From Escherichia phage T5_ev219, in sequence record NC_134263.1: a stretch of 64,000 nt of DNA; one strand, given 5' to 3'. The position numbers and the translations under genes were made by a program. How positions within the stretch are numbered: position 1 is the first letter of the stretch; each line of letters begins with the position of its first letter. This document shows, piece after piece, positions 1-64,000 of this stretch. The notes beneath the pieces were generated by a model. That model worked only from the letters and a program-made list of their open reading frames with translations, did not search any database and had not been told where the DNA came from.

Positions 1-32
1 TACCCGTATTCTGCAAATTGAGAGGGAATTAG

Positions 33-350
33 ATGTTTAGTATTATAATTGCTTTTATTATCGGGGTACTTGCGGGAATTTTCGGAATGACTGCGGCTAT
101 TAACAAGCATCGTAAGTATACTGCGGAAGTATCGCGGGAGATTGCGGAAAGAGAGCGAAGGTTTGACGAGAAACGTGCGGAGTTTGAGCGGGAGTGGTCG
201 GATGGATCTCTTCCGCGACGCGGAAGAGATTCCGTGAGTTCAGACCAGAACACAGGTTTGATGATCCTTCTATGCGCTAATTGGGAAATCTCGAAATTTC
301 ATAAGATTACACATGGAGGTGTGCTCACTGCCCCGGGCGAAAATACTTAG
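33..350 (+). CDS. hypothetical small protein with hydrophobic N-terminus
   Basis: ORF track; N-terminal hydrophobic segment then charged region; followed by hairpin at 402-436. Confidence 0.4.
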   Translation: MFSIIIAFIIGVLAGIFGMTAAINKHRKYTAEVSREIAERERRFDEKRAEFEREWSDGSLPRRGRDSVSSDQNTGLMILLCANWEISKFHKITHGGVLTAPGENT

Positions 351-401
351 TCTGCTAACCGCCACCCCCGTTACTATTACCCTGCTAACTGTTTCACCCT
401 G

Positions 402-436
402 CAACCATTTTAATTGCAGGGTGAAACAATTTCAAC
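402..436. terminator. 13-bp-stem hairpin between convergent genes (possible bidirectional terminator)
   Basis: tttcaccctgcaa / ttgcagggtgaaa inverted repeat; flanking U-run weak. Confidence 0.4.
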
Positions 437-444
437 CTTAATTA

Positions 445-1179
445 TTATGCGACTTTTAGTTTCTCAATATATTGTTGCGGGCTGCAACTATATTCTGCGC
501 GTTCTTCCTCGGTCATACTTTCCCAACATAATTGCAGGCGGTCGGCTAGAAATTGATAATCATTATCATCCTCAAGAGATTCATCAATAAAGGTTTCACC
601 TATCAATGTAACCCCAATCGATAGAATATCGTTAATAGCTTGCGCGTCCAGCGTTTTAAATCCGTATGATGCCGCCGCTGATAGCACGCCTTTATGATCA
701 TCAATCATTGTAAAATCAGCGTTTGGATATAACTGTTTAAATAACTCAAAGTAATGGCTTTTATAAATAGCGTCTTTACTGTGGTATATCTCGCTAACTT
801 TATCAGCCTCAAAATATTTGTGTAGTGTATCGCGGGAAAACACGCGGATATTGCTTTTATCACGACCGCGCAGACCTTGTTTACGCAAATAATAATAGTC
901 CGACTTGCTCATTAGTCGAGCGGTACAAATAATGTTTAAAGTATTTGCGTCATTCATGCACTGGCGCATATATGTAACAAGGGGCAATAGTGTATCTTGC
1001 ATTATTAAATCATGTTTGCAGGCTTCATTTTTATACTTATTTAAATCTAAATTGCCCTCGCTATCAAAGCAAGGCGCTACACGATGAAACGAATTAATGA
1101 TAGTGCCGTCCAGATCCCAAATCATGACGCGGGAAATATGCGGGAAATTACGGGTAATATTCATTTTAACTTGATTCAT
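445..1179 (-). CDS. dmp: 5'-deoxyribonucleotidase (HAD-superfamily), T5 dmp-like
   Basis: 244 aa; HAD motif I DLDGTI near N-terminus; left-end position followed by A1-like gene as in T5. Confidence 0.8.
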   Translation of the reverse strand: MNQVKMNITRNFPHISRVMIWDLDGTIINSFHRVAPCFDSEGNLDLNKYKNEACKHDLIMQDTLLPLVTYMRQCMNDANTLNIICTARLMSKSDYYYLRKQGLRGRDKSNIRVFSRDTLHKYFEADKVSEIYHSKDAIYKSHYFELFKQLYPNADFTMIDDHKGVLSAAASYGFKTLDAQAINDILSIGVTLIGETFIDESLEDDNDYQFLADRLQLCWESMTEEERAEYSCSPQQYIEKLKVA

Positions 1180-1253
1180 TTTGTTACGTTCTCCATTAAA
1201 GGGATTAAATTAAATTAATCCAGCCCACTGGATGGGCTGGACTATTTCAGCTA

Positions 1254-1646
1254 TTAAAGACCATAAGCCAACGCATCAGCGATAAAACTAACATCTTCAC
1301 CCGATACACTGGAACGAATCCCCGCACAAGTATATACTTTTGCGCTGATCAATTGATCATCAAGACAAGCGGGGCAAGGCGCGACAACTGCAAAGGCTAG
1401 GCCGGATTTTACGGCGTCGATGATAATCGTTTCTTGTTTCACCGTGTCAACATAAACACCTTTTGCTTTAATATGGCTTGTCAGTTTGCCCTGCATATAT
1501 GCAAACGTTGTAACCTGCAAAGCGTCATTGAAATCTAATAATTCATCAATAACGTGCCCCGCCTCGACGTGGTAACGTTCGCCATTAGAATAAACCAGAA
1601 CAATGGAAGATTGAGCGCGATCGAATGGAATATTTTGCTTTTTCAT
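1254..1646 (-). CDS. hypothetical protein
   Basis: 130-aa ORF in pre-early block, same strand as neighbours. Confidence 0.5.
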   Translation of the reverse strand: MKKQNIPFDRAQSSIVLVYSNGERYHVEAGHVIDELLDFNDALQVTTFAYMQGKLTSHIKAKGVYVDTVKQETIIIDAVKSGLAFAVVAPCPACLDDQLISAKVYTCAGIRSSVSGEDVSFIADALAYGL

Positions 1647-1684
1647 ATTTATAAAACCCCAATTAGTTTAATAATGGATTTAAT

Positions 1685-1942
1685 TTATTTGATAATAATC
1701 TGCATCTGGTACGGCGTTAATTCACCGTTTACGGGTAAATTATTATCGCTTAGCCACTCATAAAAAGCGCCATCGTCATCAAAAGGAACAACATCATTAT
1801 CACGGGAATCGACGGAAATAATACCATCAGTATTAGTTTTAGCGGCTAGGATAGGCCCGAAGCTGTAAACTTTATCAGATTCCATTTCATCCGGTGAAAT
1901 GAATACTTTTTCGTCCAATGTTTTGGGTAATGTAACTTTCAT
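1685..1942 (-). CDS. hypothetical protein
   Basis: 85-aa ORF, compact spacing with neighbours. Confidence 0.5.
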   Translation of the reverse strand: MKVTLPKTLDEKVFISPDEMESDKVYSFGPILAAKTNTDGIISVDSRDNDVVPFDDDGAFYEWLSDNNLPVNGELTPYQMQIIIK

Positions 1943-1998
1943 TTTTTGTGACTCCTGTAATAGCGGCTATATTTCAAGCCGCTAGGGAAATAATTTAA

Positions 1999-3669
1999 TT
2001 ACGCAAAGAATTTACCGTTTTTAAAGTCGATCAAAGTGCGTTGACCGTTTGCATAGGTAATTAAATGCGTCTGCGTCCAACTTGACGCGCCAACGTTGTA
2101 GCCCATATCCAGACTACCAGCTACGCCAGCGGTATATACGCCGCCATAAATGCTGGCGGTATGGGTATGCCCCGTGTTTAACTTGCCCAATTTTTTAAAT
2201 TGTTTAGGATTGCCACGACTGCCGTTAATGCCATTGTGACCGTGTACGCCGCATTCAATGCCTGCAATCTTGAAAGATTGATCAGTGGTCAGGAAAATGG
2301 CGTTAAATTCACAACCTGCAACCTTGCGCAACGCATAATCTAGCACGTTAAACGTTTCGTCGTGTTCACCGATTGCCGCGTAAATTGCAGCATTCAGGCG
2401 GTGATATAACTCGGCGTTTGCTGGATCGTCTTTGATGTTAGCATTACGATCATCAAGCCAACGGGATAGCGCCAAATCGTGATTAGATTCAACAATGATT
2501 GTTTGACTAAAATCACGTTCCATTGATTCCAGCACGCGCCCCGTATCGATAAGATCATCCAGAACTTTATCACGTCCGGCGGCGTATTGTTTAGCTAGGA
2601 ATACACCGGATGCGCGGTTATGATGATTGCGGGATGTAAAATCGTGAACGTCATGCACAAACTGATATTTTGGTTTAAGAATATCTACTAGCCCATAAGT
2701 ATCACCATGCCCCCAAGATGCGGCGGCGCACTCCTCATCTAATTTTTCGGCGTGAATATCGCCATACTGCAAGCCTAAAACATGCCCCGATGTCTCATAG
2801 CATCCGGCAGGAGTAGCGCAAACGTTCAGATCATAAAACACCCCGCTTTCGTCCATTGTTTCAAGCTGGCGAACAAAAAATTCCCCGTCCTCATCGAACT
2901 CAACAATCAGCGCACCGAAGTTATGCAGCGCCTCGGCCTTTTGTCCTGCTTTCTGCTGAATGTAGTTTTTTAACGTTGCCGTTCCGGTTGAATACATACG
3001 GCGCACTACTTCACCTTTTAAAGCTGGCACGCTTTCAGCGGTAATTTTAGCGTGACCAATTGCCAGCCCCTCAATATTTAAAGCCGTTGCAGTCTCGGCG
3101 AATCCAGAAAGCGGATAATCTGCGGTTGGCAAAACATTAATTTCAGCCATGAAAGCAAAACGGCGATTATTCAAAAACACGTTTTTGCTGCAAATATATT
3201 TATCGAACGCGGAATCATATTTGATTCCATCCGCACCTTCCCCATTTTGGAATCCGTTTTTATTATAAATATACTTAGAAACAAGCAAATCAGCGCCGAT
3301 ATATTTAGCAAATTGCTCCAGTGAGGCTAAAAAGTTTTTATGCGGGAAAGTATTATTCTGAATCGAGGTAATAATAAAGCGTTTACCTTGTTTTACTTCC
3401 CATTGCTCCACCGTACTAGAAACAATCCCCGCCGCTTCTGGGCGTTCATCGTTTTTAATGGCTTTTGCTACTTTCGCCGCTTTCGGTTTCGCTGGTTTAT
3501 TTGCTTCCAGCCAGTCGCAGATAGCGGTCGAGTGTTTTGTAGTATCATAGACCGCTTTTGATATATCGTCGCAGACTTCCAGTTTAGTAGCGCGCAGACG
3601 TTTACCGTAGAAATTGAAGTCAGCGGCCATTTTCAGGATAACGGTTTGTTTTTCTGCGGAAATAATCAT
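1999..3669 (-). CDS. A1: pre-early A1 protein (calcineurin-like metallophosphoesterase motifs)
   Basis: Track ORF 561 aa; start at Met6 gives 556 aa with GGAG RBS 9 nt upstream; motifs GDIHAE, GHGD, SNHD. Confidence 0.8.
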   Translation of the reverse strand: MIISAEKQTVILKMAADFNFYGKRLRATKLEVCDDISKAVYDTTKHSTAICDWLEANKPAKPKAAKVAKAIKNDERPEAAGIVSSTVEQWEVKQGKRFIITSIQNNTFPHKNFLASLEQFAKYIGADLLVSKYIYNKNGFQNGEGADGIKYDSAFDKYICSKNVFLNNRRFAFMAEINVLPTADYPLSGFAETATALNIEGLAIGHAKITAESVPALKGEVVRRMYSTGTATLKNYIQQKAGQKAEALHNFGALIVEFDEDGEFFVRQLETMDESGVFYDLNVCATPAGCYETSGHVLGLQYGDIHAEKLDEECAAASWGHGDTYGLVDILKPKYQFVHDVHDFTSRNHHNRASGVFLAKQYAAGRDKVLDDLIDTGRVLESMERDFSQTIIVESNHDLALSRWLDDRNANIKDDPANAELYHRLNAAIYAAIGEHDETFNVLDYALRKVAGCEFNAIFLTTDQSFKIAGIECGVHGHNGINGSRGNPKQFKKLGKLNTGHTHTASIYGGVYTAGVAGSLDMGYNVGASSWTQTHLITYANGQRTLIDFKNGKFFA

Positions 3670-3758
3670 AGTATAAAACTCCATTAAAGGGATTAAGTTA
3701 ATAACGGCAATATTGCCAAATATAACGCCTATTATTCAAGGCGTTATAATTTGCAACA

Positions 3759-3956
3759 TTAATTTAAAGGCATAAGGCTAGAACTAACACCACAAGCAAC
3801 GGCAGCGATAAAACAAAGCAGACCTAAACGTTTTGCTAATTTAGATTTACGTTTAAAATAATATGAATCTAAATCATTTTGAAAATAAGCGAATAATAGG
3901 GAGGCCGCCATAATAAATAAGCCTAGAATTAAAGATTCAGTAGGGAAGAAAACCAT
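3759..3956 (-). CDS. small membrane protein
   Basis: 65-aa ORF, two hydrophobic segments. Confidence 0.4.
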   Translation of the reverse strand: MVFFPTESLILGLFIMAASLLFAYFQNDLDSYYFKRKSKLAKRLGLLCFIAAVACGVSSSLMPLN

Positions 3957-4046
3957 TTTTAAAACTCCTGATTTAAGGGAAGAAAATAACTATCGCTAAA
4001 CAGTTATATTATTGCCCCCTCACTAAAAGGGGGCAAGATATAACTA

Positions 4047-4454
4047 TTATTCGCCTGCGGCCTGTTTTACTTCATCGGCAACGCCTAACAATTGCGCTAC
4101 TGCGTCCAGCGTTTCAAGTTTTGCACTTTCAAGGCTTGCCAAATCATCGGCGTCTTTGATAATGCCGGAATCAATAGCATGTTTAGCGATAACGCGCACA
4201 TAGTGAGCTTTACGCACAGAGCTACCGCCGCCAACTTTACGCGGCTTATCGCTTTTTTGATAGGCTTTTGCACTGGTCAATTTTGAGCGAACGGATACGG
4301 GGGAGGCCGCGCCTACTGCTTTTGCAATCTCTTTCAGGCCGTCGCTATTTGCAAAATCTAAACCGTTTTCGTTGATTAACTGCTGGTACATGGTAACAGC
4401 TTTCTGAGTGTTTTCTTCATTCCATGCGAATTTTGCGGTTTTTGCGTTAGTCAT
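4047..4454 (-). CDS. pre-early protein, candidate A2 (small DNA-binding protein)
   Basis: 135-aa ORF immediately downstream of A1, Lys/Ala-rich; assignment by position only. Confidence 0.5.
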   Translation of the reverse strand: MTNAKTAKFAWNEENTQKAVTMYQQLINENGLDFANSDGLKEIAKAVGAASPVSVRSKLTSAKAYQKSDKPRKVGGGSSVRKAHYVRVIAKHAIDSGIIKDADDLASLESAKLETLDAVAQLLGVADEVKQAAGE

Positions 4455-4553
4455 GGTAAAAACTCCTATTAGTTTAATTTAAGGGATTTAATGATTAACC
4501 TAATGTTAATCGTTATATCCCCTTATTTCAGGGGATATAAAGTTAACACTAAT

Positions 4554-4805
4554 TTATAGTACAGCTTCCCATTTTTCGTTGCGTTGAACAACTTTTACAA
4601 CGTCGCCGGATTTAACGCGAACGCTAAAAACGGTTTTGCCGTTGTTACTACGTTCATTTTCAGCGTATACCGCGTCGATTGTATCAAACGGCATAAGCGC
4701 CGCACCTTTAATACGTTCGGCTTTTCCGGTTAGTTCATCCGTTTTAGTAACGAAAGGAATAAAAACGGATTGACCAATTTTAGGCGCGGTAATAACGTTT
4801 TTCAT
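4554..4805 (-). CDS. hypothetical protein
   Basis: 83-aa ORF. Confidence 0.45.
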   Translation of the reverse strand: MKNVITAPKIGQSVFIPFVTKTDELTGKAERIKGAALMPFDTIDAVYAENERSNNGKTVFSVRVKSGDVVKVVQRNEKWEAVL

Positions 4806-5032
4806 AATATAAACTCCTAGTTATTTGGGGATTGTTCCGCATTACCTGCTAGAAAGTAGCAGGTAATAAGCAACAATCCGCTCACCGCTATAATCAATTT
4901 AAAGAACTCCATGCAGGCCGCTATATCCCAGTTAGGGGGCGGGACACATTATGGTAAGTGCCGACCGTCAGATTTTATCAAGTTATCGCTCTTATCGAAC
5001 TGAGTACATCTTAAAGCCTATCGGCTAGGTTG

Positions 5033-5236
5033 TCAAACAATTTTTTGAGATTTTTTATGATTTTCTTTCAGGTCAATCATAATATTCCGCCAGATCATTT
5101 CTAAACCTTGCTGGCGACCTTTCTTGTACTGCGTGAATCGGTATTTTACCGATCTTTGCGCTATTGTCAACAATTTTTTAGTTTCGCTATCCAGTGCCTT
5201 GCTAGGTTTACCAGTGATCAATAAAGTTTGTTTCAT
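5033..5236 (-). CDS. hypothetical small basic protein flanked by 16-bp inverted repeats
   Basis: 67-aa ORF; perfect IR cttaaagcctatcggc at 5010-5025 and 5271-5286. Confidence 0.4.
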   Translation of the reverse strand: MKQTLLITGKPSKALDSETKKLLTIAQRSVKYRFTQYKKGRQQGLEMIWRNIMIDLKENHKKSQKIV

Positions 5237-5690
5237 ATCGTCGATTCCTTATATAATAGATAAGTTTATCGCCGATAGGCTTTAAGATATACCCAATTTT
5301 TAAAGAGCGCGGCGGTAAACTTTCCCGCCGTTGTAGTTCGTCATTGCCGCCCTACGAGATAAATAATAGCAAATGCCAAAAATGGCGCAACCTTATTTTT
5401 GTAAAGAAACGTAAAGACAAATGCCACCGGACACCGTGCGGCGACGGCCTAAAATTAAAAGAAACGGGCGCGCGAATACCACAAAACAAAGCAGATAGGC
5501 AAGTAATTTTTTCATTTATATTTGCTTCCCCTACTTGACAAAATCTAAAAAGCTCGTGGCAGCGATAAACGAGGGTAGGCAATGCAATGGCATGGCTAAA
5601 ACTTTCATCGCGTTCTAGGGCGTTTTAGGCGCCTTAAATTGGACTTAACAAATATTTAACAAAAGCAAAATTGAAAAATAGTTGAAAAAG

Positions 5691-5714
5691 GTCTTGACTT
5701 TTAAAAATCAAGAC
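5691..5714 (-). terminator. hairpin downstream of HNH gene
   Basis: gtcttga...tcaagac stem followed on minus strand by a T-run. Confidence 0.45.
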
Positions 5715-5739
5715 TAAATAAGTTAATTTAGTAAATAAA

Positions 5740-6258
5740 TTAATTGACAATTCCATATTCAGCTTTTTTAATTTCAAGCCATAATAATAACTCTTGTAAA
5801 TCATAACCAGACTTACTAACACGCTTGTTAGTAATAGGATTCTTAATTTGAGCAGTCAAATAGTCACGCCCGTAATTATCCCGGGGGCGAACTTTATTAA
5901 CGTAAATGTTTTTAGGGATACCATTAGCACGCTTACAGTTTTCATACTCACTAGGAGTGCGATTATAATTATTCTGCGAACTATCAACCGCGCGAAGATT
6001 CCAGATGTTATTATTACGAGTGTTACGATCAATATGGTCAATCATTAGCTCGCTATCTATACCGCCATTCATTATACAAAAGATAATTCTATGTACTTTG
6101 AATTGTCCCATGTCTAATAGTTCAACTTGCCAATAATTACCATTTAAACCACCTGCGATGGCGTGATCTTCTCGCCAACGTAAAAACGATAACGACGTTT
6201 CATCATAATAAAAGTAACTATTAAAAAGGTCATAATCTATATCTTTATATTTAGGCAT
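5740..6258 (-). CDS. HNH homing endonuclease
   Basis: 172 aa; HNH-like motif HRIIFCIMNG...DHIDRNTRNNNIWNLR. Confidence 0.65.
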   Translation of the reverse strand: MPKYKDIDYDLFNSYFYYDETSLSFLRWREDHAIAGGLNGNYWQVELLDMGQFKVHRIIFCIMNGGIDSELMIDHIDRNTRNNNIWNLRAVDSSQNNYNRTPSEYENCKRANGIPKNIYVNKVRPRDNYGRDYLTAQIKNPITNKRVSKSGYDLQELLLWLEIKKAEYGIVN

Positions 6259-6448
6259 CTAATTGTTTCCTTATGTTATTACTTTAATCTCTATTATATT
6301 ATATCAAAATGATTAGCAGACTAGCTAATGAGTTTTTCAGGTTTAATTAGCTGACTCATAATCACTATAAAAACCTATTAGCCAACTAACTATATTTTAC
6401 GATATAATAACTACATAAATTAGTTAGTGAGAATCACTATCATTTAAG

Positions 6449-6530
6449 TTATCCACAGACTTAATCACAGCACAAAATGATTTGACACGATAGGCGGCGA
6501 TATAAGCACTTATCCACAGACTTATCCACA
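6449..6530 (+). promoter_or_regulatory. cluster of three DnaA-box matches (TTATCCACA)
   Basis: Exact TTATCCACA at 6449-6457, 6510-6518, 6522-6530. Confidence 0.6.
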
Positions 6531-6536
6531 TGTTAT

Positions 6537-6556
6537 CCTACTGTATAAATATACAA
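6537..6556. promoter_or_regulatory. LexA-box-like palindrome, imperfect
   Basis: cctactgtataaatatacaa; CTGT-N8-ACAA, one mismatch from CTGT-N8-ACAG; inverted copy of 10066-10085. Confidence 0.4.
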
Positions 6557-6822
6557 GGTAGAAAGGTAGTGTTAACAACTGCAATCAATTTCAGGCGGCC
6601 TAAAACGCTTTCTAACGAGCTAAATGCGGTGGGGTAATATTAAAGTAAAGCCTTCACCCGTCGCCCTGGAGGCTCCGCCGTGTTTTGCTTTTTACTGCAC
6701 CGCTGCGCGGTTAGCATAAAACTAGGTGTTAGGCAAGGAAAATAAAAAGGTAAAATAATATTTGCCCCTAGAAAGAAAATACCTTTATCATTCTTCTACC
6801 GATTAACGAGGGAGGCCAACAA

Positions 6823-7815
6823 ATGAGGCTATATAAACCAGATAACGCAACCGTCTTAAAAGGTGCGCTGCGTAACCTGCTGGACGGTAGCAGAACAACC
6901 AGCATTAAACATTTTATTAACAAGGCTGAAACTATTCACCAAAACTTTTTTGATGATTATGATGCCTATGATATGGATAGTTTTCTACCATTATATAAGC
7001 AAGGGGCAACGCTAGTTTTATATAATCAGGAATCTCACTTGCTTACTAGTCGAGGGCCAGATACTGATTTTATTATAGTGAAAGGCAGTACAGTAAAAGC
7101 CTATGATGCGGGGGCGGGCTTAGAAGTTTTCTCGATAGAAAATTATGAGCCTTATGATAAGGATCTTTATGACGTAGAAAATTTTCTCGATTCATTTTGG
7201 CGTTATTTATCAATTGGGTGGAATCGGTCGGATTATGACGGGTATCGTTTTGCGGCTGTAATGGCTTTTGATGATAACGGTAATTTTTTGTTACCGTCGG
7301 AATTATACCCGTATGTATACAATGATTTAATAGAGGAGGCTGGTTTTACTTTCTGGAAAGATGAAGATCAGCCTATTGACAATATAGAAAACCATGCTGT
7401 AAATTCTAACACTCAAAGCGTTAACACTCAAATTACTGAAAACAAAGGAAAAAATACCATGACCAAGATCGCTAATATCGTTGCCGCTAATAAATCCGCT
7501 GTTGTAAATGCTGCAAAACTGGAGGCGGGTAAAATTGCATTAACTCAAATTACGAAAGTAGCGGCTAAAAAAGCACCATTCATGATCAAAGGTTATATCG
7601 ATACGCCTATTGGTCGAGTAGTGATTGCTAACCTGCTGAGTGTAGCGGTTGACCAATACGCCCCAAATAACCAAAAGGCGAAAGCGGTAGCAGGGGCGGC
7701 TATGGAAGCGGCAATGCTGGAAATGGTGCAAAGTTTTAACATCGCTGAAATGATTGATGAAATGGTGAAAGGTATTGATATTTCTACTTTTACCACTAGC
7801 ACCGAAATCGAGTAA
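6823..7815 (+). CDS. hypothetical protein
   Basis: 330-aa ORF with GGGAGG RBS; Ala/Lys-rich C-terminus. Confidence 0.6.
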   Translation: MRLYKPDNATVLKGALRNLLDGSRTTSIKHFINKAETIHQNFFDDYDAYDMDSFLPLYKQGATLVLYNQESHLLTSRGPDTDFIIVKGSTVKAYDAGAGLEVFSIENYEPYDKDLYDVENFLDSFWRYLSIGWNRSDYDGYRFAAVMAFDDNGNFLLPSELYPYVYNDLIEEAGFTFWKDEDQPIDNIENHAVNSNTQSVNTQITENKGKNTMTKIANIVAANKSAVVNAAKLEAGKIALTQITKVAAKKAPFMIKGYIDTPIGRVVIANLLSVAVDQYAPNNQKAKAVAGAAMEAAMLEMVQSFNIAEMIDEMVKGIDISTFTTSTEIE

Positions 7816-7880
7816 TAATATTTAGTGGGGATTATTTCCCCACTTTACTATTCCCTTGTTAATTAATAGGAGGATAATAA

Positions 7881-8375
7881 ATGGCTGAGGAAAAATACGG
7901 CTTCTCGCTAGGGGAAGTGAGCACGGCTAAACACGATATGATCATTTTGGTTGATTGTCATACGGGTTACTGCGGTGAAGGGAATACCGAAGAATATTTT
8001 GTTCCTGCTGGTACGGATCTCGACGCTTTCGCTCATGAAATGGCGGTTGATAATGCTTCTCGTTTTGGTAGCGATGGTTATGAAGATGAAGAAACTGGCG
8101 ATTGGTATGAGAATGATAATGTATATGCAAGCCTTTATCATTATCAATTAAGTAAATCCGGCACGTATGTAAACGGCGGCGATCCTATTAATTCCGTCAT
8201 GAAATTAATTATTAAATATGGTGGCGCTGAGATAATTGGTAACAAAGCGGTATTATACGCAAATCGATTAAAACAGCTTGTTTATATCCCTGATAGTACC
8301 CGATGGGAGGAATATGCTGTTTTGCATGACGAATTGAAACGATGTTTCAATATTGAATCCTTGCAGGTAGTCTAA
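7881..8375 (+). CDS. hypothetical protein
   Basis: 164-aa ORF with AGGAGG RBS. Confidence 0.6.
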   Translation: MAEEKYGFSLGEVSTAKHDMIILVDCHTGYCGEGNTEEYFVPAGTDLDAFAHEMAVDNASRFGSDGYEDEETGDWYENDNVYASLYHYQLSKSGTYVNGGDPINSVMKLIIKYGGAEIIGNKAVLYANRLKQLVYIPDSTRWEEYAVLHDELKRCFNIESLQVV

Positions 8376-8479
8376 TGTAAAGTTTTGTAAAGGTCGCCTT
8401 TTATGGTGGCCTTTTTTGTTATAATGCCTTTACACCAAAACGGTGGATTGAAAATTTCCCAAAAATTTGGAGGCTTAAA

Positions 8480-8710
8480 ATGGTTGCATACTCTTCTGCT
8501 AGTCATCTGTTCACCGCTCAAGGTTGGGTGTCTAATCGCGTAATCATTCATGAAATGGTGCAGGAGTTCGGCATTGCTAAAACTTATAACACCATCCAAG
8601 AACTATACAACGCCGATAAAATCGATCAGCAAACGGCGGGCTTTTTGCTGGACACGCTGAAAGCGGAACACTGTACTAAAAAACAAGCGGCAAAAATTGT
8701 TTTAATGTAA
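8480..8710 (+). CDS. hypothetical protein
   Basis: 76-aa ORF. Confidence 0.5.
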   Translation: MVAYSSASHLFTAQGWVSNRVIIHEMVQEFGIAKTYNTIQELYNADKIDQQTAGFLLDTLKAEHCTKKQAAKIVLM

Positions 8711-8910
8711 TTAATAACGGGGCGTTACTTTCGCCCCACTAACTAGGGGAGTATTACAAATGGTTATTTTTCGAGCTATTTTAGCTGGTATCTTGGGCGC
8801 TATTTTATCACTTTTTGCAATAGCTTTCGGCGTTCACGCGGTTATTATTGGTGCGGGTATCGCCGTTTTTTCTTATTTGCTGGGCTGCATGAGTAAAGGA
8901 GAATAAAAAA

Positions 8911-9123
8911 ATGATTCGTAACGTTTCCCTTGCACGTTCAAAGGGTTTTAAGCTGGTGGATGTAAACACGTTTGAGCGGGAGGATTGTAAAATTGAATAT
9001 GTAGCACGTAACAAAAATGCCTTTCGTGTTACCGAGAAAAAATTTGACAAGCGCGGCAACGTGGTCGCTGAAACAGTTAAACACTTTGCCACCTTTTACG
9101 CGGCTTTTCGTGGGGTGTTATAA
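8911..9123 (+). CDS. hypothetical protein
   Basis: 70-aa ORF with AGGAG RBS. Confidence 0.45.
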   Translation: MIRNVSLARSKGFKLVDVNTFEREDCKIEYVARNKNAFRVTEKKFDKRGNVVAETVKHFATFYAAFRGVL

Positions 9124-9124
9124 A

Positions 9125-9469
9125 ATGGTTATTTATGAGGGCAATCGTTTTGTTGCTAATTGCCGTCCGGCATTACTAGCAAACTATTTAAACCAGCTTT
9201 CCCCAGCTTACAAGGGCGTTATTAATATTTATGAGGGCAAGGCGCATTATAAAATTAATGCGGTCGTTGCCCGTGAACTAGCGTTTCAATTTTTGACCTT
9301 TGCATCTTGTGACGTTCAGGTTATGGGTGAAGCATTAATTGCGGAAAATGAAGATGATTTTATTAATATTTTCCGCAAGGTATGTACCGAGCGCCTGATA
9401 ATGAAAGGCGCATATATTCAATCCACTGCGGATAGTATTGAAACAGCGTTTCGAAAGGTGGCGCAATGA
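9125..9469 (+). CDS. hypothetical protein
   Basis: Track ORF 9017..9469 trimmed to Met at 9125, which abuts the stop of the upstream gene. Confidence 0.5.
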   Translation: MVIYEGNRFVANCRPALLANYLNQLSPAYKGVINIYEGKAHYKINAVVARELAFQFLTFASCDVQVMGEALIAENEDDFINIFRKVCTERLIMKGAYIQSTADSIETAFRKVAQ

Positions 9470-9494
9470 GATTATATAATAACGGAGCGTTATT

Positions 9495-9698
9495 ATGAGC
9501 AATAAAATTGTTGTAACCAAAATCAGTACAATGGTTGACGTTTTTTATGTGCCCGATACGCCGGAAAACCGACAAGCGGTCGAGCGGGGCGAATATGATA
9601 GCGTTATTTATGATGCCGATGGTTATTATCATCATTTGGTCGATTCCTATGGGGAAGAGGAGAAGATCACGCATCGACTACCCGAGGGGGATTTATGA
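9495..9698 (+). CDS. hypothetical protein
   Basis: 67-aa ORF. Confidence 0.45.
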   Translation: MSNKIVVTKISTMVDVFYVPDTPENRQAVERGEYDSVIYDADGYYHHLVDSYGEEEKITHRLPEGDL

Positions 9699-9849
9699 AA
9701 CGATGGTTTAATCACTGGTATAAGCGGTTTTTAGTACGCCGTCGCAAGTCTAGACAACAAGATGAGTGGCGGGAGTGGGCAAAGCGTAACGGTTGCCCAC
9801 TACTATAATAATAACGGGGCGCAACTATCAGGGAGTGCCCCCAATTCTC

Positions 9850-9870
9850 AAATGAGAATCATTCTCATTT
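9850..9870. repeat. 21-bp perfect palindrome
   Basis: aaatgagaatcattctcattt. Confidence 0.7.
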
Positions 9871-10065
9871 GACCGCGCCCGCGATGGTTAGCCTGCTAAT
9901 GATTAGGGTGTTACGTGTCGCCTTGTGTGATCGTTAGCGAGCTAACTAATTTTCAAGCCTCCTCCAATTTTGCCCTTGTTTTAGTATCCCCACCAAAATT
10001 AAACGCGTTAGAATGCGATCTAGGACGTTTTAACGCTATATTAGAACTATTCACTGCATAGGAAT

Positions 10066-10085
10066 ACTGTATATTTATACAGTAG
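10066..10085. promoter_or_regulatory. LexA (SOS) box consensus palindrome
   Basis: tactgtatatttatacagta contains CTGT-N8-ACAG; adjacent TTATCAACA-like motifs and a perfect DnaA box (ctgtggataa) at 10166-10175. Confidence 0.5.
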
Positions 10086-10189
10086 GATAAGCTGTTGATA
10101 AGTCTGTTGATAACGCTTCAAAATGGCTAGGATTCTGTCAAGTCAAATCGTGCTGTTAATAAGCCTGTGGATAACTTAAATAACAGTGT

Positions 10190-10370
10190 TTCTCATTCCC
10201 GTTTTTAAACGAGAATCATTATCATTCGCATTCCACTATCTAACTGATAATCATTCCACTTTTTAAATGAGAATCATTTCACTTCCTGAATAATTTTCAT
10301 TTCACTTTCTAAATGCAAATCATTATCATTCGCATTCCGCTTTTTAAATGCGAATGATTCTCATTTGTAT
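10190..10370. repeat. array of degenerate ~20-35-bp repeats
   Basis: tttttaaa(c/t)g(a/c)gaatcatt units at 10202, 10260, 10340; atcattatcattcgcattcc twice. Confidence 0.65.
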
Positions 10371-10408
10371 TAGCATTCAGGCGAGCAGGGCAATTGCCCT
10401 GCGCTTTT

Positions 10409-11010
10409 GTGCAAATCCGACATTTGCCCCCATGGATTACACGTGGGCGTGTATGTGCAAATCCGACAATTTTTGGTAGTGTGCAAATCCGACCCGAAAA
10501 ATTTTTATAGTGTGCGAATCCGACAATGAATTTTCCCAAAAACTCCAGCAATCACGAACTGCGTTCGAATCCTGTGGAATTAGCTAGAGTATGTGCAGAT
10601 CCGACATGAGTTTATTTGTGCGAATCCGACAAGATTTTTGTGACTTCGATTGGAGGGTGTGTGATTGTATAGGTTTGAGGAGAAGGTGAGAGAGCGAGAA
10701 AAATTTGGGAGGCTAGAAGGATGTGGGCGCAGGATTGGTGCGGAGCACCTGATTTGCGGGGATTTTGGGGAATAGTTGAGATAATTTGGGAAGATTTGAG
10801 ATAGGTGCAGAAAAAGTGAAATTTTATTAGCTAAACGGGGTAAAATAGCTTGACAAGTGAAAATTCTTGTGGCTCTAAAAACTCAGGCAATCATGGGCCT
10901 TCGGCCCGAAATAATGCTGCCATTTTCAGGGTTCCTAAAAACTTAGGAGACTCCTGTCATTGTGCAAATCCGACCATAAATTTCTAGAAACACAATGTGC
11001 AAATCCGACA
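10409..11010 (+). repeat. eight same-orientation copies of 14-bp motif GTGC(A/G)(A/G)ATCCGAC(A/C)
   Basis: Copies at 10409, 10455, 10480, 10512, 10593, 10618, 10962, 10997; ninth copy at 12851 inside an ORF. Confidence 0.7.
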
Positions 11011-11518
11011 GTAATTTCTGGAAATGTGTTTTCAAAAAATGTCTTCTAGAAATAACCGCCCTCCCTATAACCGCCCTGTATTAACCGCCTATTGCTGGAG
11101 TTTCTAGGAACATGAAAACCGCCTGAGTTGACTAGAGAAACAGATTTAAAGTTTAATGTAAACTCTAGAGTTAGTGCTCAACTATTCCTAGAAACTTAGG
11201 AATCTAGAAGAAAGTGTTGTGCCATCCTAGCAGATGAGCGGCAACAGGTGTATCATCTTGAACACAGATATTGCCTTTAAATATTTTTTAGTTATTTAAA
11301 AGTAAATATACCCCCATTTCATGAGAGCTTACTCGTGGGGCGCGTGAGTATTACGGAAGACTTAGTAATTAGATCTATACTCGTGCTGTCGCAACGTATA
11401 GACGTAATACTAAGTGTAATAATCATCGCCCCTAGAGTTCAAAACAAGAGTTGTTTTTAATCTATGAGATTATTATAACATGTGCCGCAATGAGTTGTCA
11501 AGAAGATTTTGTTAATGT

Positions 11519-11875
11519 TTATACATCTCCTTCGAAATTGGTATTGGGATCGTAAATCTTTTTGGCTCCTGTATTTAATAGGAATCGTTCTGCAAGTTGT
11601 GGGTGAATATCAAAGAACTCTGTACATCCTTCGAATCCCTTTAAATTACAGCGGTATTTCTTAAAGTAGATATGAGCAGCGGCTTCTAGATCTCTAGGGT
11701 TATGGGTTTCATAGATTCCATACACATATAAATCGTCAAAACCTCGATAGACTATCTTATCTAAGTTTAGAGTTTGAATCCTATTATGTGGATTCATGCT
11801 AATACCGATCTTTGTTCTCTTAGGGATCTTTGTCAGATCCCTGTTCGCAAGAATATATACTTTATATAGTGACAT
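11519..11875 (-). CDS. GIY-YIG-like domain protein
   Basis: 118 aa; YKVYILAN...KIGIS.NP..R motif pattern. Confidence 0.5.
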   Translation of the reverse strand: MSLYKVYILANRDLTKIPKRTKIGISMNPHNRIQTLNLDKIVYRGFDDLYVYGIYETHNPRDLEAAAHIYFKKYRCNLKGFEGCTEFFDIHPQLAERFLLNTGAKKIYDPNTNFEGDV

Positions 11876-12593
11876 TCTTTCTAGCCTTTAGATAGATTCC
11901 TTTAGATGCTAAATAAATATATGTAGCAAGGAATGAAGATGTAGATCCTGTTTCTTCAAGAGTAATAGATCCCTTTGCATAACGCTTGGTTCTAGGAGCC
12001 TGGTTAAGCACAAGCGCAGTGAGACTGCCTAATCCTAGAGCATCCATTAGACGTTTGAAGGAGTCCTTTTCATCATGGATAGCGTATAGAATATAATCTT
12101 CCGCTGTAGTAAGTTCTATGCCACGATGATGTGCCACTGCAATCCGTGCTACTACAGCTCCAATCGTTCTATAAATATCTTCAAACGTGATACTAGTTTC
12201 AAATGCTAACGCTGGAAGATGATCGAACTTACATTTCTTAGGCGGAATGTATAATTGTTCTGGATATGCTTCTAATGCTTCTCTAGCAGATGTTTCTCTA
12301 TAAGCCGGGAGAGGTTCATCAATGATAACATGAATATAGTTTCCCATGTGACCTTTAGCAGTGGGGTCTAAAGACTTGAGGAGTTTATTCATATCAACGT
12401 AAGAATAAGCAAGGTCAGCTTTTGCTGCTTTGTTATCATACTTAATCTTACCCCCCTCCCATCTAGCTGGGAACATTTCGCAAACAAACATTACTGCATG
12501 TTTCTCTTCAGTGGTTAAATCAGAGAAACAGCGATGATCAGCCCCCTTAGCGAGGGCTAGAATATTCTTAAACTTTACAGCCAAATCTTTCAT
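11862..12593 (-). CDS. hypothetical protein
   Basis: 243-aa ORF. Confidence 0.6.
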   Translation of the reverse strand: MKDLAVKFKNILALAKGADHRCFSDLTTEEKHAVMFVCEMFPARWEGGKIKYDNKAAKADLAYSYVDMNKLLKSLDPTAKGHMGNYIHVIIDEPLPAYRETSAREALEAYPEQLYIPPKKCKFDHLPALAFETSITFEDIYRTIGAVVARIAVAHHRGIELTTAEDYILYAIHDEKDSFKRLMDALGLGSLTALVLNQAPRTKRYAKGSITLEETGSTSSFLATYIYLASKGIYLKARKNVTI

Positions 12594-13207
12594 TAACTAC
12601 CTCTCTTATTCTCGTCAATAACAGCTCCCAATGCCTCCATAATAGTATCTTCTAAGCTTCCATGTTTACTAGGATTATTAAAATGAATAGTATAAACAGA
12701 GTTCCTAGAAACTCCAGCATCCGCAGGTGCTACGCTTCGCATATCAGATTCAAAAGCTTCTTGAGTATGTTTCAATTGCACAGAAGGGCCGTAATCTTCC
12801 CCAAACTTATATGACTTCGTACTACTTACCACACCCCCACAAGGAACATTGTGCAAATCCGACATTAATCTTTTATCGGAGTTATTCAGCATTGGGATTG
12901 TCCCTGACTGCCACGGATCTCTAATAGTCACTGGAGTACTGGGACGATTTACCTCAGTCTTCACAAGTTTGTATCCTGCATCGATCAGTGCATTAATCAG
13001 GTTATCAGCCGGGATGCGAGCCGTACCAAAAATCTTACGAGCATCTTCGAGCTTACCTTCAAGATCTTTGCAGGCTTTAAGGTCAGTGTGTGCAAATGTT
13101 AGCTTCATAGATTTGAATTGTACAGTAGCAGTTAAATCTTTAAAGCTATAATCCCATGTGTTCAGTTCATGGTCTGGTACTACTTGAATAGGTTGTTGTG
13201 TAAACAT
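12593..13207 (-). CDS. hypothetical protein
   Basis: 204-aa ORF; contains one copy of the 14-bp GTGCAAATCCGACA motif. Confidence 0.6.
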   Translation of the reverse strand: MFTQQPIQVVPDHELNTWDYSFKDLTATVQFKSMKLTFAHTDLKACKDLEGKLEDARKIFGTARIPADNLINALIDAGYKLVKTEVNRPSTPVTIRDPWQSGTIPMLNNSDKRLMSDLHNVPCGGVVSSTKSYKFGEDYGPSVQLKHTQEAFESDMRSVAPADAGVSRNSVYTIHFNNPSKHGSLEDTIMEALGAVIDENKRGS

Positions 13208-13392
13208 TATTTATTCTCCAGTTTGTCTAACAGTTTATGGGCTGCTAGGTTATATTGCTCAAGTTCACGATTAAGGATTTGGTTTTCACACTTTAGCTCT
13301 AGATTCTTATTATTAAGAATATTGCAGATCAGTAGAAGTGCTAATATAGCTAGCAAGGAACCTATGAGCATTAAAAGAAAAAGAGTTTCCAT
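13207..13392 (-). CDS. small membrane protein
   Basis: 61 aa, N-terminal TM helix; start/stop abut neighbours. Confidence 0.45.
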   Translation of the reverse strand: METLFLLMLIGSLLAILALLLICNILNNKNLELKCENQILNRELEQYNLAAHKLLDKLENK

Positions 13393-13625
13393 TATTTAAC
13401 TCCCATGTAACGTTTGAGATATATGATGAAGTCTTCTGCTGTATGCTCTACGCTACCTTGAGCTACAAATAGCTTGAGGGCTTCACGTTGTAGTTTAAGA
13501 GCAGCCAACTCACCACGTAATTTTATTAGATCTTCTGCTAGTTCTCTAGCTCTACGCATAATAGCAAAAGATACAAGTACTACGATGAATAACATAACTA
13601 CTAAAATAATTGCTATGATTTCCAT
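13392..13625 (-). CDS. small membrane protein
   Basis: 77 aa, N-terminal TM helix. Confidence 0.45.
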   Translation of the reverse strand: MEIIAIILVVMLFIVVLVSFAIMRRARELAEDLIKLRGELAALKLQREALKLFVAQGSVEHTAEDFIIYLKRYMGVK

Positions 13626-13903
13626 ATTAACATCCAGCTTTTATCCCACATTTGGGCATGATCTATCAGATCATTCATTGATGTATTGTTATCATAAATG
13701 CACTCTAGTATATACCTTCTGTCAAATTCGTCAACCAAATATTCTACATTATTTATTACTACTTTATACAGATCTGGGACTAGAGAGCATGTATTTGGTA
13801 TGGGTCGACTGCTTAAGTCTATTTCATTATAGCCCCATGTTGTTTTAAATAGTTTGTTACTAAGTGCTGCTAATGGATTTGACCATATAATATAGCTACT
13901 CAC
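13613..13903 (-). CDS. hypothetical protein
   Basis: 96-aa ORF. Confidence 0.5.
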   Translation of the reverse strand: MSSYIIWSNPLAALSNKLFKTTWGYNEIDLSSRPIPNTCSLVPDLYKVVINNVEYLVDEFDRRYILECIYDNNTSMNDLIDHAQMWDKSWMLIWKS

Positions 13904-14444
13904 TACTTATCTCCATTCTTAGCTTTGAAAACTTATTATACCAAACTATGTGATTATCGTCAATTACAAATTTATGATAACATGCTGGTACGGTATAAGT
14001 TCCATAATCCGTGACACGCTGCACAACCTTGTGTGCACACAGTCGACAACCGTGCCCTTCTAAATGAGATCTAGCAGTTTGCCAGTAATAACCATCATGG
14101 TCCGGGCAGTAGATCTCGACTTGCTGTTGCATTGTCTTATAATTTACACGTTCATACCCAAAGAAAGCTCCATGAACTGCAACAGCTTTCTTGATAAATA
14201 TAAGGTTTAGTGCTTCTTGTTGAAAGTCAGGATGTAGCTGCTTAATCTTAGTTCTATTAATAGATCCATCCGATTTAATGAATCTATTTATTGGAAAGTT
14301 GTTAGCTTCCTCGATTAATAATTCATTTACTTTTTCTCTCATATTAGATATTCTCACAGCTAAGGTAGAAACATTCGTAAGCATCACCAGTAAACTCTTT
14401 ATCTTGGAGTATACACTTAGCCTGGTCTTCTGGTACTCCAGCAT
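13896..14444 (-). CDS. hypothetical Cys/His-rich protein
   Basis: 182 aa; CPDHDG...HGCRLCAH...C cluster suggests metal binding. Confidence 0.5.
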   Translation of the reverse strand: MLEYQKTRLSVYSKIKSLLVMLTNVSTLAVRISNMREKVNELLIEEANNFPINRFIKSDGSINRTKIKQLHPDFQQEALNLIFIKKAVAVHGAFFGYERVNYKTMQQQVEIYCPDHDGYYWQTARSHLEGHGCRLCAHKVVQRVTDYGTYTVPACYHKFVIDDNHIVWYNKFSKLRMEISSE

Positions 14445-14603
14445 CTAATAATTGTTGTTTACTTGGCTTTTCAGCGAATACCTTTACAAAATATTCGCCA
14501 TCCTGATTATACTCATTTATATCTCTAGTAAGGACATACACTTGCATTTGAAGTTCCTTGAAAACATAAAAGGCCAGAACAATTAAGTCCTGGCCTCCTA
14601 AAA

Positions 14604-15041
14604 TTAATGAAGTTGTTTACCACTTCTTAACATAGTGGCCGTTTCCATAAGACCTAGTGTAGCATCACGCTTATTGATCTGTTTACCAAGTTCATCAGTA
14701 CGTTTACTGATGTAAGCATTAATAGCCATATTCATAGCTGTAGCGAGATCTTCTTTGGTTATCTCTTCATCGTCTAAAGCTAATTTAGCCAAAGAATCAA
14801 ATGTGCTAGAGAGTCCTATAAGATCTGAGGTTTCTCCAGCCAAAATAGGATTAATATTATCTACTGTTACTTCTAGCATGGAGTTAACAATATCTTCACC
14901 GTCTATTAGACCAAATTCAATATTACTCTCCCACTCCTTCATCTGTTCCAGCAATGGATTTTTCTTTTCTGTCATGGTAGAGGTTTCCTGTATCTGTGGG
15001 TAAGAAGGATGATTGCGTTTTAGGTGGATGTTGCTTAGCAA
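14604..15041 (-). CDS. hypothetical protein
   Basis: 145-aa ORF. Confidence 0.5.
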   Translation of the reverse strand: MLSNIHLKRNHPSYPQIQETSTMTEKKNPLLEQMKEWESNIEFGLIDGEDIVNSMLEVTVDNINPILAGETSDLIGLSSTFDSLAKLALDDEEITKEDLATAMNMAINAYISKRTDELGKQINKRDATLGLMETATMLRSGKQLH

Positions 15042-15384
15042 TCCAGTTAAGAATCAGCACGCGACTAGGAACAATATCGGTGTTATACCAAAAATCGTGA
15101 ACCCATTGACGAGCATCTTCAAACTTACCAAATTTATACGCTTTCTTAAACAATTCAAATCCAAAACAATCTGGTGTAAAGTCTACTTCGCGATACTGAA
15201 TTACTTTAGAACCTGTTAAGTCTTGAATCGCTGCATTAATTTCTGTATGTGAGAACTTTGTTTCATGAAACTTATTAAAGAATCGGTAATTGAAGCGTCC
15301 ATTCGTTTCGACAAATAACTGGATGAAGAGATCGTTAAATTGGTTATCAAACCAGTAATTCTGTAGTTGTTGTAGTGCTGTCAT
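14923..15384 (-). CDS. hypothetical protein
   Basis: 153-aa ORF; track N-terminus overlaps upstream gene, true start probably internal. Confidence 0.45.
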   Translation of the reverse strand: MTALQQLQNYWFDNQFNDLFIQLFVETNGRFNYRFFNKFHETKFSHTEINAAIQDLTGSKVIQYREVDFTPDCFGFELFKKAYKFGKFEDARQWVHDFWYNTDIVPSRVLILNWIAKQHPPKTQSSFLPTDTGNLYHDRKEKSIAGTDEGVGE

Positions 15385-15680
15385 TTACGAACCCCGTTAA
15401 TTGCCATAATGATGCCTTCGTACATAAAAGGAAGTAACCCAGAAGTATAGAATATATTTTCCGTTATTCCTAGATGTCGAAAAAGTATATTAAACAATGC
15501 TGTTAGAAATACAACCTGAGGCAGTAATACAAAATACTCAGTTACAATCTTTGGTGCCTGATAAACAAGACGTTTTACCATTGTTTTTAAGTCTCCTTAT
15601 TACTTTGGCCTGCTCCACAATAATGAAAACTGCGAGCACTAATAGTGCTATTAGCCCCGCAGTAATTGGTACTAAATCAA

Positions 15681-16025
15681 TCATGGGAGACGCCATACGT
15701 AATTAGCTGTCTGTAGAACTTCGGAAACATCATCATGTTGCATCACTACAGACGTTGGAGAGTAACTATTCGCCAGTTCTGTACGAACCATCTCACGTTC
15801 TTCTCCAGTTTCAATATTTTTAACAACCACCTTCATTTTGAGAGGTGTCAGTTCAGAGAGCGGTTTCCAAGAGCCCTCAATTTCAACCCCTACCTTTTTC
15901 TCGATTAACATGAGAACTTCTAGTGTATCATCTGGAATACTAATATTATTATTTACAAACTGTAACAGCTCATGCAAAGTATTTAATTCGTTAAAATTAA
16001 GTTTCATCTTTAAGAATATCCTCAA
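15681..16025 (-). CDS. hypothetical protein
   Basis: 114-aa ORF. Confidence 0.5.
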   Translation of the reverse strand: MRIFLKMKLNFNELNTLHELLQFVNNNISIPDDTLEVLMLIEKKVGVEIEGSWKPLSELTPLKMKVVVKNIETGEEREMVRTELANSYSPTSVVMQHDDVSEVLQTANYVWRLP

Positions 16026-16242
16026 TCATATTACAGGACTGTTGCAATTCGTCAGCAATGCGCTTAACATCTGTTTTTGTTACTTTACCGATTAACATCA
16101 CCAGTAACATAGAAAGTATAATAAGTGGAACTGGGATAACAAATAGTGCTACCTTAACTACATTCTTTGGTGCCCATGTATGGTACTTAGTAACTAGAAC
16201 TCCCACCACGATTAGATAAAATGCTAGAATAAACATCATCAT
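15997..16242 (-). CDS. small membrane protein
   Basis: 81 aa, two hydrophobic helices. Confidence 0.45.
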   Translation of the reverse strand: MMMFILAFYLIVVGVLVTKYHTWAPKNVVKVALFVIPVPLIILSMLLVMLIGKVTKTDVKRIADELQQSCNMIEDILKDET

Positions 16243-16520
16243 TTTTTAATCTCCGTGATTATCTGTGTACGCATTACTTTAGCGGGTAATTTATTATTCC
16301 CAATTATTGCTTCTATATTATTTAATTTTTCTTTAAGAATATCTGAGCGTCTTTGTGCTAATTCAATATCTTGCTCTTGCTCTAGCAAACGGTGGTGTAA
16401 TCCATCATTAGTAATGAGCATACTTTCCATGTTTTTTCGTGCGTTTACAATCCCAATAACTCCACCAATCGCTACTAGCGTAGTAAGAATTAGTAACCCA
16501 ATAAGAATTTCTGTAATCAT
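16239..16520 (-). CDS. small membrane-anchored protein
   Basis: 93 aa, N-terminal TM. Confidence 0.45.
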   Translation of the reverse strand: MITEILIGLLILTTLVAIGGVIGIVNARKNMESMLITNDGLHHRLLEQEQDIELAQRRSDILKEKLNNIEAIIGNNKLPAKVMRTQIITEIKK

Positions 16521-17053
16521 TTATTTAATTCCTCTAAAGTAGGTAAGGGTTTTGTATGATCAAAAGTTTCTATAACAGCGTTAGACCCATGTAGTTCTAA
16601 ACGTAGTTCATTAGCTCTTTGAACCGCTAATTCTAGATCTAAGAAATCAAAATACCCACCATGTACTAACTTTTTGTATGAATCTACAACCCTTACTTCC
16701 CATTTTTGCTTTTGTTTATGCCAAAAGATTCCCAAATACCCTGATTTGCTCCTTGCTGTTCTATTTCTAGAATTTTCTTGGTTGTTAGATTCTCTAAGGT
16801 TAGCCCACCTATTATCACTCCGTATACGATTTACGTGGTCTATTACTTCGGGAATATAACCTTCCATATAGAGGAAGGCTAGTCGATGTGCTTTGTAACC
16901 TACTTTATCTACTCTTATCTCTATATACCCAGTCTTTCTTAGACAGCCAGCAATACTACCAGCTTTTTGATTACCTATACTTACTAATCTAATAAACTCG
17001 CCCGTTTCCGGGCGGTATTCCAATAATTCTTTTAATCTTTCTTGTGTTATCAT
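16517..17053 (-). CDS. HNH homing endonuclease with AP2-like DNA-binding domain (paralog 1)
   Basis: 178 aa; HRLAFLYMEGY...DHVNRIRSDNRWANLRE plus SGYLGIFWHKQKQKWEVRV; paralog of 23957..24493 and 47203..47751. Confidence 0.75.
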   Translation of the reverse strand: MITQERLKELLEYRPETGEFIRLVSIGNQKAGSIAGCLRKTGYIEIRVDKVGYKAHRLAFLYMEGYIPEVIDHVNRIRSDNRWANLRESNNQENSRNRTARSKSGYLGIFWHKQKQKWEVRVVDSYKKLVHGGYFDFLDLELAVQRANELRLELHGSNAVIETFDHTKPLPTLEELNK

Positions 17054-17343
17054 TTTTTCTTTAATTGCTTAACTTCACGCTCAAAGCTAGCTGCTCGGCG
17101 TTCTGCCACTGCTTGATGCTCCTTAGCAAAGCGTGCCTCTTGTTTTGCTAAGTTAAAGGCCATAGCGTTCTTGTTAAGAGAATCGTACATCTTTTTCATT
17201 GCTGGGATGGACATTTTCATCAGTTGCCCCTCAAATCCTTGCATGTCGAGGAGAATTGCTAATACATTGGCCATTTCAGTCTTGGTAAGGTTAGAGGCGT
17301 CGAAGTCTTTAGTCATGTTTTCCATTAGAATTTCCTCTCTCAT
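17050..17343 (-). CDS. hypothetical protein
   Basis: 97-aa ORF. Confidence 0.5.
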   Translation of the reverse strand: MREEILMENMTKDFDASNLTKTEMANVLAILLDMQGFEGQLMKMSIPAMKKMYDSLNKNAMAFNLAKQEARFAKEHQAVAERRAASFEREVKQLKKK

Positions 17344-17403
17344 TAATTTATGAACTTATTATACGGAATTTTAAGGCTTAAAGCAACTGAATTTTTTAAT
17401 TAC

Positions 17404-17835
17404 TTACCAATCGTTAACAACGCCGGAGAACTCAGAAGCAAAAACTTTTTCAAATTTCTCTGCAATTTCAGGATGATCTTTGCAGATCAGCTCAATACAG
17501 GCTTCTGGAGCCATTCCTTCATCTTCAGGATCACCATAGTATTTATCCCAAAGATCATCAGGAATGATATGCTCCGCCAAATCTTGGAAAGATATTAACT
17601 GATAACGTTCTGCTTCCTCGGGGATAAGGATCTCACAAAGATCTTTATCTATATCGCTACGATAATCCGCAATTAATAAGGCATTGCAAGCATGACATTC
17701 CCAGACCATCAAACGTTCAGAGATAGGATTAGACTTATCCTGAACGTAGGACTGAAACAGGGTTCGGAAAGTAGCTTTAACTTGTTCAAACTTATCTGCT
17801 GCTGCGAAAACTAGGGCTTTATCAACTTTGTTCAT
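17404..17835 (-). CDS. hypothetical acidic protein
   Basis: 143-aa ORF behind a family promoter. Confidence 0.55.
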   Translation of the reverse strand: MNKVDKALVFAAADKFEQVKATFRTLFQSYVQDKSNPISERLMVWECHACNALLIADYRSDIDKDLCEILIPEEAERYQLISFQDLAEHIIPDDLWDKYYGDPEDEGMAPEACIELICKDHPEIAEKFEKVFASEFSGVVNDW

Positions 17836-17865
17836 TTTTATTCCTTCTCATCAATTTATAAAGTA

Positions 17866-17894
17866 ATTATACAGAAACTTAGGCATTTTAGCAA
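17866..17894 (-). promoter_or_regulatory. sigma70-type promoter of the conserved T5-early family
   Basis: Minus-strand TTGCTA -35, 17-bp spacer, TATAAT -10, AT-rich upstream. Confidence 0.6.
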
Positions 17895-18002
17895 ATAAAA
17901 CTTTTAATTAAAATGCCTAGTCCTGTACCAATAGCAATACAAATGATTATAAGTATTGCTATCGCCTGTATGATTCGTTTAATAATAACCTCAGCTATAT
18001 AC

Positions 18003-18596
18003 TTAGACATTTATATCGCCACGCAATACAGCAGCTACGTCTTCTCCTATTTGTAATACCTCGCCGGTAGTACAATTAACCACTCTATCGTAACTAGTAA
18101 ACTTACCAGACACAATATCCTCTAGTGGAATTGGAGTTCTACTCATTTCAAATGAGACATTAATATAACGTGGATCACGTAAAGAAGTAGTATGTACATG
18201 TCCGTGAATATTTAGTTTGCCACGAAGTTCATTAGGGTGCAAAGGGCAGTGAGATAGCCAAAACTTTTTGCCACCTCCAGTCTGTTTGCCTAGAGCTTGA
18301 ATACCGTCATAAACTTCCGCTAAGTCCCTAATACTCAGTCCTTGACGCTCCGCATCATGATTACCCATAATGAGTTGATTAGGGACATTGTGGATAACCG
18401 ACTTTAATTTGGCCAGACCTTCACGACCTACTGCAATATCTCCTAGCAAAATAAGTTTTGTTCGTTTACCAATATGCTTGGATAAAGTATCTAGAATATA
18501 CTCATCGTGCTCTTTCATGTTCTTAAACCACGGACGGAAACGTAGTGCTCCAGGGTGGTCTAAGTGCAAGTCTGACCAGAATTTAACCTTCATCAC
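18003..18596 (-). CDS. calcineurin-like metallophosphoesterase
   Basis: 197 aa; motifs DLHLDH, GDI, GNHD, GHVH. Confidence 0.65.
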   Translation of the reverse strand: MMKVKFWSDLHLDHPGALRFRPWFKNMKEHDEYILDTLSKHIGKRTKLILLGDIAVGREGLAKLKSVIHNVPNQLIMGNHDAERQGLSIRDLAEVYDGIQALGKQTGGGKKFWLSHCPLHPNELRGKLNIHGHVHTTSLRDPRYINVSFEMSRTPIPLEDIVSGKFTSYDRVVNCTTGEVLQIGEDVAAVLRGDINV

Positions 18597-18880
18597 TTAC
18601 TCCTTTTTTGTATTAAATTATCAATCCAGGTAGTTAATACTCTAGTTTTAAACTCCTCGGGAGTCTCTCCTTCCTTAAGGTCTACCTCATTAAGGTAGGT
18701 AGTAAGCCTTGTTTCTATCTCTATTTCAGCAGGAGAATTAAAACAAAAATTGACTGCTATTCCAGAATATATTACTCCGGTATCTCCTTTGACGAAAGCA
18801 TTAACTAATGCTCTCCAACGAAGGGCATCAATACGCATTGCTCGTAATTCTTCTTGTACTTCTTTCATTCTATCATTCAT
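18593..18880 (-). CDS. hypothetical protein
   Basis: 95-aa ORF. Confidence 0.5.
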   Translation of the reverse strand: MNDRMKEVQEELRAMRIDALRWRALVNAFVKGDTGVIYSGIAVNFCFNSPAEIEIETRLTTYLNEVDLKEGETPEEFKTRVLTTWIDNLIQKRSK

Positions 18881-19755
18881 TAAAGAATCCTCTGTACACC
18901 ACAGCTATCTTCTCGAAGCGTGGTAAATGTTGTGATTTTCCCAGTTTCATCATTAACTTGCGCAACCGTCAACCGCCCGTTGAAAACACCGCCAGTATCT
19001 AGGTAAACACGGTTTTTATAAAGAAGTGGGTAAGGTACTCCAGTATGCCCGTGAAACACGAAATCTACCCCTTTAACTTCTGGCACTTCTACCATGTATT
19101 TTTCTTTAAATCCTGCATAACGCTGGAAATACGGATGTTCCTCACCGTTTTTGGACAAGTAGAAACCTATTTCTTGGATTACATCTCGATCCCATAAGTA
19201 TGGTTCAACATGGTATCCAGGATGGTCGTGTGGGTCTTCCTTAGCTGCTTCTACTTGTGCAATAAGATTATCCCATACTGGGGTTTCTACTTCATTACCA
19301 CATTCTTTGTACGTAAAAGGTACACCACCATGAACAACACCAAACTTCTTACCACGATGTCTAACAGTTAGGAATACTGGCATTTTTTCAGCCATATCTT
19401 CGGCAATATTTTTAATGGTATCCGCGTCTAGCTCATTCATAGCCCACATACCGCCATTATACATCCAGTTAGCCCAATCTCCTACAATCATAAATTGGTC
19501 ATGATTACCACGAGCGCTACAGAAACGTGGATTATATAGGAATTTGGCTAGAACTTGTAGGTTCTGCGTGCCCCGATCAATTAAATCCCCCACGCATACA
19601 ACGCAATCTTTCTTGCCATTATAGCCAGCTAATTGTAGTGCATCTTCTAGTAAATCGTTGCATCCATGAATATCGCCAACAAAGAATAAGTTAACATCAT
19701 CAGGTACTACTAGTGTTTTATGCACATTAAATTCTTTTTTCATAATTATTCCCAA
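18880..19755 (-). CDS. Ser/Thr protein phosphatase (PPP family)
   Basis: 291 aa; motifs GDIHG, GDLIDRG, GNHD. Confidence 0.7.
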   Translation of the reverse strand: MGIIMKKEFNVHKTLVVPDDVNLFFVGDIHGCNDLLEDALQLAGYNGKKDCVVCVGDLIDRGTQNLQVLAKFLYNPRFCSARGNHDQFMIVGDWANWMYNGGMWAMNELDADTIKNIAEDMAEKMPVFLTVRHRGKKFGVVHGGVPFTYKECGNEVETPVWDNLIAQVEAAKEDPHDHPGYHVEPYLWDRDVIQEIGFYLSKNGEEHPYFQRYAGFKEKYMVEVPEVKGVDFVFHGHTGVPYPLLYKNRVYLDTGGVFNGRLTVAQVNDETGKITTFTTLREDSCGVQRIL

Positions 19756-19991
19756 ATAACATTTAAAATAGTTGTACCATAGTTATTAGATAGTTTGAGA
19801 GTATAACCCTCTTTATTGAGGGCTTTTATAGCTTCATAACTAATTTCGTCACGATTAAGCTGTACAAAAGAACCTCCAATCTCTACAGAAGATACTATCC
19901 TCCGCTTAACCCATCTATACGTTTTCTTTCGGCTCTTAAGGGACGCGGCTCTATTTATCCTAGCTAAACGTTTTGCTTGTTCTGCTAACAT
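19746..19991 (-). CDS. hypothetical protein
   Basis: 81-aa ORF. Confidence 0.45.
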   Translation of the reverse strand: MLAEQAKRLARINRAASLKSRKKTYRWVKRRIVSSVEIGGSFVQLNRDEISYEAIKALNKEGYTLKLSNNYGTTILNVIWE

Positions 19992-20018
19992 TTAATCCTC
20001 CTATCAATCTATACAAAT

Positions 20019-20047
20019 ATTATACCAAAATTTTTAGCAAAAAGCAA
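20019..20047 (-). promoter_or_regulatory. sigma70-type promoter of the conserved family
   Basis: Minus-strand TTGCTT, 17 bp, TATAAT. Confidence 0.55.
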
Positions 20048-20088
20048 GTAAAATAAAAGCCTGATCAGCTAAGATCAGGCTTTGTTTA

Positions 20089-20379
20089 TTAGTCTTCTGG
20101 ATTATCATCCAGGAAATTTTTAATAGCTTCGTGCATAGTTTCTTTACGAAGCTGACGTCCAATCAAAATATGGTTAGCTTCTACTCGACCATTAGGTAAG
20201 CGATCTGCCAGAACTACTACGGGAACTTGACGTACACCAAATTTCTGCATTAATTCTGTATTATCAGTCTCTTTATGGATTTCCAAATTATAGTCATTGA
20301 CTACTTTATCAAATACTGGCTCAAACATTTTGCAAGGATTGCAAGTAGAACCTTTCAATAGATATACTAATTTACTCAT
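20089..20379 (-). CDS. thioredoxin/glutaredoxin-like protein
   Basis: 96 aa; CNPC active-site-like motif near N-terminus. Confidence 0.5.
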   Translation of the reverse strand: MSKLVYLLKGSTCNPCKMFEPVFDKVVNDYNLEIHKETDNTELMQKFGVRQVPVVVLADRLPNGRVEANHILIGRQLRKETMHEAIKNFLDDNPED

Positions 20380-20803
20380 AGTTATTAATGGCCTCTAAGA
20401 AGTTTTTCATAGTTTTTACGGTTGCGGTGCTCAGATCAAGATTTACACCCAAACACTCGGTTAATGCTTCCTGATAAGGAGCCTTCAATCTGCCTTCCGG
20501 GACTTCTACCTTTTTATACTCTTTATTTTTGACCTTTTTAATCATAGTCTCTAGTACAAGAAGTGGTAATTTAGCACCTTCAATATCCGTACCCAAAAGT
20601 TCAGTTAAAATTTTATTAAGATCAAGACGAGTTAACTTTTTGCCCTTAGACATAGGTGCACCTACCTTTGTATCAATAGATTTTTCCGCTTTCTTTTCGA
20701 GCTTTTTGTACTCAGGAGAGTCATGATCACGGAGTGCAATGTTTAGCTCGTAATGTGGTATACGAAAATGTTCCGCCATTTGAGTGTAGAAACGATCAGA
20801 CAT
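20372..20803 (-). CDS. hypothetical protein
   Basis: 143-aa ORF. Confidence 0.5.
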   Translation of the reverse strand: MSDRFYTQMAEHFRIPHYELNIALRDHDSPEYKKLEKKAEKSIDTKVGAPMSKGKKLTRLDLNKILTELLGTDIEGAKLPLLVLETMIKKVKNKEYKKVEVPEGRLKAPYQEALTECLGVNLDLSTATVKTMKNFLEAINNYE

Positions 20804-20878
20804 AATATATACCTCTCTTAACTAATTTATGTATATATTATATAATAACTAGGGCTAAAAGTCAACTACTTTTTTATC

Positions 20879-21295
20879 TTAATCTACTGCATGTATAAAT
20901 CTTTTCCTAACTAGATACATAGTTATTGGATAAATTGAGTACATAAGTATCGGGGAGAAAAGGGTGAAATACGCTGTAACTCCCCCAGCTAACATCAAAG
21001 GTATTAATGCTAGAGTAAGGGCCATAAGAATCATACCGAATGAAACAGCCAAAGCTATGGATATAGGATTCTCTAGTTCCATCCATAACCAACAATATTT
21101 CGTATCTCTATGGCAATTGCATTTACAAACGCCGAATGAACCCATAATTATATACTCTAGTCCGTGAATAACCTTTATTAATAAGCTATTTCGGGTAGTT
21201 AATGCAAGGATAGTAAAGACTATCATTAAAACGAATACTACTAGACTTATTTTCCAGATACCTAGCAGCATCATAGTGAATAGTTCTGCAAACAT
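20879..21295 (-). CDS. integral membrane protein
   Basis: 138 aa, about four hydrophobic helices. Confidence 0.5.
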   Translation of the reverse strand: MFAELFTMMLLGIWKISLVVFVLMIVFTILALTTRNSLLIKVIHGLEYIIMGSFGVCKCNCHRDTKYCWLWMELENPISIALAVSFGMILMALTLALIPLMLAGGVTAYFTLFSPILMYSIYPITMYLVRKRFIHAVD

Positions 21296-21372
21296 GGCTT
21301 TCTCCTATCTTCAAAAATTATTAAAGCCCCCTTTGCCTAAAAAGGCGGGAATATTCCCGCCTCAGTTATTAA

Positions 21373-21786
21373 TTAAACTAGTTCGACATGACCGCCATCA
21401 TAGGTACCACGTTTTATTTCATCGTGATAATCTCCCGAAGCATTCCAATCAGCACCAAAGCGAAGTTTAATGCCTAGTTCTTTACCAGCTTGTTCAAAAG
21501 CCTTTTTAACTGCCCAAAATGCTTCTAAATCATTCCAATCAATTTTGCCATTAATGTATGGAGCAAAATCAAGGGCATCCCCAGTAATATGCTTGCTTTT
21601 ACTAGGATCTTTTAAAAATGAAGTACCATTAGCAATATTCTGGGCACTTTGTGCTACTGTACGAATACCCTGTACGATCGTGAAATCATATGGAGATAAT
21701 TCTAAAGCTCTACGAGCTACTTTTTGTAGCTCTGGCTTAACAGTAGCTAATTGTTTTTCGCTATTTTTACCAAATTTAAAACTCAT
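21373..21786 (-). CDS. lys: endolysin, L-alanyl-D-glutamate peptidase
   Basis: 137 aa; His/Asp metal ligands (H..D...GGH); directly downstream of holin-like gene. Confidence 0.8.
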   Translation of the reverse strand: MSFKFGKNSEKQLATVKPELQKVARRALELSPYDFTIVQGIRTVAQSAQNIANGTSFLKDPSKSKHITGDALDFAPYINGKIDWNDLEAFWAVKKAFEQAGKELGIKLRFGADWNASGDYHDEIKRGTYDGGHVELV

Positions 21787-22439
21787 ATTGATCTACCTAA
21801 AGATCTCTGTTGTGGGGAACAGAGCTTTGTTAAATACTCGTTAAATTTCTCAGAATCGGCTGCATCTACAGGATTATCTTTCCAAGCAATACCAATATAT
21901 CCAGCATAGATATTGTTTAGATTGAAATACGGACAAGTGTATATGTAATTAAAAGTAACGTTCTTAAACGCAGGTATATTTAACCCCATGTATTTATTTA
22001 CTTTTACACTTAAATCCGATGCGTAGTTAAAGCCTTCCAAGTGACGTCTATATAGCTCAGACGTTTTATTTACCGCTTTATCGGCCAAGTCAGCCCTATC
22101 TAATTGCGCATTGCTTTCCCATGCAATAATGTTAGAATAATCATTAATGGCATCGGGTTTATACTTGACGACAAAAACAGCATCCGCACCCGTTTGAGAA
22201 AAGAGTACCATGCTCTTCTCTCTAGCTACATTAGGAAAGTTATCTATCCTTTGAGTTTGAACATCCTGTAGAACCGCAGACGTGGAGAAAGTCTTTAAGA
22301 ATGACATCACCTCGCTAGTATTACTAACAAATAAGAAAATAATGACAGCAACTAAGATAGTTAGCAGACGTTTAAGAAGCGATGCTGGATCTTTCGCTTC
22401 TTGGAGCAGTACCGTTAATAATTGTAAGAACTTTTCCAA
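21783..22439 (-). CDS. hol: holin
   Basis: 218 aa, single N-terminal TM segment, overlaps endolysin start. Confidence 0.65.
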   Translation of the reverse strand: MEKFLQLLTVLLQEAKDPASLLKRLLTILVAVIIFLFVSNTSEVMSFLKTFSTSAVLQDVQTQRIDNFPNVAREKSMVLFSQTGADAVFVVKYKPDAINDYSNIIAWESNAQLDRADLADKAVNKTSELYRRHLEGFNYASDLSVKVNKYMGLNIPAFKNVTFNYIYTCPYFNLNNIYAGYIGIAWKDNPVDAADSEKFNEYLTKLCSPQQRSLGRSI

Positions 22440-22595
22440 TTGTAACCTCCTCTAACCAATACCATTATACTAATTTTGGAGGAAAATTACAATGTGTTTT
22501 TAAAGATCACTTCTGGAGCATAAAATTTTGTCGTTGTCAAGAAGAATTTTAGATAAAAGAAAAGCCAGGGTCGTTAAACCCTGGCTTAAAACTAC

Positions 22596-23195
22596 TTACT
22601 CTTCGTTGTGCTCCTCGAATTGAGGTAACTGGGCTTTATTATATTGCTCAGATCGATATTTTGCCAAGATTTCAATACGCTTATGGATTTCCTTGCTATC
22701 TAGATAGATATTTTTGTTGTCTTTTACCATCTCGTCGATTTCATCTATTGAGAAGAATGGATAGTAGACATCTAGCATCATATCTTCTACGAACTTGTTG
22801 TAAGATTCATAGGCTTTCTTGATTTCTTGACCTTTCTCACAGAATCCGCCAGAGAACGTGTGCCCCATTAGCGTAGCATGTGGATGTACTACCCATCCAT
22901 GACAAGATAGGAAAATTGTGCAGTAAGCAGAAGCACTAGGACCAATCAGGTGTCCTATAACTGTCCCACGGCAATTAGCAATTAAGTTAGATAACTGTGC
23001 GGCAGTATCAACATAACCACCAGGACCATTAATCATCAGATTAATTTCGTCGTCCTCATTTGCCTGCATAAGTACCATTGATAAATCACGGTATTCATCA
23101 GGTGGACCTAATTCTTCATCAAAGAAAAAGGTATACTCATTAGATTGGCGAATGGAGTGAAACAGGTTAGTCTTTTCTTCTTTTTTATTAGTCAT
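22596..23195 (-). CDS. ClpP-like serine protease
   Basis: 199 aa; INGPGG, GPSASAY (Ser) and HPHATLMGHTFSGG (His) align with ClpP catalytic motifs. Confidence 0.6.
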   Translation of the reverse strand: MTNKKEEKTNLFHSIRQSNEYTFFFDEELGPPDEYRDLSMVLMQANEDDEINLMINGPGGYVDTAAQLSNLIANCRGTVIGHLIGPSASAYCTIFLSCHGWVVHPHATLMGHTFSGGFCEKGQEIKKAYESYNKFVEDMMLDVYYPFFSIDEIDEMVKDNKNIYLDSKEIHKRIEILAKYRSEQYNKAQLPQFEEHNEE

Positions 23196-23207
23196 AGCGA
23201 TCCTTGA

Positions 23208-23960
23208 TTATCCAACTAGTGGTTCTAGCTCTAAGTCACAGAAGTTATAAACTTCTAGTTTAAGGTTATTGATACCATCGAATTTATTAACTAATTCGTG
23301 AGTAATATATTTTGCAGGAATACCACTTTCAGATGGATGATCTGATTTAATAGTGAACTTCTGCTCAGCGGGTACTACATTTACTATCAAAGAGTCCATA
23401 TCTAAATGGTTTGTTTCTCTGAGTAGCTCTCCTTCATTGGGGAATCTAACATCTGTTATTACGGCGACGTCTGGGTCGTCTTTAGCGATGGATTGCTCCA
23501 GAATTACGAGCCAAATGCGTTCATGCACCAGCTGCCTTCCTAGCTCTGTCCCTACGAGCTGTAACATTTTTCTCGGAGAAATAAATAAACTATAAAGTCC
23601 ATCTTCTTTAATCTCTGAGATAAGTTGTTGAGGATTAAGATATTTTTCCTCAAAAATAGGCCAAACGTACGAGAAGTCTTCAAACTTATCGATACCGTAC
23701 TTAAACCACACATCTCTGGCTCGCTCCAATTGAGATTGTGTGACCATAAACCATTGGTCAATCTCTTTTCCCTTGCGCTCTCCTAGAAACTCTGGAGTTA
23801 CACCGAGGATTACGGATGCAAGTTCATAAACGGGCTTAGCAAAACTATAACGACGGGGTAAACACGTTGGATACGTATCATTACACCAATCGATAATTAA
23901 TTTTGCAACGGTATCTTTTCCTGCACCTGCTTCGCCATGCAGACCCACTAGTACACTCAT
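23208..23960 (-). CDS. dnk: deoxynucleoside monophosphate kinase
   Basis: 250 aa; N-terminal P-loop GEAGAGKDT. Confidence 0.65.
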   Translation of the reverse strand: MSVLVGLHGEAGAGKDTVAKLIIDWCNDTYPTCLPRRYSFAKPVYELASVILGVTPEFLGERKGKEIDQWFMVTQSQLERARDVWFKYGIDKFEDFSYVWPIFEEKYLNPQQLISEIKEDGLYSLFISPRKMLQLVGTELGRQLVHERIWLVILEQSIAKDDPDVAVITDVRFPNEGELLRETNHLDMDSLIVNVVPAEQKFTIKSDHPSESGIPAKYITHELVNKFDGINNLKLEVYNFCDLELEPLVG

Positions 23961-24493
23961 TTATTAAGTTCCTCTAAAGTTGGTAAAGATTTTGTAGAAT
24001 CAAAAGTTTCTATAACAGCATTTTCACCGTGCAATTGTAAACGAAGTTCATTGGCTCTTTTAACGGCGGATCCTAGATATAGGTAATCAAAGTGACCTCC
24101 GTATATATTATTACCCTTAGAATTAGCAACGTTTACTTCCCACTTCTGGTCACGTTTCTTCCAGCTAACTCCTAGATAACCAGATTTACTTCTGGCAGCT
24201 TTATTTCTCTGGTTTTCTTGGTTATTGGACTCTCTAAGATTTAGCCAACGATTGTCACCACCTACGCGGTTTATGTGATCCACCATCTCAGGAAAATAGC
24301 CCTCCATATAAAGGAATGCTAGCTGATGTGCTAGGTAAGGTTTTCCATCTACCTTTATTTGTATATACCCATCTTTCCTAAGTGTACCTGCAATATTACC
24401 CGCTTTTTGATTACCAACACTCACTAATCTAGTAAATAATCCAGTATCAGGGGTATATTCAAGTAATTCCTTTAATCTTTCTTGTGTCACCAC
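23957..24493 (-). CDS. HNH homing endonuclease with AP2-like domain (paralog 2)
   Basis: 178 aa; near-identical termini to 16517..17053. Confidence 0.75.
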   Translation of the reverse strand: MVTQERLKELLEYTPDTGLFTRLVSVGNQKAGNIAGTLRKDGYIQIKVDGKPYLAHQLAFLYMEGYFPEMVDHINRVGGDNRWLNLRESNNQENQRNKAARSKSGYLGVSWKKRDQKWEVNVANSKGNNIYGGHFDYLYLGSAVKRANELRLQLHGENAVIETFDSTKSLPTLEELNK

Positions 24494-24494
24494 A

Positions 24495-24848
24495 TTAATC
24501 TTTCCTATTGTTAATTGGTGGATAATATACTAAACAACGTTTTTCTTGCAAATCTTGGCGATAGAAGCAAACCATACTTGTCAGTCGTGAAATATATGAA
24601 TATTCTGCCTCACGGCATTTTGCCAACATATTCCAATCTTTATATGGTACAACAACTACTACGCCATCTTCCCCATTTGTAGCTAATTTCTTTTCAAACT
24701 TAAAGTCAAAGCTACAAGGTTGAAGTCCTTTAGGCCAGTCTACATGAGCTGTTGGTAGCTCATGTGTGGGTTCTGACTCTATTTCTTGTGCACAGCCTGT
24801 GATTGTGATTGCGGCTGCGAGCAGTATTCCAAGTTTCCAGTTAAACAT
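24495..24848 (-). CDS. lipoprotein (possible o-spanin)
   Basis: 117 aa; signal peptide with lipobox ITGC; 5' end overlaps upstream TM/coiled-coil gene. Confidence 0.45.
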   Translation of the reverse strand: MFNWKLGILLAAAITITGCAQEIESEPTHELPTAHVDWPKGLQPCSFDFKFEKKLATNGEDGVVVVVPYKDWNMLAKCREAEYSYISRLTSMVCFYRQDLQEKRCLVYYPPINNRKD

Positions 24849-25228
24849 GCTAATCTTTCCTCGAACTCCTTACTCTGCTTTTTAGCAATTAATGTTACCA
24901 ATCCAGGCTTTGCGGCTATAATATCTTGGCGGTTAAGTGCTTTATCAAGCTGACCAATTTTCTTATCTAAGTCTGCTTGAGAAATATTGTTCATCGTGAA
25001 ATACTGATTCATTCTAGTCTCACGAAGTTCGCTTTCAGCTTTCACCTTGTTAAGGGAAGTCTCTAGAGAAGAGATCTTTTTAGTAGCTACCGCAAGATCT
25101 CCCGCCAAAGTCTCCACTTTATTTATTAAGTGATAAGCACCGAACCCGATGCCTATCGCTAGACCTGCTCCCAGGATATACCACTTACCGCGCCATATTC
25201 CTGAAAGAAGTTTTTGTATCAAATCCAT
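24779..25228 (-). CDS. membrane-anchored coiled-coil protein (possible i-spanin)
   Basis: 149 aa; N-terminal TM then coiled-coil region. Confidence 0.45.
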   Translation of the reverse strand: MDLIQKLLSGIWRGKWYILGAGLAIGIGFGAYHLINKVETLAGDLAVATKKISSLETSLNKVKAESELRETRMNQYFTMNNISQADLDKKIGQLDKALNRQDIIAAKPGLVTLIAKKQSKEFEERLACLTGNLEYCSQPQSQSQAVHKK

Positions 25229-25883
25229 GCGCTGCTAACCTGTCTTTATCTGATACTTTAATCATATCAGGCTCACCAGTTCCTAGTACACCGAAGATAT
25301 ACTGTTCGAGAACTTGGTGTAAACGGTATAAGTTACTTTCAATTTCCTGCCACGGAATACCTGACTGATGGAAACGAATGTTAGTCTGAATCACGAAGTT
25401 ACGAACATCATCGTTATCGTTCTTTTTAATACCTTTCACATATGCAATCGGTACACGCAGTTCGGATAAGATACGTTCTGCTTTAGGTTTTGCTTCAGCG
25501 AGCAAATCACGCATTGTTTCACGAACATCTCCGCGACTCTTATCCATTAAGTAAGAGCGAACATGCAATCCCATCTCTTCCATTTTATCGAACATAGTGT
25601 CGAGATTAAACGTTTTGAAGCTAAATGCTGGATGCCAGCAGTACAGCTCGTGTAACCAATAAACTTCACCTGCAACAAATAGTGGGTTTACAAAATATTC
25701 GAAATCACCACGGAAGGATAGCGAACCATCACGAAATACCTGGCGAGTATGCACAATGTTCTTTTCTGCATCATCGGTTACTTTGACCAGCAACTCTTCA
25801 GTTTTACGTTCCCAAACACGATCTGGGTCGAACAAACTGTTCTGCAAATCATAAACATCGGCGAACTTAGAAATAATCCTCAT
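25185..25883 (-). CDS. hypothetical protein
   Basis: 232-aa ORF behind a family promoter. Confidence 0.6.
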   Translation of the reverse strand: MRIISKFADVYDLQNSLFDPDRVWERKTEELLVKVTDDAEKNIVHTRQVFRDGSLSFRGDFEYFVNPLFVAGEVYWLHELYCWHPAFSFKTFNLDTMFDKMEEMGLHVRSYLMDKSRGDVRETMRDLLAEAKPKAERILSELRVPIAYVKGIKKNDNDDVRNFVIQTNIRFHQSGIPWQEIESNLYRLHQVLEQYIFGVLGTGEPDMIKVSDKDRLAAHGFDTKTSFRNMAR

Positions 25884-25914
25884 ATTTAATCCTCTTGCCT
25901 CAATCTATAAACAT

Positions 25915-25943
25915 ATTATACAAAAGTTTGGGCATCTAAGCAA
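25915..25943 (-). promoter_or_regulatory. sigma70-type promoter of the conserved family
   Basis: TTGCTT, 17 bp, TATAAT on minus strand. Confidence 0.55.
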
Positions 25944-26037
25944 CTAAAATTTTATTATAAAAATAGCCCAGTCGCAAAAGTGCAGGCTGGGCTTTGTCAT
26001 TATTTGCTTTTGCTAGTAAGTTGATTTAGTATCAATC

Positions 26038-26418
26038 TTATGTAATATTAGTTTCTCTGGCTTTGCGTAGTACCCCTGCATTTCTCCACAATTTGATGTC
26101 AGCAACTGTTTCTTTATATGGAGCAATGGTAGAACCAATTGGGCCAGCAACTAATAGTCCAAAGAACCCTACAATACGCATGTAGAACAAGCATTCTTTG
26201 GCTGTCATATTATTTACTGCTTTTTTCTGCTTTTCATCTTTAAACTTCTGTTCTTGATCATCAATACGTAGATACTTAACAAACCATTCAGCAGAGTATT
26301 CGTCCAAATGTCTAATAATAGCTATCGCATATACAGCACCGATTAAAAACCAAGTTGCAACAAGAATTAGTAATATAGTCATATTATCTCCAGTTAGGGC
26401 TAGCAGCCACCTCACCAC
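26038..26418 (-). CDS. membrane protein
   Basis: 126 aa, hydrophobic helices. Confidence 0.5.
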   Translation of the reverse strand: MVRWLLALTGDNMTILLILVATWFLIGAVYAIAIIRHLDEYSAEWFVKYLRIDDQEQKFKDEKQKKAVNNMTAKECLFYMRIVGFFGLLVAGPIGSTIAPYKETVADIKLWRNAGVLRKARETNIT

Positions 26419-26492
26419 TTACCGCACTAAGGGGCACGACTCCCTTATCCGTAACAGTTGCAGGTGACGCAACTCGGTCCTACGCGAGTTCT

Positions 26493-26777
26493 TTAGGTAT
26501 TCTGCATTTCAGCTTTAAATTTTTTCATATTACGAGTCTTTCTATAAAAGAAAAACACAGATGTTGGGCCTAGAAGAATATCCACAATAAATATCATAGA
26601 TCTAGCACATCTGAGTAATGTTTTATCATCAAGAGGAGGCAGATCTAACGGTCGAGTTTTATGTATAACGTATAATATTACATCTTTATTCTTAGAAATA
26701 TACAGATCATCAACCAAGCTGTAAATAGCTACTATAGATCCAATGACGAACCAAAGAGCAAATGGAGAGATAATCAT
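26493..26777 (-). CDS. small membrane protein
   Basis: 94 aa. Confidence 0.45.
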   Translation of the reverse strand: MIISPFALWFVIGSIVAIYSLVDDLYISKNKDVILYVIHKTRPLDLPPLDDKTLLRCARSMIFIVDILLGPTSVFFFYRKTRNMKKFKAEMQNT

Positions 26778-27112
26778 TTCAGATCCTTTTCATTAATTAG
26801 AATATTTGTAAACAGTGGAGTAAATCCTAGACTCATAGTAGGTCCAAACGTATTCATGGCTACCCACAATTGCATAGTGATCATCCCATCTTTAATCTCT
26901 GGATCTTTATATTCTTCGATACGTTTTTTGGCAAAGGCAACTACATCTGGGTTATTTTTATTTTTCTGGATATAGTCATGCCAAAACTGGGCATTCTCAC
27001 TACGTAGGAATGTTAAAATATCCTTAGTTGCTGGGATCTGCACTGTGCTATTAATATTTAGTCTTTTCACGTTCTTTTCCATGTTACTCTTCTCCTTCAA
27101 AGTCGCAATCAT
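26774..27112 (-). CDS. hypothetical protein
   Basis: 112-aa ORF. Confidence 0.5.
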   Translation of the reverse strand: MIATLKEKSNMEKNVKRLNINSTVQIPATKDILTFLRSENAQFWHDYIQKNKNNPDVVAFAKKRIEEYKDPEIKDGMITMQLWVAMNTFGPTMSLGFTPLFTNILINEKDLK

Positions 27113-27386
27113 AACGACAAGTAAAAGAATCAGAACTATTAGTACGTTGAGTGGTTATTTCACCGCGTTTGCTAATAGTAACGGCTGGAGTAGAGAAGTT
27201 TTTGTTAGTGTATATTTCTACTTTACCATTACGTTCCTTAACATCACGTACTTTACCATACTCGGTAATAATGCCGTTCTGTTGGACTTTAACATTACCA
27301 TTTTTCATAGAAACTTTGGTAGATGCCAGAGAACCGAAACTAACTGCGGAGATCATCAGTGCAATAATAAACTTATTCATCTTCAT
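27084..27386 (-). CDS. small secreted protein
   Basis: Track ORF trimmed to MKMNKF start, which overlaps the upstream stop; N-terminal signal-peptide-like segment. Confidence 0.45.
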   Translation of the reverse strand: MKMNKFIIALMISAVSFGSLASTKVSMKNGNVKVQQNGIITEYGKVRDVKERNGKVEIYTNKNFSTPAVTISKRGEITTQRTNSSDSFTCRYDCDFEGEE

Positions 27387-27654
27387 CCTCCCCACTACAA
27401 TCACGACATACATCATAATCGTTGAAAGAACGTTCGTGAGCTTCACCCCACCAAGAACAAGAATCGCAGAGGAACATTTCGGTTTTCTCAAGTGCTTGGC
27501 CTAAAAGATCATCAGCTTCCTCAGCAGTAATCTTCAATCCACATACATCTGCCACACGTTCTTTAATTAAGCGACCTGCCTCATGGTAAGACATACAGGT
27601 TCCAACAACACTATGCTCGACAACGTGAATAGCACAGTCTAGGCGATTTTTCAT
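27373..27654 (-). CDS. Cys-rich small protein (zinc-ribbon-like)
   Basis: 93 aa; CDSC...CRDC pairs. Confidence 0.5.
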   Translation of the reverse strand: MKNRLDCAIHVVEHSVVGTCMSYHEAGRLIKERVADVCGLKITAEEADDLLGQALEKTEMFLCDSCSWWGEAHERSFNDYDVCRDCSGEDEDE

Positions 27655-27683
27655 TTCAAACCTCTCTCATCAATTTATAAATA

Positions 27684-27712
27684 TATTATAGCAAGAAAAG
27701 AGAGGTTTAGCA
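27684..27712 (-). promoter_or_regulatory. sigma70-type promoter of the conserved family
   Basis: TTGCTA, 17 bp, TATAAT on minus strand. Confidence 0.55.
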
Positions 27713-27730
27713 AATGAATTATTTCAGAAT

Positions 27731-28078
27731 TTAGTCATAGCACCACCATAATCCACGCTTACGCATGTCATGATCGCGATTATAGTCGTAATTTTCTGGA
27801 TCTTTCATCACGCGGTGGAGTTCTTGACGATTCCCTTGACGAACCATTTTATTAGAGTGCCACTTAACATTCTTACTAATGGAATTCCAGTTATAACCAT
27901 CCTTTTTCTCATTACGAATGGTTGCTTCCTTCATTTCCTGTTCTACATCATCCCAGGATTTAGCATAAATAACACGAATCCAGTAGCCATTTTCTTTGAG
28001 GAAAGAATATTCTTGAGAGAATTGTTCTTTAGACTTCCACCACTGATCACCAGATTGTCTACGATAAGTACGGCTCAT
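27731..28078 (-). CDS. hypothetical protein
   Basis: 115-aa ORF, Trp-rich. Confidence 0.5.
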   Translation of the reverse strand: MSRTYRRQSGDQWWKSKEQFSQEYSFLKENGYWIRVIYAKSWDDVEQEMKEATIRNEKKDGYNWNSISKNVKWHSNKMVRQGNRQELHRVMKDPENYDYNRDHDMRKRGLWWCYD

Positions 28079-28199
28079 ATTACCTCCATTAAGTCTTTTA
28101 AATTAACCTAATGTGGATGAATTTTATTATACATAAACTATTTTCCTGTACACAGAAAAACCCCAGACTACTTATTCAATAGCTGGGGTTTGTTATTAA

Positions 28200-28514
28200 T
28201 TACAGATCGGGGCGTTCATCTTCGAAACAGCCTGAGCTAATTCCTTCTCCGAATCCTACAAAGCCATCAAATTCGTCATTTGAGATGCCCATAATCATTG
28301 CTTCCATTTTCCTAATTTCCGAGGTTTTCATACCTGCTTTACTATTCTTAAAGTGTTTGCGAGGGTTCCCACACATCCAACAAGAACAGATGCAAGGAGT
28401 AGTAGTGATAATACCTAACCGTTTAGGGCTTTCTTCATGTGGGAAGACTGTCCAATACTTCTTGCGGTTGTTCTTTACACGTTGCCGGTGATGGCGTCTT
28501 AATGCTCGATCCAC
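28200..28514 (-). CDS. hypothetical Cys-containing protein
   Basis: 104 aa; CICSCWMCGN cluster. Confidence 0.45.
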   Translation of the reverse strand: MDRALRRHHRQRVKNNRKKYWTVFPHEESPKRLGIITTTPCICSCWMCGNPRKHFKNSKAGMKTSEIRKMEAMIMGISNDEFDGFVGFGEGISSGCFEDERPDL

Positions 28515-28595
28515 ACATTTCTCCTAAAACTTGGGAGATAAATGGAGTTTGCTCGACTACCTTACGTAGTTCGTAGAAACCGTATCCAAGCCCCA

Positions 28596-28964
28596 TTACA
28601 TCGCCTGAGTAAATGTACGACTAATAACGTCGTTCTGCTGTTCACGCGTCAGTGAGTTAAAACGTACAGCATACCCTGAAACACGGATAGTTAATTGAGG
28701 GTATTTTTCAGGATGTTTCTGTGCATCCAAAAGCTGATCACGACTTAACACATTGACATTTAGGTGCTGACCACCTTCAATTTGAGGGGCGACTTCCACC
28801 TTGACTTCACGGAAGGATTCGGGGTCAAAATGGGGTGTGATACTTTCTAGATCCTCAACCAGAACTTTTTGTTTAAGTTCGCCATTTTTAGAGTACAGTT
28901 GAATAATCTGATTATCATGAACAAGATTAATTACGCCAGACTTAAGATTTTGATATGCTTTCAT
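28596..28964 (-). CDS. autonomous glycyl-radical cofactor, GrcA/YfiD-like
   Basis: 122 aa; C-terminal [11 protein letters not shown]...[23 protein letters not shown] matches the GrcA glycyl-radical domain as recalled. Confidence 0.7.
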
Positions 28965-29006
28965 TAGCTCTCCCCGATGTTAGAAATTGGCTCAGCTCTT
29001 TATTCT

Positions 29007-29201
29007 TTATAGTTTACCACGATATACAGAAACTGTCTTACCAGTTTGGTTCATAACGTATGCTACTTCATCTTCTTTTAAGAAGATTGCTTGATCTATT
29101 CCAGAAATAGCTATGCTTTTATTTCTGGGATTAAACCCTACGCTTTTACCAACATGAATCTGCTCACCACCATCAGTGGACATTATTTTAACTGTTAACA
29201 T
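29007..29201 (-). CDS. hypothetical protein
   Basis: 64-aa ORF. Confidence 0.4.
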   Translation of the reverse strand: MLTVKIMSTDGGEQIHVGKSVGFNPRNKSIAISGIDQAIFLKEDEVAYVMNQTGKTVSVYRGKL

Positions 29202-29238
29202 AATTGCTCCTATATTTAGCTATCTCTAGCTCTGTTAA

Positions 29239-29315
29239 TGGTAGTTAGTAGTGGATTTGAACCACTGTAGTCGCTCCGTATGAAGGAGGTGCATAACCAC
29301 TCTGCCAACTAACTA
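29239..29315 (-). tRNA. tRNA with CAT anticodon (Met, fMet or Ile-lysidine)
   Basis: Manual cloverleaf; loop TTCATAC; CCA encoded. Confidence 0.65.
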
Positions 29316-29409
29316 TTATGTTTTATTAGACTAAGTAAGTATTCTTTATACTCTATAGACCAATTAGCTTTTTTAAACTTTCCTGGACGCATAGTCTTAA
29401 TTCCTAAAT

Positions 29410-29486
29410 TTGGTACTCCGGGAGGGATTTAAACCCCCGATCTCTCGGTTATCAGCCGAGTGCTTTAGATCGCTAAGCTACCGAAG
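29410..29486 (-). tRNA. tRNA-Ile (GAT)
   Basis: Manual cloverleaf; anticodon loop CTGATAA; CCA encoded. Confidence 0.7.
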
Positions 29487-29502
29487 CATTAGAATATTTA
29501 CA

Positions 29503-29793
29503 TCATACACTGTCTAAATAAGAAGTATAATGGAATTTAGCTTCTCCAGTCTTATCTATTTCTACCTCAGTTCGTGGTACTTGACGAACTACACCATGAA
29601 TCATCTTATAGCGAATGCCTTTAGCTGGTTCATGATCTTTTGGAAATACCTGTTTAACCGTTACTACTTTATACTCTTCACGCGGTGTTAACACAACTAC
29701 TTGATCACCTTCTTTGATTTTCCAAGAAGATGGAAATTCATAGGTATATCTTTGACCACCAGTTTGGAATACTACAGAAAGATAACGCTTCAT
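29503..29793 (-). CDS. hypothetical protein
   Basis: 96-aa ORF between tRNA genes. Confidence 0.5.
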   Translation of the reverse strand: MKRYLSVVFQTGGQRYTYEFPSSWKIKEGDQVVVLTPREEYKVVTVKQVFPKDHEPAKGIRYKMIHGVVRQVPRTEVEIDKTGEAKFHYTSYLDSV

Positions 29794-29823
29794 TTGGTTT
29801 CCCTCTCATTAATTTATATAAAT

Positions 29824-29853
29824 ATTATAACAAGAAATAAGAGAGAAGGCAAA
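29824..29853 (-). promoter_or_regulatory. sigma70-type promoter of the conserved family
   Basis: TTGCCT, about 18 bp, TATAAT on minus strand. Confidence 0.5.
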
Positions 29854-29867
29854 TGAATTTTTAAATT

Positions 29868-29942
29868 TGGTGCTCCCACCAGGAATCGAACCCGGTTCAG
29901 ATGCTTACAAGGCAACTGCATCGCCAGCAATGCTTTAGGAGC
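29868..29942 (-). tRNA. tRNA-Thr (TGT)
   Basis: Manual cloverleaf; loop CTTGTAA. Confidence 0.65.
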
Positions 29943-29952
29943 GATAATCCCA

Positions 29953-30117
29953 TTATTTCAACGGGATTTCTTTTTCAATAACAGGAGACTTATCAGTCAT
30001 AACTGTCATTGCCATTTGTTGTAGAAATTCAAAGGTGAAGGCTACACGTTCTTCACCAATCTCTACTTCTACACGTTTCTTTTGTTTATCGATCTTGACT
30101 TTTAGGTTATCAGCCAT
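29953..30117 (-). CDS. small hypothetical protein
   Basis: 54-aa ORF below the track cutoff. Confidence 0.35.
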   Translation of the reverse strand: MADNLKVKIDKQKKRVEVEIGEERVAFTFEFLQQMAMTVMTDKSPVIEKEIPLK

Positions 30118-30361
30118 TAGAGAGTACAGTACTGGTAGTTGGCAATACTACAGATGAAGCAACAGTGTTTAAATGCTTTCTCCAGTCTAGGTTAAATTGT
30201 TTTCGAAACTCTTCATAAGGTTCTTCTGGATAAAAGCTAAAACCTCCTTTCTCGTCATTCAGGATAACAGAGCCGTCAGTTTGTTCGTATGCTCGGTATG
30301 TTTCTCCAATAACAATAATTCGTTTATCGGTACTTTTATTACGAAACTCAAAAACGTGCAT
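30110..30361 (-). CDS. hypothetical protein
   Basis: 83-aa ORF. Confidence 0.45.
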   Translation of the reverse strand: MHVFEFRNKSTDKRIIVIGETYRAYEQTDGSVILNDEKGGFSFYPEEPYEEFRKQFNLDWRKHLNTVASSVVLPTTSTVLSNG

Positions 30362-30377
30362 AATGTTTCCTTAAAGT

Positions 30378-30453
30378 TGGAGCGGCTAGAGGGAATCGAA
30401 CCCTACTCAGCGAGGCTTGGAAGGCCTGCGACACAACCCGTGTGCTTAACCGC
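30378..30453 (-). tRNA. tRNA-Gly (TCC), tentative
   Basis: Manual cloverleaf; good acceptor and T arm; anticodon assignment depends on stem register. Confidence 0.55.
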
Positions 30454-30461
30454 TTATTATT

Positions 30462-30537
30462 TGGCTGGAGAAGGAGGAATCGAACCTACCATTAACGGAG
30501 TCAAAGGCCGTTGTGCTAACCGTTACACTACTCTCCA
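30462..30537 (-). tRNA. tRNA-Gln (TTG)
   Basis: Manual cloverleaf; U1-A72; loop CTTTGAC. Confidence 0.65.
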
Positions 30538-30543
30538 ATAATT

Positions 30544-30619
30544 TGGCTGGGATGCCACGGATCGAACGTGGAACCTTCGGAGTCAGAGGCCGACGATCTG
30601 CCAATTGATCTACATCCCA
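30544..30619 (-). tRNA. tRNA-Gln (CTG)
   Basis: Manual cloverleaf with fully paired arms; loop CTCTGAC. Confidence 0.7.
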
Positions 30620-30632
30620 ATAATTCTTTACT

Positions 30633-30827
30633 CTATGGAAATAGAGTAACTGGCTCAGGTTCTTCAAGGCGCTTACCTTCATGATCTACTCGAATGACTC
30701 CGCATCCTTCGCAAACCACAACTGCACCATAACCTTCTTTGACTTCGGCTTCTGTAATCAGACCAGATAAGTCACCAGTATCTCTGCCCCACATATCAAT
30801 GGAGCATTGTTTGCAGAAATCAGCCAT
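30633..30827 (-). CDS. small Cys-rich protein (zinc-ribbon-like)
   Basis: 64 aa; CKQC...CEGC. Confidence 0.5.
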   Translation of the reverse strand: MADFCKQCSIDMWGRDTGDLSGLITEAEVKEGYGAVVVCEGCGVIRVDHEGKRLEEPEPVTLFP

Positions 30828-30852
30828 AGTTTATTTCCTATTTAAGTTAATT

Positions 30853-30929
30853 TGGGGTGGCTAGTGGAATTCGAATCCACATAGGCCTGATTCACAATCA
30901 GGATCATTAACCAATTATGATATAGCCAC
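30853..30929 (-). tRNA. tRNA-His (GTG)
   Basis: Manual cloverleaf, perfect stems; loop TTGTGAA. Confidence 0.75.
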
Positions 30930-31297
30930 AATTGAAAACTCGCAGGGTTAGCGAAACCATCCTCAATTAGCATGTTCTAGAATACTAATCAAGTTATCTC
31001 CTATTGCACGCAGCTCAAGACGAGTACGAATTTTCAATTGTGGCGGCTCTCAGAAACTCTTCTATTCTAGCCTCAGAAGCTTACCCCCGAACGCATGTCG
31101 GGAAAGTCTTTCCAAGAGCATCAAATAGCACCGTTACACTTTGAGCCATTGATGTATCAAGGAATAGAAGGGCTTGAACCTTCATGAGTTAGACCATTTA
31201 ACTCAACCGCTTTTAAGGTATATTTCTAGGAGTGGATGTTCCTAGTAAACCTATTCGGCAGTCCCGTCTACCAATTCCGGCATATTCCAAGAATTTT

Positions 31298-31471
31298 TTA
31301 TAAACCGGCAGAAGCCTCATTTAAAGCATCAACAATAGCTTCACGCTGGGTCATTCCATACCCGGTGGAGTCTAGGTGAGGCAAATAGGCTGCCCATCCA
31401 TTATCTGTTTCATGAAGGTATGCTTTAAATTTTTTACCATCCTTCATTGTTACAGTAACTGTTTTGCTCAT
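31298..31471 (-). CDS. small protein, HicB-antitoxin-like fold candidate
   Basis: 57-aa ORF with AGGAAT RBS; resemblance weak. Confidence 0.35.
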   Translation of the reverse strand: MSKTVTVTMKDGKKFKAYLHETDNGWAAYLPHLDSTGYGMTQREAIVDALNEASAGL

Positions 31472-31491
31472 AAGGATTCCTTATAGTTAAT

Positions 31492-31581
31492 TGGAGGAAG
31501 GTAATGGAGTCGAACCATCACCGTATCACTACAGCGGGCTAGTTTTCAAGACTAGTTGCGTACCACTACGCCCTACCTTCC
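31492..31581 (-). tRNA. tRNA-Ser (TGA), class II
   Basis: 90 nt; perfect acceptor; loop CTTGAAA; long variable arm. Confidence 0.75.
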
Positions 31582-31588
31582 ATTTGTT

Positions 31589-31679
31589 TGGCGGAAGAGG
31601 AGAGATTTGAACTCTCAAGCCGTTTTACCAGTCAGCCACTTTCCAAGCGGTTTTCGTCGCCAATTCGATTTGCTCTTCC
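31589..31679 (-). tRNA. class II tRNA, probably Ser (GGA)
   Basis: 91 nt; perfect acceptor and T arm; anticodon stem partly paired. Confidence 0.55.
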
Positions 31680-31791
31680 AATAATAAGATGATGCCTCTA
31701 TCATACCAGGCAGTTACGCCTCGCTGGGATTCGAACCCATTAAAACAGCTCAACCGAGATAGTAGGTTTAATTTACTCTGACCATCAAATT

Positions 31792-31868
31792 TGGTGCGTG
31801 ACAAGGGATTCGAACCCTCAAAACCCGACTTCTAAGGACGGTATGTATGCCAATTCCATCAATCACGC
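31792..31868 (-). tRNA. tRNA with TAG anticodon (Leu codon CUA) but short variable loop
   Basis: 77 nt; good acceptor, D, anticodon and T arms; 5-nt variable region. Confidence 0.55.
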
Positions 31869-31873
31869 GTATT

Positions 31874-31952
31874 TGGTGGAGGATAACGAATTCGAATCGT
31901 TCTGATGTCCTCGGTGCAAGCGAGGTGTCCACTCCCAGCAGACCCATCCCCC
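31874..31952 (-). tRNA. tRNA-Ala (TGC)
   Basis: Perfect anticodon stem; loop CTTGCAC. Confidence 0.7.
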
Positions 31953-32238
31953 AAATTCTTTAGTTTACTAAGGCTATTAGCTCGGCGTAACTACAGCACC
32001 TTCGCTTCGAGCGGAAGGAACTGCGTCATCTCGCAAACCCAATACACTATTCAGTTGCCGCTGAATCTAGTGGACTAATCTAGAACTTCTCCCAAATCGT
32101 AGGAATCGTGCTTTTTGGCAGCCAGTCCTAGGTCGAGCTAATACCTTAGTGAACTATGATGAGGATTTCTCCCCATCAATTTATATAAATATTATAACAA
32201 GAAATTAAGCATTAAGCAACTGCGTTTTTTCTTGAAAT

Positions 32239-32317
32239 TGGTAGATCGCCTGGGACTCGAACCCAGAACCTTCCGATTAAAAGTCGGATGCTACTAAACC
32301 TATTGAGCTAGCGACCT
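32239..32317 (-). tRNA. tRNA-Lys (TTT)
   Basis: Perfect anticodon stem; loop CTTTTAA. Confidence 0.7.
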
Positions 32318-32318
32318 A

Positions 32319-32486
32319 TTAGTAACCATTATATACTTCTTTAATAGAGTGGACTTTTAAATAGGGATGATTAGTATTAAACTCTACCATTACTTCATCC
32401 CAATTTTTACCATAATGGGCAAGTAAGGATTTTGATGTATTCTTACCTAAACGTTTGTCACTTACTACTAATCGAAATACTTTCAT
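32319..32486 (-). CDS. small hypothetical protein
   Basis: 55-aa ORF with GAGGAT RBS. Confidence 0.4.
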   Translation of the reverse strand: MKVFRLVVSDKRLGKNTSKSLLAHYGKNWDEVMVEFNTNHPYLKVHSIKEVYNGY

Positions 32487-32506
32487 TTCGAAATCCTCTA
32501 TTAAAA

Positions 32507-32584
32507 TGGAAGCGGGTGCAGGAATCGAACCTACCTCTTTCTAGCTTATGAGACTAGTGATCTCTACCAGAGATCTAACCCGCA
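32507..32584 (-). tRNA. tRNA with CAT anticodon, unpaired 1:72 (initiator-like)
   Basis: Loop CTCATAA; D stem GATC/GATC; U1-U72 mismatch. Confidence 0.6.
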
Positions 32585-32590
32585 ATTGTT

Positions 32591-32669
32591 TGGTCTCCGT
32601 GGGAGGATTTGAACCCCCGACCCTATCGCCCCAAACGAAACGCTCTGACCAAACTGAGCTACACGGAGA
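32591..32669 (-). tRNA. tRNA-Pro (TGG)
   Basis: Perfect acceptor; loop TTTGGGG. Confidence 0.65.
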
Positions 32670-32672
32670 ATA

Positions 32673-32831
32673 TTATTTCTTCAACCACAACAAAGATAAG
32701 CCCAGCATACTAAAGCCGCTAACTAATCCGATACCTTTTTCTTCTATAGTAAAAGTATCTAGATTAAATGCTGTTATAGCTATTGGCATACACCATAATG
32801 CCATAAAAACTTGAGCTATCTTGTGTTTCAT
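32673..32831 (-). CDS. small hydrophobic protein
   Basis: 52-aa ORF with GGAAGG RBS behind a family promoter. Confidence 0.4.
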   Translation of the reverse strand: MKHKIAQVFMALWCMPIAITAFNLDTFTIEEKGIGLVSGFSMLGLSLLWLKK

Positions 32832-33042
32832 TTTGCTTTCCTTCCCTTCACTTTATAAGATATATTATACAGAGAATTAAGCAGAATAGCAAATGAATTT
32901 TTAATAAATTTACTTATTGTGTAGGCCACCTGGAGGCTATGAACCCCACGGCTGACAAAGAAGTTTGCGAGACCTCTCTTAAATGCCAGAATAGACCCGC
33001 CGATCTATCGGAACCTACATAATAAGTAAACTTTATAGTGTC

Positions 33043-33162
33043 ATTCTAGACAGGATTCGAACCTGTTATCACTTGTGCGGACTTACGAGAACCATTCTTT
33101 CACTCGAATCGAACGAGCTTCTGCCCTCGCCAAGTTGGTTTCCCCATCAACCACGCTAGAAT
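33043..33162 (-). other. 120-nt tRNA-like structured element (two T-arm-like hairpins inside a 7-bp closing stem)
   Basis: CTAGAAT/ATTCTAG pair at the ends; internal GGTTCGAATCC-like and TTCGATT hairpins. Confidence 0.3.
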
Positions 33163-33284
33163 GTTTGATTGTTTTCAGTGCAAGAGTCCGAGTCTTGGAC
33201 ACGACCGCTTCGCAAGTACATAGGCAGCTTATCATGAGTCAGCACTTCCGAATTGCTAGCTCCGTGTTCTGCACTGAAATTTTA

Positions 33285-33641
33285 TTAGTTTAACCGTAAA
33301 GTATTATCTACTTCACCATTAATTGTTCGGCATTCCTCTGGGATTGCCGGGGTGGCCTTGTATTCCCACCACTCAGCACCATCATATTCCCCACGTTCTA
33401 GCCAAGTTCCATCGGCAAACCATACATTACCATAAAGTAATTGTCCACCGTATCCAGAATCATATTCAAAGTCTAGGTTATTAAGAAAATCCTCAATATC
33501 TTCTTCTGCATAACCTAAAGGTAATACCCAAACTTTTTTATCCCCATAATACCCGAATTCTATTTTAATACACTTAACTTCAGAATTAGTATTTTTTAAG
33601 GCAAGTAACAGCTCTTCTTTAGCATTACGCATATTACGCAT
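33285..33641 (-). CDS. hypothetical protein
   Basis: Track ORF 33285..33728 trimmed to Met30 because the N-terminal extension runs into tRNA-Asp. Confidence 0.5.
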   Translation of the reverse strand: MRNMRNAKEELLLALKNTNSEVKCIKIEFGYYGDKKVWVLPLGYAEEDIEDFLNNLDFEYDSGYGGQLLYGNVWFADGTWLERGEYDGAEWWEYKATPAIPEECRTINGEVDNTLRLN

Positions 33642-33666
33642 AATATATTCCCATACTGGATTAATT

Positions 33667-33743
33667 TGGCGCGACCGATGGGATTTGAACCCACATTCTC
33701 TCCCGTGACAGGGGAGTACCATTACCAAGCCAGCCCCGGTCGC
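33667..33743 (-). tRNA. tRNA-Asp (GTC)
   Basis: Perfect acceptor; loop CTGTCAC. Confidence 0.75.
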
Positions 33744-33752
33744 ATAATTTAT

Positions 33753-33938
33753 TTACTCAGCTTTGAGTTTTTCAATAGCTGCATTAAGTTCTTTAAGAAA
33801 CTCTTTTCGTACATTAAGACGATTGAGACTTACTAGTATATCATGTTTAAGTTCTTCGATGTATTTCTTTTCAACTTCAATATTGTTGATAGTGCTATCA
33901 CGATGAACTTCTAACTGTGCAATTACATTCTTGGACAT
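33753..33938 (-). CDS. hypothetical coiled-coil protein
   Basis: 61-aa ORF. Confidence 0.4.
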   Translation of the reverse strand: MSKNVIAQLEVHRDSTINNIEVEKKYIEELKHDILVSLNRLNVRKEFLKELNAAIEKLKAE

Positions 33939-34040
33939 GCTTGTTTCCTCAGTTATTAATGAAAATGGTATCTGTGGCTGAATTCGATGTCAGCAATGAT
34001 AGCTGGTTGGCTACCGGTTTACTTAACTCTACACAGAATT

Positions 34041-34118
34041 TGGCGGTTCCTGCTGGATTCGAACCAGCAACCCTCAACTTAACAAGATGCCGCTCTAACC
34101 AATTAGAGCTAAGGAACC
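34041..34118 (-). tRNA. tRNA-Asn (GTT), tentative
   Basis: Perfect acceptor, D and T arms; weak anticodon stem; loop TTGTTAA. Confidence 0.55.
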
Positions 34119-34613
34119 ATATAAGTCAGAACTAGAGTTAATACGTTCTAGATATTTACTAAGATCCCTAGAATTTATACTAAACCACTCATGTTCTTTT
34201 AAATCTTTGAAATACTGGTGAATTAGTTTTTCACCTTTTCGTTTGTCAAACCAAAAAGACCAATGCTCTAACTTATAATCCCTATAAGGGGAATAAGTCT
34301 GATATTGAGCTAATCTCTCTTTTGGATTTTGACTCATACCTATTTTATACTGATTTTTCCATGCAGGATTACTAATACAGTATACAAAACCTTCAGAAAT
34401 AGGAAGTTTATTTTCCTGCTTAAACTTTATAAAGGAAAGTGCAGCAAGTTTTCTCGAATACATAGTATTTGTATTCTTTTTGGTATTACCATTGGTTCCT
34501 GAAAGATTTATATATTCTTCCATAAATCTCTGGATTAGTTCTGCGGTTATATAGAAGGGCTCATTAGTAACAACGCCTTTCTTTACCAAACTATCAAAAA
34601 CTTTTGTATGCAC
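34095..34613 (-). CDS. GIY-YIG-like domain protein
   Basis: 172 aa; GFVYCISNP...YKIGMSQNP..R pattern; last 7 codons and stop overlap the 5' end of tRNA-Asn. Confidence 0.55.
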   Translation of the reverse strand: MHTKVFDSLVKKGVVTNEPFYITAELIQRFMEEYINLSGTNGNTKKNTNTMYSRKLAALSFIKFKQENKLPISEGFVYCISNPAWKNQYKIGMSQNPKERLAQYQTYSPYRDYKLEHWSFWFDKRKGEKLIHQYFKDLKEHEWFSINSRDLSKYLERINSSSDLYGSLALIG

Positions 34614-34633
34614 TACTTCTTTCCTTTAGTAAT

Positions 34634-34709
34634 TTGGACGACCGCATGAGATTTGAACTCACATAAAAAGGATTTGCAATCCTTCGCCTAAGCCATTCAG
34701 CCAACGGTC
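34634..34709 (-). tRNA. tRNA-Cys (GCA)
   Basis: Loop TGCAAAT. Confidence 0.65.
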
Positions 34710-34897
34710 GATTTATCTTGTTTTTCGAGATCTTCAAATTCTAAATCATTGAAGTTCCCTAGAGTACGGGAGTAGAACCCGTCTCCTGCGTCATAGCCTG
34801 ATTTGCCACAATCACACATTTTAAATTCACGAAGATGTGTGAAAATATGCTCAGAACCACAACACTTAAATCTAACTAATCGTTTCATTAGTTTCAT
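34697..34897 (-). CDS. small zinc-ribbon-like protein
   Basis: 66 aa; CCGSEH...CDCG; 3' end overlaps tRNA-Cys 5' end. Confidence 0.45.
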   Translation of the reverse strand: MKLMKRLVRFKCCGSEHIFTHLREFKMCDCGKSGYDAGDGFYSRTLGNFNDLEFEDLEKQDKSTVG

Positions 34898-34946
34898 TAG
34901 CTTCTCCAGTTCAATTTATATAATTATTATATAGAACTTTTGGAAA

Positions 34947-35231
34947 CTAAGCAACTACATTTTTTAAGAATTTGATGTCTTTCTTCTTCTTATATTTCCA
35001 CGTTAATGGATTCTGTCGATTGTGAACGCTTGAGATCTTCGTCTCGTCAAAGTTCTTCAATATCATGTAATCACAAGATAATTGTTCTAATGGAATGTGA
35101 TCACCGTCAAAAGCATATACATAAGGCTGTTGACTAGCACGATAATGATAGACTTTGTTAATTCTACGTTTCAGCGACTTATCAGCGCAGTAAATAAAGA
35201 AGTTTTCAGGATGCATCAGCATCTCCTTCAA
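34947..35231 (-). CDS. hypothetical protein
   Basis: 94-aa ORF. Confidence 0.45.
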   Translation of the reverse strand: MKEMLMHPENFFIYCADKSLKRRINKVYHYRASQQPYVYAFDGDHIPLEQLSCDYMILKNFDETKISSVHNRQNPLTWKYKKKKDIKFLKNVVA

Positions 35232-35233
35232 TT

Positions 35234-35308
35234 TGGTGCACCCTGTTCGTATCGAACGAACCTCTCAAGCTCTTCAGGCAAGCGCTAATCCATCTCAGCT
35301 AAAGGTGC
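35234..35308 (-). tRNA. tRNA-Phe (GAA), tentative
   Basis: Good acceptor and T arm; loop CTGAAGA; partial anticodon stem. Confidence 0.55.
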
Positions 35309-35315
35309 AAATTTT

Positions 35316-35391
35316 GGCAAACCTACTAGGACTCGAACCTAGACCGTACGGTTTTGGAGACCGACATGCTGTCCAGTAACACTCTAGGAAT
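35316..35391 (-). tRNA. tRNA-like, Trp (CCA) anticodon arm but unpaired acceptor stem (possible pseudogene)
   Basis: Good D, anticodon and T arms and 3' CCA; 5' and 3' acceptor strands not complementary. Confidence 0.35.
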
Positions 35392-35399
35392 GCAGAAAT

Positions 35400-35476
35400 T
35401 GGCGTCCTGTGCGGGGATCGAACCCGCAAATCCTACCTTGAAAGGGTAGTGACTTTACCAGTTTGTCTAACAGGAC
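35400..35476 (-). tRNA. tRNA-Glu (TTC)
   Basis: Perfect acceptor and anticodon stems; loop CTTTCAA. Confidence 0.7.
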
Positions 35477-35483
35477 TTAAATT

Positions 35484-35574
35484 TGGTGTTGGATGATGGA
35501 GTCGAACCACCCGAGACCCTTCCGAGTCGGCAGATTTACAGTCTGCTTCGCTACCTCTACGATACTAATCCAAC
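35484..35574 (-). tRNA. tRNA-Tyr (GTA), class II
   Basis: 91 nt; perfect acceptor; anticodon stem GCAGA/TCTGC; loop CTGTAAA. Confidence 0.7.
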
Positions 35575-35702
35575 ATATTTAAAAGTATTCAAATACTAGT
35601 TTAAACACTTTTAAATATGTTTCCGAATTAGATAACTATTATACCAAGTTTTAAGGCACTGAGCAAGTCAAATTTTAAAGAACTTGCTCAGTGCTGTATT
35701 AG

Positions 35703-35978
35703 TTAGTCGAACTTAGGAGTGACAGTTAAGGAGAACGGAAGTTCGAAAACTTCTTCGCCCTCATTACTAACGGTAACTACACGACCTTTAAGTTCAGACA
35801 TTAAAATATCAATATCAGCTTTTGCATCTGGAGCCATGCCAGCTTCAATACATTTAGCTTTAACTTCCGGTAAAAGCTCTACGTTATAGAGATAGAGCCA
35901 CTCAATCTCACCTTCCCAGTCTTCCCAGGATTTGCAGATTGCACTTTCAATACCAGTTGCTACAACACGATTTTGCAT
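35703..35978 (-). CDS. hypothetical protein
   Basis: 91-aa ORF behind a family promoter. Confidence 0.5.
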   Translation of the reverse strand: MQNRVVATGIESAICKSWEDWEGEIEWLYLYNVELLPEVKAKCIEAGMAPDAKADIDILMSELKGRVVTVSNEGEEVFELPFSLTVTPKFD

Positions 35979-36068
35979 TAATTAACTCCTTCATCAATTT
36001 ATATAACTATTATACCAGAAATTTAAAGTAAAAGGCAAGTACATTTTTAAAAATTCTGTTTGGAGGAG

Positions 36069-36275
36069 CTAAACTCCAGATTTTTCGGCCAAGTCTAGAC
36101 TAATAAGAGTTATAGCCATAATTGCTGCACCGTGTTCTTTTTCTCCGGTGTTTTTAGCAGAGTCTATAATATCCTTAATCTGTTCGTAATAACTTTTTAC
36201 TTCTTGTTCAATGCCTGCCTCGGCTATCATGCCTTTAGCCATGAATCGTTGCATGGTAATTTCAGGATTAGCCAT
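36069..36275 (-). CDS. hypothetical protein
   Basis: 68-aa ORF. Confidence 0.45.
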   Translation of the reverse strand: MANPEITMQRFMAKGMIAEAGIEQEVKSYYEQIKDIIDSAKNTGEKEHGAAIMAITLISLDLAEKSGV

Positions 36276-36450
36276 GTTGTTTCTCCAGTTTCATTTTTAA
36301 TAGTTTACAGATGAAATCAACGTCTTCATCTGTGCCTAAGTCTCTATCCTCAAGGGTCGCCTTGAAGTTTTTCGTCAATTCCATGAGGATGATTTCCCTA
36401 GAACGACGTGTTGGCGGAGGTGGATGTCTATACATCTTATTTCCTTAATT

Positions 36451-36527
36451 TGGTAGGGGTGGTGGGATTCGAACCCACAAAACCTGAATTTTAAGTCCAG
36501 TACCTATGCCAATTCGATTACACCCCC
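36451..36527 (-). tRNA. tRNA with TAA anticodon (Leu codon UUA) but short variable loop
   Basis: 77 nt; good acceptor, anticodon and T arms; D-loop AATTGGCATA shared with 31792..31868. Confidence 0.55.
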
Positions 36528-36628
36528 GTGTAATCAGTTTATTAGTTGATACATATTATAGCCTAAAGAAAACCCTACTACTAATCCTACTAACCAACCA
36601 ATATAATAATCTTTTAATTTCACGGGTG

Positions 36629-36814
36629 TCAACCTCGTTCAATATCTAGAGAAATACCACAGGTAGGATTAATGCCTGTGCCTTTGCACGTCGGACAAAC
36701 CCAGATATTACAGAATGTATCCCCTGCTTCTGCATCAGAACTTTCTCCAACTCCTAGACAGTCAGGACAGGCACATTCTTCTAGCTCTTGCTTGAGTTCT
36801 TGAAACTTAGACAT
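36629..36814 (-). CDS. small zinc-ribbon protein
   Basis: 61 aa; CACPDC...CPTCKG. Confidence 0.5.
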   Translation of the reverse strand: MSKFQELKQELEECACPDCLGVGESSDAEAGDTFCNIWVCPTCKGTGINPTCGISLDIERG

Positions 36815-36823
36815 ATAGTTTCC

Positions 36824-37012
36824 TTATTCAATTACTTTTGAGGCTTCAAGGGAGTCGATATAGTGTACGTTTTCTACCATAATCATATAATCTGCCACTT
36901 TATCCATAGCCTGAGCTTCAGAGGTAGCCCTGGCTAACCTATATCCTTTTTTATATTCATCCGGGTATTCCCTATCTGGAATAAACACAACATAAACTAG
37001 GTATAGTTCCAC
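36824..37012 (-). CDS. hypothetical protein
   Basis: 62-aa ORF. Confidence 0.4.
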   Translation of the reverse strand: MELYLVYVVFIPDREYPDEYKKGYRLARATSEAQAMDKVADYMIMVENVHYIDSLEASKVIE

Positions 37013-37033
37013 TTGTAACCCCTCTAATTAAAC

Positions 37034-37111
37034 TGGTGGCTCCCCGAGGATTCGAACCTACGTACCTTCCGGTTATGAGCCGGGTGCTCATACCATATGA
37101 GCTTGAGAACC
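37034..37111 (-). tRNA. tRNA with CAT anticodon, E. coli fMet-like anticodon arm
   Basis: Anticodon arm CCGG-CTCATAA-CCGG; D stem GCTC/GAGC; weak T stem. Confidence 0.5.
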
Positions 37112-37117
37112 AGAATT

Positions 37118-37206
37118 TGGCGGAAGAAGTGGGAATCGAACCCACAAGGCTATATTTCAAACCGACAGATTAGCAATCTGCTGCAATACCGTTATGCTAT
37201 TCTTCC
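37118..37206 (-). tRNA. tRNA-Ser (GCT), class II
   Basis: 89 nt; perfect acceptor; loop TTGCTAA. Confidence 0.65.
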
Positions 37207-37310
37207 GAATTTATAAGATATATTATATTAGAAATTTAGCTTCATAGCAAGAAAATTTTTCAAGTTTTCGGTAGACATCTCATCCACATCTACAGGAGAA
37301 ACAAATCCAT

Positions 37311-37745
37311 TTAATTGTCTAGCAAATTTTCACCAGCAGGATCATTATCCCCAACAGCTACCAATTTAAAAGGTAATAATTTCAGTTGCTTTAATAACGC
37401 TTTTCCTGGAGAAGAACCCAACATTGCTAGGGCTGGATAACCAGCGTTATGTAACGCAACTGCCTTAAATACAGATTCAGCGATCAATACTACTTTTTCA
37501 TCTCCATTGAGAGTTTCTAGTCCCCATACACACTGGGTAGTAGAATAAGTAAAATATTTAGCTTCAAAGGGACACTTACCATGACCTTTTGGAGCAGAAG
37601 GATTATAAGTTTGATAGCCCCTCAACATCCCAGAGAAGTCATACAACGGGACTGTTAGCCATCCTTCCGGACTTAACCAGCAATGATATTTTTCTGTATC
37701 AAATCCTCTAGATAAGAGGTGCTGTGTTAGCTCATCAACATTCAT
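37311..37745 (-). CDS. Toprim-domain protein (primase-like C-terminal fragment)
   Basis: Track ORF trimmed to Met18 because Met1 lies inside the promoter; LIAESV...ALHNAG...AMLGSS...VGDNDPAG resembles DnaG Toprim motifs. Confidence 0.45.
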   Translation of the reverse strand: MNVDELTQHLLSRGFDTEKYHCWLSPEGWLTVPLYDFSGMLRGYQTYNPSAPKGHGKCPFEAKYFTYSTTQCVWGLETLNGDEKVVLIAESVFKAVALHNAGYPALAMLGSSPGKALLKQLKLLPFKLVAVGDNDPAGENLLDN

Positions 37746-37920
37746 ATCTGGTTCCTCTCTCAAATTTATAGATATATTATACAGAGAATTTAGCATTCAA
37801 GCAATCAAATTTTTTAACTTTTTAGAGGAAAATCATAGGGCACTTAAGGGCAGCAGATAAGTGGTGAGGACCAAAATTTGTGACCCCACTAAAAATCCGG
37901 GGGCAATTTTTAAAGACCCT

Positions 37921-37949
37921 TTGACATTTTCGCCGGGGTAGTGTAAAGT
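37921..37949 (+). promoter_or_regulatory. sigma70-like promoter for the plus-strand cassette
   Basis: TTGACA, 17-bp spacer, TAAAGT. Confidence 0.45.
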
Positions 37950-38011
37950 ATATGTTATGGATGAGTGATCAAAGAGACACACATTTTCTATATACTAGGA
38001 GGTGTCAAAAA

Positions 38012-38992
38012 ATGACAGAAGAAGTAGCTAAGAGTCCTGAGACCGTCGCTAGCGTAGCAGCAGAACTGCATCGTCACGAGGAATCAGATAAGAAAAAGTG
38101 GGAGAAGGTCAGAGCCTACGAAGAAGAACATCGTGAACACGATGATAAAGATGAAGAAGATGACGATGATGTACGTTGTCATAAATATGGAAAATATAAA
38201 ATGCAAGAACCAGTAAACGTATTTACTAACGGCTTCCCTGGCATGGGTGCATTCCCAGCTAACGCAAGTGCTTTCGGTGGAGAAGGTATGGGTCTATTCG
38301 GAGCTATCCTAATCGGTGCTCTATTAACCGGCGGATTTGGTGGTTTTGGTGGTTTTGGTCGTGGTGCTGGCGTTGCCGCTGAAGGAACCGCTGTGGACGC
38401 GATCCTTTCTAACCAGGATACTGCAAGTATTCTAGCTGCAATCAATACTACTCGTACAGAAGCTAACCAGGGCACTGGGGCTGTTCTAAGTGCAGTAAAC
38501 GGTGTGGGAGCTGCTCAAGCTGCTAGCACTCAGCAAGTTCTGACTACTATCTACGGTACAGGTGCTAATCTGTCAAACCAGATCTGTGCTGAAACTCGTA
38601 ACGTTATTCAGGGTCAGTTCGATCTTTCTCGTCAGATGGATCAATCTTTCGCTGCTAACCAGATAGCACGTGCTCAAGATAAGTTTGACTCTGCTCAGAT
38701 TGCTTTCCAGCAGTCTATTCAGACCAACAACCAGTTTGCCGCTGTTCAGGCTCAGATGTGCGCTAACCAGAACGCTATCGAACGTCAGCTTGCTGAATGT
38801 TGCTGTGAGCTTCAGACTGCGATCGCTGGTGTAACTACTGCACGTATCCAGGACGAACTGAATGAATGCCGTCTGCGCGAAGCAATCGCTGCAGGTAGCG
38901 GTGCAAATGGTCAGGTAATCAACCAAATCGCTGTAAGTCTTGGTGCTATCACTCAGACTCTGGCTGGTCTGCAGGCTAAACTGCCGGCTTAA
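38012..38992 (+). CDS. Gly/Ala/Gln/Asn-rich low-complexity protein with central hydrophobic Gly-rich segment
   Basis: Track ORF trimmed to MTEEVAK with AGGAGG RBS; acidic N-terminus, GMGLFGAILIGALLTGGFGGFGGFG segment, Q/A/N-rich C-terminus with ECCCEL. Confidence 0.6.
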   Translation: MTEEVAKSPETVASVAAELHRHEESDKKKWEKVRAYEEEHREHDDKDEEDDDDVRCHKYGKYKMQEPVNVFTNGFPGMGAFPANASAFGGEGMGLFGAILIGALLTGGFGGFGGFGRGAGVAAEGTAVDAILSNQDTASILAAINTTRTEANQGTGAVLSAVNGVGAAQAASTQQVLTTIYGTGANLSNQICAETRNVIQGQFDLSRQMDQSFAANQIARAQDKFDSAQIAFQQSIQTNNQFAAVQAQMCANQNAIERQLAECCCELQTAIAGVTTARIQDELNECRLREAIAAGSGANGQVINQIAVSLGAITQTLAGLQAKLPA

Positions 38993-39013
38993 AATTAAGG
39001 GGAGGAGCCCATT

Positions 39014-39430
39014 ATGAGTAAATATGGTTTTGTGAACAACGGATTTAATCAACCAATGGGCTCCCAGCAGCCCGTTCCGGGTCTGGATAATCCTTACCTA
39101 CAACAGTTGCAACAGCGTTTAGCAGAAGCGCAACAGATGCAGCAACAACTCCAGCAAAACCCTGGAAGTGTGAGTCCTATGCAAATGATGCAGCAAATGA
39201 GCGGGCAGTCGCAAATGCCTCAACAAATGCATCAACAGGTGACTCAGCAGCAAGTTCAGCAGCAAACCCAACAACCGCAGGTTTCTGCGGAAGGACAGGC
39301 AGTACTAGCCCTTTTCGAAGACTTCGCAAAGACAGAGGATGGGAAGCAGCTTGTATCACTTATGGGTAAGTTTAATAGCTTCTGCCAAAGCCAAATTGCA
39401 AAAGCTCAAAATAGCGGTAATAACTCCTAA
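39014..39430 (+). CDS. glutamine-rich low-complexity protein
   Basis: 138 aa; GGGAGG RBS; poly-Q/QQ-rich middle. Confidence 0.55.
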   Translation: MSKYGFVNNGFNQPMGSQQPVPGLDNPYLQQLQQRLAEAQQMQQQLQQNPGSVSPMQMMQQMSGQSQMPQQMHQQVTQQQVQQQTQQPQVSAEGQAVLALFEDFAKTEDGKQLVSLMGKFNSFCQSQIAKAQNSGNNS

Positions 39431-39439
39431 GGAGGAATT

Positions 39440-39634
39440 ATGTGTTGCAGAAAATCTGTTTCGTGCTGCCCAATGCCTGTAGCACGTTGTTGCTCTCCAG
39501 CAATGTTTACGCAAATACCGGCGTTCAATCCGTTTGCCTTTAAGCCTACTCTTATCCTGCCCCCTAGAGTAGATTTTCAGTCAAGATTGGCCTCCCGTAT
39601 GGGTGGTTGCTGTAACAAGAGTATATGGTTCTAA
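39440..39634 (+). CDS. Cys-rich small protein with four CC doublets
   Basis: 64 aa; AAGGAGG RBS; MCCRK..SCCP..RCCSP...GGCCNK. Confidence 0.5.
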   Translation: MCCRKSVSCCPMPVARCCSPAMFTQIPAFNPFAFKPTLILPPRVDFQSRLASRMGGCCNKSIWF

Positions 39635-39649
39635 GGAACCAAACAATAA

Positions 39650-39686
39650 AGCCCCTAGTCGAAAGACTTAGGGGCTTTTCTTTTAT
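39650..39686 (+). terminator. rho-independent terminator of the plus-strand cassette
   Basis: GC-rich hairpin followed by TTTTCTTTT. Confidence 0.7.
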
Positions 39687-39687
39687 C

Positions 39688-39735
39688 TTAAATACAGAAA
39701 AGCCCTGCGCTCTCCAGGGAACGCAGGGCTTACTT
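39688..39735 (-). terminator. rho-independent terminator downstream of SPFH gene
   Basis: 8-bp stem gccctgcg/cgcagggc then U-run on minus strand. Confidence 0.65.
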
Positions 39736-39754
39736 CGAATATTACGTGTGGGTA

Positions 39755-40702
39755 TTACTTGTTACGCATATCCATAATCATCTGGCCATCGTAACCAGTG
39801 CCAACCACAGTCTGCGGTACGCCACCTTGATATTTCTGAGCACGAATCATCTCAACTTCCAGTTGTTTCCAACGAATCATCTCAGGAGTAATGGTACGTT
39901 GCAGTGCGGCGTTAGCTTCAGCTTCTTTCTTAGCTGCGTACAGTTTAGCATCTGCGTCACGTTCATTAGCGATAGCTTGGTTGTTGCGAGCTTCACGATC
40001 TGCTTCTGCTTGTTTAACTTTTTGCTGTGCTTCCTGTTCAACACGAGCTAATTCAGCTTTAGCAGCATTAACCTGTTCTTCACGAACTTTGGTATTCTGT
40101 ACCTGTTCCATGATTACCGGTGGCAAAGTAATATCCTGAAGGAATACCTGCTTAACTGTGTAACCATATGGGCGTGCATACTCTTCAACTTCCTGTTGAA
40201 TTGCAGTTTGCAATTGAGCCTGAATTTTAGCATCAAACAAATCTTGTGCTTTAGGTACAGACTTACCAAACTCACGAATAGTAGACAGTAATTTTTCAGT
40301 TACATACTTGTCTAGTGCCTGATCCTGAGTACCTGCATTAATACGGTTAATCGGTGCCTTAGAACCATCAAACTGCAACATAACAGTCAGGTCAACAGTG
40401 GATTTAAACTTATCCTGACTAGGAACCTGAAGTTTATCTAATTTTACAGCAATATCTTTTGTACTGAAAGTATCGAAAGATGCAAACGGGTTTACAATAT
40501 GGAAACCAGGTAATACTGGATTAGGGTCTACTTTACCCAGGAATGTTTGAGTTTTAACCGTACCATCAGAAACAATAGTATATGAATTAAAAGCTAGGAT
40601 TAAACCTGCTAAACCAACTACAGCACCAATCCCCCAACGTTTAATAGTACGAATTACTTTCTGCTCAGAAGTTAGTTCTTTCATATTTTTAGTATTAAAC
40701 AT
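39755..40702 (-). CDS. SPFH/band-7 (prohibitin/HflC-like) membrane protein
   Basis: 315 aa; N-terminal TM, SPFH-like core, long Ala/Glu/Gln-rich coiled-coil tail; AAGGAA RBS. Confidence 0.65.
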   Translation of the reverse strand: MFNTKNMKELTSEQKVIRTIKRWGIGAVVGLAGLILAFNSYTIVSDGTVKTQTFLGKVDPNPVLPGFHIVNPFASFDTFSTKDIAVKLDKLQVPSQDKFKSTVDLTVMLQFDGSKAPINRINAGTQDQALDKYVTEKLLSTIREFGKSVPKAQDLFDAKIQAQLQTAIQQEVEEYARPYGYTVKQVFLQDITLPPVIMEQVQNTKVREEQVNAAKAELARVEQEAQQKVKQAEADREARNNQAIANERDADAKLYAAKKEAEANAALQRTITPEMIRWKQLEVEMIRAQKYQGGVPQTVVGTGYDGQMIMDMRNK

Positions 40703-40736
40703 ATATTTCCTTTGTTTTAGTTACAGTTAATAAAAT

Positions 40737-40811
40737 TGGCCGAGGTGACAGGATTCGAACCTGCATAAAGGAATTTAGAAGACTCCTGCCTCTCCCTTAG
40801 ACTACACCCCG
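40737..40811 (-). tRNA. tRNA-Arg (TCT)
   Basis: Anticodon stem GGAGT/ATTCC; loop CTTCTAA; CCA encoded. Confidence 0.65.
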
Positions 40812-41313
40812 TTTAAGTATTTTTAAGAACTCTCGTAAAAACTCTTAAAAATACAGACGATACCGGGAGAGTCATAAGTCTCACTCATTAAGTATTTCAA
40901 GACAAAATACAGTAACGTCTATTATTTTCCAGTTTAAGTCAGGGTGACTTAGTGGTTATGTCCTGCGGTATATTGAGGACTCGGTTAGGCTTGGGGTCAT
41001 GACTTCCCGCCTTTTGCTGCTACTCAACAGGAGTTATCGCGAATTACCTGTGCTATTGTGCACCATTAGTGACATCTCTCATGTCAGCATTTCCCACTTT
41101 GTGGATAGCTTGAAAAACTACTCCGATATGGAGAAAGAACTTCACTATCCTAGAATACCTTCTAAAGTTCTTCTTTAGCCTGGACATAGTTAAATCGTAA
41201 TAAAACTATTCAGCAGACTGGTTGGTTAGTCTGGAACCAACTACCGCGTGGTTTAGGCAGTGCGCAACTAACCTCGGAAGCTTTTACGTTAAAAGCATCA
41301 GTTATCCAGTTCT

Positions 41314-41385
41314 TACCGACCGTAGGATTCGAACCTACATCTTCCACCAGTTACGGCTTGGTAATACCAATTATACTAGGACGGC
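41314..41385 (-). tRNA. tRNA-like element (no encoded CCA; possible pseudogene)
   Basis: T arm GTAGG-TTCGAAT-CCTAC; acceptor with one mismatch; non-canonical anticodon loop. Confidence 0.3.
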
Positions 41386-41645
41386 AGTGTTACTACATAA
41401 GTGATTTCCACACCCCACTATTTATAAATTAGAGAAGAGTTTAGGGGAGAGGTTTCAGACGCCCCATTTTACACGTTCTAGCCACTAACCGGGATTGCCG
41501 CCCCCTGTGTACTAGTTTTCCAACTAACCCACCGACTCTATTCAATGCGCTCCGGTTGGGATTCTGCACTCAGCGTAATCGGCTCGCTGTTCTCTAATTT
41601 ATGAATATATTATACAGAATTTATAGGCATTTAGCAAATAAATTT

Positions 41646-42089
41646 TTAATTAAATTCGCCAGCAATCTGAGCAGCAGTACCACCATCATAACGCCCAGGA
41701 AATTCTTCCTTAATCGCTTTCATCAGCATACCTTTTGTAATTCCAGGGTTTAGCTTAACTAATTCTGCAAAGTATTTACGAATCTCAGTATCAGATAACT
41801 GAGGAGGCAGATACTCCTGCAACCACTTATTTAGAATGTATTCATACTGAGCGGACTGCAAGCTATAACTATCAAGATCTTGACCATGAAGTTTAGCTTT
41901 CATCTGGTTAATGCTTTTTAGTTGAGCTTTGAGATAAGACACAAATTGTTCAGAAGTGATGAAATCTTTATCAATACGCTGAAGATCCCCGATTATGGTC
42001 TGATAGCTTTTAGCGACTTCTTTATCAGAACCATTAAACTTAGAATCCTGCAAAGCTCTACGCAAAACATCTAAAATATTCTCTTCCAT
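41646..42089 (-). CDS. GatB/YqeY-domain protein
   Basis: 147 aa; C-terminal GITKGMLMKAIKEEFPGRYDGGTAAQIAGEF resembles YqeY C-terminus. Confidence 0.5.
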   Translation of the reverse strand: MEENILDVLRRALQDSKFNGSDKEVAKSYQTIIGDLQRIDKDFITSEQFVSYLKAQLKSINQMKAKLHGQDLDSYSLQSAQYEYILNKWLQEYLPPQLSDTEIRKYFAELVKLNPGITKGMLMKAIKEEFPGRYDGGTAAQIAGEFN

Positions 42090-42260
42090 TATTTCATTCC
42101 TAACGCTTGGTTAAAAGATTGTTCTGTCATAACTGCTGAGACTTTGGCGAAATCAAACTTTTTAGGGTTCGTAGTGATCTCAGCAACGTTGGAAGTTTTA
42201 ACAGTTTTCGTAGTACGAATACCGCGAGTATTAACACCAATAATTACAACTGATTTCATA
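42090..42260 (-). CDS. small hypothetical protein
   Basis: 56-aa ORF; stop overlaps downstream start (TAATG). Confidence 0.4.
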
Positions 42261-42327
42261 TTTCGCTTCCTCTCATTAATTTATGAAAGTATTATACAGA
42301 AGTTTAAGTATTTAAGCAAATAAATTT

Positions 42328-42795
42328 TTAAGTTTTAGTGACAACAGGCTTATAAAATGTATGTCCCTTAATCTTAGTTGTTTTCTTAAACTTCTTTGTC
42401 CAGTATGGTTTATCTTTACCACTATGGAAGTATAAAGCTCCATGTGTAGGATCTTGTGGTAAATCAACGTAGTATATCACTCTAGCTAAATTCTTGGCGG
42501 TTTGCCAAGCCTCATCAGTTTTATCAACTTTTGGTCTCTTAGATACCCAAGAGAACTGGTTAGACTGATATACTACTTTACAGTAGGAATCTGGGAATTT
42601 ACCGGAGTTTACACGGTTTTTAGTAACATGTGCAATCGCCGTCATTCCCTTTATGCCCTCACCACGACTTTCGAAATAGATATTTTTAGCAATGCAATCT
42701 ATTTCTTTTGCATCGTGCGATGCCTGACTACTAAAGCTGAAGGTAAGGGCAGCTACTAAAAGCAAAGCTGCCTTCATTCTTTTTACTCCTGCCAA
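42328..42795 (-). CDS. secreted cell-wall hydrolase, SleB/CwlJ-like
   Basis: 155 aa; N-terminal signal peptide; CIAKNIYFESRGE...AIAHVTKNR...GALYFH pattern. Confidence 0.6.
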   Translation of the reverse strand: MAGVKRMKAALLLVAALTFSFSSQASHDAKEIDCIAKNIYFESRGEGIKGMTAIAHVTKNRVNSGKFPDSYCKVVYQSNQFSWVSKRPKVDKTDEAWQTAKNLARVIYYVDLPQDPTHGALYFHSGKDKPYWTKKFKKTTKIKGHTFYKPVVTKT

Positions 42796-43100
42796 TCATA
42801 TTCAACACGATTGGGATTTTCTTTATACCCTAAGTCAAGCAAATCATTACGCATAGTTTGCTTAGCTACGGGATTCGAGGTTACTAGTACCACTTTCTTT
42901 GGTCTCTGCCCAAATTCTAAGAGTAAACGAAGAATTTGATAACCTTCCATACCATCTACAGCCAAGTCATTATCCATATAAACAAAGTGGCCTGTGGTAT
43001 CAGTTTTATTCAGAAACTCGACAGCGGCTTCTGGGGTTCGAATGATAATGTCCATTCCGTGAAGATTACGCACATCATCAATCAAAATATGAAAAGTCAT
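42783..43100 (-). CDS. stand-alone CheY-like receiver-domain protein
   Basis: 105 aa; ILIDDV acidic pair, YMDNDLAVDGMEG phospho-acceptor region, VVLVTS, downstream Lys. Confidence 0.5.
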   Translation of the reverse strand: MTFHILIDDVRNLHGMDIIIRTPEAAVEFLNKTDTTGHFVYMDNDLAVDGMEGYQILRLLLEFGQRPKKVVLVTSNPVAKQTMRNDLLDLGYKENPNRVEYDWQE

Positions 43101-43542
43101 AATAGCCTCGTTTCATCAATTTAAAAATATATTATACAGATAACTTAATAAATTAGCAAATACATTTTTAAATTGTGAAACTAGTAAACCGATAAACAGC
43201 CTAGAGGCGCCACAGGCCATATCTTATGAGCCATGTACCTTTGATCTAGGGTTTGAATCATCAACGAATACTTTGCATCTTTTAGCTTTAGAAGTTTAGA
43301 AGTTTGAGTTCTTTAAACTTTTCAGCTTTCATACTTAAATGTTGATCTTTGAAGTTGTGTCGGTAATATCAACGACGCTTTGTTCTTACGTGTCAGCTTA
43401 AAAGGCTGGTGTAATAAACATAATCTCCAATAGATTATACTTTATAGTATGGTCAGCGGTCTTATTTAACCTCGTATTTCAACCGCTGCTGCGAGGTAAG
43501 ATGCTTGGGCTTTCGTCTACCGATTTACTAGCTTTTAAATTA

Positions 43543-44181
43543 TTACTCTACTTCAATGAAGGTAGAGGCGTTAGACTCGGACAGAACAAAGTCAACATTT
43601 GTTGCAAAGTCCTGATATTCCTCGTCATGCTGCTTAATCAGCTTCTCCAGTTCCAGCGGATCAATCAAGAATGGAGTATTCTTGAGTTCCAGCAGGTTGA
43701 GCTGCATTTTAACTTCATCTTCGGAAGTTTTCTTATCGCGGGTAGCCATGCTATCCTGCAAACGCTCATATTTAGCATCAAACTGTGCTTTCTGCGTATT
43801 AAACTTAACCGTAGCGGCATGGAACTGCTTACGCATGTTAGCCAGTAGCTGAGCTTTAAGCTCCATAGAACGCTTAGCTTCAATTGCTTCCGCAACAGTC
43901 ATCTTACGAGAGCCAATCTCAACGATTGTTTCCGCATTGCTCTTAATCAGAGCAGCTTTGATACAATCACGCTGGGACATCATATCTAGGAGAGATTGGA
44001 AATCTGCCTTAATACGAGCAGATAGATCGTCTACTTCGATTGCAGCGCCAACTACAACCTTATTTTTATCCTTACCTTCACCAACAGCGATCAGAAGCTG
44101 TTGTTCAGTAGCTTTACGGATTTTAGCTTCCAGAGATTTGATAGTTGCCAGAGCGCGAGTTTTAGAAATACGAGTAGTCAT
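43543..44181 (-). CDS. hypothetical coiled-coil protein
   Basis: 212-aa ORF. Confidence 0.55.
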   Translation of the reverse strand: MTTRISKTRALATIKSLEAKIRKATEQQLLIAVGEGKDKNKVVVGAAIEVDDLSARIKADFQSLLDMMSQRDCIKAALIKSNAETIVEIGSRKMTVAEAIEAKRSMELKAQLLANMRKQFHAATVKFNTQKAQFDAKYERLQDSMATRDKKTSEDEVKMQLNLLELKNTPFLIDPLELEKLIKQHDEEYQDFATNVDFVLSESNASTFIEVE

Positions 44182-44234
44182 TATTTGCTTCCTTATATGA
44201 AGTTTGAGATTTGAATTTGTTTAAATTTGATCTA

Positions 44235-44417
44235 TTACAGACCAATTGCCAGCAGAGTGCGCAGAACAGTATCATTACTGTTATCAATTTTAGGATTAGC
44301 ACGATTTAACAGATCAAAGATTTTCTGGATACCTGATTGACGTTCAGCCATACGACGAATACCCAGATTACGAGTAGCTTTCTTAGCATTTTTACGAACA
44401 TTTTTAGATACTGGCAT
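44235..44417 (-). CDS. small basic protein
   Basis: 60 aa, Lys/Arg-rich. Confidence 0.4.
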   Translation of the reverse strand: MPVSKNVRKNAKKATRNLGIRRMAERQSGIQKIFDLLNRANPKIDNSNDTVLRTLLAIGL

Positions 44418-44487
44418 ATTTGTTTTCCTTTTATTGTTTTCTCAAATTTATGAATATATTATACAGAATTTTGGAGCCGGAAGCAAA

Positions 44488-45189
44488 TCAAATTTTGATT
44501 TTTTCGACCATAGCTGCAACACAATAGCTCTCAACTAAGGCATCAAATGCTGGGTCGTGCTTAACCGGATAGATCCCATAACGAATGGTGTCCATCTTCT
44601 CCATTTTAGCTATTGCCCAGCTAATACCTTCGGTCTCTAGAGCTTTATAACTATATCCAGCTTGCATCCAGAGATTACGAAGAGATCGAACATTACCCAA
44701 GTTCCAGAATTTCCACGGAACTATTTCTTCATTGGTTCCAGCATGGAAAGTGTTTGCAGAGTAGATAGTCATATCAAACTCTGGGCCGTTGCCATAATAC
44801 AAAGCATTCTCTCCTAGAGCCAACTCCATAATATTTTGAGCCATAGAGTAAGCAGCATAGTTAGAGCCGAGTTTATTAGTACAATGATGTTTACCGTTTT
44901 GGAATGCAATCAGCTTTGGATTACGATCGTTCATAGCTTCCATAATGTGGAGGGCAGACGGACTATTCTTAGCTTGACCCATCCAGAATGCTAGAGTAGA
45001 TGCTGTAACTTTAGCACCAGAGTTAAACTGATCTTGCACATCCAAAGTAACAAATACTAGATCAGGGTCTTTATCAATCCCATGCATAGCCACAAAAGCG
45101 AAAGAAGGCATTGCGATATGAGTAGTACCACAATCTCCTGGAGTTCCTAGAGATTCAATATCTAGCATACCAAATGGTTTTACTTTCAT
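44488..45189 (-). CDS. DnaQ-like 3'-5' exonuclease (DEDDh)
   Basis: 233 aa; motif I LDIESLG, C-terminal H-x4-D (KHDPAFDA). Confidence 0.6.
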   Translation of the reverse strand: MKVKPFGMLDIESLGTPGDCGTTHIAMPSFAFVAMHGIDKDPDLVFVTLDVQDQFNSGAKVTASTLAFWMGQAKNSPSALHIMEAMNDRNPKLIAFQNGKHHCTNKLGSNYAAYSMAQNIMELALGENALYYGNGPEFDMTIYSANTFHAGTNEEIVPWKFWNLGNVRSLRNLWMQAGYSYKALETEGISWAIAKMEKMDTIRYGIYPVKHDPAFDALVESYCVAAMVEKIKI

Positions 45190-45217
45190 AACTTATCCTT
45201 TATTGTGTAGAAAACTA

Positions 45218-45454
45218 TTAAAGAGCTGTCTCTTTAATAGACTCCCACTTCTTGGGGTCTTTAAAACCAGGAAGCATATCTTCACTAACATCCCAGTTTT
45301 CTTCCATAGAAAAGTCTGGCCATTCATTCCAGTTATCTTCCAGCTCTTCATAACAGGTATCCATTACCTCATGACTAGAAAGTCGTGTATAATCTCTAGC
45401 GGACTTATGAGTGCTAGCACGGTTAAAATCATTCTTTGCTACAAAATTACGCAT
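45218..45454 (-). CDS. hypothetical acidic protein
   Basis: 78-aa ORF. Confidence 0.4.
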   Translation of the reverse strand: MRNFVAKNDFNRASTHKSARDYTRLSSHEVMDTCYEELEDNWNEWPDFSMEENWDVSEDMLPGFKDPKKWESIKETAL

Positions 45455-45495
45455 AGTTTCTCCAAATAAGAGGGGCTTTCGCCCCCTGATTTAAA

Positions 45496-45711
45496 TTACT
45501 TGCCCAGCAGTTTAAGGATATTTTCCATAATAGTTTGGGCAGATTTTTCACTCTTGTTGGTTTCAGCCAACTTTAAAGCGAGTTCTTCCTGCTGTTTCTG
45601 AATATCCGCAGCAATTTTTTGATCAGCCTCAATACGAGCTTGAAGCTCATCAGTGATAATGGTAAAGGAAGCAACGATTTCAGTAACGGAACGTGGTTTC
45701 TTAGAGAACAT
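45496..45711 (-). CDS. hypothetical coiled-coil protein
   Basis: 71-aa ORF. Confidence 0.45.
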   Translation of the reverse strand: MFSKKPRSVTEIVASFTIITDELQARIEADQKIAADIQKQQEELALKLAETNKSEKSAQTIMENILKLLGK

Positions 45712-45775
45712 AAAAAATATCCTTGATTAGTTAGAGAATCAGTAGATTGTAGGGGCTCTCGCCCCTATTTATCTA

Positions 45776-46291
45776 TTACTTCGCTTTACGCTTGCGAGCT
45801 GGTTTAGCAGATTTACGAGCAGAATCACCCGTGAACTTAATACCTACACCGTAACACAGAGCACGAACATTATCTTTACTATACTCTACGCCAAAGATAT
45901 TTGGCTTAACAGAACCAAACTGTCCACGAGTATCACGCAATACATCTGCTGTTGGTTTACGCTTCTGGTTAACTGCCTTCTCATAGTCTTTCATAGACAT
46001 ACCATTACGAGAGAACAATTCAGCCCCAGCGTTGAAGCTCAGAGAAACTGGGACAGATTTGTGGCCATAACCCTGTACATAGGTCACAAGGCGGGCTACA
46101 GAACGAGTAGCATTCTTAGCCTTCGGCTTTTGACGAATCGGAGCCGGACGATTCAGTGCCTGTGCAGCTTGAGCATCAGTAGGGTGCTTGCGCAGGTGGC
46201 GTTCCAGACGAGCTTTGCGGTTAGCCTCAGTCTGCGGGAAAGTTTTAACTGTAGTAGCTGCTTGAGTTTTTGCGTTTTTCTGCTTAGCCAT
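45776..46291 (-). CDS. hypothetical basic protein
   Basis: 171 aa, Lys/Arg/Ala-rich. Confidence 0.55.
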   Translation of the reverse strand: MAKQKNAKTQAATTVKTFPQTEANRKARLERHLRKHPTDAQAAQALNRPAPIRQKPKAKNATRSVARLVTYVQGYGHKSVPVSLSFNAGAELFSRNGMSMKDYEKAVNQKRKPTADVLRDTRGQFGSVKPNIFGVEYSKDNVRALCYGVGIKFTGDSARKSAKPARKRKAK

Positions 46292-46374
46292 TATTTGTTT
46301 TCCTTTTTGTTTATCAATTTATGAAGTATATTATACGAGAATTTGAAGCGTTTAGCAAATGAATTTTTTAAAAA

Positions 46375-46653
46375 TTATCTACCAACCATCTTAGCTTGTT
46401 CGGCATCTGAGACATATTGATACGCCCCTTTATTATACGCTGGAGCAGTACACATTTTCTTACGCTCAATCTCTTCTTGAGCTTTTCTTTCGCGTTCAGC
46501 TAATTCTTCGTCCAGGTAAACTAAACGTTGTTCTGGGGGAGGTGGAAGACGTGTTTCTGGCTCACCAATATTAGCCTTTCTTATTTGACGAGGTGATTGT
46601 GCACGTTTTCTCAATGGTTTAAATCCTAATGAATTTGAGTTATAAATTCGCAT
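46375..46653 (-). CDS. hypothetical protein
   Basis: 92-aa ORF. Confidence 0.5.
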   Translation of the reverse strand: MRIYNSNSLGFKPLRKRAQSPRQIRKANIGEPETRLPPPPEQRLVYLDEELAERERKAQEEIERKKMCTAPAYNKGAYQYVSDAEQAKMVGR

Positions 46654-46729
46654 AAAGCCCTCCTCACTTTCAATACGAATATTATACTAAATTAGAGGGC
46701 TTTAAGCAAGAAAATTTTTAATTTATTTA

Positions 46730-47206
46730 TCACATCTCAGCCATTTCAGCTTCAGTAATAACTGTGTTACACAGTGCATCTACAGCTTCATTACCACTAA
46801 TACCAGAATGTCCTTTAACCTTAATAAAGGTAGGATTAGTATTATGAAAGTTGATATACTGCTGTGTTAATTTAAATGCTTCCTGCCAAAGTTCTAGATT
46901 AAGAGGAACTTCACCATCTGCTTTCTTCCAGCCTTTCCTTTGCCAAGAAAACATCCAACTTTCCATACCATTTTTGCAATAAGCAGAATCAGTATAGATA
47001 GCAATTGGTCTATTATCTTTTTTAACGGACCAACGTAGAGCTTCTACAATAGCTGTGAGTTCCATCTCATTATTTGTAGTTTTAGGATTATAACCAGATT
47101 TAGAACCTAAACGATCGTCGTTATCATCATAGACAATAAAACCCCAAGCACCTGGACCTGGATTAGATTTACAAGCACCATCTGTGTAAATGTGGAAAAC
47201 GCTCAC
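46730..47206 (-). CDS. rnhA: ribonuclease HI
   Basis: 158 aa; IYTDGACKSNPGPGAWG, NNEMEL, IYTDSAYC, KVKGHSG motifs. Confidence 0.8.
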   Translation of the reverse strand: MSVFHIYTDGACKSNPGPGAWGFIVYDDNDDRLGSKSGYNPKTTNNEMELTAIVEALRWSVKKDNRPIAIYTDSAYCKNGMESWMFSWQRKGWKKADGEVPLNLELWQEAFKLTQQYINFHNTNPTFIKVKGHSGISGNEAVDALCNTVITEAEMAEM

Positions 47207-47751
47207 TTATTAAGTTCCTCTATTGGTGGGTAATAGTTGGTATAGAAATCTTCTATAACTGCTTCGCTACCATGAAGTGTTTTTCTTAGTTTATTAGCCT
47301 TTATGACCGCACTTTCTAGGTCTAAGTAGTCAAAAACACCCCCGTAAATATTTTTACCATTATTATCAATCACCTGTACTTGCCATTTCTGTAGTTGTTT
47401 GTTCCAGTGTACACCTAGATATCCAGATTTACTCGATGTGGTACAATTTCTGTTATTAGACTGGCTTGTAGCTTCTCTTAGATTTATCCACCTATTATCT
47501 GACCTAATTCTATTTTTGTGGTCTATTAAATCAGGTATTGATCCTGTCATATATAGAAAGGCTAACCTATGCGCTAAATAATCTATTTTATCTATCTTAA
47601 TAGTTATATATCCGTCTTTTCTTAGGTATCCAGCTGGCGAACCTGCTTTTCCTCCCCTACCACGACTTACCTTATTAGTAAATATACCAGTATCTGGATC
47701 ATAGATTAGTAGTTCTTTTAATCTTTCTTGGCTAGGTAACTTTTTACTCAT
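47203..47751 (-). CDS. HNH homing endonuclease with AP2-like domain (paralog 3)
   Basis: 182 aa; shares ERLKELL...YLAHRLAFLYM...DH.NRIRSDNRW.NLRE...SGYLGV and C-terminal EELNK with the other two. Confidence 0.75.
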   Translation of the reverse strand: MSKKLPSQERLKELLIYDPDTGIFTNKVSRGRGGKAGSPAGYLRKDGYITIKIDKIDYLAHRLAFLYMTGSIPDLIDHKNRIRSDNRWINLREATSQSNNRNCTTSSKSGYLGVHWNKQLQKWQVQVIDNNGKNIYGGVFDYLDLESAVIKANKLRKTLHGSEAVIEDFYTNYYPPIEELNK

Positions 47752-48127
47752 CTAACCATCCTATGTCTATACTAAGTAATGCTTTTATTCCTGTAATACC
47801 TGTACCATAAGTATTATATCGAATAGCACTTCTGCTCTTTACTTCAAGTATATTTTCATGCTCTGTATTTTCTAGAATTTCTGTAGATATACCTAAATAT
47901 CCTAATTGATCTTCCTCGTCCCAACCCATATCTTCTAGAAGATTTAGACGTAACTCTACCTTCTCATCTCCATTGCCTACAGAGTAGTAGTCTTCTAAAG
48001 TCCTGAATTTAGAAGTGATAGAGTCTAGTATTAATAATACCTGTTCCTTAGTAACAGTTTCTTTATCACTCTGCAAGTAATTGGAGTAACTCAGAAGGGC
48101 TTGTTCTAATTCAATTTCTTTACTCAT
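47744..48127 (-). CDS. hypothetical acidic protein
   Basis: Track ORF trimmed to Met25 with AAAGGA RBS. Confidence 0.45.
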   Translation of the reverse strand: MSKEIELEQALLSYSNYLQSDKETVTKEQVLLILDSITSKFRTLEDYYSVGNGDEKVELRLNLLEDMGWDEEDQLGYLGISTEILENTEHENILEVKSRSAIRYNTYGTGITGIKALLSIDIGWLDE

Positions 48128-48227
48128 TTTATTATCCTTTTTGTACTTATTGAGTATATTATATTTGAAATTGTACTTAATAAGCAAATACAATTTCAAA
48201 TATAATAGCCCCGAAGGGCTATTTAAG

Positions 48228-49067
48228 TTAAGAGGACATTTTAGCTTTAAGAGCTGGGTGAGGATCGTACCCCTCTAAATGGAATGACCAAGCTGCCGTA
48301 TTATTTTCTAGTAAGTCGTAAAGATCTACAAACTCTGGCATTACTAGAGTTGGTAAAGCACGAGGTTTACGTTTTACCTGTTCTTCTACCTGTTCCATAT
48401 GGTCATTATAGATATGAGTATCACCACCACTAAAGATAAGATAACGAGGTTTTAATCCTGTCAGTTTTGCTAATATATGCGTTAATAAAGCATAACTAGC
48501 AATATTGAAAGGTAAACCGAGGAAACAATCTACAGAACGTTGTGTCCATTTAAGATCTAGGTATCCATCGTTACTTACATAACACTGGAAGCCGTAGTGA
48601 CAAGGTGGTAATGCCATTTTATCAAGTTCAGCTACGTTCCACGCAGAAACTAGATGTCTGCGGCCATGAGGATTATTCTTGAGTCCTTCAATAAGTTCTA
48701 GAATCTGATCTCGCCCACCAAAGTTACGCCACTGTTTACCATATACCGGTCCTAGATTACCCTTATCATACCCCATACTTATAGCTTGGTCTTCATAATT
48801 TGGAGTCCAGATGGTCCACTGTCCTTCGTCACGCCCAAATGTGAATACACGTAGATCATGAAGATTTGTGGAACCAGACAAGAACCATAAAAGTTCTCCT
48901 ACTACTGATTTCCAGGCCAGGCGTTTAGTAGTTACAGCCGGGAACCCTTCACGTAGATCGAACTTAGCATAGGAATCAAAAATTGAAACTGTGCCTGTTC
49001 CTGTACGGTCATTACGGGGTTCACCTAATAAAATTACATCTGTCAAAATTTTTAAGTATTGTTGCAT
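48228..49067 (-). CDS. thyA: thymidylate synthase
   Basis: 279 aa; N-terminal RNDRTGTGT..F, central LPPCH...Q, C-terminal region typical of ThyA. Confidence 0.85.
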   Translation of the reverse strand: MQQYLKILTDVILLGEPRNDRTGTGTVSIFDSYAKFDLREGFPAVTTKRLAWKSVVGELLWFLSGSTNLHDLRVFTFGRDEGQWTIWTPNYEDQAISMGYDKGNLGPVYGKQWRNFGGRDQILELIEGLKNNPHGRRHLVSAWNVAELDKMALPPCHYGFQCYVSNDGYLDLKWTQRSVDCFLGLPFNIASYALLTHILAKLTGLKPRYLIFSGGDTHIYNDHMEQVEEQVKRKPRALPTLVMPEFVDLYDLLENNTAAWSFHLEGYDPHPALKAKMSS

Positions 49068-49600
49068 TAATAAGTAACCAATTCCTGTACAAATCGCAGG
49101 CTGTTATCACTGTTTGCGCCAACTGCATAGACTAATCGAGTGGATTCATAGTTATAATCCAGTATCATACTATCTAGGTGTATATCTGCCTCTAGCTTCT
49201 GTTCGCTAAAGATTGTAGATACAAAAGCACTTTCTATATGCCCATGTTGGTACATTTCTAGAAGAAGATTAGCTCCACCTAGAACTACTGTTTGCTGATT
49301 TTTTAGAAAGGTAGGTAGTGTATCACCTATCATTGATATGGGAGTGTAAATATCATGTGTAATATCGTCTGGCAATGGACGATCAGCACGAATAAATAAG
49401 TCAGAAGCTCCAATCATACGTTCCCTAACGGCATATGGAAGAGCTAAATAAGTACCTGCCCCAATAATAATATTATCAGGATTTAGTACATCTAATTGTG
49501 AATAAAAAGCATCTAGTTCTTCTTTAAAAGAACCCCAGGGAAGCTTACCCTGGAGGCCGAACTCCCCATTCGGCCCAACTGCATACATTGCTGTAATCAT
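49067..49600 (-). CDS. frd: dihydrofolate reductase
   Basis: 177 aa; between thyA and nrdB; N-terminal MITAMYAVGPNGEFG...LPW pattern. Confidence 0.65.
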   Translation of the reverse strand: MITAMYAVGPNGEFGLQGKLPWGSFKEELDAFYSQLDVLNPDNIIIGAGTYLALPYAVRERMIGASDLFIRADRPLPDDITHDIYTPISMIGDTLPTFLKNQQTVVLGGANLLLEMYQHGHIESAFVSTIFSEQKLEADIHLDSMILDYNYESTRLVYAVGANSDNSLRFVQELVTY

Positions 49601-50742
49601 AGGAAATCTCCAAATTCATTGCCCAGATCTTTCAGAGTATCAGTAGAGGTCTCAGTTACCTGACCTACACGGTAGGCTGCACCAATCTGGATTTCTTGTG
49701 GAGCAGGCTGTAGAGAAGTAGTATCCAACCAGTTCATAATCCACGGAATAGGGTTTTTGGTGATTACTGGTAAATGACCAGGCCATTCTACACCGATGTG
49801 CATAAATGCATTACGCCCCACAAAGTATAGGTATTCTTCTAGAAGTTCTGCATTCAAGCCAATCAGACTACGACCTTTGAAAATGAAATGACCCCATTCA
49901 ATTTCAGTTTTCAGAGTTTTCAAGAGCTGTGCTGGTGCTTTAGCCACTGCTTCATCTACCAGATCTTTGTCAAACTGCTGGAACATGATCTGGATGATTG
50001 CTTTAGACATCTGGGTGTGTAGAGCTTCATCTTTAGCGATTAATTGCAGATTTTTAGCAATACCTTGCAGAATATCGTTCTCTGCTAATGCAAAGGTACA
50101 TGCAAAGGATGCGTAAAACTGCATTGCTTCCAGACCATAGATCGCAAAGTAAGCGTCTAATAGTTTAGCCTGAGTTTCACGTTTAACTTCAGGGAACTCA
50201 GTTTCTGGATATGTATTGTCGCCACGATGATCGCGTACTGCGATGAAATACTGACCTAACTGGTACAGTTCATCGAATAGTTCAACAGAATCAGCGATGC
50301 GCGCGAATGCTTCTTGGTTTTTGGTTACAGAATCAATAAATTCTGCTGGATCAGTCAGCACATTACGAATAATATTACTATATGCACGGCTATGCAGATC
50401 TTCGAAGTAGCTCCACTGCTTGAGCATACCTTCCAATTCTGGGCGACTTACAAGTGGCATAATAGCTGCTTCAGGAGCACGACTGATAAAGGAATCAGTT
50501 TGAGTTTGCCATGCTAAGTTCAGGAGTGTAATTTCCTGAATTTCTCGTGGGAGATTAGGCCATTGTTTCTTATCTGCTTCCAGACTGATTTCAGTTTCAG
50601 TCCAAAATTGAGAGCGTTGCAGAAGTGCCAGACGTTCTAGTTCTGGATGTGCTACACGTACATAATCTGCGATACCGAGAGAATCTCCCAGGAAAAGGTC
50701 AGCGTTAGTATGATCCCAATTCAGGTTTAATAAAGTAGTCAT
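49597..50742 (-). CDS. nrdB: ribonucleotide reductase class Ia beta subunit
   Basis: 381 aa; di-iron ligand region; directly downstream of nrdA. Confidence 0.8.
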   Translation of the reverse strand: MTTLLNLNWDHTNADLFLGDSLGIADYVRVAHPELERLALLQRSQFWTETEISLEADKKQWPNLPREIQEITLLNLAWQTQTDSFISRAPEAAIMPLVSRPELEGMLKQWSYFEDLHSRAYSNIIRNVLTDPAEFIDSVTKNQEAFARIADSVELFDELYQLGQYFIAVRDHRGDNTYPETEFPEVKRETQAKLLDAYFAIYGLEAMQFYASFACTFALAENDILQGIAKNLQLIAKDEALHTQMSKAIIQIMFQQFDKDLVDEAVAKAPAQLLKTLKTEIEWGHFIFKGRSLIGLNAELLEEYLYFVGRNAFMHIGVEWPGHLPVITKNPIPWIMNWLDTTSLQPAPQEIQIGAAYRVGQVTETSTDTLKDLGNEFGDFL

Positions 50743-50848
50743 TGATTTTCCTCTTTCTCACTATTTCAGGAATATTATAGCAAATCTGGTAGTGATTAGC
50801 AAGTAAAATTTCAAAGAAAAAGGAGACCCGAAGATCTCCTTGTTTTTA

Positions 50849-53179
50849 TTATAACTGGCAACCACCAGAAGCACAACCCGCTGCTTCTTCACCAGCTCCT
50901 CCACCATTCGCAGTGTTAAAGTTAGCATAATACCAAGTTTTTATACCGTACTTAACAGCAGTCATGAAATCACGAACTACTACTGGGCCAGGGATGATTT
51001 CATTCTCGAATTTAGAGTAATCATAATACATCTGGAAACTTGATGACTGATTCAAGAATTTTTGGTAAACGGCGTTCCACTTGATCCACTCAGTGCGATC
51101 AATATCATAGGCCAGTTTATAGCTCATGAGAGTATCCCAATCAGTTGCACCTGGAGCAATTGCAATTACTTTATTCACTGCACTACCCTTGATAGATACA
51201 ATCTTACGAGGTGGTTCAATAGAGTTAGTAACCCCTAACAGAACGGAAGAACTTTCTCCTGGCATCTGCGCAGTCAGAACAGAGTTACGCATACCGTATT
51301 TCAGAATATCTGCACGCAGAGATTCCCAATCCATTTCTAGACCTACGGATACCAGCTCATCAACAGTTTTCTTATACGTGTCGATTACCAGAGTTCCTTT
51401 AGATGGTTTAGTACGATCGAACCATTCACATGCACCTTGCTCTTTGGCTAGACGTACAGAGGCTTTATGCAGGAAGTAAGACAGTTTTTCAGCTTCACGA
51501 TGGATCCAGTTACGTGCTTCAATACCTTCGTAAGCCAGACCTTCTGCTGCCATTGCACCTGCTGCGTTCATAAGGCCAATACCAACGTTACGACGTTTCT
51601 TAGCTGTGTATTCCATAGTTGGGAACGGATAGTCCTGAATTTCAATGATGGTATCAACGAATTTCAGAAGAATATAGCAAGTCTTTTCCCACTCAGCCAG
51701 AGATTCCATGCGTCCAAGTACAACACCACCTAAGTTACACAGAGATACTTCACCAATATCCTCCGGCTTCATTTGATCAAGTTGTTCTTTCGTTTTATAC
51801 AGTTCCGTGATATGATGGAACGGGCGTGTAGGCTGAGTAATTTCAACACAAAGGTTTGTCATACGGATCGGATCAAGGAAGTTACCGTGACGATTAGATT
51901 CCCCGATGTGGTGAGCATACATACGTCCTGTTTCCATTCGGATACGTAGCCAAGTATCTAGGATTTCTTTTGCAGAGACTTTAGGAGCTGCTGGAACTGT
52001 TTTTCCTTCGTGGTCGATCTTTGTAAGAGATGCCACACGTTTCTCCGCTGCCACATAGATTTCTTCAAATTTAGCCTCGTCATCACTATAAAACGCTTCA
52101 TGAACTTCTGGAGCATAGAAGTATGACATTAGCGTAATATCTTCATTTTTCAGATAACGTTTTAACAAAAGATTGTTGAAGCTCAGAGAATAATCCATCT
52201 TATCGATTTTATTCTCATCTGTAGCACGTTGCTGCTTAACCTGCATCAATTGAATGATTTCAGGGTCAAAGTATGGATAAGACACTGTAGCAGAACCACC
52301 ACGAGTTTGCTGAGTATTGGCCTTTACTGAGCGGTCAATGTGTCGATAATATGGCAGTTTTCCGGAATGCGGGAATGCCCCATTTCGCACCGGATCAGCA
52401 ATTGATCGGCTTTCAAGATGATACCCGATTCCCGCTCTGGCTGCGACCATTTTGAAGACGATGTGCTCGGCTGTGTCGATTGAATCCAATGTGTCAGTGG
52501 AATCCACGAGGCAACAACTAGCAAATCCACGATCACTAGAGCGCAAGCCAACCAATGGCGGCGTAGGAATGTTGATTTTGTGTAGCGACATTGCGTTGTA
52601 GAGGTCGATTGCATCTAGAATTGTCCAATTAGGTTGAGATAACATCGCCATTGCCATACCCATATAGGCGAATTGCGGGGTTTCGTAAATTTCGCCAGTT
52701 GCGATATTACGACGGGAATACTTATCAAAGAATTGTTTCAATCCTCCGCTAGTGAAAAGACGGTCGCGATCATGGTCGATAACCTGATTCAGAGCTTCAA
52801 ATTGCTCATCGGTAATCCATGCACTCATGTCTTCCCATGCACCTACACTAACCATATGATCGTGGAAGAAGCGTAGAGAAGGTGGTTCGAAGGAATCATA
52901 AAGGCGTTTACGCATTTGCGCAAGACGTAATTCCTTTGCTGGCACGTCGTATGCTGGATTATCTTTGATAAGACTTTCAGCAGCCTTAATTAAAGCATCC
53001 ATCAGAGTGTCGGAATCTACAACCCCTTTAGGCAGAGTTTTTTGAGCAGCCATAGTAATGGCAGACCAACTTACATCAACTGTTTTGCAACCATACTCTG
53101 CCCAACCATTGAGTTTTTCAGGAGCAAAGTCTTCTACAGTACCGTCACGTTTAATTACTTTTTCAATGCGATGGCTCAT
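50849..53179 (-). CDS. nrdA: ribonucleotide reductase class Ia alpha subunit
   Basis: Track ORF trimmed to MSHRIEK (ATP cone) with AAGGAAAG RBS; NLCVEITQP active-site region. Confidence 0.85.
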   Translation of the reverse strand: MSHRIEKVIKRDGTVEDFAPEKLNGWAEYGCKTVDVSWSAITMAAQKTLPKGVVDSDTLMDALIKAAESLIKDNPAYDVPAKELRLAQMRKRLYDSFEPPSLRFFHDHMVSVGAWEDMSAWITDEQFEALNQVIDHDRDRLFTSGGLKQFFDKYSRRNIATGEIYETPQFAYMGMAMAMLSQPNWTILDAIDLYNAMSLHKINIPTPPLVGLRSSDRGFASCCLVDSTDTLDSIDTAEHIVFKMVAARAGIGYHLESRSIADPVRNGAFPHSGKLPYYRHIDRSVKANTQQTRGGSATVSYPYFDPEIIQLMQVKQQRATDENKIDKMDYSLSFNNLLLKRYLKNEDITLMSYFYAPEVHEAFYSDDEAKFEEIYVAAEKRVASLTKIDHEGKTVPAAPKVSAKEILDTWLRIRMETGRMYAHHIGESNRHGNFLDPIRMTNLCVEITQPTRPFHHITELYKTKEQLDQMKPEDIGEVSLCNLGGVVLGRMESLAEWEKTCYILLKFVDTIIEIQDYPFPTMEYTAKKRRNVGIGLMNAAGAMAAEGLAYEGIEARNWIHREAEKLSYFLHKASVRLAKEQGACEWFDRTKPSKGTLVIDTYKKTVDELVSVGLEMDWESLRADILKYGMRNSVLTAQMPGESSSVLLGVTNSIEPPRKIVSIKGSAVNKVIAIAPGATDWDTLMSYKLAYDIDRTEWIKWNAVYQKFLNQSSSFQMYYDYSKFENEIIPGPVVVRDFMTAVKYGIKTWYYANFNTANGGGAGEEAAGCASGGCQL

Positions 53180-53300
53180 TTGGCTTTCCTTTTTATAGTT
53201 ATCAGGATTTAAGGAATATTCTACTTTATTATTGGTCATTAGGCAAATAAAATTTTCTGATAGAAAAGGCCCGAGTATTTTCATACCCAGGCCTTATGTA

Positions 53301-53543
53301 TTACCAGTCTAGCTTTTTAGCTTGTTCAATTACTTTAGCTCTAGCTACTTCTTTTAATAGAATATCTATGGAAGTGCTTAACTCATTATAGTTGAACGGT
53401 TTATTTGGATTTGAGGTTATAATTTTCCACGCTAGGGTTGTCTTAGGACTTTCTTCCCCTTCCTTACGTGTAATCATATTAGCAGCACTCAGTGAAGTAC
53501 GATGTATTTTAGTTTTACGGTGTAGATGTACGACGTTTCCCAT
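53301..53543 (-). CDS. hypothetical protein
   Basis: Track ORF trimmed to Met at 53543, which overlaps the phoH stop. Confidence 0.4.
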   Translation of the reverse strand: MGNVVHLHRKTKIHRTSLSAANMITRKEGEESPKTTLAWKIITSNPNKPFNYNELSTSIDILLKEVARAKVIEQAKKLDW

Positions 53544-53544
53544 A

Positions 53545-54297
53545 TTACACCTTCCCCATGTCTTTAAAAATATCGTAGAATGCTTTAGACTCAACAGAAC
53601 GAACGTTATCAATTAATTCGATCATTGAGAACGGAGCATTTTCATATTTCTCATAGACTTCCATAAGGAGTGCTAGACCTGAGTCACCTTTAATGTCTTT
53701 CTGAGCTATATCTCCGCAGATAATTAAACGGCAGTCTTGTCCTACACGAGTTAGGAGACAAATCATTGCCTCAACGGAAATATTCTGAGCTTCATCGACA
53801 ATTACATAGGAGTTGTTGAAAGTTCTGCCACGAGCATGTTCTACAGCCAAAAATTTAATTTTCTGACGTTCGACATATCCCTTATAGGCATGATCACCGA
53901 TGGCCCATTTCATACCATCAGCTATTGGCTCTAACCAAGGCTCTAGCTTTTCCGCTAGATCACCAGGAAGCATACCAAGAGACTTACCTAGAGGTTCATT
54001 AGGACGTACGAGGATCACTTGCTCAATATCTGAGTGAATGTCTACGAGTTCCTGAGCTGCAAGAACAGACGGAATAAAGGTTTTACCTGTACCTGGCTCA
54101 CCAATACCCACAGTCACTGTGTTGTTCTTGATCATATTGATATATGATTTTTGCTCGCGGTTTTTACCTACTAGGGATTTAGCAACTGGGTTAGCGTAAT
54201 CATTAGAAAAATCAGCCTGAATTACGTTATTCTCATACTTGTTGCCACGCTTTCTTGAACCATTGCGGTTCTCTCTTTTTTGACGTGCTTTTCCCAT
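53545..54297 (-). CDS. phoH: PhoH-like ATPase
   Basis: P-loop GEPGTGKTF; start set at MGKARQ with GGAG RBS. Confidence 0.8.
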   Translation of the reverse strand: MGKARQKRENRNGSRKRGNKYENNVIQADFSNDYANPVAKSLVGKNREQKSYINMIKNNTVTVGIGEPGTGKTFIPSVLAAQELVDIHSDIEQVILVRPNEPLGKSLGMLPGDLAEKLEPWLEPIADGMKWAIGDHAYKGYVERQKIKFLAVEHARGRTFNNSYVIVDEAQNISVEAMICLLTRVGQDCRLIICGDIAQKDIKGDSGLALLMEVYEKYENAPFSMIELIDNVRSVESKAFYDIFKDMGKV

Positions 54298-54591
54298 AAA
54301 TAACACTCCTATAGTGTACTTCGCTAACAGAGGATCAACAAAAAGATCTTGTTTATCAACTTACAAATATATTATACCAATATATACAGTAAAAAGCAAC
54401 TACAATTTTAAATAAGCCTATGATATTGCATTTAAATAAAAAATTTGCTTGCTTTTAACGTGAGATGTGTGATACTAGATAATCATTTTATATCGCGTGC
54501 ACGAGTGCGTGATTATACAATTTTTAATAGAGATTGGCAAATAAAATTTTTTGACTCAGATCATGTTACAGAACTTTATAGTAAAATATTG

Positions 54592-54620
54592 TTGACATCC
54601 GCCCTCGAATGAGTTATAAT
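54592..54620 (+). promoter_or_regulatory. consensus sigma70 promoter for nrdD
   Basis: TTGACA, 17 bp, TATAAT; GAAGGAG RBS before ATG at 54650. Confidence 0.7.
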
Positions 54621-54649
54621 AGTAGTCTTAGTTAGAGAAGGAGAGTATA

Positions 54650-56524
54650 ATGAATCGCAATGAAGAACTAAAGTATAAAGAAATGCAGGCGTTAATTAGA
54701 AACTGCAAAGAGATTATCGAAGGGTCAGCAGATGAAGAGCTGCTGTTTAATAATGCCAATAAACCCTCAGAACGTTTCCCTACACAAAGGGATATGCTTG
54801 CAGGTGAATTGAGTAAGTATCTGATTCTAGAAGAAATGCCAATTCAGATTCGAAATGCTCATATGATTGGGGATATTCATTTCCATGATGCTGATTATGC
54901 TGCATTAGGTATGACTAACTGTTGTCTGGTAGCTTTGGAAGATATGTTGAAGAATGGTATGAAGGTTGGTAATGCTGAAATTAGCACTCCAAACTCTATC
55001 ACTACTGCGGCGGCTATTACTGCTCAGATTATCACTCAGGTTAGCTCCCACCAGTATGGTGGTACTTCTGTAGATCGTCTTGATGAAGTATTGGCTCCTT
55101 ATGTTCGTAAGTCTTATGATAAGAATCATGCGTTTGCAAAACGTTGGACTAAGGATGAAGCCAAAGCATCAGTAATGGCTACTGAGATGACTGAAAAAGA
55201 AGTCTATGATGCTTGTCAGGGTCTAGAGTATGAAATCAATACGATGTTCAACTCTAATGGTCAGAGTCCATTTATTACCTTTGGTTTTGGTCTAGGAACT
55301 TCTTGGGAAGCACGTCTAGTACAGAAAGCAATACTGAAAGTACGTATGGATGGTTTAGGTATCAATAAACGTACAGCTATCTTTCCGAAACTGGTGTTTG
55401 TTCTGCGTGATGGCGTAAATATGAAGCCAGGAGATGTTAATTATGACGTCAAGAAGTTAGCTATGAAATGTACTGCTGAACGTATGTATCCAGATTATAT
55501 CAGCTATGATAAGGTTGTGGAAGTTACTGGGGACTATAAAGTTTCTATGGGCTGCCGTTCATTCCTAGCTGCTACAGAAGATGGTGAAACTGCCGGTCGT
55601 AATAACTTAGGTGTTGTTTCTGTAAACTTGCCTAGAATTGCTATCGAAGCTGAAGGAAATATTGACCTATTCTTTGATTTGCTTGAGCTACGTGTAGATA
55701 CAGCATTAAAAGCGTTGGAGTGGAGAGTTGATCGCTTAAAATACATTCAAGCTAAAGCTGCACCCATCCTCTATATGTCAGGAGCCTTTGGGTTACGCTT
55801 GGAGCCTGATGAATATGTATTCGATCATTTCTATAACCGTGCTTCTGTATCTCTAGGGTATATTGGTTGCCATGAAATGCTACAGTTCATGTTTGGCAAA
55901 GATGTAGACACAATGTCCGAGACCTGCATCAAGTTTGTTCAGCGTGTATTGCAGTACATGCGGGATAGAGTCGATCAGAAGAAGGAAGAAACTAAGTTAG
56001 GTTATAGCCTGTATGCTACACCATCAGAATCCCTATGTGATCGTTTTTGTCGTCTAGACCGTGAATATTTCCCGGAGCATGAAGATATTCTGTCTAAAGG
56101 ATACTACACTAACTCGCACCACCTTGATGTAGAACGCAAAGTTGCTCCCAATGTGAAATTTGATTATGAATCTAATTTTACTCCGATTGCTTCTGGTGGG
56201 TGCATTTCCTATGTAGAACTACCAGATATGAAACGATTCCCAGATGCACTGGAATGGGTTATTAATTATGCTGCTAGTAAAGTTCATTACTTCGGTATTA
56301 ATACTCCAGTGGATTCTTGTAGTAAATGTGGATTCTTAGGTGAAACAATAGCATCCGAAGATGGATTTAAGTGCCCTATCTGTGGTAATCATGACCCCGA
56401 AACTCTTGAAGTAACTCGTCGAGTTTGTGGGTATCTTGGAAATCCGGGTGCTCGTCCATTTAACCCCGGCAAACAGCACGAGGTGATGGGCAGAGTGAAA
56501 CATCAGGATATTCGAGCTAAATAA
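54650..56524 (+). CDS. nrdD: anaerobic ribonucleoside-triphosphate reductase (class III)
   Basis: 624 aa; C-terminal glycyl-radical motif RVCGYLGNP; Cys pairs CSKCG...CPICG. Confidence 0.85.
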   Translation: MNRNEELKYKEMQALIRNCKEIIEGSADEELLFNNANKPSERFPTQRDMLAGELSKYLILEEMPIQIRNAHMIGDIHFHDADYAALGMTNCCLVALEDMLKNGMKVGNAEISTPNSITTAAAITAQIITQVSSHQYGGTSVDRLDEVLAPYVRKSYDKNHAFAKRWTKDEAKASVMATEMTEKEVYDACQGLEYEINTMFNSNGQSPFITFGFGLGTSWEARLVQKAILKVRMDGLGINKRTAIFPKLVFVLRDGVNMKPGDVNYDVKKLAMKCTAERMYPDYISYDKVVEVTGDYKVSMGCRSFLAATEDGETAGRNNLGVVSVNLPRIAIEAEGNIDLFFDLLELRVDTALKALEWRVDRLKYIQAKAAPILYMSGAFGLRLEPDEYVFDHFYNRASVSLGYIGCHEMLQFMFGKDVDTMSETCIKFVQRVLQYMRDRVDQKKEETKLGYSLYATPSESLCDRFCRLDREYFPEHEDILSKGYYTNSHHLDVERKVAPNVKFDYESNFTPIASGGCISYVELPDMKRFPDALEWVINYAASKVHYFGINTPVDSCSKCGFLGETIASEDGFKCPICGNHDPETLEVTRRVCGYLGNPGARPFNPGKQHEVMGRVKHQDIRAK

Positions 56525-56554
56525 GCTAATCAGCCGGGTTGCTAGTCGACCTGG

Positions 56555-56600
56555 CTTTTATTTTATTTGCTTTCAGCCAAAAATTTATATATAATAGATT
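56555..56600 (+). promoter_or_regulatory. T5 early promoter, PN25 family
   Basis: TTGCTT, 17 bp, TATAAT; near-identical architecture to the promoter at 63225-63270. Confidence 0.7.
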
Positions 56601-56623
56601 TATAAATTTGAGAGGAGAAAGCT

Positions 56624-56905
56624 ATGAGCGAGTTGCTTCCTAAAGTAGATGTCTCCCATCTTGGAGAGCCTAGTGAAGAACGTAAGGCTCTAGATTGGTT
56701 GGGTGGATTTGATTATCGTCGTGTTGTTGCAACATGGAATGTTAAGAAAGTTAAGAAGTTTCGGGTACATTATGTAGGTAAAGACAAGTGGCTCTGGATT
56801 GATTATGAAGAATCAAAGGGGTCTACTAAGGCTGTGAAAATTTATCGTATGTATGGGTATTATTATGCTCACTGTGACAAGAATGAATTTACAGTACAGA
56901 ACTAA
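56624..56905 (+). CDS. hypothetical protein
   Basis: 93-aa ORF with GAGAGGAG RBS. Confidence 0.6.
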   Translation: MSELLPKVDVSHLGEPSEERKALDWLGGFDYRRVVATWNVKKVKKFRVHYVGKDKWLWIDYEESKGSTKAVKIYRMYGYYYAHCDKNEFTVQN

Positions 56906-56914
56906 GGAACAAGA

Positions 56915-57118
56915 ATGAAAAACGTAAAACATCTTAAATATCGCTTAATTTACAACGGACGTATGGAAACAGAAGACCTGGCCCAGTTAGCTATTAATTC
57001 TAATGAGGTTACAGTGCGTGCGCTGGCAATTGAAAAGTTGCGTGCTTCTTATGAAAATCGTGTTATGGAACTAGAGGAGAAACTTTATGGACTTCTTGAA
57101 TCAGAATCTAAAAAGTAA
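56915..57118 (+). CDS. hypothetical protein
   Basis: 67-aa ORF. Confidence 0.45.
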   Translation: MKNVKHLKYRLIYNGRMETEDLAQLAINSNEVTVRALAIEKLRASYENRVMELEEKLYGLLESESKK

Positions 57119-57281
57119 TCCAGAAAACATACTTATTGAGCAATGGAACTTTGGTTATAATGCTGGTGTAGCTACTTGTATTGCTAGATTGGATATGCTT
57201 ATTAAGCAAGAAAAGGTGCGTCCGGAGGAAGCAATTTTACTCCGAAATATTATCGAAGGATTTAAGCAAGGAATCGTATAG
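57087..57281 (+). CDS. hypothetical protein
   Basis: 64-aa ORF. Confidence 0.45.
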   Translation: MDFLNQNLKSNPENILIEQWNFGYNAGVATCIARLDMLIKQEKVRPEEAILLRNIIEGFKQGIV

Positions 57282-58105
57282 TGCGTAGATTAATTATTAT
57301 TAGCGGTGCGGGTTTGAGTGTTGAAAGTGGTGTACGAGCTTTTCGTACTGATACTGCTAGTGGTAAAGCATTGTGGGATGATTATGATCTAGAAGAAGTA
57401 TGTAATATTCATGCCTTTCGTGGTAATTTTTACCATAAAACCCATATGTTTTACAACAAGCGACGTGAAGAGCTAGAAACTGTTGAACCTAACCTTGCGC
57501 ATCTTCGTATTGGTGAGTGGTATAAGAAATATCCGGGTCAAGTAGTAAATTTGACTACTAATGTTGATGACCTTATTGAGCGTGCTGGTGTTCCTCATAA
57601 TGATATTCTCCACATTCATGGATACTTAAAGGAGGTTGTTGTAGCTGATAGCTACAATAGTAGTAATAAACGAATTATTGATGTTGGGTATAACTCTATT
57701 GACCCAGATGATTATAAATGGGCTAAACCTAATGTAATCTTCTTTGGTGAGCATGCTCCAGCGTACGCAGAAATGTACAATATTTTTGATGGTATTACTA
57801 GTCAAGATATGATCGTTGTAGTTGGTTGCTCTAATCAAGTAATTAATTTCTACTGGGAATTATTTCCTGTTCTTAATTTGACTGCTGCTAAACTTATGGT
57901 TGTTAACTACTACGATAGTGCCCTAGCGGCAGAACCAGGCTATCAAGGTATGACTCGTAGTGATATGTACCAGTTGGAAGAACGGGGTATTCCTTACTGG
58001 AGTAAAGGTGCGGTAGATGCTTTCAGTGATCCTGGTTTTATCGCTCGTATAGAAGCTCATCTAGAGGGTAGACCTTATATGCAGGGGGAACAGACATGTC
58101 CATAG
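57281..58105 (+). CDS. Sir2-family (sirtuin-like) protein lacking the zinc ribbon
   Basis: 274 aa; GAGLSVESGVRAFR, TTNVDDL, LHIHG motifs; no CxxC...CxxC. Confidence 0.6.
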   Translation: MRRLIIISGAGLSVESGVRAFRTDTASGKALWDDYDLEEVCNIHAFRGNFYHKTHMFYNKRREELETVEPNLAHLRIGEWYKKYPGQVVNLTTNVDDLIERAGVPHNDILHIHGYLKEVVVADSYNSSNKRIIDVGYNSIDPDDYKWAKPNVIFFGEHAPAYAEMYNIFDGITSQDMIVVVGCSNQVINFYWELFPVLNLTAAKLMVVNYYDSALAAEPGYQGMTRSDMYQLEERGIPYWSKGAVDAFSDPGFIARIEAHLEGRPYMQGEQTCP

Positions 58106-58278
58106 TTAAATCTGTGTATACACATCCAGATGATATATTTGTATGGGCGGATGGTAGTTGGTGCTATCGATGTGAGTTATGGGAAATGGACTATAAATCT
58201 GAGGACTATGGTGTCATATATGTTGATACGGTTGAGTATGATACGTTCTTAGAAAGGGACAAAAATGGAAATAAGTAA
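58096..58278 (+). CDS. hypothetical protein
   Basis: 60-aa ORF overlapping both neighbours. Confidence 0.4.
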   Translation: MSIVKSVYTHPDDIFVWADGSWCYRCELWEMDYKSEDYGVIYVDTVEYDTFLERDKNGNK

Positions 58279-58771
58279 TACTCCAATTATTTTTCTAGAC
58301 ATTGATGGGGTGCTTAATTCTAGCATCTCCCACCATCATGCACCTGATGATGAAAAGATTTTCTTTGGAAGTGACTGGGTTTTTAAACCGCTTCTCAAGG
58401 CTTTTCAGGACTTTATTCGTCCTTCTCCAATAATGATTGTTGGGGTATCTTCATGGTTCTCTGTCAGGAATGAGATGGAGAACGTTCAGATTATGACCGG
58501 ATTAGATCTTATCGATCGTTTTCTTGGTACAACGGATTTTACTGGTGGTGGGCTATCTAGGGGTAATTCTGTTCTTCGCTTCGTTGAAAAGCATAAGCTC
58601 AAACATTGGTGTGTGCTGGATGATGCTGGTGCTATGATGTATCAGTATCCAACGGTTATAGTCAACGGTAGAACCGGAATAAATCTTCAAGATTTAAGAG
58701 CTGTTAGCTATATGTTAGAATTTAGTCCAGATCTTGAAATGTGTAAAGCCCTACAAAAATTTAAGGTGTAA
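58265..58771 (+). CDS. HAD-superfamily phosphatase
   Basis: 168 aa; motif I FLDIDGVL, later VLDDAG. Confidence 0.55.
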   Translation: MEISNTPIIFLDIDGVLNSSISHHHAPDDEKIFFGSDWVFKPLLKAFQDFIRPSPIMIVGVSSWFSVRNEMENVQIMTGLDLIDRFLGTTDFTGGGLSRGNSVLRFVEKHKLKHWCVLDDAGAMMYQYPTVIVNGRTGINLQDLRAVSYMLEFSPDLEMCKALQKFKV

Positions 58772-58773
58772 AT

Positions 58774-59202
58774 ATGTTCAATAATATACTCTCTAAAGAG
58801 GCTAACCCGATATTGGTTAATTTTTGGCGTACTCTTCCAGCCAACCTGTACAATGAGGCTATTAATGATCTGAAAATATGGTGTGAGAATAATGAAATCT
58901 CCTTTGCTTTTAAGGGTGAGATTGAAGAAGCTCCCTGTATTGGTTTAATTGTGCAGGTAGAGGATGGTCTGGAAGAGATTGTCGGCTGGAAAGAGTTGGA
59001 TGAAATGGGGTTGGTTTTTGCATTAAACTATAAGCTATTTATGCCCAATAAACACCGTATTGTTGTTAATTATAAAACCAGTGAATCTCCTGGTTTTCAA
59101 GTTAATGAACACTACGGTTGGTCTTACTCACCGGAAGAAGTAAATGATGGTATCCAAAAACTTCGTCGTTTTGGTTATCAAATTCCCGGTTTAACTGCCT
59201 AA
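58774..59202 (+). CDS. hypothetical protein, paralog A of a tandem pair
   Basis: 142 aa; shares motifs with 59212..59604 (C[IV]G, W.EL, GL[IV].ALN..LF.P, GY.[IV]PGL). Confidence 0.55.
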   Translation: MFNNILSKEANPILVNFWRTLPANLYNEAINDLKIWCENNEISFAFKGEIEEAPCIGLIVQVEDGLEEIVGWKELDEMGLVFALNYKLFMPNKHRIVVNYKTSESPGFQVNEHYGWSYSPEEVNDGIQKLRRFGYQIPGLTA

Positions 59203-59211
59203 GGGGGCACA

Positions 59212-59604
59212 ATGGAACAAGTATATTGGCGTCAGATTGATCCTAGTTTGGTGAAGCGTGCTGAGAAGCTGCTACAACGTTGGTTGGGGGTAAGACAAGC
59301 CTCCTTCACTTTTCCGGAGCAGCAAATAGACGATCCCTGTGTTGGTGTTTTTCTATCAGGCTACGCTGGGGAATGGGAATTGGATTGGAATGAATTGTCT
59401 GCTATAGGTCTAATTGTTGCCCTAAATTTCTCTTTGTTCCATCCACGTGGTTTGGCCATATGTCGTGTGCCTGATGACGGTTGTTCGCCCTATCTTTTAC
59501 AGGTGGAAGATGATATTTGGGAGTACACTCCAGATATTCTCAAAGAAGCCAAAGAACAATTAAACCGTGTTGGGATCTATGTTCCGGGGCTAAATGATAA
59601 ATGA
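59212..59604 (+). CDS. hypothetical protein, paralog B of a tandem pair
   Basis: 130 aa; see paralog A. Confidence 0.55.
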   Translation: MEQVYWRQIDPSLVKRAEKLLQRWLGVRQASFTFPEQQIDDPCVGVFLSGYAGEWELDWNELSAIGLIVALNFSLFHPRGLAICRVPDDGCSPYLLQVEDDIWEYTPDILKEAKEQLNRVGIYVPGLNDK

Positions 59605-59625
59605 TTTTTATTAGTTGACCTCTGA

Positions 59626-59655
59626 TTACCGAGTCATTTTGGCTCGGTTTTCTCT
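59626..59655 (+). terminator. candidate rho-independent terminator
   Basis: accgag...ctcggt hairpin then TTTTCTC. Confidence 0.45.
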
Positions 59656-59695
59656 ATGCTCAAAGACACTGATAGCACCATCCGGAAAATTTTAC

Positions 59696-59724
59696 TTGCA
59701 GGATGCCCAAAATCTTGATATAAT
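59696..59724 (+). promoter_or_regulatory. sigma70 promoter with extended -10
   Basis: TTGCAG, 17 bp, TGaTATAAT. Confidence 0.55.
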
Positions 59725-60221
59725 ATTTATATTGAATTGAGAGACATTAGTAAAAATTGATTTTGCTAATTTTTCTTGTTTACAATCCGCGATACGGAAC
59801 AGTTAGGCTGCCCCATTAAGGGTTGTTTTAACTATTACTAGTGTTTATATTGCATTAGTTAATCTTCAATTAAGTGATCTGTGTACCCTGAATTCGGAAA
59901 GGTAAATCCAAACCGTGCATATTTAGCTCGTTATATAGGCAGAGTTTTATATGGGGGTGCGAACGAAAAGAGCAGCGAATGGCGGCACGTACAGTAGTCA
60001 CCTACCAATAGGATAGTGAGGACAAATAGAATCGGCTTAGCGGCCAATGACCTAGGTTCTATTCTGTATATGAGCGAAGAGAGCACAGCACTGAGATATG
60101 ATAACTTATTCATATTGTTTGATGATAATTGATGTTTACGTAAATAGTAGTAATAGTTGTTCTATTCTTTCTGAATAGTCCTAAAGAAAAGATTTCGATT
60201 AACCAACACAGGAGTATTGTT

Positions 60222-63011
60222 GTGTTTTCTATCCTCCAAGGTCACGCCGGATTTTCTCGTGATTTAGCAACAGGTATTTGGCGAGAAATCAAAGCGGAAG
60301 ATTATACCTTTGCCAAGCGATTCTCGAAAGAGCATCCAGAAGGTAAACCAGCTTCTATGCCCTTCAAATTTGATGTAATAGAAGAGCACGACCCACAAAG
60401 CCTTGCCGAAATGTTACCCCTTATGAGACGTTTAACGTCTGACCCTCATATCGTTGCGGTACGAGGTCGATGTCTTGCACCTAAAAATAATGTGCGACGT
60501 AAGAAAGGTAACTTTAATGTATCTAATCCTAGTAATATTATTGCTATGGACGTGGATGGTATCCTAGATACCGGTGGGTATGACAAATTTAATCTTGTTG
60601 GTATGGCCCGCCACATTATTAAGATGTTGAATAGTATTAGTGAGGACATGTTCCCTCTTGATGCAGGCTTTATAGCTCATGCATCGTCTTCGGCTGGGCT
60701 TAAACCAGGTATCCGAATGCACTTAATGCTAGAATCTAACGTCAAGGTAACTCAGGGTCAGCTAAAGTTCTTATTTACATCTATCAACGATAGTAGTAAG
60801 CAAAAATTTGGTTTTGATATTGCCGACCTAGCTTATTATTCATCTGTCCAGCTCCACTATTTTGCCGACCCCTTATTTAGCGATGGTATTGTTGATCCGT
60901 TTAAAGCGGAGAGTAAGCCACGTCTGGTGTATGTTAAAGGTTCGAAAGTAAATTTGCCCAATAATCTAGTTGACTATGAAACAACTAGAGGGGAGTTTAA
61001 GGAAGAGTTTTATTCTTTACTTGATCAAATTAAAGGCAAAAAGATTGCTTCTGATAAAGTAGAAGAAACCATCAGCGAGTTAGAAGAGGCTGATGATGGA
61101 GTGTATTTGCGTATTATCCCCAAACTATACCATAGAGCATTAGAGGATGGTGTTGATTTTGCATGGCTAGAACGTGAGATTAAACCAGCTTTATCCGAAT
61201 ATATTGCAACTAAAGATAACAGTCGTAATATTCAAGATTACTTTAATAACGGTCGTAAGCAGGCTCTCAAAGCGTTTGTTAATAATTCTAAACGTGAGAT
61301 TCCATTAAATCTGAAAGGTGTTCCACTTAAGAAATTAGAAGTGGATTCTCCACCAGAAGTTCCATACCTGAAGATTAACATTGTGCCCCCAAAAGGCCAT
61401 ATAACATTTGTTAAGGCAAGTCTTGGTACGGGTAAAACTACGGCAGTAACTAAATGGCTGGACGCAGGTGTTCTTCCGGGCAACTTTTTAGCAGTTACAA
61501 ATACTAGAGCACTGGTATCTTCAAATGCCAAGAAATTTAGTGCAGGACAATACGATAAGTCTGTAGATATGCTCAACTTTAAACGTGGGGCTATTGATCG
61601 TATGTCCACAACTATTCACTCTTTGCATAAGTTCAAAAGTTTTATTGGTCAAATAGACACCATTTTTATTGACGAATGTGACGCTGTAATGAATGACCTA
61701 TTATTCGCCCCTGTTGTTAAACAACGTCGCGAGTGTATTCAAGTTCTACGTGACATCCTCATGACAGCTAAAACTGTAATCTTATCCGATGGTGATATTA
61801 GTGCTGAGACTATTGAAGCATATGGTTCTCTAATTGATTTTGATAAACCGGTTGCATTTTATAATCATCATCGTAAGATGCTGTCAAAAGCTCATGCTTA
61901 TGAGTTCCCTGATGAGTCCAGTATTTGGGTTGCACTTCAAACATCTCTAGAGATGGGTGAAAAATCTATTCTAGTATCTGATTGTGGCCCTGATGAGCTG
62001 AATGAGAAGGGTATGGCACTACGTCGTAATACTGGTGCATTAGTTAAGGAAATCCATTCAAACTCCACATCTGATGTGGATATTAGACGTATTCTGGATT
62101 ACACAACTAATGAGCTAATTGATCAACAAATTGATTGCTTATTATGTAGTCCATCCGTAACGAGTGGAGTTGACTTCAACTACTTCGATAACGTATTTGT
62201 TATTACGAGAACTAGTAATCAAGCGCCAAACATGCGTTTTCAAGCAATCAGGCGCGACCGTGGTGCTCAGAATATCTATTATTTTATTGATAAATCCACT
62301 AGTGGGTTCTCCGCAGGTTCTGAACAATATAATATTGATGAAGGTTGGCTGGAGTTAGCACAGCAATTATACGCACGTCGCAGGGAGCTGGAATCTAGGA
62401 ACTATACTAGTACTTTACGTTATTACTTGCTTGATCAAGGTGCAACTATTGATATTTTCAGCGAAAGCTGGGGAACTATTGAAGGTGCTGGTAAAGAGTA
62501 CACAGAAGAGCGAATCAAAGCTATTCTACATTCAACTCCTGATTATTGTGCCCCACGTCATGCGGATGCGTATGAAGCTAAGCTACTTCTTGTTCGCTAT
62601 TATCATCTTGAGTCTATTAAAGATGTAACAGTTGAGCATGTTGAACAATATATCAAAGATAAGCCAAATGATCGAGCTGCATTCTTCCATAAGATGCACG
62701 AGATGTTCTGGGAGGATATTAAGAAGTGTTCAAATGTGACCATTAAACCATTCATAGAGGCTCTGAAAGGTAAGAAAAAGGACTTCTTCCTTAAAACAGG
62801 CCAGAGTGCGAACCCAAAATATGCAAGAATGTACCTCGGTATGATGGGTATTGGTAAGGATATGAACACTGAAAATATCGTAGACTGGTATAGAACCTAT
62901 TGTAAAATCGAGTGTATGCCAATTCCTTATAAGTTTATGACTGATGAGGAGAAACATATGCATGATGAAGCAATGTCAGAACTAGGTGCTAGAAATGACA
63001 GTGAAGAATAA
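60222..63011 (+). CDS. SF2 helicase-like P-loop NTPase, putative replication-origin-binding protein
   Basis: 929 aa; GTG start with ACAGGAG RBS; Walker A SLGTGKTT, Walker B FIDECDAV. Confidence 0.65.
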   Translation: MFSILQGHAGFSRDLATGIWREIKAEDYTFAKRFSKEHPEGKPASMPFKFDVIEEHDPQSLAEMLPLMRRLTSDPHIVAVRGRCLAPKNNVRRKKGNFNVSNPSNIIAMDVDGILDTGGYDKFNLVGMARHIIKMLNSISEDMFPLDAGFIAHASSSAGLKPGIRMHLMLESNVKVTQGQLKFLFTSINDSSKQKFGFDIADLAYYSSVQLHYFADPLFSDGIVDPFKAESKPRLVYVKGSKVNLPNNLVDYETTRGEFKEEFYSLLDQIKGKKIASDKVEETISELEEADDGVYLRIIPKLYHRALEDGVDFAWLEREIKPALSEYIATKDNSRNIQDYFNNGRKQALKAFVNNSKREIPLNLKGVPLKKLEVDSPPEVPYLKINIVPPKGHITFVKASLGTGKTTAVTKWLDAGVLPGNFLAVTNTRALVSSNAKKFSAGQYDKSVDMLNFKRGAIDRMSTTIHSLHKFKSFIGQIDTIFIDECDAVMNDLLFAPVVKQRRECIQVLRDILMTAKTVILSDGDISAETIEAYGSLIDFDKPVAFYNHHRKMLSKAHAYEFPDESSIWVALQTSLEMGEKSILVSDCGPDELNEKGMALRRNTGALVKEIHSNSTSDVDIRRILDYTTNELIDQQIDCLLCSPSVTSGVDFNYFDNVFVITRTSNQAPNMRFQAIRRDRGAQNIYYFIDKSTSGFSAGSEQYNIDEGWLELAQQLYARRRELESRNYTSTLRYYLLDQGATIDIFSESWGTIEGAGKEYTEERIKAILHSTPDYCAPRHADAYEAKLLLVRYYHLESIKDVTVEHVEQYIKDKPNDRAAFFHKMHEMFWEDIKKCSNVTIKPFIEALKGKKKDFFLKTGQSANPKYARMYLGMMGIGKDMNTENIVDWYRTYCKIECMPIPYKFMTDEEKHMHDEAMSELGARNDSEE

Positions 63012-63224
63012 AAAATGGGAAACAAGGAAGTTTCCAGTAAAAGAACGTAAAGTTCCTGTTTATGATACTTCGGAAAAGCTATGTAGGGTGGTTCCGCACA
63101 GATTAGCTGGCATCCCTAACATATCCGAGTGGTTACTTAAACAACGGAGGACTAACGTATCTCTTCGCATAGGGTTTGAGTTAGATAAAGTATATGCTGA
63201 ACTTTCTTCTTTGCTCAAGGAATC

Positions 63225-63270
63225 GTAAAAATTTATTTGCTTTCAGGAAAATTTTTCTGTATAATAGATT
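63225..63270 (+). promoter_or_regulatory. T5 early promoter PN25
   Basis: aaatttatttgctttcaggaaaatttttctgtataatagattcataaatttgagagaggagtttaaat matches PN25 as recalled; TTGCTT, 17 bp, TATAAT. Confidence 0.8.
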
Positions 63271-63296
63271 CATAAATTTGAGAGAGGAGTTTAAAT

Positions 63297-64000
63297 ATGG
63301 CTGGTTCTCGCAGAAAGAAACATATCCATGAAATCCCTGATGAAGTCTTTAAAAAAGTTATAGAGCATCTGGAGAACGGTGGTACTAAGAAAGCAGCATG
63401 TGAGATGCTCGGCGTATCATCCAATCCGACTATGGAAAGGATGATAGAAGAGTGGCAAGATCGCCAAATTCAGGTTGCCGAGATGAAGAAAAAGAAACGT
63501 GGTACACTCATTGAAGGTATTGAGTTGGCCAACGTTATTGAACAGTATCTATCTGGTGATTCTTTTGAAGAGATTGCCGATCGTAACTACCGCTCTGTAG
63601 CAATGGTTAAATCTGTTCTAGAACGATATGGTGCTCTACTTCGTTTGAACGATATTGTAGACCCCTTGAATCCTCCAATTATTCCTGACGATGCTGTAGC
63701 AGAAGAATTTGAGGTTGGAGAACTTGTTTGGGTTCCTGGATACCAGTGTATCGGTGAAATCAAAAAAGCAATGGATAACCCTGTTGGTTGTTATCGAGTC
63801 TGGTTACTATCGGAAGGCAAACAACAGAACGTTCATTATATGAATTACGAGCTGGCTTCTGTTAAACATCTGGAAAAGTTAGGGGTTGACGTAAAATCTC
63901 TGGGGTACAAGTGGACTCGTGAAGAAGTTATTACGTTGATTAACGAAGCTGTTAAGGCTGCCTTGAAACTTGATAAAGAAAAAGGAAAACGCCGTGAGTA
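63297..64000 (+). CDS. hypothetical protein (3' partial at window end)
   Basis: Open frame from ATG at 63297 (MAGSRRKKHIHEIPDE...) to window end; driven by the PN25-like promoter. Confidence 0.6.
   Translation, partial: MAGSRRKKHIHEIPDEVFKKVIEHLENGGTKKAACEMLGVSSNPTMERMIEEWQDRQIQVAEMKKKKRGTLIEGIELANVIEQYLSGDSFEEIADRNYRSVAMVKSVLERYGALLRLNDIVDPLNPPIIPDDAVAEEFEVGELVWVPGYQCIGEIKKAMDNPVGCYRVWLLSEGKQQNVHYMNYELASVKHLEKLGVDVKSLGYKWTREEVITLINEAVKAALKLDKEKGKRRE

What the first reader, a model, noticed from the sequence alone, without database searches (positions are those of the whole stretch)
10640..10860. Strongly purine-skewed, cytosine-poor tract inside the repeat region
Roughly 200 bp on the plus strand are almost entirely G/A/T (for example ggagggtgtgtgattgtataggtttgaggagaaggtgagagagcgag), in sharp contrast to surrounding sequence. 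Such skew can mark R-loop or G-quadruplex-prone DNA, a strand-specific nick or pause site, or a binding platform.
Basis: seen in the sequence. Interest (0 to 1): 0.5.

Follow-up and report, generated by a model that had tools for sequence, protein, structure and literature searches.

The report
G-rich phased tract ending T5 terminal repeat
The cytosine-poor stretch is real and is the last ~235 bp of the 10.5-kb terminal repeat of a T5-like phage, ending 10 bp before the point where the genome end is cut; its last 130 bp are thirteen 10-bp units built like DNA meant to wrap around a protein, so it is most likely part of the signal for cutting and packaging the genome.

Summary
Window 10640-10860 has 7.2% C and 36.7% G, against means of 20% and 19%. 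The best-scoring C-poor segment, 10631-10865, gives the strongest GC skew in the 64 kb and beats all 200 shuffles.

The window is a T5-like phage. The tract is the inner flank of the right boundary of the terminal repeat (TR), which ends at 10875|10876. T5 (two records), Sw2 and Elw place the boundary there, and seven public T5-like genome-end loci stop at exactly that base.

The tract has two parts:
- **10631-10745:** a G/A-rich block.
- **10746-10875:** thirteen degenerate 10-bp units, each a G-run followed by an A/T-run. This is the strongest 10-bp periodicity in the window.

The composition and the phasing persist in relatives whose tract no longer aligns (Pantoea, Erwinia, Klebsiella and Serratia phages).

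There is no canonical G-quadruplex motif, conserved ORF, Rfam match or promoter call here. The known nick motif lies about 230 bp to the left, on the other strand.

My best reading (confidence about 0.4) is a protein-wrapping recognition platform for the terminase next to its cut site. A role in two-step DNA injection is the main rival. No function has been published for this tract.

The parts
10631..10865 (+). The whole C-poor, G-rich tract (maximal-scoring segment; 16 C of 235)
   Evidence: Homologous tracts in 26 other T5-like sequences have 5.6-9.8% C.
10631..10745 (+). Left sub-domain: G/A/T-rich with no helical phasing. It has a highly conserved 5' block (10631-10686) and a variable centre (10700-10740).
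   Evidence: Conservation bins of 0.92-0.96, falling to 0.70-0.81 in the centre. Periodicity test p = 0.57.
10686..10698 (+). GTGAGAGAGCGAG, which aligns with a repeat copy GTGCGAATCCGA in Epseptimavirus relatives; apparently a decayed copy stripped of C
   Evidence: Alignment.
10737..10749 (+). Small palindrome GGTGC-GGA-GCACC, which holds much of the tract's C
   Evidence: Epseptimavirus relatives keep the stem with a different loop (GGTGCTTCAGCACC). It is absent in the Pantoea/Klebsiella relatives.
10746..10875 (+). Right sub-domain: thirteen degenerate 10-bp units (G-rich at unit positions 2-5, A/T-rich at 6-10) running up to the TR end
   Evidence: AA/TT/AT periodicity power 3.10 at 10.0 bp, rank 1 of all 130-nt windows, 0 of 1000 shuffles reach it. 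GG signal about 165 degrees out of phase. Stacked view.
10765..10804 (+). Two tandem 20-nt copies TTGGGGAATAGTTGAGATAA / TTTGGGAAGATTTGAGATAG; by position they correspond to T5 'direct repeat A' copies 2 and 3
   Evidence: (family D6).
10820..10930 (.). The most conserved block of the region; it spans the TR boundary and includes TTGACA (10851-10856) and TGTGGCTC (10868-10875)
   Evidence: Conservation bins of 0.95-1.0 across 10820-10919, falling to 0.83 beyond. The stretch around 10804-10881 is the only part still found by BLAST in Pantoea and Klebsiella phages.
10875..10876 (.). Right boundary of the terminal repeat, i.e. the right physical genome end in the right-hand copy: ...CTTGTGGCTC|TAAAAACTC
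   Evidence: Same point in T5 AY587007 and AY543070, Sw2 (PhageTerm) and Elw. Seven IMG/VR loci end exactly there. Slocum is 2 nt off and IME260 is 21 nt further on.
10895..10907 (-). Invariant hairpin GGGCCTTCGGCCC, 20 nt outside the boundary; annotated as a minus-strand terminator in Sw2
10409..10630 (+). Six copies of GTGCRAATCCGAC (T5 'direct repeat D') on the left flank of the tract
   Evidence: (12 matches against 1.4 expected).
10962..11009 (+). Two further copies of the same repeat, same orientation, outside the TR on the right flank
10397..10404 (-). CCCTGCGC, the annotated T5 major nick (7.9%) motif inside palindrome GCAGGGCAATTGCCCTGC; it is not part of the tract
321..322 (.). Inferred left boundary of the terminal repeat (...GGAGGTG|TGCTCACTGCC), giving a TR of about 10,554 bp
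   Evidence: T5 position 5 maps to window 326. Contexts.

Best explanation
The tract is the repeat-side flank of the right boundary of the long direct terminal repeat of a T5-like phage. I propose that it is a cis-acting terminus and packaging element. Its last 130 bp would be a one-orientation array of thirteen 10-bp units, with a G-run on one helical face and an A/T-run on the opposite face. This array would bend or wrap around an oligomeric DNA-recognition protein, most plausibly the terminase small subunit or holoenzyme. That would position the nuclease for the cut at 10875|10876 and start packaging of the right-hand genome end. The flanking TGTGCRAATCCGAC repeats (six on the left, two or three on the right) may be the sequence-specific anchor sites. 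On this reading the cytosine poverty is a by-product: every unit puts its G-run on the same strand.

**Shown:** the position at the TR end, the composition, the 10-bp phasing, and the conservation of both across genera.

**Inferred:** that a protein wraps the array, that this protein is terminase, and that packaging starts at this end. The last point rests on the last-in-first-out rule, because the left end of T5 DNA is injected first.
For: 1. **Position.** The tract ends 10 bp before the TR boundary. T5 (two records), Sw2 (PhageTerm) and Elw all place the boundary at the homologous base, and seven genome-end loci stop there.
2. **Phasing.** Window 10746-10875 has the strongest 10-bp AA/TT/AT periodicity in the window (power 3.10, rank 1; 0 of 1000 shuffles reach it). 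GG is 160-180 degrees out of phase. A period of 10.0-10.25 bp, shorter than the roughly 10.5-bp helical repeat of free DNA (background knowledge), is what DNA wrapped on a protein surface typically shows.
3. **Conservation without sequence identity.** AAS21 and KEY have 3-4 C and 40-43 G per 100 nt. Roth39 and IME260 have 4-10 C and 45 G per 100 nt. All keep the 10-bp phasing (p <= 0.012). Slocum keeps the phasing but a weaker skew.
4. **Conserved boundary block.** The boundary block 10820-10919 is nearly invariant (0.95-1.0).
5. **Flanking repeats.** Same-orientation repeat arrays flank the cut on both sides. From background knowledge, this is the layout of P1 pac (4 + 3 hexamers) and SPP1 pacL/pacR.
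6. **C avoidance in variants.** T>C variants occur at 0.18 per T site, against 0.34 for A>G per A site. In the left flank the two rates are about equal (0.34 and 0.30).
7. **Alternatives fail.** There is no conserved ORF, Rfam hit or promoter call.
Against: - No binding, cleavage or genetic data exist for this tract. I found no paper describing T5 packaging signals.
- GenBank AY543070 places most of the tract inside its broad 'injection stop signal' feature.
- My wedge-model curvature estimate is only moderate, at the 5th-7th percentile. The case therefore rests on anisotropic bendability, not strong intrinsic curvature.
- The left half of the tract has no phasing, so this model leaves its skew unexplained.
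- The left TR boundary has no comparable array.
- In Sugarlandvirus IME260 the annotated boundary is 21 nt further out.
- Six distant phages with an A1 homologue show no obvious counterpart.
- The packaging direction is inferred, and the last-in-first-out rule has itself been questioned for lambda in vitro.
Confidence: 0.4

Rival explanations
1. The tract is part of the two-step DNA injection control. Its copy in the left repeat would help stop first-step transfer or restart second-step transfer. For example, it could be held at the portal or upper tail tube when transfer halts, or it could bind the A1/A2 proteins or a host protein.
For: - AY543070 annotates 9140-10149 as the injection stop signal, which covers most of the homologous T5 tract.
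- The whole non-coding region is highly conserved, as Davison emphasises.
- My own estimate from textbook DNA geometry: with the shear point near T5 9618 and a DNA path through the tail of some hundreds of bp, the tract would sit in the upper tail or neck during the pause.
Against: [quoted passage not shown] That puts them 290 bp or more to the left of the tract, and he assigns the tract no role.
- The tract hugs the TR boundary to within 10 bp in every lineage. An injection role does not require that.
- This cannot be tested in silico.
Confidence: 0.2
2. The tract has no sequence-specific function of its own. It would be a spacer made of decayed repeat copies whose skew reflects strand-biased mutation, for example if the plus strand is often single-stranded near the genome end.
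For: - One segment aligns with an intact repeat copy in Epseptimavirus and looks like a C-depleted derivative of it.
- The centre of the tract is the least conserved part of the region (0.70).
- The most distant A1-bearing phages lack an obvious counterpart.
Against: - Composition and 10-bp phasing persist where the sequence no longer aligns.
- Drift would not produce a 13-unit phased array ranked first in 64 kb.
- The 5' block and the terminal block are among the most conserved sequences of the region.
Confidence: 0.1
3. The tract acts through non-B DNA. G-quadruplexes on the G-rich strand, which is the 3'-ending strand at the right genome end, would act like a telomere (end protection or a block to exonuclease). 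Alternatively they would serve as a structural packaging signal, or as an R-loop when the tract is transcribed.
For: - There are seven runs of G>=3 against 1.3 expected. The tract has the highest G4Hunter score in the window at 50-200 nt scales.
- Sugarlandvirus tracts contain two canonical G4 motifs each.
- GGGGATTTTGGGG resembles a ciliate telomere unit (from my own background knowledge).
- A 2026 review states that herpesvirus pac signals can form G-quadruplexes.
Against: - There is no canonical G4 motif with loops up to 12 nt anywhere in the window. The 25-nt G4Hunter peak is 1.40, below the usual 1.5 threshold.
- Canonical G4 potential is absent from T5, Sw2, AAS21, KEY and Slocum, so it is not the conserved property.
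- No promoter call reads into the tract.
Confidence: 0.08
4. The tract has a physical role at the leading end of the DNA. An easily bent first 130 bp of the first-packaged end would help form or anchor the first tight DNA loop inside the procapsid, without sequence-specific protein recognition.
For: The 10-bp bendability pattern lies at the extreme right terminus. The right end is inferred to be packaged first.
Against: - This does not explain why all G-runs lie on one strand.
- It does not explain the invariant boundary block.
- I know of no precedent.
Confidence: 0.07
5. The tract is a strand-specific nick or translocation pause site.
For: T5-type DNA carries site-specific nicks, and one major nick lies in the same non-coding region. 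The tract contains GCGCAGGA, a 7-of-8 match to the nick motif.
Against: - Annotated nick motifs are CCCTGCGC on the plus strand (GCGCAGGG on the nicked minus strand), each inside a hairpin repeat. In the window they lie at 10397-10404 and 39703-39710.
- The copy in the tract is in the opposite orientation, is incomplete and has no hairpin.
- The nicks are in the minus strand.
Confidence: 0.03

Closest known systems
Terminase recognition sites of tailed phages (lambda cosB next to cosN; P1 pac with 4 + 3 flanking hexamers; SPP1 pacL-pacC-pacR with bent DNA); comparison from background knowledge
   Same: It is a non-coding element directly beside the terminus-generating cut. Repeated short motifs flank the cut on both sides. 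The DNA is built to bend or wrap. It lies on the side of the cut that stays on the packaged molecule.
   Different: No terminase binding or cleavage has been shown here. The genome has 10.5-kb direct terminal repeats, so each packaging event needs two different boundary cuts and duplication of the repeat. The phased array is a degenerate 13-unit G-run/A-T-run series, not a few discrete sites.
T5 'injection stop signal' / Repeat Region 3 (GenBank AY543070, AY587007; Davison 2020, doi 10.1101/866236)
   Same: It is the same locus. The homologous T5 bases (about 9905-10125 of AY587007) lie inside Repeat Region 3, and mostly inside the 9140-10149 feature. T5 'direct repeat A' copies 2 and 3 lie in the tract.
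   Different: The elements proposed to stop injection lie left of the shear point near 9618. The preprint contains neither 'G-rich' nor 'purine', and assigns the tract no role.
Herpesvirus pac1/pac2 packaging signals
   Same: They are G-tract plus T-rich elements a few tens of bp from the genome terminus, read by a terminase of the same virus realm. They are reported to be G-quadruplex-capable.
   Different: This phage has no canonical G4 motif. There is no sequence homology. The resemblance is one of logic only.
T7 terminal repeat / concatemer junction
   Same: It is a direct-terminal-repeat phage with site-specific boundary cuts. The right half of the 160-bp T7 repeat also has several GGG/TTT runs.
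   Different: The T7 repeat half has 17 C of 80 nt and a skew of only +0.19, so it is not C-poor. The repeat is about 65 times shorter.
Nucleosome-positioning-type sequences (10-bp alternation of AA/TT and G/C-rich steps); comparison from background knowledge
   Same: A/T dinucleotides show a 10.0-10.25-bp periodicity in antiphase with GG.
   Different: This is a bacteriophage context, the partner protein is unknown, and the G-runs are all on one strand.

Membership tests
Terminase recognition site (pac/cos type) | Lies next to the site where terminase cuts to make the genome end | tested here: met
   The tract ends 10 bp before the TR boundary at 10875|10876. That boundary is supported by T5 (two records), Sw2 (PhageTerm), Elw and seven genome-end loci.
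Terminase recognition site (pac/cos type) | Contains repeated or bent DNA suited to binding an oligomeric protein | tested here: met
   Thirteen phased 10-bp units, rank 1 periodicity in the window, 0 of 1000 shuffles reach it. Flanking same-orientation repeat arrays. Predicted intrinsic curvature is only moderate.
Terminase recognition site (pac/cos type) | Bound by the small terminase subunit and required in cis for packaging | not testable with these tools
   This needs footprinting and packaging or transduction assays. No literature was found.
T5 injection stop signal | Lies within the annotated feature | tested here: met
   AY543070 annotates 9140-10149 as the signal. The homologous tract is about 9985-10205 in that record, so most but not all of it falls inside.
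T5 injection stop signal | Lies at or to the left of the first-step-transfer shear point (7.9%, about T5 9618) | tested here: not met
   The tract corresponds to AY587007 positions of about 9905-10125, which is 290-510 bp to the right of the shear point.
T5 injection stop signal | Stops DNA transfer in cis | not testable with these tools
   This requires infection experiments.
G-quadruplex-forming sequence | Four runs of G>=3 with loops of 1-7 nt (also tested up to 12 nt) | tested here: not met
   No matches on either strand of the whole window. The feature is met only in the Sugarlandvirus relatives Roth39 and IME260.
G-quadruplex-forming sequence | G4Hunter score of at least 1.5 in a 25-nt window | tested here: not met
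   The peak is 1.40 at 10749-10783.
T5 site-specific nick | CCCTGCGC on the plus strand (GCGCAGGG on the nicked minus strand) within a hairpin repeat | tested here: not met
   Full motifs lie at 10397-10404 and 39703-39710. The tract has only GCGCAGGA, on the plus strand and without a hairpin.
Sigma-70 promoter | -35 and -10 hexamers at 16-18 bp spacing | tested here: not met
   There is a perfect TTGACA at 10851, but the -10 position reads CTCTAA/TCTAAA and the scan made no call. The same 18-mer in unrelated phages is followed by a TATAAT-like -10 hexamer.
Protein-coding gene or known RNA family | A conserved reading frame or an Rfam match | tested here: not met
   The longest ORFs inside the tract are 27-36 aa. 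Start codons and frames are not conserved, and close relatives differ by single-base indels. There is no Rfam hit in the tract.

The most novel reading that the evidence does not exclude
The phased G-run array is a dual-use DNA translocation signal read by the portal-terminase machinery. In the right repeat copy it would nucleate the packaging complex. This could involve transient G-quadruplex or strand-specific G-run recognition, in a logic shared with herpesvirus pac1. In the left repeat copy the same array would sit in the neck or upper tail during infection and act as the physical brake that halts first-step transfer. That would locate the long-sought T5 stop mechanism in the virion, not at the cell membrane.
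Probability: 0.08. Interest if true: 0.8.

Novelty: new member of a known kind. Interest (0 to 1): 0.45.

Why it matters
T5 is a classic model phage, yet I found no description of how its 10-kb terminal repeats are cut and duplicated during packaging. What stops and restarts its two-step DNA injection has been debated since the 1960s. This analysis turns an odd-composition stretch into a defined, bounded, evolutionarily constrained element: thirteen phased 10-bp units ending at the repeat boundary. That gives a concrete target for footprinting and mutagenesis that can separate a packaging role from an injection role. It would also help annotators place genome ends in the hundreds of T5-like phage assemblies deposited with collapsed or arbitrary termini.

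Tried and rejected
- **Coding.** Only 27-36 aa ORFs lie in the tract. Start codons and frames are not conserved, and close relatives differ by single-base indels.
- **Known RNA.** There is no Rfam match in the tract.
- **Promoter.** The -35-like TTGACA has no usable -10, and the scan made no call. Three IMG/VR contigs share the 18-mer but are unrelated phages with ordinary promoters. I removed them from the alignment.
- **Tandem Repeats Finder.** It reported nothing. The 10-bp array is too degenerate and only spectral analysis and stacking revealed it.
- **IHF consensus.** There is none in the tract.
- **Chi.** There is no Chi-like octamer in the tract.
- **Intrinsic curvature.** I used my own wedge-model implementation with parameters recalled from memory. 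It gave only moderate values, so I treat this as inconclusive.
- **Similarity between the two boundaries.** Local alignment scored no better than shuffles. A 14-of-21 match at the same register occurs in the window and T5 but not in Sw2, Slocum or IME260. I treat it as probably chance or lineage-specific.
- **Analogues in other terminal-repeat phages.** The T7 repeat half is not C-poor. The SPO1 repeat end has palindromic G/C runs and no one-strand G array.
- **More distant relatives.** Six loci found through the A1 protein (40-49% identity) show no obvious tract or repeat cluster, and their termini are unknown. This is inconclusive.
- **Literature.** Searches for T5 packaging signals returned nothing relevant.

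Full report
**1. The observation**

Window 10640-10860 contains 16 C, 81 G, 66 A and 58 T. That is 7.2% C and 36.7% G, against window means of 20.1% and 18.9%. At window sizes of 100, 150, 200 and 221 nt, the highest GC skew of the 64 kb falls here (0.69-0.78). A maximal-segment scan bounds the C-poor stretch at 10631-10865 (235 nt, 16 C) with score 16.3. The next real segment scores 9.8, and 200 shuffles reach at most 14.0. Purine content (66.5%) is 4 SD above the mean but only second in the window. The feature is better described as C-depleted and G-enriched than as purine-rich.

**2. Where it is**

- **Identity of the window.** The window is a T5-like phage. Positions 10000-11300 match 456 phage records and are about 91% identical to T5 overall. 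The stretch 10380-11120 is 97% identical to T5.
- **T5 annotation.** T5 annotations place the homologous bases at the end of the left terminal repeat. They lie inside Repeat Region 3 and mostly inside the broad 'injection stop signal' feature 9140-10149.
- **Right boundary.** The repeat boundary maps to window 10875|10876 (...CTTGTGGCTC|TAAAAACTC). Both T5 records, Sw2 (PhageTerm) and Elw place it at the same base. Serratia phage Slocum (PhageTerm) is 2 nt away. Seven IMG/VR loci end exactly at that base. Two annotated boundaries differ: poul124 and Kenya-K38. Sugarlandvirus IME260 is annotated 21 nt further out.
- **Left boundary.** It maps to 321|322. The window therefore starts in the right unique end, and the repeat is about 10,554 bp.
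- **Conclusion.** The tract is the last 235 bp or so of the terminal repeat. In the right-hand copy it is the extreme right end of virion DNA, and the G-rich strand is the 3'-ending strand.

**3. Anatomy**

The tract fills the gap between copies 6 and 7 of the same-orientation repeat GTGCRAATCCGAC. Six copies lie at 10409-10630 and two at 10962-11009, against 1.4 matches expected by chance in the window. It has two parts.

- **Left part (10631-10745).** This is G/A/T-rich and shows no helical phasing (p = 0.57). It has a very conserved 5' block, a variable centre and a small palindrome at 10737-10749. One segment (10686-10698) aligns with an intact repeat copy in Epseptimavirus relatives.
- **Right part (10746-10875).** This has the strongest 10-bp AA/TT/AT periodicity of the whole window (power 3.10, rank 1; 0 of 1000 shuffles reach it). 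Stacked in rows of ten, it reads as thirteen units with G at positions 2-5 and A/T at positions 6-10. The GG signal is about 165 degrees out of phase with the A/T signal.

The block 10820-10919 spans the boundary and is nearly invariant (0.95-1.0).

**4. Conservation**

In 26 other Tequintavirus and Epseptimavirus sequences the tract has 5.6-9.8% C. In phages where the tract no longer aligns, the property persists.

| Relative | C per 100 nt | G per 100 nt |
|---|---|---|
| Pantoea AAS21, Erwinia KEY | 3-4 | 40-43 |
| Klebsiella Roth39, IME260 | 4-10 | 45 |
| Serratia Slocum | 11-17 | 25-33 |

All of these keep the phasing at 9.75-10.25 bp (p <= 0.012). Roth39, AAS21 and Slocum, the three tested, also keep the GG antiphase. 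Within the tract, T>C variants are about half as frequent per site as A>G variants, unlike in the left flank. Six distant phages found through an A1 homologue show no obvious counterpart, but their termini are unknown.

**5. What it is not**

- There is no conserved ORF, no Rfam match in the tract and no sigma-70 promoter call.
- There is no IHF consensus and no Chi-like octamer.
- No canonical G-quadruplex motif with loops up to 12 nt exists anywhere in the window. The G4Hunter 25-nt peak is 1.40. Only Sugarlandvirus tracts have canonical motifs.
- The annotated T5 nick motif CCCTGCGC lies at 10397-10404 and 39703-39710. T5-type nicks are in the minus strand. The tract carries only an incomplete copy in the opposite orientation.

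**6. Mechanism**

The data show a bendability-phased, one-orientation array abutting a precisely conserved terminus-generating cut, flanked on both sides by short direct repeats. From background knowledge, this is the architecture of terminase recognition sites: lambda cosB, P1 pac and SPP1 pac.

The left end of T5 DNA is injected first. The generally accepted last-in-first-out rule (noted, and challenged for lambda, in PMC10287942) then implies that the right end is packaged first. That would put the tract on the leading end of the packaged DNA.

I therefore propose that it is a wrapping platform for the terminase complex (confidence about 0.4). The main rival (0.2) is a role in two-step injection. 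However, Davison's stop-signal candidates lie left of the shear point near T5 9618, and his text assigns no function to this tract. Other rivals are functionless drift, non-B DNA or telomere-like protection, a physical role for the leading end, and a nick or pause site.

**7. Novelty**

The locus has long been part of the T5 sequence and is annotated broadly. In the searchable literature I found no description of the skewed tract, of its 10-bp phased array, or of any T5 packaging signal. If the proposal holds, it is a new member of a known kind (a pac/cos-type site). A loose parallel is the G-tract-containing herpesvirus pac signals.

**8. Limits**

All functional statements are inferences from sequence. 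The curvature estimate used my own implementation with parameters recalled from memory. Several relatives are not independent, because they align with the window. The strongest independent support comes from AAS21/KEY, the Sugarlandvirus pair and Slocum.

Noticed in passing
window 10397-10404 and 39703-39710: T5's annotated major nicks 1 (7.9%) and 3 (32.6%) are both CCCTGCGC. In each case the motif sits inside a hairpin-forming inverted repeat. The same motifs and contexts are present in the window. A longer shared core (AGCGCAGGGC on the minus strand) may define the nickase site.
   Followed up: partly
window 321|322 and 10875|10876: Both repeat boundaries contain TGTG(G)CTC: left ...GGAGGTG|TGCTCAC and right ...CTTGTGGCTC|TAAAA. 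One 5-6 nt 5'-staggered cut within this motif, followed by fill-in, would produce both observed ends. This is speculative. The Sugarlandvirus annotation does not fit it.
   Followed up: partly
window 322-420, and the first 120 nt of T5, Sw2, IME260 and Slocum (L003, L164, L162, L163): The left end of the repeat is C-rich on the plus strand (skew -0.14 to -0.45), with a C-run (e.g. CCGCCACCCCC) 20-50 nt from the end. At both genome ends the 3'-ending strand therefore carries a run of G>=4 within about 50 nt of the terminus, in five lineages.
   Followed up: partly
window 11052-11093: Three copies of (T)AACCGCC(C)T lie 180-220 bp outside the repeat boundary. They are conserved in the Tequintavirus/Epseptimavirus alignment, AAS21, KEY, Roth39, VAC51 and (more loosely) Slocum. 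They form a C-rich counterpart on the other side of the cut from the G-rich tract.
   Followed up: no
window 10538-10554 and 10877-10893: A 17-nt direct repeat, AAAAACTC[CA][AG]GCAATCA. The second copy starts 2 nt after the repeat boundary. The first copy lies between repeat copies 4 and 5. An inverted partner lies at 11091-11113.
   Followed up: no
window 10850-10867; loci L138, L141, L145: The exact 18-mer GCTTGACAAGTGAAAATT occurs in three unrelated IMG/VR phage contigs as the -35 region and spacer of promoters, each with a TATAAT-like -10 hexamer. In T5-like phages the -10 position is occupied by the genome-end cut site instead.
   Followed up: partly
window 10088-10180: A cluster of DnaA-box-like sequences (TGTGGATAA, TGTTGATAA, some 3 bp apart) lies left of the tract, as Davison describes for T5-like phages.
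   Followed up: no
window 1-321: The window begins in the right unique end of the genome, in a small G-rich ORF with skew +0.32 to +0.47. The source assembly therefore has the terminal repeat collapsed or is permuted, and does not start at the physical left end.
   Followed up: partly
window 33361-33582, 37997-38217, 56.6-59.0 kb: These are the other compositional extremes: a G-poor segment at 33.4 kb, the highest purine content in the window at 38.0 kb, and several C-poor segments at 56.7-59 kb. They were not examined.
   Followed up: no

What the first reader, a model, noticed from the sequence alone, without database searches (positions are those of the whole stretch)
16517..47751. Six homing-endonuclease-like genes, including three paralogous HNH-AP2 copies
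Three ~180-aa HNH-AP2 proteins (16517, 23957, 47203) share long identical stretches at both termini but diverge in the middle, consistent with recent duplication and target-site divergence. An unrelated HNH (5740) and two GIY-YIG-like genes (11519, 34095) add to the load. Their positions next to conserved genes (dNMP kinase, RNase H, tRNAs) fit free-standing homing endonucleases.
Basis: partly seen in the sequence, partly recalled or inferred. Interest (0 to 1): 0.5.

Follow-up and report, generated by a model that had tools for sequence, protein, structure and literature searches.

The report
Homing endonuclease genes in T5-like phage
The window is part of a T5-like phage genome carrying six small selfish nuclease genes that are present in some relatives and absent from others; this is a well-known feature of this phage group, so the finding is real but ordinary.

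Summary
All six ORFs exist at the stated coordinates. Three (16517, 23957, 47203) are paralogous HNH_3 + AP2 proteins of 178-182 aa. One (5740) is a more distant HNH_3 protein. Two (11519, 34095) carry the T5orf172/MUG113 domain, a GIY-YIG subfamily. The window is a Tequintavirus (T5-like) genome.

All six genes are present or absent at fixed sites across about 330-470 matching phage records. Empty sites are the large majority: 82%, 99% and 92% for the three paralogs. The free-standing homing-endonuclease reading is therefore supported.

"Recent duplication" is not supported.
- The paralogs share only 63-72% nucleotide identity, and dS is 1.35-3.4.
- They are as far from each other as from T5 hegE (F-TflV).
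- Each has 97-100% identical orthologs at the same site in other phages.
- They are old, site-specific lineages acquired separately.

Three details are added here.
- Each paralog sits exactly at a gene junction.
- Each ends in GAGGAAYTWAATAA(A/G)TGA. I infer this supplies a Shine-Dalgarno sequence and an overlapping start codon for the downstream gene (T5.030 homologue, dnk, rnh).
- The first 42 nt of dnk are recoded in occupied alleles: 26% divergence against 2-4% elsewhere, with one amino-acid change. This is a target-immunity signature.

Homing endonuclease gene (HEG) mosaicism in T5-like phages is already published. Nuclease activity is untested.

The parts
16517..17053 (-). HE16517: 178-aa HNH_3 + AP2 free-standing homing endonuclease gene of the F-TflV (T5 hegE)-like subfamily. 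It lies between the T5.032 and T5.030 homologues.
   Evidence: Pfam HNH_3 E 9.5e-15. PHROG 99 E 1e-63. 62% aa to T5 hegE. Occupied in 60/336 records, and T5 itself lacks it. Junctions.
23957..24493 (-). HE23957: 178-aa HNH_3 + AP2 homing endonuclease gene with a GTG start. It is inserted exactly between the Shine-Dalgarno sequence and the ATG of dnk (dNMP kinase).
   Evidence: Pfam E 7.8e-11. Occupied in 3/447 flank-matched records. 100% identical copies in slur09 and several contigs, 99.8% in BB1. Junction.
47203..47751 (-). HE47203: 182-aa HNH_3 + AP2 homing endonuclease gene immediately upstream of rnh (RNase H). Its stop overlaps the GTG start of rnh.
   Evidence: Pfam E 8.3e-14. Occupied in 34/438 records. 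98% identical in NBSal005 and phiLLS. Junction.
5740..6258 (-). HNH5740: 172-aa HNH_3 protein in the terminal-repeat (pre-early) region. It is the positional counterpart of T5 hegG (P-TflVII).
   Evidence: Pfam HNH_3 E 3.3e-12. 56% aa to T5 hegG over the full length. This allele is present in 29/433 records. T5 hegG is dispensable, toxic in E. coli and found in fewer than 15% of Demerecviridae (bioRxiv 10.64898/2026.04.02.716235).
11519..11875 (-). G11519: 118-aa stand-alone T5orf172/MUG113 (GIY-YIG subfamily) domain protein with no recognisable DNA-binding domain. It is a putative homing endonuclease, annotated P-TflXVII-like in DT571/2.
   Evidence: MUG113 E 5.4e-12 and T5orf172 E 3.5e-8. 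PHROG 18411 'homing endonuclease' E 2.8e-49. Orthologues are also 118 aa. Occupied in 30/435 records.
34095..34613 (-). G34095: 172-aa protein with a C-terminal T5orf172/MUG113 domain. It is the orthologue of T5.069 and lies between tRNA-Cys and tRNA-Asn. Its last 24 nt (34095-34118) are the 5' part of tRNA-Asn.
   Evidence: MUG113 E 5.5e-16 and T5orf172 E 2.5e-12. 98.8% aa to T5.069. tRNA coordinates. Occupied in 76/472 records, and VSe12 lacks it.
16517..16534 (-). 3' end module of HE16517: GAGGAATTAAATAAATGA. It contains an SD-like GAGGA, a 9-nt spacer and an ATGA overlap. The TGA is the HE stop and the ATG is the start of the T5.030 homologue.
   Evidence: Direct reading. The Glu codon GAG is fixed in 10/10 family members that carry the tail, against 18% GAG elsewhere in these genes.
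23957..23974 (-). 3' end module of HE23957: GAGGAACTTAATAAATGA, with an ATGA overlap onto the dnk start codon.
47203..47220 (-). 3' end module of HE47203: GAGGAACTTAATAAGTGA, with a GTGA overlap. The rnh start is GTG here and ATG in empty alleles.
23919..23960 (-). The first 42 nt of dnk, recoded in HE-occupied alleles. This is the inferred recognition or cleavage region of HE23957 in empty alleles.
   Evidence: 11/42 differences from each of four empty-site genomes, which are identical to one another here. The rest of dnk differs by 1.7-4.1%. Fisher p is 3e-6 to 4e-9, with one amino-acid change.
47744..48127 (-). 127-aa ORF of unknown function (phrog_26840). It accompanies the HE at the rnh locus in every occupied allele examined and may be co-transferred cargo.
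   Evidence: The empty allele K15 carries an unrelated 93-aa ORF, and T5 has none.

Best explanation
The window is the left 64 kb of a T5-like (Tequintavirus) phage genome. It carries six free-standing homing endonuclease genes (HEGs).

The three paralogues belong to the F-TflV (T5 hegE)-like subfamily of HNH_3 + AP2 enzymes. I infer the following mechanism. In a mixed infection with a relative that lacks the gene, the enzyme binds through its AP2 domain and an N-terminal module. It nicks or cuts near the start codon of the target gene (T5.030 homologue, dnk or rnh). Recombinational repair from the HEG-carrying genome then copies the HEG and short flanks into the empty site. The carrier genome is protected by substitutions in the recognition sequence.

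Each gene sits in an operon without evident signals of its own. It takes over the upstream translational signals. With its conserved last codons (LEELNK, nucleotides GAGGAAYTWAATAARTGA) it provides a Shine-Dalgarno sequence and an ATGA/GTGA overlap that keep the downstream essential gene translated.

The three copies are old, separately acquired lineages, not recent duplicates. HNH5740 is a variant of hegG. The two T5orf172 genes are GIY-YIG-type HEG candidates. One is embedded between tRNA genes, so that tRNA processing would cut its mRNA.

Shown here: domain content, polymorphism, exact junctions, recoding of the dnk 5' end, and age of the paralogues. Inferred: nuclease activity, position of the cut, homing, and the role of the 3' end as a ribosome-binding site.
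For: - **Phage identity:** the best matches are Tequintavirus genomes (VSe12 95.7%).
- **Domains:**. The family profile hits I-HmuI (E 3.3e-6) and the WRI1 AP2 domain (E 9e-9). The catalytic D72-H73...N85...N94 residues are invariant among the paralogues.
- **Presence/absence at fixed sites:** all six genes.
- **Exact insertion at gene junctions:**
- **Purifying selection:** dN/dS is 0.09-0.20.
- **Separate old lineages:** nucleotide identity is 63-72% and dS is 1.35-3.4. Orthologues in other phages are 97-100% identical. The family clusters by insertion site over six sites, namely T5.030, dnk, rnh, trx, primase/helicase and the T5 hegE site.
- **Target protection:** the first 42 nt of dnk are 26% divergent against 1.7-4.1% for the rest, p 3e-6 to 4e-9. 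Four empty alleles are identical there.
- **Recent transfer:** HE23957 differs from BB1 at 1/537 positions. The nearest flank mismatches are about 65-80 nt away. Divergence reaches 14-18 differences per 100 nt from about 250 nt upstream.
- **3' module:** GAGGA plus spacer plus an overlapping start is present in 10/10 tail-bearing members at five different sites (six site lineages). The first Glu codon is always the rare GAG.
- **Literature:** HEGs are the main source of differences among T5-like genomes (PMC10644984). HNH+AP2 is a known HEG family, and T5orf172 is a GIY-YIG subfamily abundant in T5-like phages (PMC10448857).
Against: - No nuclease activity, cut site or homing has been measured for any member of the F-TflV-like subfamily that I could find. 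The name F-TflV comes only from the T5 GenBank annotation.
- The recoding signature is strong only at dnk. At rnh and T5.030 the changes are confined to the first two or three codons and are partly forced by the ATGA overlap.
- G11519 has no DNA-binding domain, so site-specific cleavage by it alone is doubtful.
- Occupancy counts include duplicate GenBank/RefSeq records and depend on megablast coverage thresholds.
- The Shine-Dalgarno role of the tail is inferred from sequence only. T5 hegE lacks the tail.
Confidence: 0.85

Rival explanations
1. The three HNH-AP2 genes arose by recent duplication within this genome and then diverged to new targets.
For: Three paralogues share architecture, length and conserved N- and C-terminal motifs in one genome.
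Against: - Nucleotide identity is 63-72% and dS is 1.35-3.4.
- The paralogues are as distant from each other as from T5 hegE.
- Each has 97-100% identical orthologues at the same site in other phages, which carry different combinations of the copies. VSe12 has the 16517 copy only, and BB1 has the 23957 copy but not the 47203 one.
- The tree groups sequences by site, not by genome.
Confidence: 0.03
2. The genes are domesticated phage nucleases that are no longer mobile. They would serve the phage in host DNA damage, exclusion of co-infecting relatives or DNA processing.
For: - T5 hegG, the counterpart of HNH5740, is toxic in E. coli and compacts the nucleoid (bioRxiv 10.64898/2026.04.02.716235).
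- dN/dS of 0.09-0.20 shows that the proteins are maintained.
- T4 SegB-type enzymes mediate marker exclusion (PMC2330249).
Against: - The genes are absent from 82-99% of related genomes at each site.
- hegG is dispensable and does not degrade bulk DNA.
- A near-identical HE sits in diverged flanks, and the target is recoded. Both point to ongoing mobility.
- Exclusion of relatives is the same molecular act as homing, so this is only partly a rival.
Confidence: 0.1
3. The HNH-AP2 enzymes are the nickases that make the site-specific single-strand interruptions typical of T5-like virion DNA. The dnk copy would lie close to one of T5's major nicks.
For: - T5's annotated major nick at 22336/7 lies 182 nt inside dnk.
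- The motif GGAGAGCGCA occurs at the homologous place in the window and at a second place homologous to a T5 nick.
- The structurally characterised relative I-HmuI (matched) is, from my own knowledge, a strand-specific nickase.
Against: - T5 itself has the nick but lacks an HE at dnk.
- The nick motif is conserved whether or not the HE is present.
- Nicks occur in all T5-like phages, whereas each HE is in a minority.
- The recoded region is at nt 1-42 of dnk, not at nt 180.
Confidence: 0.02

Closest known systems
T5 hegE / F-TflV, and the T5 heg gene set hegA-hegH (F-TflI to P-TflVIII; Akulenko et al. 2004 for F-TflI, II and IV, cited in PMC10644984 and PMC2330249)
   Same: - The three paralogues are 61-65% identical to hegE over the full length, with the same N-terminal module, HNH_3 core and AP2 domain.
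- They are free-standing genes embedded in early operons.
- HNH5740 occupies the hegG site (56% aa). G34095 is the T5.069 orthologue (98.8% aa).
   Different: - They occupy three sites that are empty in T5 (T5.030/032 junction, dnk, rnh). The sites of T5 hegA, C, D, E, F and H are empty here.
- hegE lacks the EELNK/GAGGA-ATGA 3' module.
- I found no published biochemistry for F-TflV itself.
HNH-AP2 homing endonuclease family (Magnani et al. 2004, as cited in PMC10448857) and the IPA-HNH HEGs of ICP1-like phages
   Same: N-terminal HNH nuclease plus C-terminal AP2 DNA-binding domain. The genes are variable between related phages and lie next to essential genes.
   Different: The window proteins match canonical Pfam HNH_3 strongly. 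The IPA-HNH proteins are too divergent for that model (PMC10448857). The AP2 domain here is detectable only with a family profile or by fold.
I-HmuI (PDB 1u3e), the intron-encoded HNH homing endonuclease of Bacillus phage SPO1
   Same: The family profile matches residues 25-116 of I-HmuI, covering the N-terminal beta module and the HNH core (E 3.3e-6).
   Different: I-HmuI is intron-encoded, and the profile match does not extend into its C-terminal part. The window genes are free-standing and carry an AP2 domain.
T4 free-standing HEGs (seg and mob genes, e.g. SegB in the tRNA cluster, PMC2330249)
   Same: - Intergenic insertion next to conserved genes, with presence/absence between relatives.
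- A target in the neighbouring gene of the HEG-less phage.
- An HEG inside a tRNA cluster whose mRNA is cut by tRNA processing. G34095 overlaps tRNA-Asn by 24 nt.
   Different: The nuclease families and phage group differ. T4 enzymes are mostly canonical GIY-YIG, whereas here they are HNH-AP2 and T5orf172.
T5orf172 HEGs (PMC10448857)
   Same: G11519 and G34095 match T5orf172/MUG113 above cut-off. G34095 is the T5.069 orthologue. They are variable among T5-like genomes.
   Different: Most T5orf172 HEGs carry CapR-like zinc-finger DNA-binding repeats. G11519 has no extra domain, and G34095 has an uncharacterised 70-aa N-terminal region.

Membership tests
HNH / His-Me finger nucleases (Pfam HNH_3) | Match to the HNH_3 model above its gathering score, with the catalytic His and the Asn residues conserved | tested here: met
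   41.9-54.4 bits against a cut-off of 24.8 for all four HNH genes. D72, H73, N75, N85 and N94 are invariant in the three paralogues. H73, N75 and N85 are invariant across 79 homologues.
HNH / His-Me finger nucleases (Pfam HNH_3) | Relationship to a structurally characterised HNH homing endonuclease | tested here: met
   The family profile hits I-HmuI 1u3e at E 3.3e-6. Foldseek gives I-PpoI with prob 0.69, which is weak.
AP2/ERF DNA-binding domain | Match to Pfam AP2 above its gathering score on the single sequence | tested here: not met
   14.5-19.1 bits against a cut-off of 33.3.
AP2/ERF DNA-binding domain | Profile-level sequence similarity and the fold (three-stranded sheet packed on a helix) | tested here: met
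   The profile hits the WRI1 AP2 domain at E 9e-9 and TEM1 at E 3.6e-4. Homologues carry precomputed PF00847 hits. The model has strands at 109-112, 117-123 and 129-135 plus a helix at 137-158, with pLDDT 93.8. Foldseek matches AtERF1 with prob 1.00 and TM 0.74 normalised to target.
Free-standing homing endonuclease genes | The gene is present in some and absent from other closely related genomes at the same site, with exact junctions | tested here: met
   occupancy 0.7-18%; junction alignments.
Free-standing homing endonuclease genes | Sequence polymorphism at the presumed target next to the insertion that distinguishes occupied from empty alleles | tested here: met
   In dnk nt 1-42 there are 11 differences, against 1.7-4.1% elsewhere in the gene, p 3e-6 to 4e-9. 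At rnh and T5.030 only the first 2-3 codons differ, so the result is clear for one of the three sites.
Free-standing homing endonuclease genes | Site-specific cleavage or nicking of the empty allele, and preferential inheritance in mixed infection | not testable with these tools
   This needs enzyme assays and phage crosses.
F-TflV (T5 hegE)-like subfamily | Full-length similarity to T5 hegE with the same domain order | tested here: met
   61-65% identity over 165-171 aa, E 1e-73 to 5e-77.
GIY-YIG superfamily, T5orf172 subfamily | Match to T5orf172/MUG113 above the gathering score | tested here: met
   G11519 scores 46.5 and 34.3 bits. G34095 scores 59.3 and 47.6 bits. The cut-offs are 22.3 and 20.
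GIY-YIG superfamily, T5orf172 subfamily | Match to the canonical Pfam GIY-YIG catalytic domain | tested here: not met
   Only G34095 matches, at E 0.087 and 13.6 bits against a cut-off of 22.6. The link to GIY-YIG rests on the literature (PMC10448857).

The most novel reading that the evidence does not exclude
The F-TflV-like HEGs of T5-like phages behave as plug-in cassettes for gene starts.
- They insert exactly between a host gene's ribosome-binding site and its start codon.
- They use the captured site for their own translation.
- They carry in their last codons (LEELNK, GAGGAAYTWAATAARTGA) a portable Shine-Dalgarno sequence plus stop/start overlap. This restores translation of whichever essential gene lies downstream.

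This design would explain how one subfamily colonised at least six different gene starts (T5.030, dnk, rnh, trx, primase/helicase, T5.050). New sites may be chosen because their first codons resemble the old target: empty dnk and T5 rnh both begin ATGTCAGTWTT.
Probability: 0.45. Interest if true: 0.4.

Novelty: already known. Interest (0 to 1): 0.22.

Why it matters
It matters mainly for annotation and for comparative genomics of T5-like phages, which are used in biocontrol and therapy. The HEGs account for much of the gene-content difference between otherwise collinear genomes, and they mark likely recombination boundaries.

The added details give concrete substrates for the first biochemical test of an F-TflV-type HNH-AP2 enzyme. 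These are the exact start-codon insertion, a conserved 3' end that looks like a built-in ribosome-binding site for the downstream gene, and a sharply recoded 42-nt stretch of dnk. None of this changes the picture of homing endonucleases in phages.

Tried and rejected
- **Recent duplication or gene conversion between the paralogues.** Rejected. Nucleotide identity is 63-72%. The longest shared exact runs are 16-21 nt. dS is at or near saturation.
- **Further HE-like genes or fragments in the window.** tblastn with 14 HE proteins (the six from the window, six T5 heg proteins plus T5.069, and the NR01 endonuclease) found only the six genes. A Pfam scan of ten other ORFs found no nuclease domain. 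Families not represented in the query set could have been missed.
- **G11519 as a truncated pseudogene.** Rejected. Orthologues in DT571/2 and OSYSP are also 118 aa. The short PHROG match reflects a longer family profile.
- **A link between HE23957 and the T5 major nick inside dnk.** Rejected. The nick motif is 180 nt away and is conserved with or without the HE.
- **NCBIfam.** No hits.
- **PADLOC.** Only a generic 'homing endonuclease' model and a candidate family, PDC-S57, which gives no support for a defence-system role.
- **Promoter/terminator scan.** The number of promoter-like sites equals the shuffled expectation, so it does not show whether the HEGs have their own promoters. One scan call failed on the size limit.
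- **Foldseek against PDB.** It gave only weak E-values (0.008 or higher) because the domains are small. The AP2 assignment rests mainly on the profile search.

Full report
**What the window is**

The region matches Tequintavirus (T5-like, Demerecviridae) genomes along its length. The best hit is Salmonella phage VSe12, with 95.7% identity over 96% of a 13-kb probe. Gene order follows T5: dmp, A1, A2, the terminal-repeat genes, the lysis genes, dnk, a 23-gene tRNA cluster, rnh, thy, frd and nrd. No database record was near-identical over the segments probed, so this is a distinct mosaic member of the group.

**Check of the observation**

- All six ORFs are present at the stated coordinates on the minus strand.
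- The three paralogues are 178, 178 and 182 aa, and 71% and 63% identical to the first.
- Each paralogue matches Pfam HNH_3 well above its cut-off and AP2 below cut-off.
- I tested the AP2 assignment separately, and three results support it.
  - A profile of 79 family members hits the AP2 domains of WRI1 (E 9e-9) and TEM1 (E 3.6e-4). It also hits the HNH homing endonuclease I-HmuI (E 3.3e-6).
  - Many homologues carry a precomputed AP2 hit.
  - An AlphaFold model (pLDDT 93.8) has a three-stranded sheet and long helix at residues 109-158. Foldseek matches this to AtERF1 with probability 1.00 and TM 0.74 normalised to target.
- The 5740 gene is also HNH_3 and falls in the same PHROG 99. It gives BLASTP E 2e-7 to HE16517, so it is distant rather than unrelated.
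- The 11519 and 34095 genes match T5orf172/MUG113, not the canonical GIY-YIG model. T5orf172 is treated in the literature as a GIY-YIG subfamily that is abundant in T5-like phages (PMC10448857).
- The statement that the termini are identical and the middle divergent is only loosely true.
  - The longest exact DNA runs shared by any pair are 16-21 nt.
  - At the protein level the HNH core and the C-terminal tail are the best conserved parts. The AP2 sheet, which should contact DNA, is the least conserved.

**Are they mobile?**

For each gene I searched the phage collection with the gene plus 600-nt flanks. I counted records in which one place covers at least 80% of the query. In the remaining records the matched stretch is shorter than the query (for example 1,202 against 1,737 bases at dnk), so the gene is absent.

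| Gene | Occupied / matching records |
|---|---|
| 16517 | 60 / 336 |
| 23957 | 3 / 447 |
| 47203 | 34 / 438 |
| 5740 | 29 / 433 |
| 11519 | 30 / 435 |
| 34095 | 76 / 472 |

- T5 itself is empty at all three paralogue sites.
- Some sites hold other inserts.
  - At the T5.032/T5.030 junction T5 carries a 54-aa membrane ORF where the HE sits here.
  - NR01 carries a zinc-finger T5orf172 endonuclease a few hundred bases from the dnk site.
- The counts include GenBank/RefSeq duplicates and are approximate, but empty alleles clearly predominate.

**Age and origin of the paralogues**

- Codon-aligned nucleotide identity is 63-72%.
- Nei-Gojobori dS is 1.35-3.4 and dN/dS is 0.09-0.20. The proteins are under purifying selection and the split is old.
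- The paralogues are as far from each other as from T5 hegE, annotated F-TflV (61-65% aa).
- Each has a near-identical orthologue at the same site elsewhere.
  - HE23957 is 537/537 identical to the slur09 copy and 99.8% identical to BB1.
  - The HE16517 locus is 97.5% identical in phiAPCEc03.
  - The HE47203 locus is 98.2% identical in NBSal005.
- I fetched 15 family members from six insertion sites: T5.030, dnk, rnh, thioredoxin, primase/helicase and the T5 hegE site. Sequences group by site, not by genome. The exception is rnh, which hosts two lineages only 61% identical.
- Recent duplication in this genome is therefore not supported. Separate acquisition of established site-specific lineages is.

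**Anatomy of the insertions**

- *dnk.* The empty allele reads ...AATAGGAAAGATTA ATG TCA GTA.... The occupied allele reads ...AATAGGAAAGATTAAT GTG GTG ACA ... GAG GAA CTT AAT AAA TGA GTG TAC..., with dnk reading ATG AGT GTA in the ATGA overlap. The 537-nt ORF thus sits exactly between the dnk ribosome-binding site and the dnk ATG.
- *T5.030 site.* The HE start overlaps the stop of the T5.032 homologue (ATGA), and the HE stop overlaps the start of the T5.030 homologue.
- *rnh.* The HE and an upstream 127-aa ORF lie between the rnh promoter and rnh. The start codon of rnh is GTG instead of ATG, within a GTGA overlap.
- *Shared 3' end.* All three paralogues end in GAGGAAYTWAATAA(A/G)TGA.
  - The same GAGGA, spacer and overlapping start is found in all ten tail-bearing family members examined. 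These lie at five different sites (six site lineages, because rnh hosts two).
  - The first Glu codon is always GAG, although GAG makes up only 18% of Glu codons elsewhere in these genes.
  - I infer a nucleotide-level constraint. The tail doubles as the Shine-Dalgarno sequence for the downstream gene, and the HE uses the signals it displaced.
  - The second codon of each downstream gene is recoded to start with A, which creates the TGA stop (TCA to AGT/AGC for Ser, TTG to ATT).
  - T5 hegE lacks this tail.

**Target-site signature**

- In the first 42 nt of dnk the occupied alleles (window, BB1) differ from each of four empty alleles at 11 positions, with one amino-acid change.
- The four empty alleles are identical to one another there.
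- The remaining 708 nt compared differ by only 1.7-4.1% (Fisher p 3e-6 to 4e-9).
- H8 carries a 91%-identical HE and also differs from the empty alleles at 11 positions, six of them different from the window's.
- This is the pattern expected if the enzyme recognises the start of dnk in empty genomes and carriers are protected.
- At rnh and T5.030 the differences are confined to the first two or three codons and are partly explained by the overlap, so the inference is weaker there.
- Between the window and BB1 the HE has one mismatch. The nearest flank mismatches are about 65-80 nt away. Divergence rises to 14-18 differences per 100 nt from about 250 nt upstream. This is compatible with a recent transfer and a short co-conversion tract.

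**The other three genes**

- *HNH5740.* It occupies the hegG site in the pre-early region and is 56% identical to T5 hegG. [quoted passage not shown]
- *G34095.* It is the T5.069 orthologue (98.8% aa). Its last 24 nt are the 5' part of tRNA-Asn. tRNA processing would therefore cut the mRNA before its stop codon, the arrangement discussed for T4 SegB and the T5 tRNA-region endonucleases (PMC2330249).
- *G11519.* It is a bare 118-aa T5orf172 domain, the same length in its orthologues, and is annotated as putative endonuclease P-TflXVII-like in DT571/2. Without a DNA-binding domain its status as an autonomous homing enzyme is uncertain.

**Comparison with what is known, and verdict**

- T5's GenBank record already lists hegA-hegH and further putative Tfl endonucleases.
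- The BF23 genome paper states that homing endonuclease genes contribute most to the differences among T5-like genomes (PMC10644984).
- The HNH+AP2 architecture and the T5orf172 HEGs have been described (PMC10448857).
- The genes in this window have annotated, near-identical counterparts in public phage genomes.

The finding is therefore real, correctly classified in outline, wrong about recent duplication, and already known in kind. The start-codon plug-in design with a built-in ribosome-binding tail, and the recoded dnk 5' end, are the only points I did not find stated in the papers I read. They are inferences from sequence and need the experiments listed.

Noticed in passing
window 23774-23783 (-) and 39706-39715 (-): GGAGAGCGCA occurs exactly twice in the window. 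One copy is inside dnk and the other is inside the bidirectional terminator hairpin (39700-39731). Both positions are homologous to two of T5's annotated major single-strand interruptions (T5 22336/7 and 39746/7). The nick motif appears conserved regardless of whether the HE is present.
   Followed up: partly
window 47744-48127 (-): A 127-aa ORF of unknown function (phrog_26840) accompanies the HE at the rnh locus in all four occupied alleles examined (window, NBSal005, NR01, phiLLS). This holds even though two different HE lineages are involved. The empty allele of Kenya-K15 has an unrelated 93-aa ORF (phrog_5321), and T5 has neither.
   Followed up: partly
window 16512-17053; L005 (T5) 15823-15987: The T5.032/T5.030 junction exists in at least four forms among relatives. 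These are empty with a 22-nt spacer, a 54-aa membrane ORF (T5.031), the HE, and another insert of about 400 bp. The junction is a hot spot for small insertions.
   Followed up: partly
L004 (NR01) 2445-3143: NR01 carries a 232-aa endonuclease with CxxC zinc-finger repeats and a T5orf172 domain. It lies between the two spanin genes a few hundred bases from the dnk insertion site. vB_Sen_I1 shows an extra insert of similar size at the same locus.
   Followed up: no
window 41313-41386 (-): ARAGORN calls a tRNA-Ser with anticodon ACT here. The homologous stretch is 'tRNA-OTHER' (pseudo) in VSe12 and lies inside the stable 'RNAX' of T5. It is probably a tRNA-like RNA rather than a decoding tRNA.
   Followed up: no
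window 26000-27500, 29400-37200, 50742-50849: The sites occupied in T5 by hegE, hegD, hegC, hegA and hegH are empty in the window (no tblastn hit). T5 and this phage share only the hegG-site and T5.069-site nuclease genes. Otherwise they carry non-overlapping sets.
   Followed up: partly
window 23958-23960 and 47204-47206; L005 22508-22518 and 46878-46888: The empty-allele starts of dnk (ATGTCAGTATT) and of T5 rnh (ATGTCAGTTTT) share 10 of 11 nt. The two sites are used by HE lineages that are 62% identical. This may be chance (both proteins start M-S-V), or it may hint at how the family moved between sites.
   Followed up: no

What the first reader, a model, noticed from the sequence alone, without database searches (positions are those of the whole stretch)
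17866..46730. One conserved promoter module reused in front of many minus-strand genes
At least 18 intergenic regions (17.9, 20.0, 25.9, 27.7, 29.8, 32.2, 32.9, 34.9, 36.0, 37.2, 37.8, 41.6, 42.3, 43.1, 44.4, 46.3, 46.7, 54.4 kb) carry the same ~60-bp module: AT-rich upstream, TTGCTA/TTGCTT -35, 17-bp spacer, TATAAT -10 and a conserved initial transcribed region. The same architecture is seen in the PN25-like promoters at 56.6 and 63.2 kb. ORF-finder N-termini often extend into these promoters or into tRNAs and need trimming.
Basis: partly seen in the sequence, partly recalled or inferred. Interest (0 to 1): 0.45.

Follow-up and report, generated by a model that had tools for sequence, protein, structure and literature searches.

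The report
Phage T5 early promoters, rediscovered
The repeated ~67-bp element is real, but it is the well-known family of strong early promoters of phage T5 (including the P_N25 "T5 promoter" used in expression vectors), already mapped and annotated in the T5 reference genome, so it is ordinary.

Summary
TTGCTW-N17-TATAAT occurs 20 times against 0.13 expected by chance. A position-weight scan finds 25 copies scoring at least 30 bits (null maximum below -7), plus one 18-bp-spacer variant. Every copy points the same way as the genes downstream of it.

The conserved unit runs from about -47 to +20:
- an A-tract resembling a UP element
- TTGCTW at -35
- a T-rich 17-bp spacer
- TATAAT at -10
- an ATATT-type discriminator
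- ATAAATTGA at +1
- usually GAGAGG (Shine-Dalgarno) and a start codon at +22 to +35

The window is a T5-like phage (Tequintavirus). All 26 copies align to promoter features already annotated in T5 record AY543070, including P-F30, P11, P13a/b, P14a/b, P15a/b/c, P16-17, P-D/E33, P-H207 and P-N25. The 63.2 kb copy matches P-N25 exactly from -46 to +22.

Published work already describes the UP element, the AT-rich spacer, the ATATT discriminator and the escape-promoting initial transcribed sequence. The same consensus appears in distant Demerecviridae genera.

A mobile-cassette alternative (like the PeSLs of T4-type phages) was tested on 32 genomes and is not supported.

The parts
17332..17398 (-). 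Module copy (-47..+20). The -35 TTGCTT is at 17386-17381, the -10 TATAAT at 17363-17358, and +1 is near 17351. It drives the 17050-17325 ORF (T5.032 ortholog).
   Evidence: Ortholog of T5 promoter 16245-16319.
17840..17906 (-). Module copy; +1 near 17859. It drives ORF 17404-17835.
   Evidence: Ortholog of T5 'promoter P-F 30'.
19993..20059 (-). Module copy whose UP block is the T-tail of the terminator hairpin at 20083-20056. It drives ORF 19746-19991.
   Evidence: Ortholog of T5 promoter 18550-18624.
20811..20877 (-). Module variant with a TTGACT -35. It drives ORF 20372-20803.
   Evidence: (30.7 bits). Ortholog of T5 promoter 19368-19442.
25889..25955 (-). Module copy. It drives ORF 25185-25883.
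   Evidence: Ortholog of T5 promoter 24443-24517.
27659..27725 (-). Module copy. It drives ORF 27373-27654.
   Evidence: Ortholog of T5 promoter 26722-26796.
29798..29864 (-). Module variant with a TTGCCT -35. It drives ORF 29503-29793, then tRNA-Ile and tRNA-Met.
   Evidence: (54.1 bits). Ortholog of T5 'promoter P11'.
32165..32231 (-). Module copy with no SD-led ORF downstream. It drives a non-coding stretch (annotated as stable RNA 2H in T5), then tRNA-Ala and tRNA-Leu.
   Evidence: Ortholog of T5 'promoter P13b'.
32838..32904 (-). Module copy with a 7-nt discriminator. It drives the 52-aa ORF 32673-32831, then tRNA-Pro and tRNA-Met.
   Evidence: Ortholog of T5 'promoter P13a'.
34900..34966 (-). 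Module copy. It drives ORF 34697-34897, then tRNA-Cys.
   Evidence: Ortholog of T5 'promoter P14b'.
35612..35678 (-). Module variant (TTGCTC, ITR CTAATTCGG). It drives the tRNA Tyr-Glu-Trp-Phe cluster, which begins 57 nt downstream.
   Evidence: (33.1 bits). Ortholog of T5 'promoter P14a'.
35983..36050 (-). Module variant (TTGCCT, 18-bp spacer). It drives ORF 35703-35978.
   Evidence: Ortholog of T5 'promoter P15c'.
37196..37262 (-). Module copy. tRNA-Ser(GCT) starts only about 9 nt after +1. There is no SD, but the ITR ATAAATTC is retained.
   Evidence: Ortholog of T5 'promoter P15b'.
37750..37816 (-). Module copy. It drives the ORF that starts at 37745. The longest-ORF start at 37796 lies inside the spacer and should be trimmed.
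   Evidence: Ortholog of T5 'promoter P15a', for which PMC7472727 reports in-vivo primer extension as an early promoter.
41583..41649 (-). Module copy. It drives a non-coding stretch ('RNAX' in T5), then the tRNAs at 41313-41386 and 40737-40811.
   Evidence: Ortholog of T5 'promoter P 16-17'.
42265..42331 (-). Module copy. It drives ORF 42089-42259.
   Evidence: Ortholog of T5 'promoter P-D/E 33'.
43105..43171 (-). Module copy. It drives ORF 42783-43100.
   Evidence: Ortholog of T5 promoter 43067-43141.
44432..44498 (-). Module copy. It drives ORF 44235-44417.
   Evidence: Ortholog of T5 promoter 44393-44467.
46304..46370 (-). Module copy with a 7-nt discriminator. It drives ORF 45776-46291.
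   Evidence: Ortholog of T5 'promoter P-H 207'.
46655..46721 (-). Module copy with a divergent ITR (ATTGAAAGTGAGG). It drives ORF 46375-46653.
   Evidence: Ortholog of T5 promoter 46337-46411.
48132..48199 (-). Weak variant: TTGCTT (48187-48182), an 18-bp spacer, TATAAT (48163-48158), then ATACTC and AATAAGT. It lies upstream of thymidylate synthase.
   Evidence: Sequence read. Ortholog of T5 promoter 46937-47011. The fixed-spacing PWM did not detect it.
50748..50814 (-). Module copy abutting the terminator hairpin at 50841-50820. The ITR is divergent. It drives nrdB (49597-50742).
   Evidence: Ortholog of T5 promoter 50061-50135.
54345..54411 (-). Module copy with a longer leader (start codon near +68). 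It drives the phoH-like gene.
   Evidence: Ortholog of T5 promoter 53638-53712, 100% identical over 154 bp.
56555..56621 (+). Plus-strand module copy abutting the nrdD terminator hairpin at 56532-56556. The discriminator is AGATTT. It drives ORF 56624-56905.
   Evidence: Ortholog of T5 promoter 55708-55782.
59684..59750 (+). Plus-strand module variant (TTGCAG, ITR ATTGAATTGAGAG) with a long leader. It lies upstream of the gene for the replication-origin-binding protein.
   Evidence: 38.1 bits. Matches T5 promoter 58999-59073 over the aligned core, -35 through about +30.
63225..63291 (+). P_N25 itself: TTGCTT-17-TATAAT-AGATTC-ATAAATTTGAGAGAGGAG. It drives the D2 gene.
   Evidence: Identical from -46 to +22 to the T5 feature 'promoter P-N 25'. 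The sequence fits the published description of N25 (PMC12464699).

Best explanation
These are the early-class promoters of a T5-like phage, read by the unmodified host RNA polymerase carrying sigma-70.

Each copy is a compact expression cassette, and its parts most likely work as follows:
- An A-tract from -47 to -36 acts as a UP element for the alpha C-terminal domains.
- TTGCTW at -35 and a perfect TATAAT at -10, 17 bp apart, bind sigma regions 4 and 2.
- The T-rich spacer helps bend and anchor the upstream DNA.
- A 6-7 bp discriminator of the ATATT type is the mark of the early class.
- Transcription starts at the A of ATAAATTGA. This AT-rich, C-poor initial transcribed sequence lets the very tightly bound polymerase escape quickly.
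- In the protein-coding copies, GAGAGG (Shine-Dalgarno) follows at +11 to +20 and a start codon at +22 to +35.

About two dozen copies, spaced at a median of roughly 1.3 kb and always pointing the same way as the genes, load polymerase repeatedly along the early region. That region includes the tRNA and stable-RNA clusters. This lets the phage outcompete host promoters once the second-step DNA has entered the cell.

Shown here: the architecture, its statistical enrichment, orthology to mapped T5 promoters, purifying selection on the hexamers and the ITR, and conservation across the family.

Inferred from the literature on P_N25 and T5: the role of each sub-element and the early timing.
For: - Enrichment: 20 strict matches against 0.13 expected. 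Twenty-five PWM hits score at least 30 bits, with a null maximum below -7.
- Extended conservation: 32.9 bits lie outside the hexamers, bounded at -47 and +20.
- Orientation: 26 of 26 copies point the same way as the downstream genes. Nineteen of 25 have an SD-led start codon at +22 to +35.
- Orthology: every copy aligns to an annotated T5 promoter, including the experimentally named P-F30, P11, P13a/b, P14a/b, P15a/b/c, P16-17, P-D/E33, P-H207 and P-N25.
- Literature on N25: the promoter is TTGctt/17/TATAAT with a UP element centred at -49, an AT-rich 'spacer UP', a 6-bp discriminator, and a native AT-rich ITS giving fast escape at +11. The anti-ITS version is about 10-fold worse (PMC12464699).
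- Purifying selection against T5 and VSe12: the -10 is 100% identical in both, the -35 is 98.6% and 98.4%, and the ITR is 99.1% and 98.1%, compared with 93.6% and 95.1% in the flanks.
- The ITR is kept in 3 of the 4 copies that drive tRNAs or stable RNAs with no SD. So +1..+9 serves transcription, not translation.
- The same consensus appears in Pectobacterium My1, Proteus PL1 and a Klebsiella relative, whose genomes no longer align with the window as DNA outside tRNA genes.
- Other promoters in the window (holin/lysis, P12, nrdD) lack the ATATT and ATAAATT elements, so the module marks a specific class.
Against: - There are no transcription-start data for this particular phage. +1 is placed by analogy with P_N25.
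- Between close relatives, the spacer and discriminator are no more conserved than the flanking DNA. Their consensus may reflect a compositional or structural preference and not base-specific contacts.
- Several copies deviate: 35638, 46681, 48158, 50774, 54371 and 59696 have divergent ITRs or long leaders. Their strength is unknown.
- Klimuk 2020 labels a 'P11' promoter as pre-early, while the T5 record puts the name P11 on a module copy in the tRNA region. I could not resolve this naming conflict.
- The primary papers (Gentz and Bujard 1985; Wang et al. 2005) are not in the held library, so their content is cited only second-hand.
Confidence: 0.93

Rival explanations
1. The modules are mobile regulatory cassettes like the PeSLs of T4-type phages. 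On this view the repeated promoter (plus terminator) sequences are substrates for recombination that shuffles gene cassettes, and that role, not only promoter function, is why they are so alike.
For: - Four or five copies abut terminator hairpins: 20019, 50774 and 56567, and by T5 annotation 25915 and 59696.
- The tRNA region is hyperplastic.
- 47 of 142 unique indel or replacement events among 32 genomes have a boundary within -60..+30 of a module.
Against: - 0 of 114 window-side insertion or replacement events have a module at both ends.
- In 16 distinct module-adjacent insertions in other genomes, the only module present is the resident ortholog. The inserted DNA never carries a second copy.
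- Boundaries fall at the module edges (-45 to -60 and +5 to +30). That is expected if whole genes are gained and lost at gene junctions.
- Almost every junction in 29.8-37.2 kb is a breakpoint whether or not it has a module.
- Pairwise similarity among copies is barely more structured than a column-shuffled null: sd 0.068 against 0.057 (95th percentile 0.062), and maximum 0.687, equal to the null 95th percentile. This argues against recent copying.
Confidence: 0.04
2. The promoters are genuine, but the family-wide conserved discriminator and ITR (ATATT...ATAAATTGA) is in addition a recognition element for temporal control. One possibility is the target through which the phage RNAP-binding protein gpT5.026 (or another phage factor) shuts early promoters off. 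Another is a -10-like element (TAAATT at +2..+7) that causes a sigma-dependent promoter-proximal pause.
For: - The ITR is as conserved between orthologs as the hexamers, and it is shared across distant genera with different hosts.
- Non-early promoters in the window lack it.
- Klimuk 2020 reports that gpT5.026 weakens the RNAP-discriminator interaction, that its loss raises early and lowers late transcripts about 5-fold, and proposes ATATT as the discriminating feature. The same paper reports that gpT5.026 is conserved in Demerecviridae.
Against: - The effect of gpT5.026 in vitro is weak, and its binding site is remote from the DNA.
- The escape-promoting role of the native N25 ITS is enough to explain selection on +1..+10.
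- The discriminator itself is not more conserved than the flanks between close relatives.
- No pause data exist for these promoters.
Confidence: 0.15
3. The downstream half of the module is conserved for translation and not transcription: an AU-rich, C-poor unstructured leader plus Shine-Dalgarno that acts as a ribosome-loading enhancer.
For: - The leader +1..+25 is 47% A and only 5.6% C.
- GAGAGG lies at +11..+20, with a start codon at +22..+35, in 19 of 25 copies.
Against: - ATAAATT is retained in 3 of the 4 copies that drive tRNA or stable RNA genes and have no SD. At 37222, for example, the tRNA starts about 9 nt after +1.
- Published ITS swaps change transcription output about 10-fold in purified systems without ribosomes.
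This reading is therefore true for +11..+20 but not for +1..+9.
Confidence: 0.1
4. The repeats are a chance or compositional artefact of AT-rich intergenic DNA.
For: The genome is 61% A+T, and generic sigma-70-like matches occur at the chance rate.
Against: - There are 20 matches against 0.13 expected, with 0 of 100 shuffles reaching even 3.
- PWM scores are at least 30 bits against a null maximum below -7.
- The register is fixed, the orientation matches the genes, and each copy is orthologous to a mapped promoter.
Confidence: 0

Closest known systems
Bacteriophage T5 early promoters (P_N25, P_N26, P_H207, P_D/E33, P_F30, P11 to P16-17): Bujard-lab promoters, annotated in GenBank AY543070 and aligned in Klimuk et al. 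2020, Fig. S5
   Same: Everything that could be compared matches: position-for-position orthology (86-100% identity), TTGCTW-17-TATAAT, the UP block, the ATATT discriminator, the ATAAATT(T)GA initial transcribed sequence, and the same downstream genes and tRNA clusters.
   Different: There are only strain-level differences. The window phage is about 93-96% identical to T5 and VSe12. A few -35 or ITR substitutions occur, and gene content next to some copies differs, for example HNH endonuclease genes or tRNAs gained or lost.
Bacteriophage T4 early promoters ('uber' UP/-35/TGn/-10 promoters; Hinton 2010, PMC2988021)
   Same: It is the same strategy. Dozens of near-identical, multi-element promoters carry consensus beyond the hexamers. 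Unmodified host sigma-70 polymerase reads them right after infection, so they outcompete host promoters.
   Different: It is a different phage family with its own consensus. T4 relies on a canonical TGn, which only 9 of 25 copies have here. T4 also boosts its promoters by Alt ADP-ribosylation. The T5 module has a distinctive ATATT discriminator and ATAAATTGA start. This is a functional analogy, not shared membership.
PeSLs (promoter-early stem-loop cassettes) of T4-type phages (PMC2839356, PMC4122927)
   Same: Both are repeated early-promoter motifs, some fused to terminator hairpins, sitting at gene-cassette junctions in hyperplastic regions.
   Different: The defining signature was not found in 32 genomes: no indels are bounded by two copies, and no inserted DNA carries its own copy. 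Only about 5 of 26 copies have an adjoining hairpin.
UP-element-containing strong sigma-70 promoters (rrnB P1 type; lambda P_R as compared in PMC12464699)
   Same: Both have an A/T-rich block upstream of -35, near-consensus hexamers and a 17-bp spacer.
   Different: Host promoters of this type are individual sequences. They are not a family of about 25 near-identical copies sharing a discriminator and ITS.

Membership tests
T5 (Demerecviridae) early-class sigma-70 promoters | -35 TTGCTW-like and -10 TATAAT hexamers separated by 17 bp | tested here: met
   Twenty strict matches. Twenty-five of 25 PWM sites have TATAAT, and 24 of 25 have a 17-bp spacer.
T5 (Demerecviridae) early-class sigma-70 promoters | A/T-rich UP-like block immediately upstream of -35 | tested here: met
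   9.5 bits over -47..-36. Composition is 47% A, 40% T and 13% G+C.
T5 (Demerecviridae) early-class sigma-70 promoters | ATATT-type discriminator, the early-class mark according to Klimuk 2020 | tested here: met
   A at -6 in 24 of 25, T at -5 in 17 of 25, T at -3 in 22 of 25. It is met as a consensus only: exact ATATT occurs in a minority, and the plus-strand copies have AGATT.
T5 (Demerecviridae) early-class sigma-70 promoters | AT-rich initial transcribed sequence of the N25 type (ATAAATT...) | tested here: met
   An exact ATAAAT lies near +1 in 16 of 25 copies. An ATAAAT-like hexamer (a list of observed variants, so partly fitted) sits 6 or 7 nt after the -10 in 24 of 25. The +1..+10 block carries 7.3 bits.
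T5 (Demerecviridae) early-class sigma-70 promoters | Positional orthology to promoters mapped in T5 | tested here: met
   All 26 copies align to annotated T5 promoter features, including 14 that carry experimental names.
T5 (Demerecviridae) early-class sigma-70 promoters | Transcription actually starts there with host sigma-70 RNAP, with early kinetics | not testable with these tools
   Available only by inference from T5: the N25 biochemistry and the in-vivo primer extension on P15A.
PeSL-like mobile regulatory cassettes | Composite terminator stem-loop plus early promoter in each copy | tested here: not met
   A hairpin abuts only about 5 of 26 copies.
PeSL-like mobile regulatory cassettes | Indels and replacements between related genomes bounded by two copies (module-X-module against a single module) | tested here: not met
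   0 of 114 window-side events have a module at both ends. Sixteen module-adjacent insertions in other genomes contain no second copy.
Extended -10 (TGn) promoters | TG at -15/-14 | tested here: not met
   A canonical TGn is present in 9 of 25 copies. Another 9 have TG directly abutting TATAAT, at -14/-13. It is not a defining feature of the module.

The most novel reading that the evidence does not exclude
The transcribed start of the module (ATAAATTGA) and its ATATT discriminator may be more than an escape-optimised sequence. They could be the cis-element that defines the early temporal class across the family. In that reading a phage factor reads them, either gpT5.026 bound to RNAP or a sigma-dependent pause at the -10-like TAAATT, and so switches all roughly 25 early promoters off together at the early-to-late transition.

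The evidence here does not exclude this. The ITR is as conserved as the hexamers between orthologs. It is shared by genera that infect Escherichia, Pectobacterium, Proteus and Klebsiella. It is absent from the non-early promoters in the window.
Probability: 0.15. Interest if true: 0.45.

Novelty: already known. Interest (0 to 1): 0.08.

Why it matters
As a discovery it matters little. T5 early promoters have been cloned, sequenced and used since the early 1980s, and P_N25 is the 'T5 promoter' of commercial expression vectors and a standard template for promoter-escape biochemistry. They are annotated one by one in the T5 reference genome.

There is practical value for annotating this and related genomes. 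The PWM gives a clean map of about 26 transcription units, fixes the start codons of the first genes, and shows which tRNA and stable-RNA clusters have their own promoter.

The family-wide conservation of the discriminator and initial transcribed sequence, and its absence from the lysis, P12 and nrdD promoters, gives modest support to the published but unproven idea that this segment encodes temporal class.

Tried and rejected
1. **Sub-family structure among copies** (a test for duplication or gene conversion). Pairwise identity outside the hexamers has mean 0.478 and sd 0.068, against a column-shuffle sd of 0.057 (95th percentile 0.062). This is only marginally over-dispersed, so there is no clear evidence of recent copying.

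2. **Mobile-cassette (PeSL-like) hypothesis.** I tested it first on T5 and VSe12, where 5 of 19 and 3 of 6 gaps touch a module and I estimate about 23% of junctions carry one. I then tested it on 32 genomes. No module-X-module signature was found, so I rejected it.

3. **Generic sigma-70 scan.** It is not enriched, so it does not distinguish these sites.

4. **Literature.** Gentz and Bujard 1985 (PMC214212) is not held. Searches for a genome-wide T5 TSS or RNA-seq promoter map found none. The 'P11 = pre-early' label in Klimuk 2020 could not be reconciled with the GenBank 'P11' in the tRNA region, because the supplement is held only as figure legends.

5. **Extended -10.** I first read TGTATAAT as an extended -10. 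In fact the TG abuts the hexamer in 9 copies and is a canonical TGn in 9 others.

6. Searches were malformed requests. One search failed because several loci share one file, which resolved. The block boundaries were off by one and were corrected.

Full report
**Observation**

The pattern TTGCTW-N17-TATAAT occurs 20 times in the 64-kb window, against 0.13 expected from dinucleotide-preserving shuffles (largest 2). Eighteen matches are on the minus strand between 17.36 and 54.4 kb. Two are on the plus strand, at 56567 and 63237.

Aligned in register, the copies share far more than two hexamers. A 79-column weight matrix built from them finds 25 sites scoring 30-73 bits, while shuffled sequence never exceeds -7 bits.

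The 29.8 kb site has TTGCCT, and the 36.0 kb site has TTGCCT with an 18-bp spacer. It also adds 20837, 35638 and 59696. The strict scan had already added two unlisted copies, at 17358 and 50774. An 18-bp-spacer variant upstream of thymidylate synthase (-10 at 48158-48163) was found by eye.

The stated range 17866-46730 is too narrow, and there are no copies in 1-17.3 kb. A generic sigma-70 consensus scan is not enriched at all (50 against 53 expected; 56 against 58). The non-random signal lies in the extended architecture.

**Anatomy**

With +1 placed 7 nt after the -10 hexamer, as in P_N25, the bias-corrected information content over the 25 copies is:

| Block | Positions | Bits |
|---|---|---|
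| A-tract (UP-like) | -47..-36 | 9.5 |
| -35 hexamer | -35..-30 | 8.4 |
| Spacer | -29..-13 | 7.3 |
| -10 hexamer | -12..-7 | 9.8 |
| Discriminator | -6..-1 | 4.2 |
| Initial transcribed region | +1..+10 | 7.3 |
| Shine-Dalgarno zone | +11..+20 | 4.6 |

Conservation is at background beyond -48 and +21. The hexamers carry 18.2 bits, and the rest of the module carries 32.9 bits.

The consensus is tttAAAAaTTtA-TTGCTt-…ct.AAattTt.g-TATAAT-At.T.T-ATAAATT…gAga.g. Other features:
- A canonical TGn is present in only 9 of 25 copies. Nine others have TG directly abutting TATAAT.
- The leader +1..+25 is 47% A and 5.6% C.
- All copies point the same way as the genes they precede.
- Nineteen of 25 have an SD-led start codon at +22 to +35.

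Four copies drive RNA genes instead:
- 32191 drives a stable-RNA stretch, then tRNA-Ala and tRNA-Leu.
- 35638 drives the tRNA Tyr-Glu-Trp-Phe cluster.
- 37222 drives tRNA-Ser, which starts about 9 nt after +1.
- 41609 drives the 'RNAX' stretch, then tRNAs.

Three of these four keep ATAAATT although they have no SD. This separates a transcriptional part (-47..+9) from an optional ribosome-binding part (+11..+20).

**Identity**

The window is a T5-like phage of the genus Tequintavirus. The best records are 94-97% identical over 94-97% of a 15-kb query.

The T5 reference record AY543070 carries 75-bp 'regulatory/promoter' features. Every window copy aligns to one of them at 86-100% identity:
- 17866 = P-F30
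- 29824 = P11
- 32191 and 32864 = P13b and P13a
- 34926 and 35638 = P14b and P14a
- 36009, 37222 and 37776 = P15c, P15b and P15a
- 41609 = P16-17
- 42291 = P-D/E33
- 46330 = P-H207
- the rest align to unnamed annotated promoters

The 63.2 kb copy is identical from -46 to +22 to the feature 'promoter P-N 25'. The 59.7 kb copy matches T5 promoter 58999-59073.

**What is already published**

Hsu and Han 2025 (PMC12464699) describe N25 as follows. It has TTGctt/17 bp/TATAAT, a canonical UP element centred at -49, a second AT-rich 'spacer UP' centred at -19, and a 6-bp discriminator. Its native AT-rich ITS (9 A/T and 2 G/C in +1..+11) supports very fast escape at +11, while the 'anti' ITS is about 10-fold less productive. 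The window's 63.2 kb sequence fits this description exactly.

Klimuk et al. 2020 (PMC7472727) make four relevant points:
- They state that all known T5 early promoters share ATATT in the discriminator.
- Their Fig. S5 aligns early and late promoters with the UP, -35 and -10 elements and a boxed ATATT element.
- They report in-vivo primer extension for the early promoter P15A.
- They propose that the RNAP-binding protein gpT5.026 acts through the discriminator.

[quoted passage not shown] 2005)'. The finding is therefore a rediscovery.

**Additional evidence gathered here**

*Selection.* Between the window and T5 or VSe12, identity by block is:

| Block | vs T5 | vs VSe12 |
|---|---|---|
| -10 hexamer | 100% | 100% |
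| -35 hexamer | 98.6% | 98.4% |
| ITR | 99.1% | 98.1% |
| UP block | 96.9% | 97.6% |
| Flanks (±150 nt) | 93.6% | 95.1% |

The spacer and discriminator change at about the flank rate.

*Depth.* I anchored only on TTG-N20-TATAAT and looked at what consensus emerged around it. The same TATAAT-A.nT..-ATAAATT-…GAGG consensus and the same C-poor leader appear in:
- Pectobacterium phage My1, subfamily Mccorquodalevirinae (13 hits against 0.55 expected)
- Proteus phage PL1, genus Novosibvirus (17 against 1.1)
- a Klebsiella relative (15 against 0.4)

These genomes no longer align with the window as DNA outside tRNA genes.

*Specificity.* The other annotated promoters in the window lack the ATATT and ATAAATT elements. 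They are the holin/lysis promoter at 22.47 kb, P12 at 37.92 kb (+), nrdD at 54.59 kb (+) and its divergent partner at 54.51 kb.

**Rivals**

The most interesting alternative was that the repeats act like the PeSL cassettes of T4-type phages (PMC2839356, PMC4122927) and mediate modular shuffling. I compared the window with 32 T5-like genomes.

Of 142 unique gap events in 17.3-54.5 kb, 47 have a boundary within -60..+30 of a module. None of the 114 window-side insertion or replacement events has a module at both ends. In 16 distinct module-adjacent insertions in other genomes, the inserted DNA never carries a second module.

Boundaries cluster at the module edges, at -45 to -60 and +5 to +30. 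That is what gain and loss of whole genes at junctions predicts. In the tRNA region nearly every junction is a breakpoint, whether or not it has a module. Similarity among copies is barely more structured than a column-shuffled null. I therefore reject the cassette model.

A purely translational explanation for the downstream half is contradicted for +1..+9 by the copies that drive tRNAs. Chance is excluded.

The non-exclusive idea that the discriminator and ITR also encode temporal class remains open, either through gpT5.026 or through a sigma-dependent pause at the -10-like TAAATT. I put it at about 0.15.

The claim that ORF N-termini 'often' extend into these promoters holds for only 1 of 19 first genes (37776, where the start should move from 37796 to 37745), plus one extension into a leader (17358). 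Overlap of spurious ORFs with tRNAs is real, with 12 cases.

One reason for the few extensions is that the consensus TATAAT…ATAAATTGA places stop codons in all three frames. This occurs in 14 of 25 copies within -12..+12, against 4.1 ± 1.8 in shuffles.

**Verdict**

The elements are the classical, already annotated early promoters of T5-like phages. Novelty: already known. Interest: low (0.08).

The main caveats:
- No TSS data exist for this exact phage.
- The primary 1985 and 2005 papers could not be read here.
- The 'P11' naming conflict is unresolved.

Noticed in passing
window 37950-39731: This is a GC-richer block (0.47, against about 0.38 in the surrounding DNA) encoded on the plus strand within the minus-strand early region. 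It has its own non-module promoter (TTGACA-17-TAAAGT at 37921-37949, P12 in T5) and a strong bidirectional terminator at 39700-39731. About 7 of the 32 compared T5-like genomes lack this 1.8-1.95 kb block, and others carry different DNA in its place (pnuC and a nicotinamide-nucleotide adenylyltransferase gene in Yersinia phage phiR2-01). It therefore behaves as an exchangeable island bounded by the P15a promoter and the terminator.
   Followed up: partly
window 16517-17053, 23957-24493, 47203-47751: Three ORFs of 178-182 aa coincide with insertions relative to T5 (537-bp and 954-bp gaps). Their size and position match the HNH homing endonucleases annotated at the matching places in VSe12. Conversely, T5 carries endonuclease genes that this phage lacks, for example hegH inserted right after the 50774 promoter.
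   Followed up: partly
window 29800-37200 (tRNA region): The region is extremely hyperplastic. Among 32 related genomes, nearly every gene or tRNA junction is an indel or replacement breakpoint, while the promoter cores (-40..+1) stay intact.
   Followed up: partly
module copies, -12..+12 of each: The consensus TATAAT-N6-ATAAATTGA puts stop codons in all three reading frames within 24 nt. This holds in 14 of 25 copies, against 4.1 ± 1.8 in shuffles and 6% of AT-rich 24-mers in the window. It is probably a by-product of the motif, but it would also stop any ribosome reading through from upstream just before the Shine-Dalgarno.
   Followed up: partly
window 54512-54620: There is a divergent promoter pair. 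One is a perfect-consensus TTGACA-17-TATAAT at 54592-54620 (+), in front of nrdD. The other is TTGCCA-17-TATAAT at 54540-54512 (-). Neither has the early-class discriminator or ITR.
   Followed up: no
window 41313-41386: ARAGORN calls a tRNA-Ser with the unusual anticodon ACT. Relatives annotate the equivalent gene as tRNA-OTHER or tRNA-Sec. It lies inside the stretch that T5 annotates as stable 'RNAX'.
   Followed up: no
window 1-17300: There are no copies of the early module in the first 17 kb, which holds the pre-early (first-step-transfer) region and the first early block. The one annotated T5 promoter that maps here (window about 13.9 kb, TTGACG-17-TATAAT-AAGTTT) is not of the module type.
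   Followed up: no
L035-L043 (viral contigs of about 24, 90 and 140-180 kb): The 315-aa protein encoded at window 39755-40702 has homologs at 75-77% identity on contigs whose sizes do not fit T5-like genomes. This suggests the gene is shared with other phage groups.
   Followed up: no
window 59731-59790: Downstream of the 59696 promoter the leader reads AAAAATTGATTTTGCTAATTTTTCTTGTTTACA, a second promoter-like stretch. By T5 annotation, the first annotated gene downstream (origin-binding protein) starts about 470 nt further on. A tandem promoter or a regulatory leader is possible.
   Followed up: no
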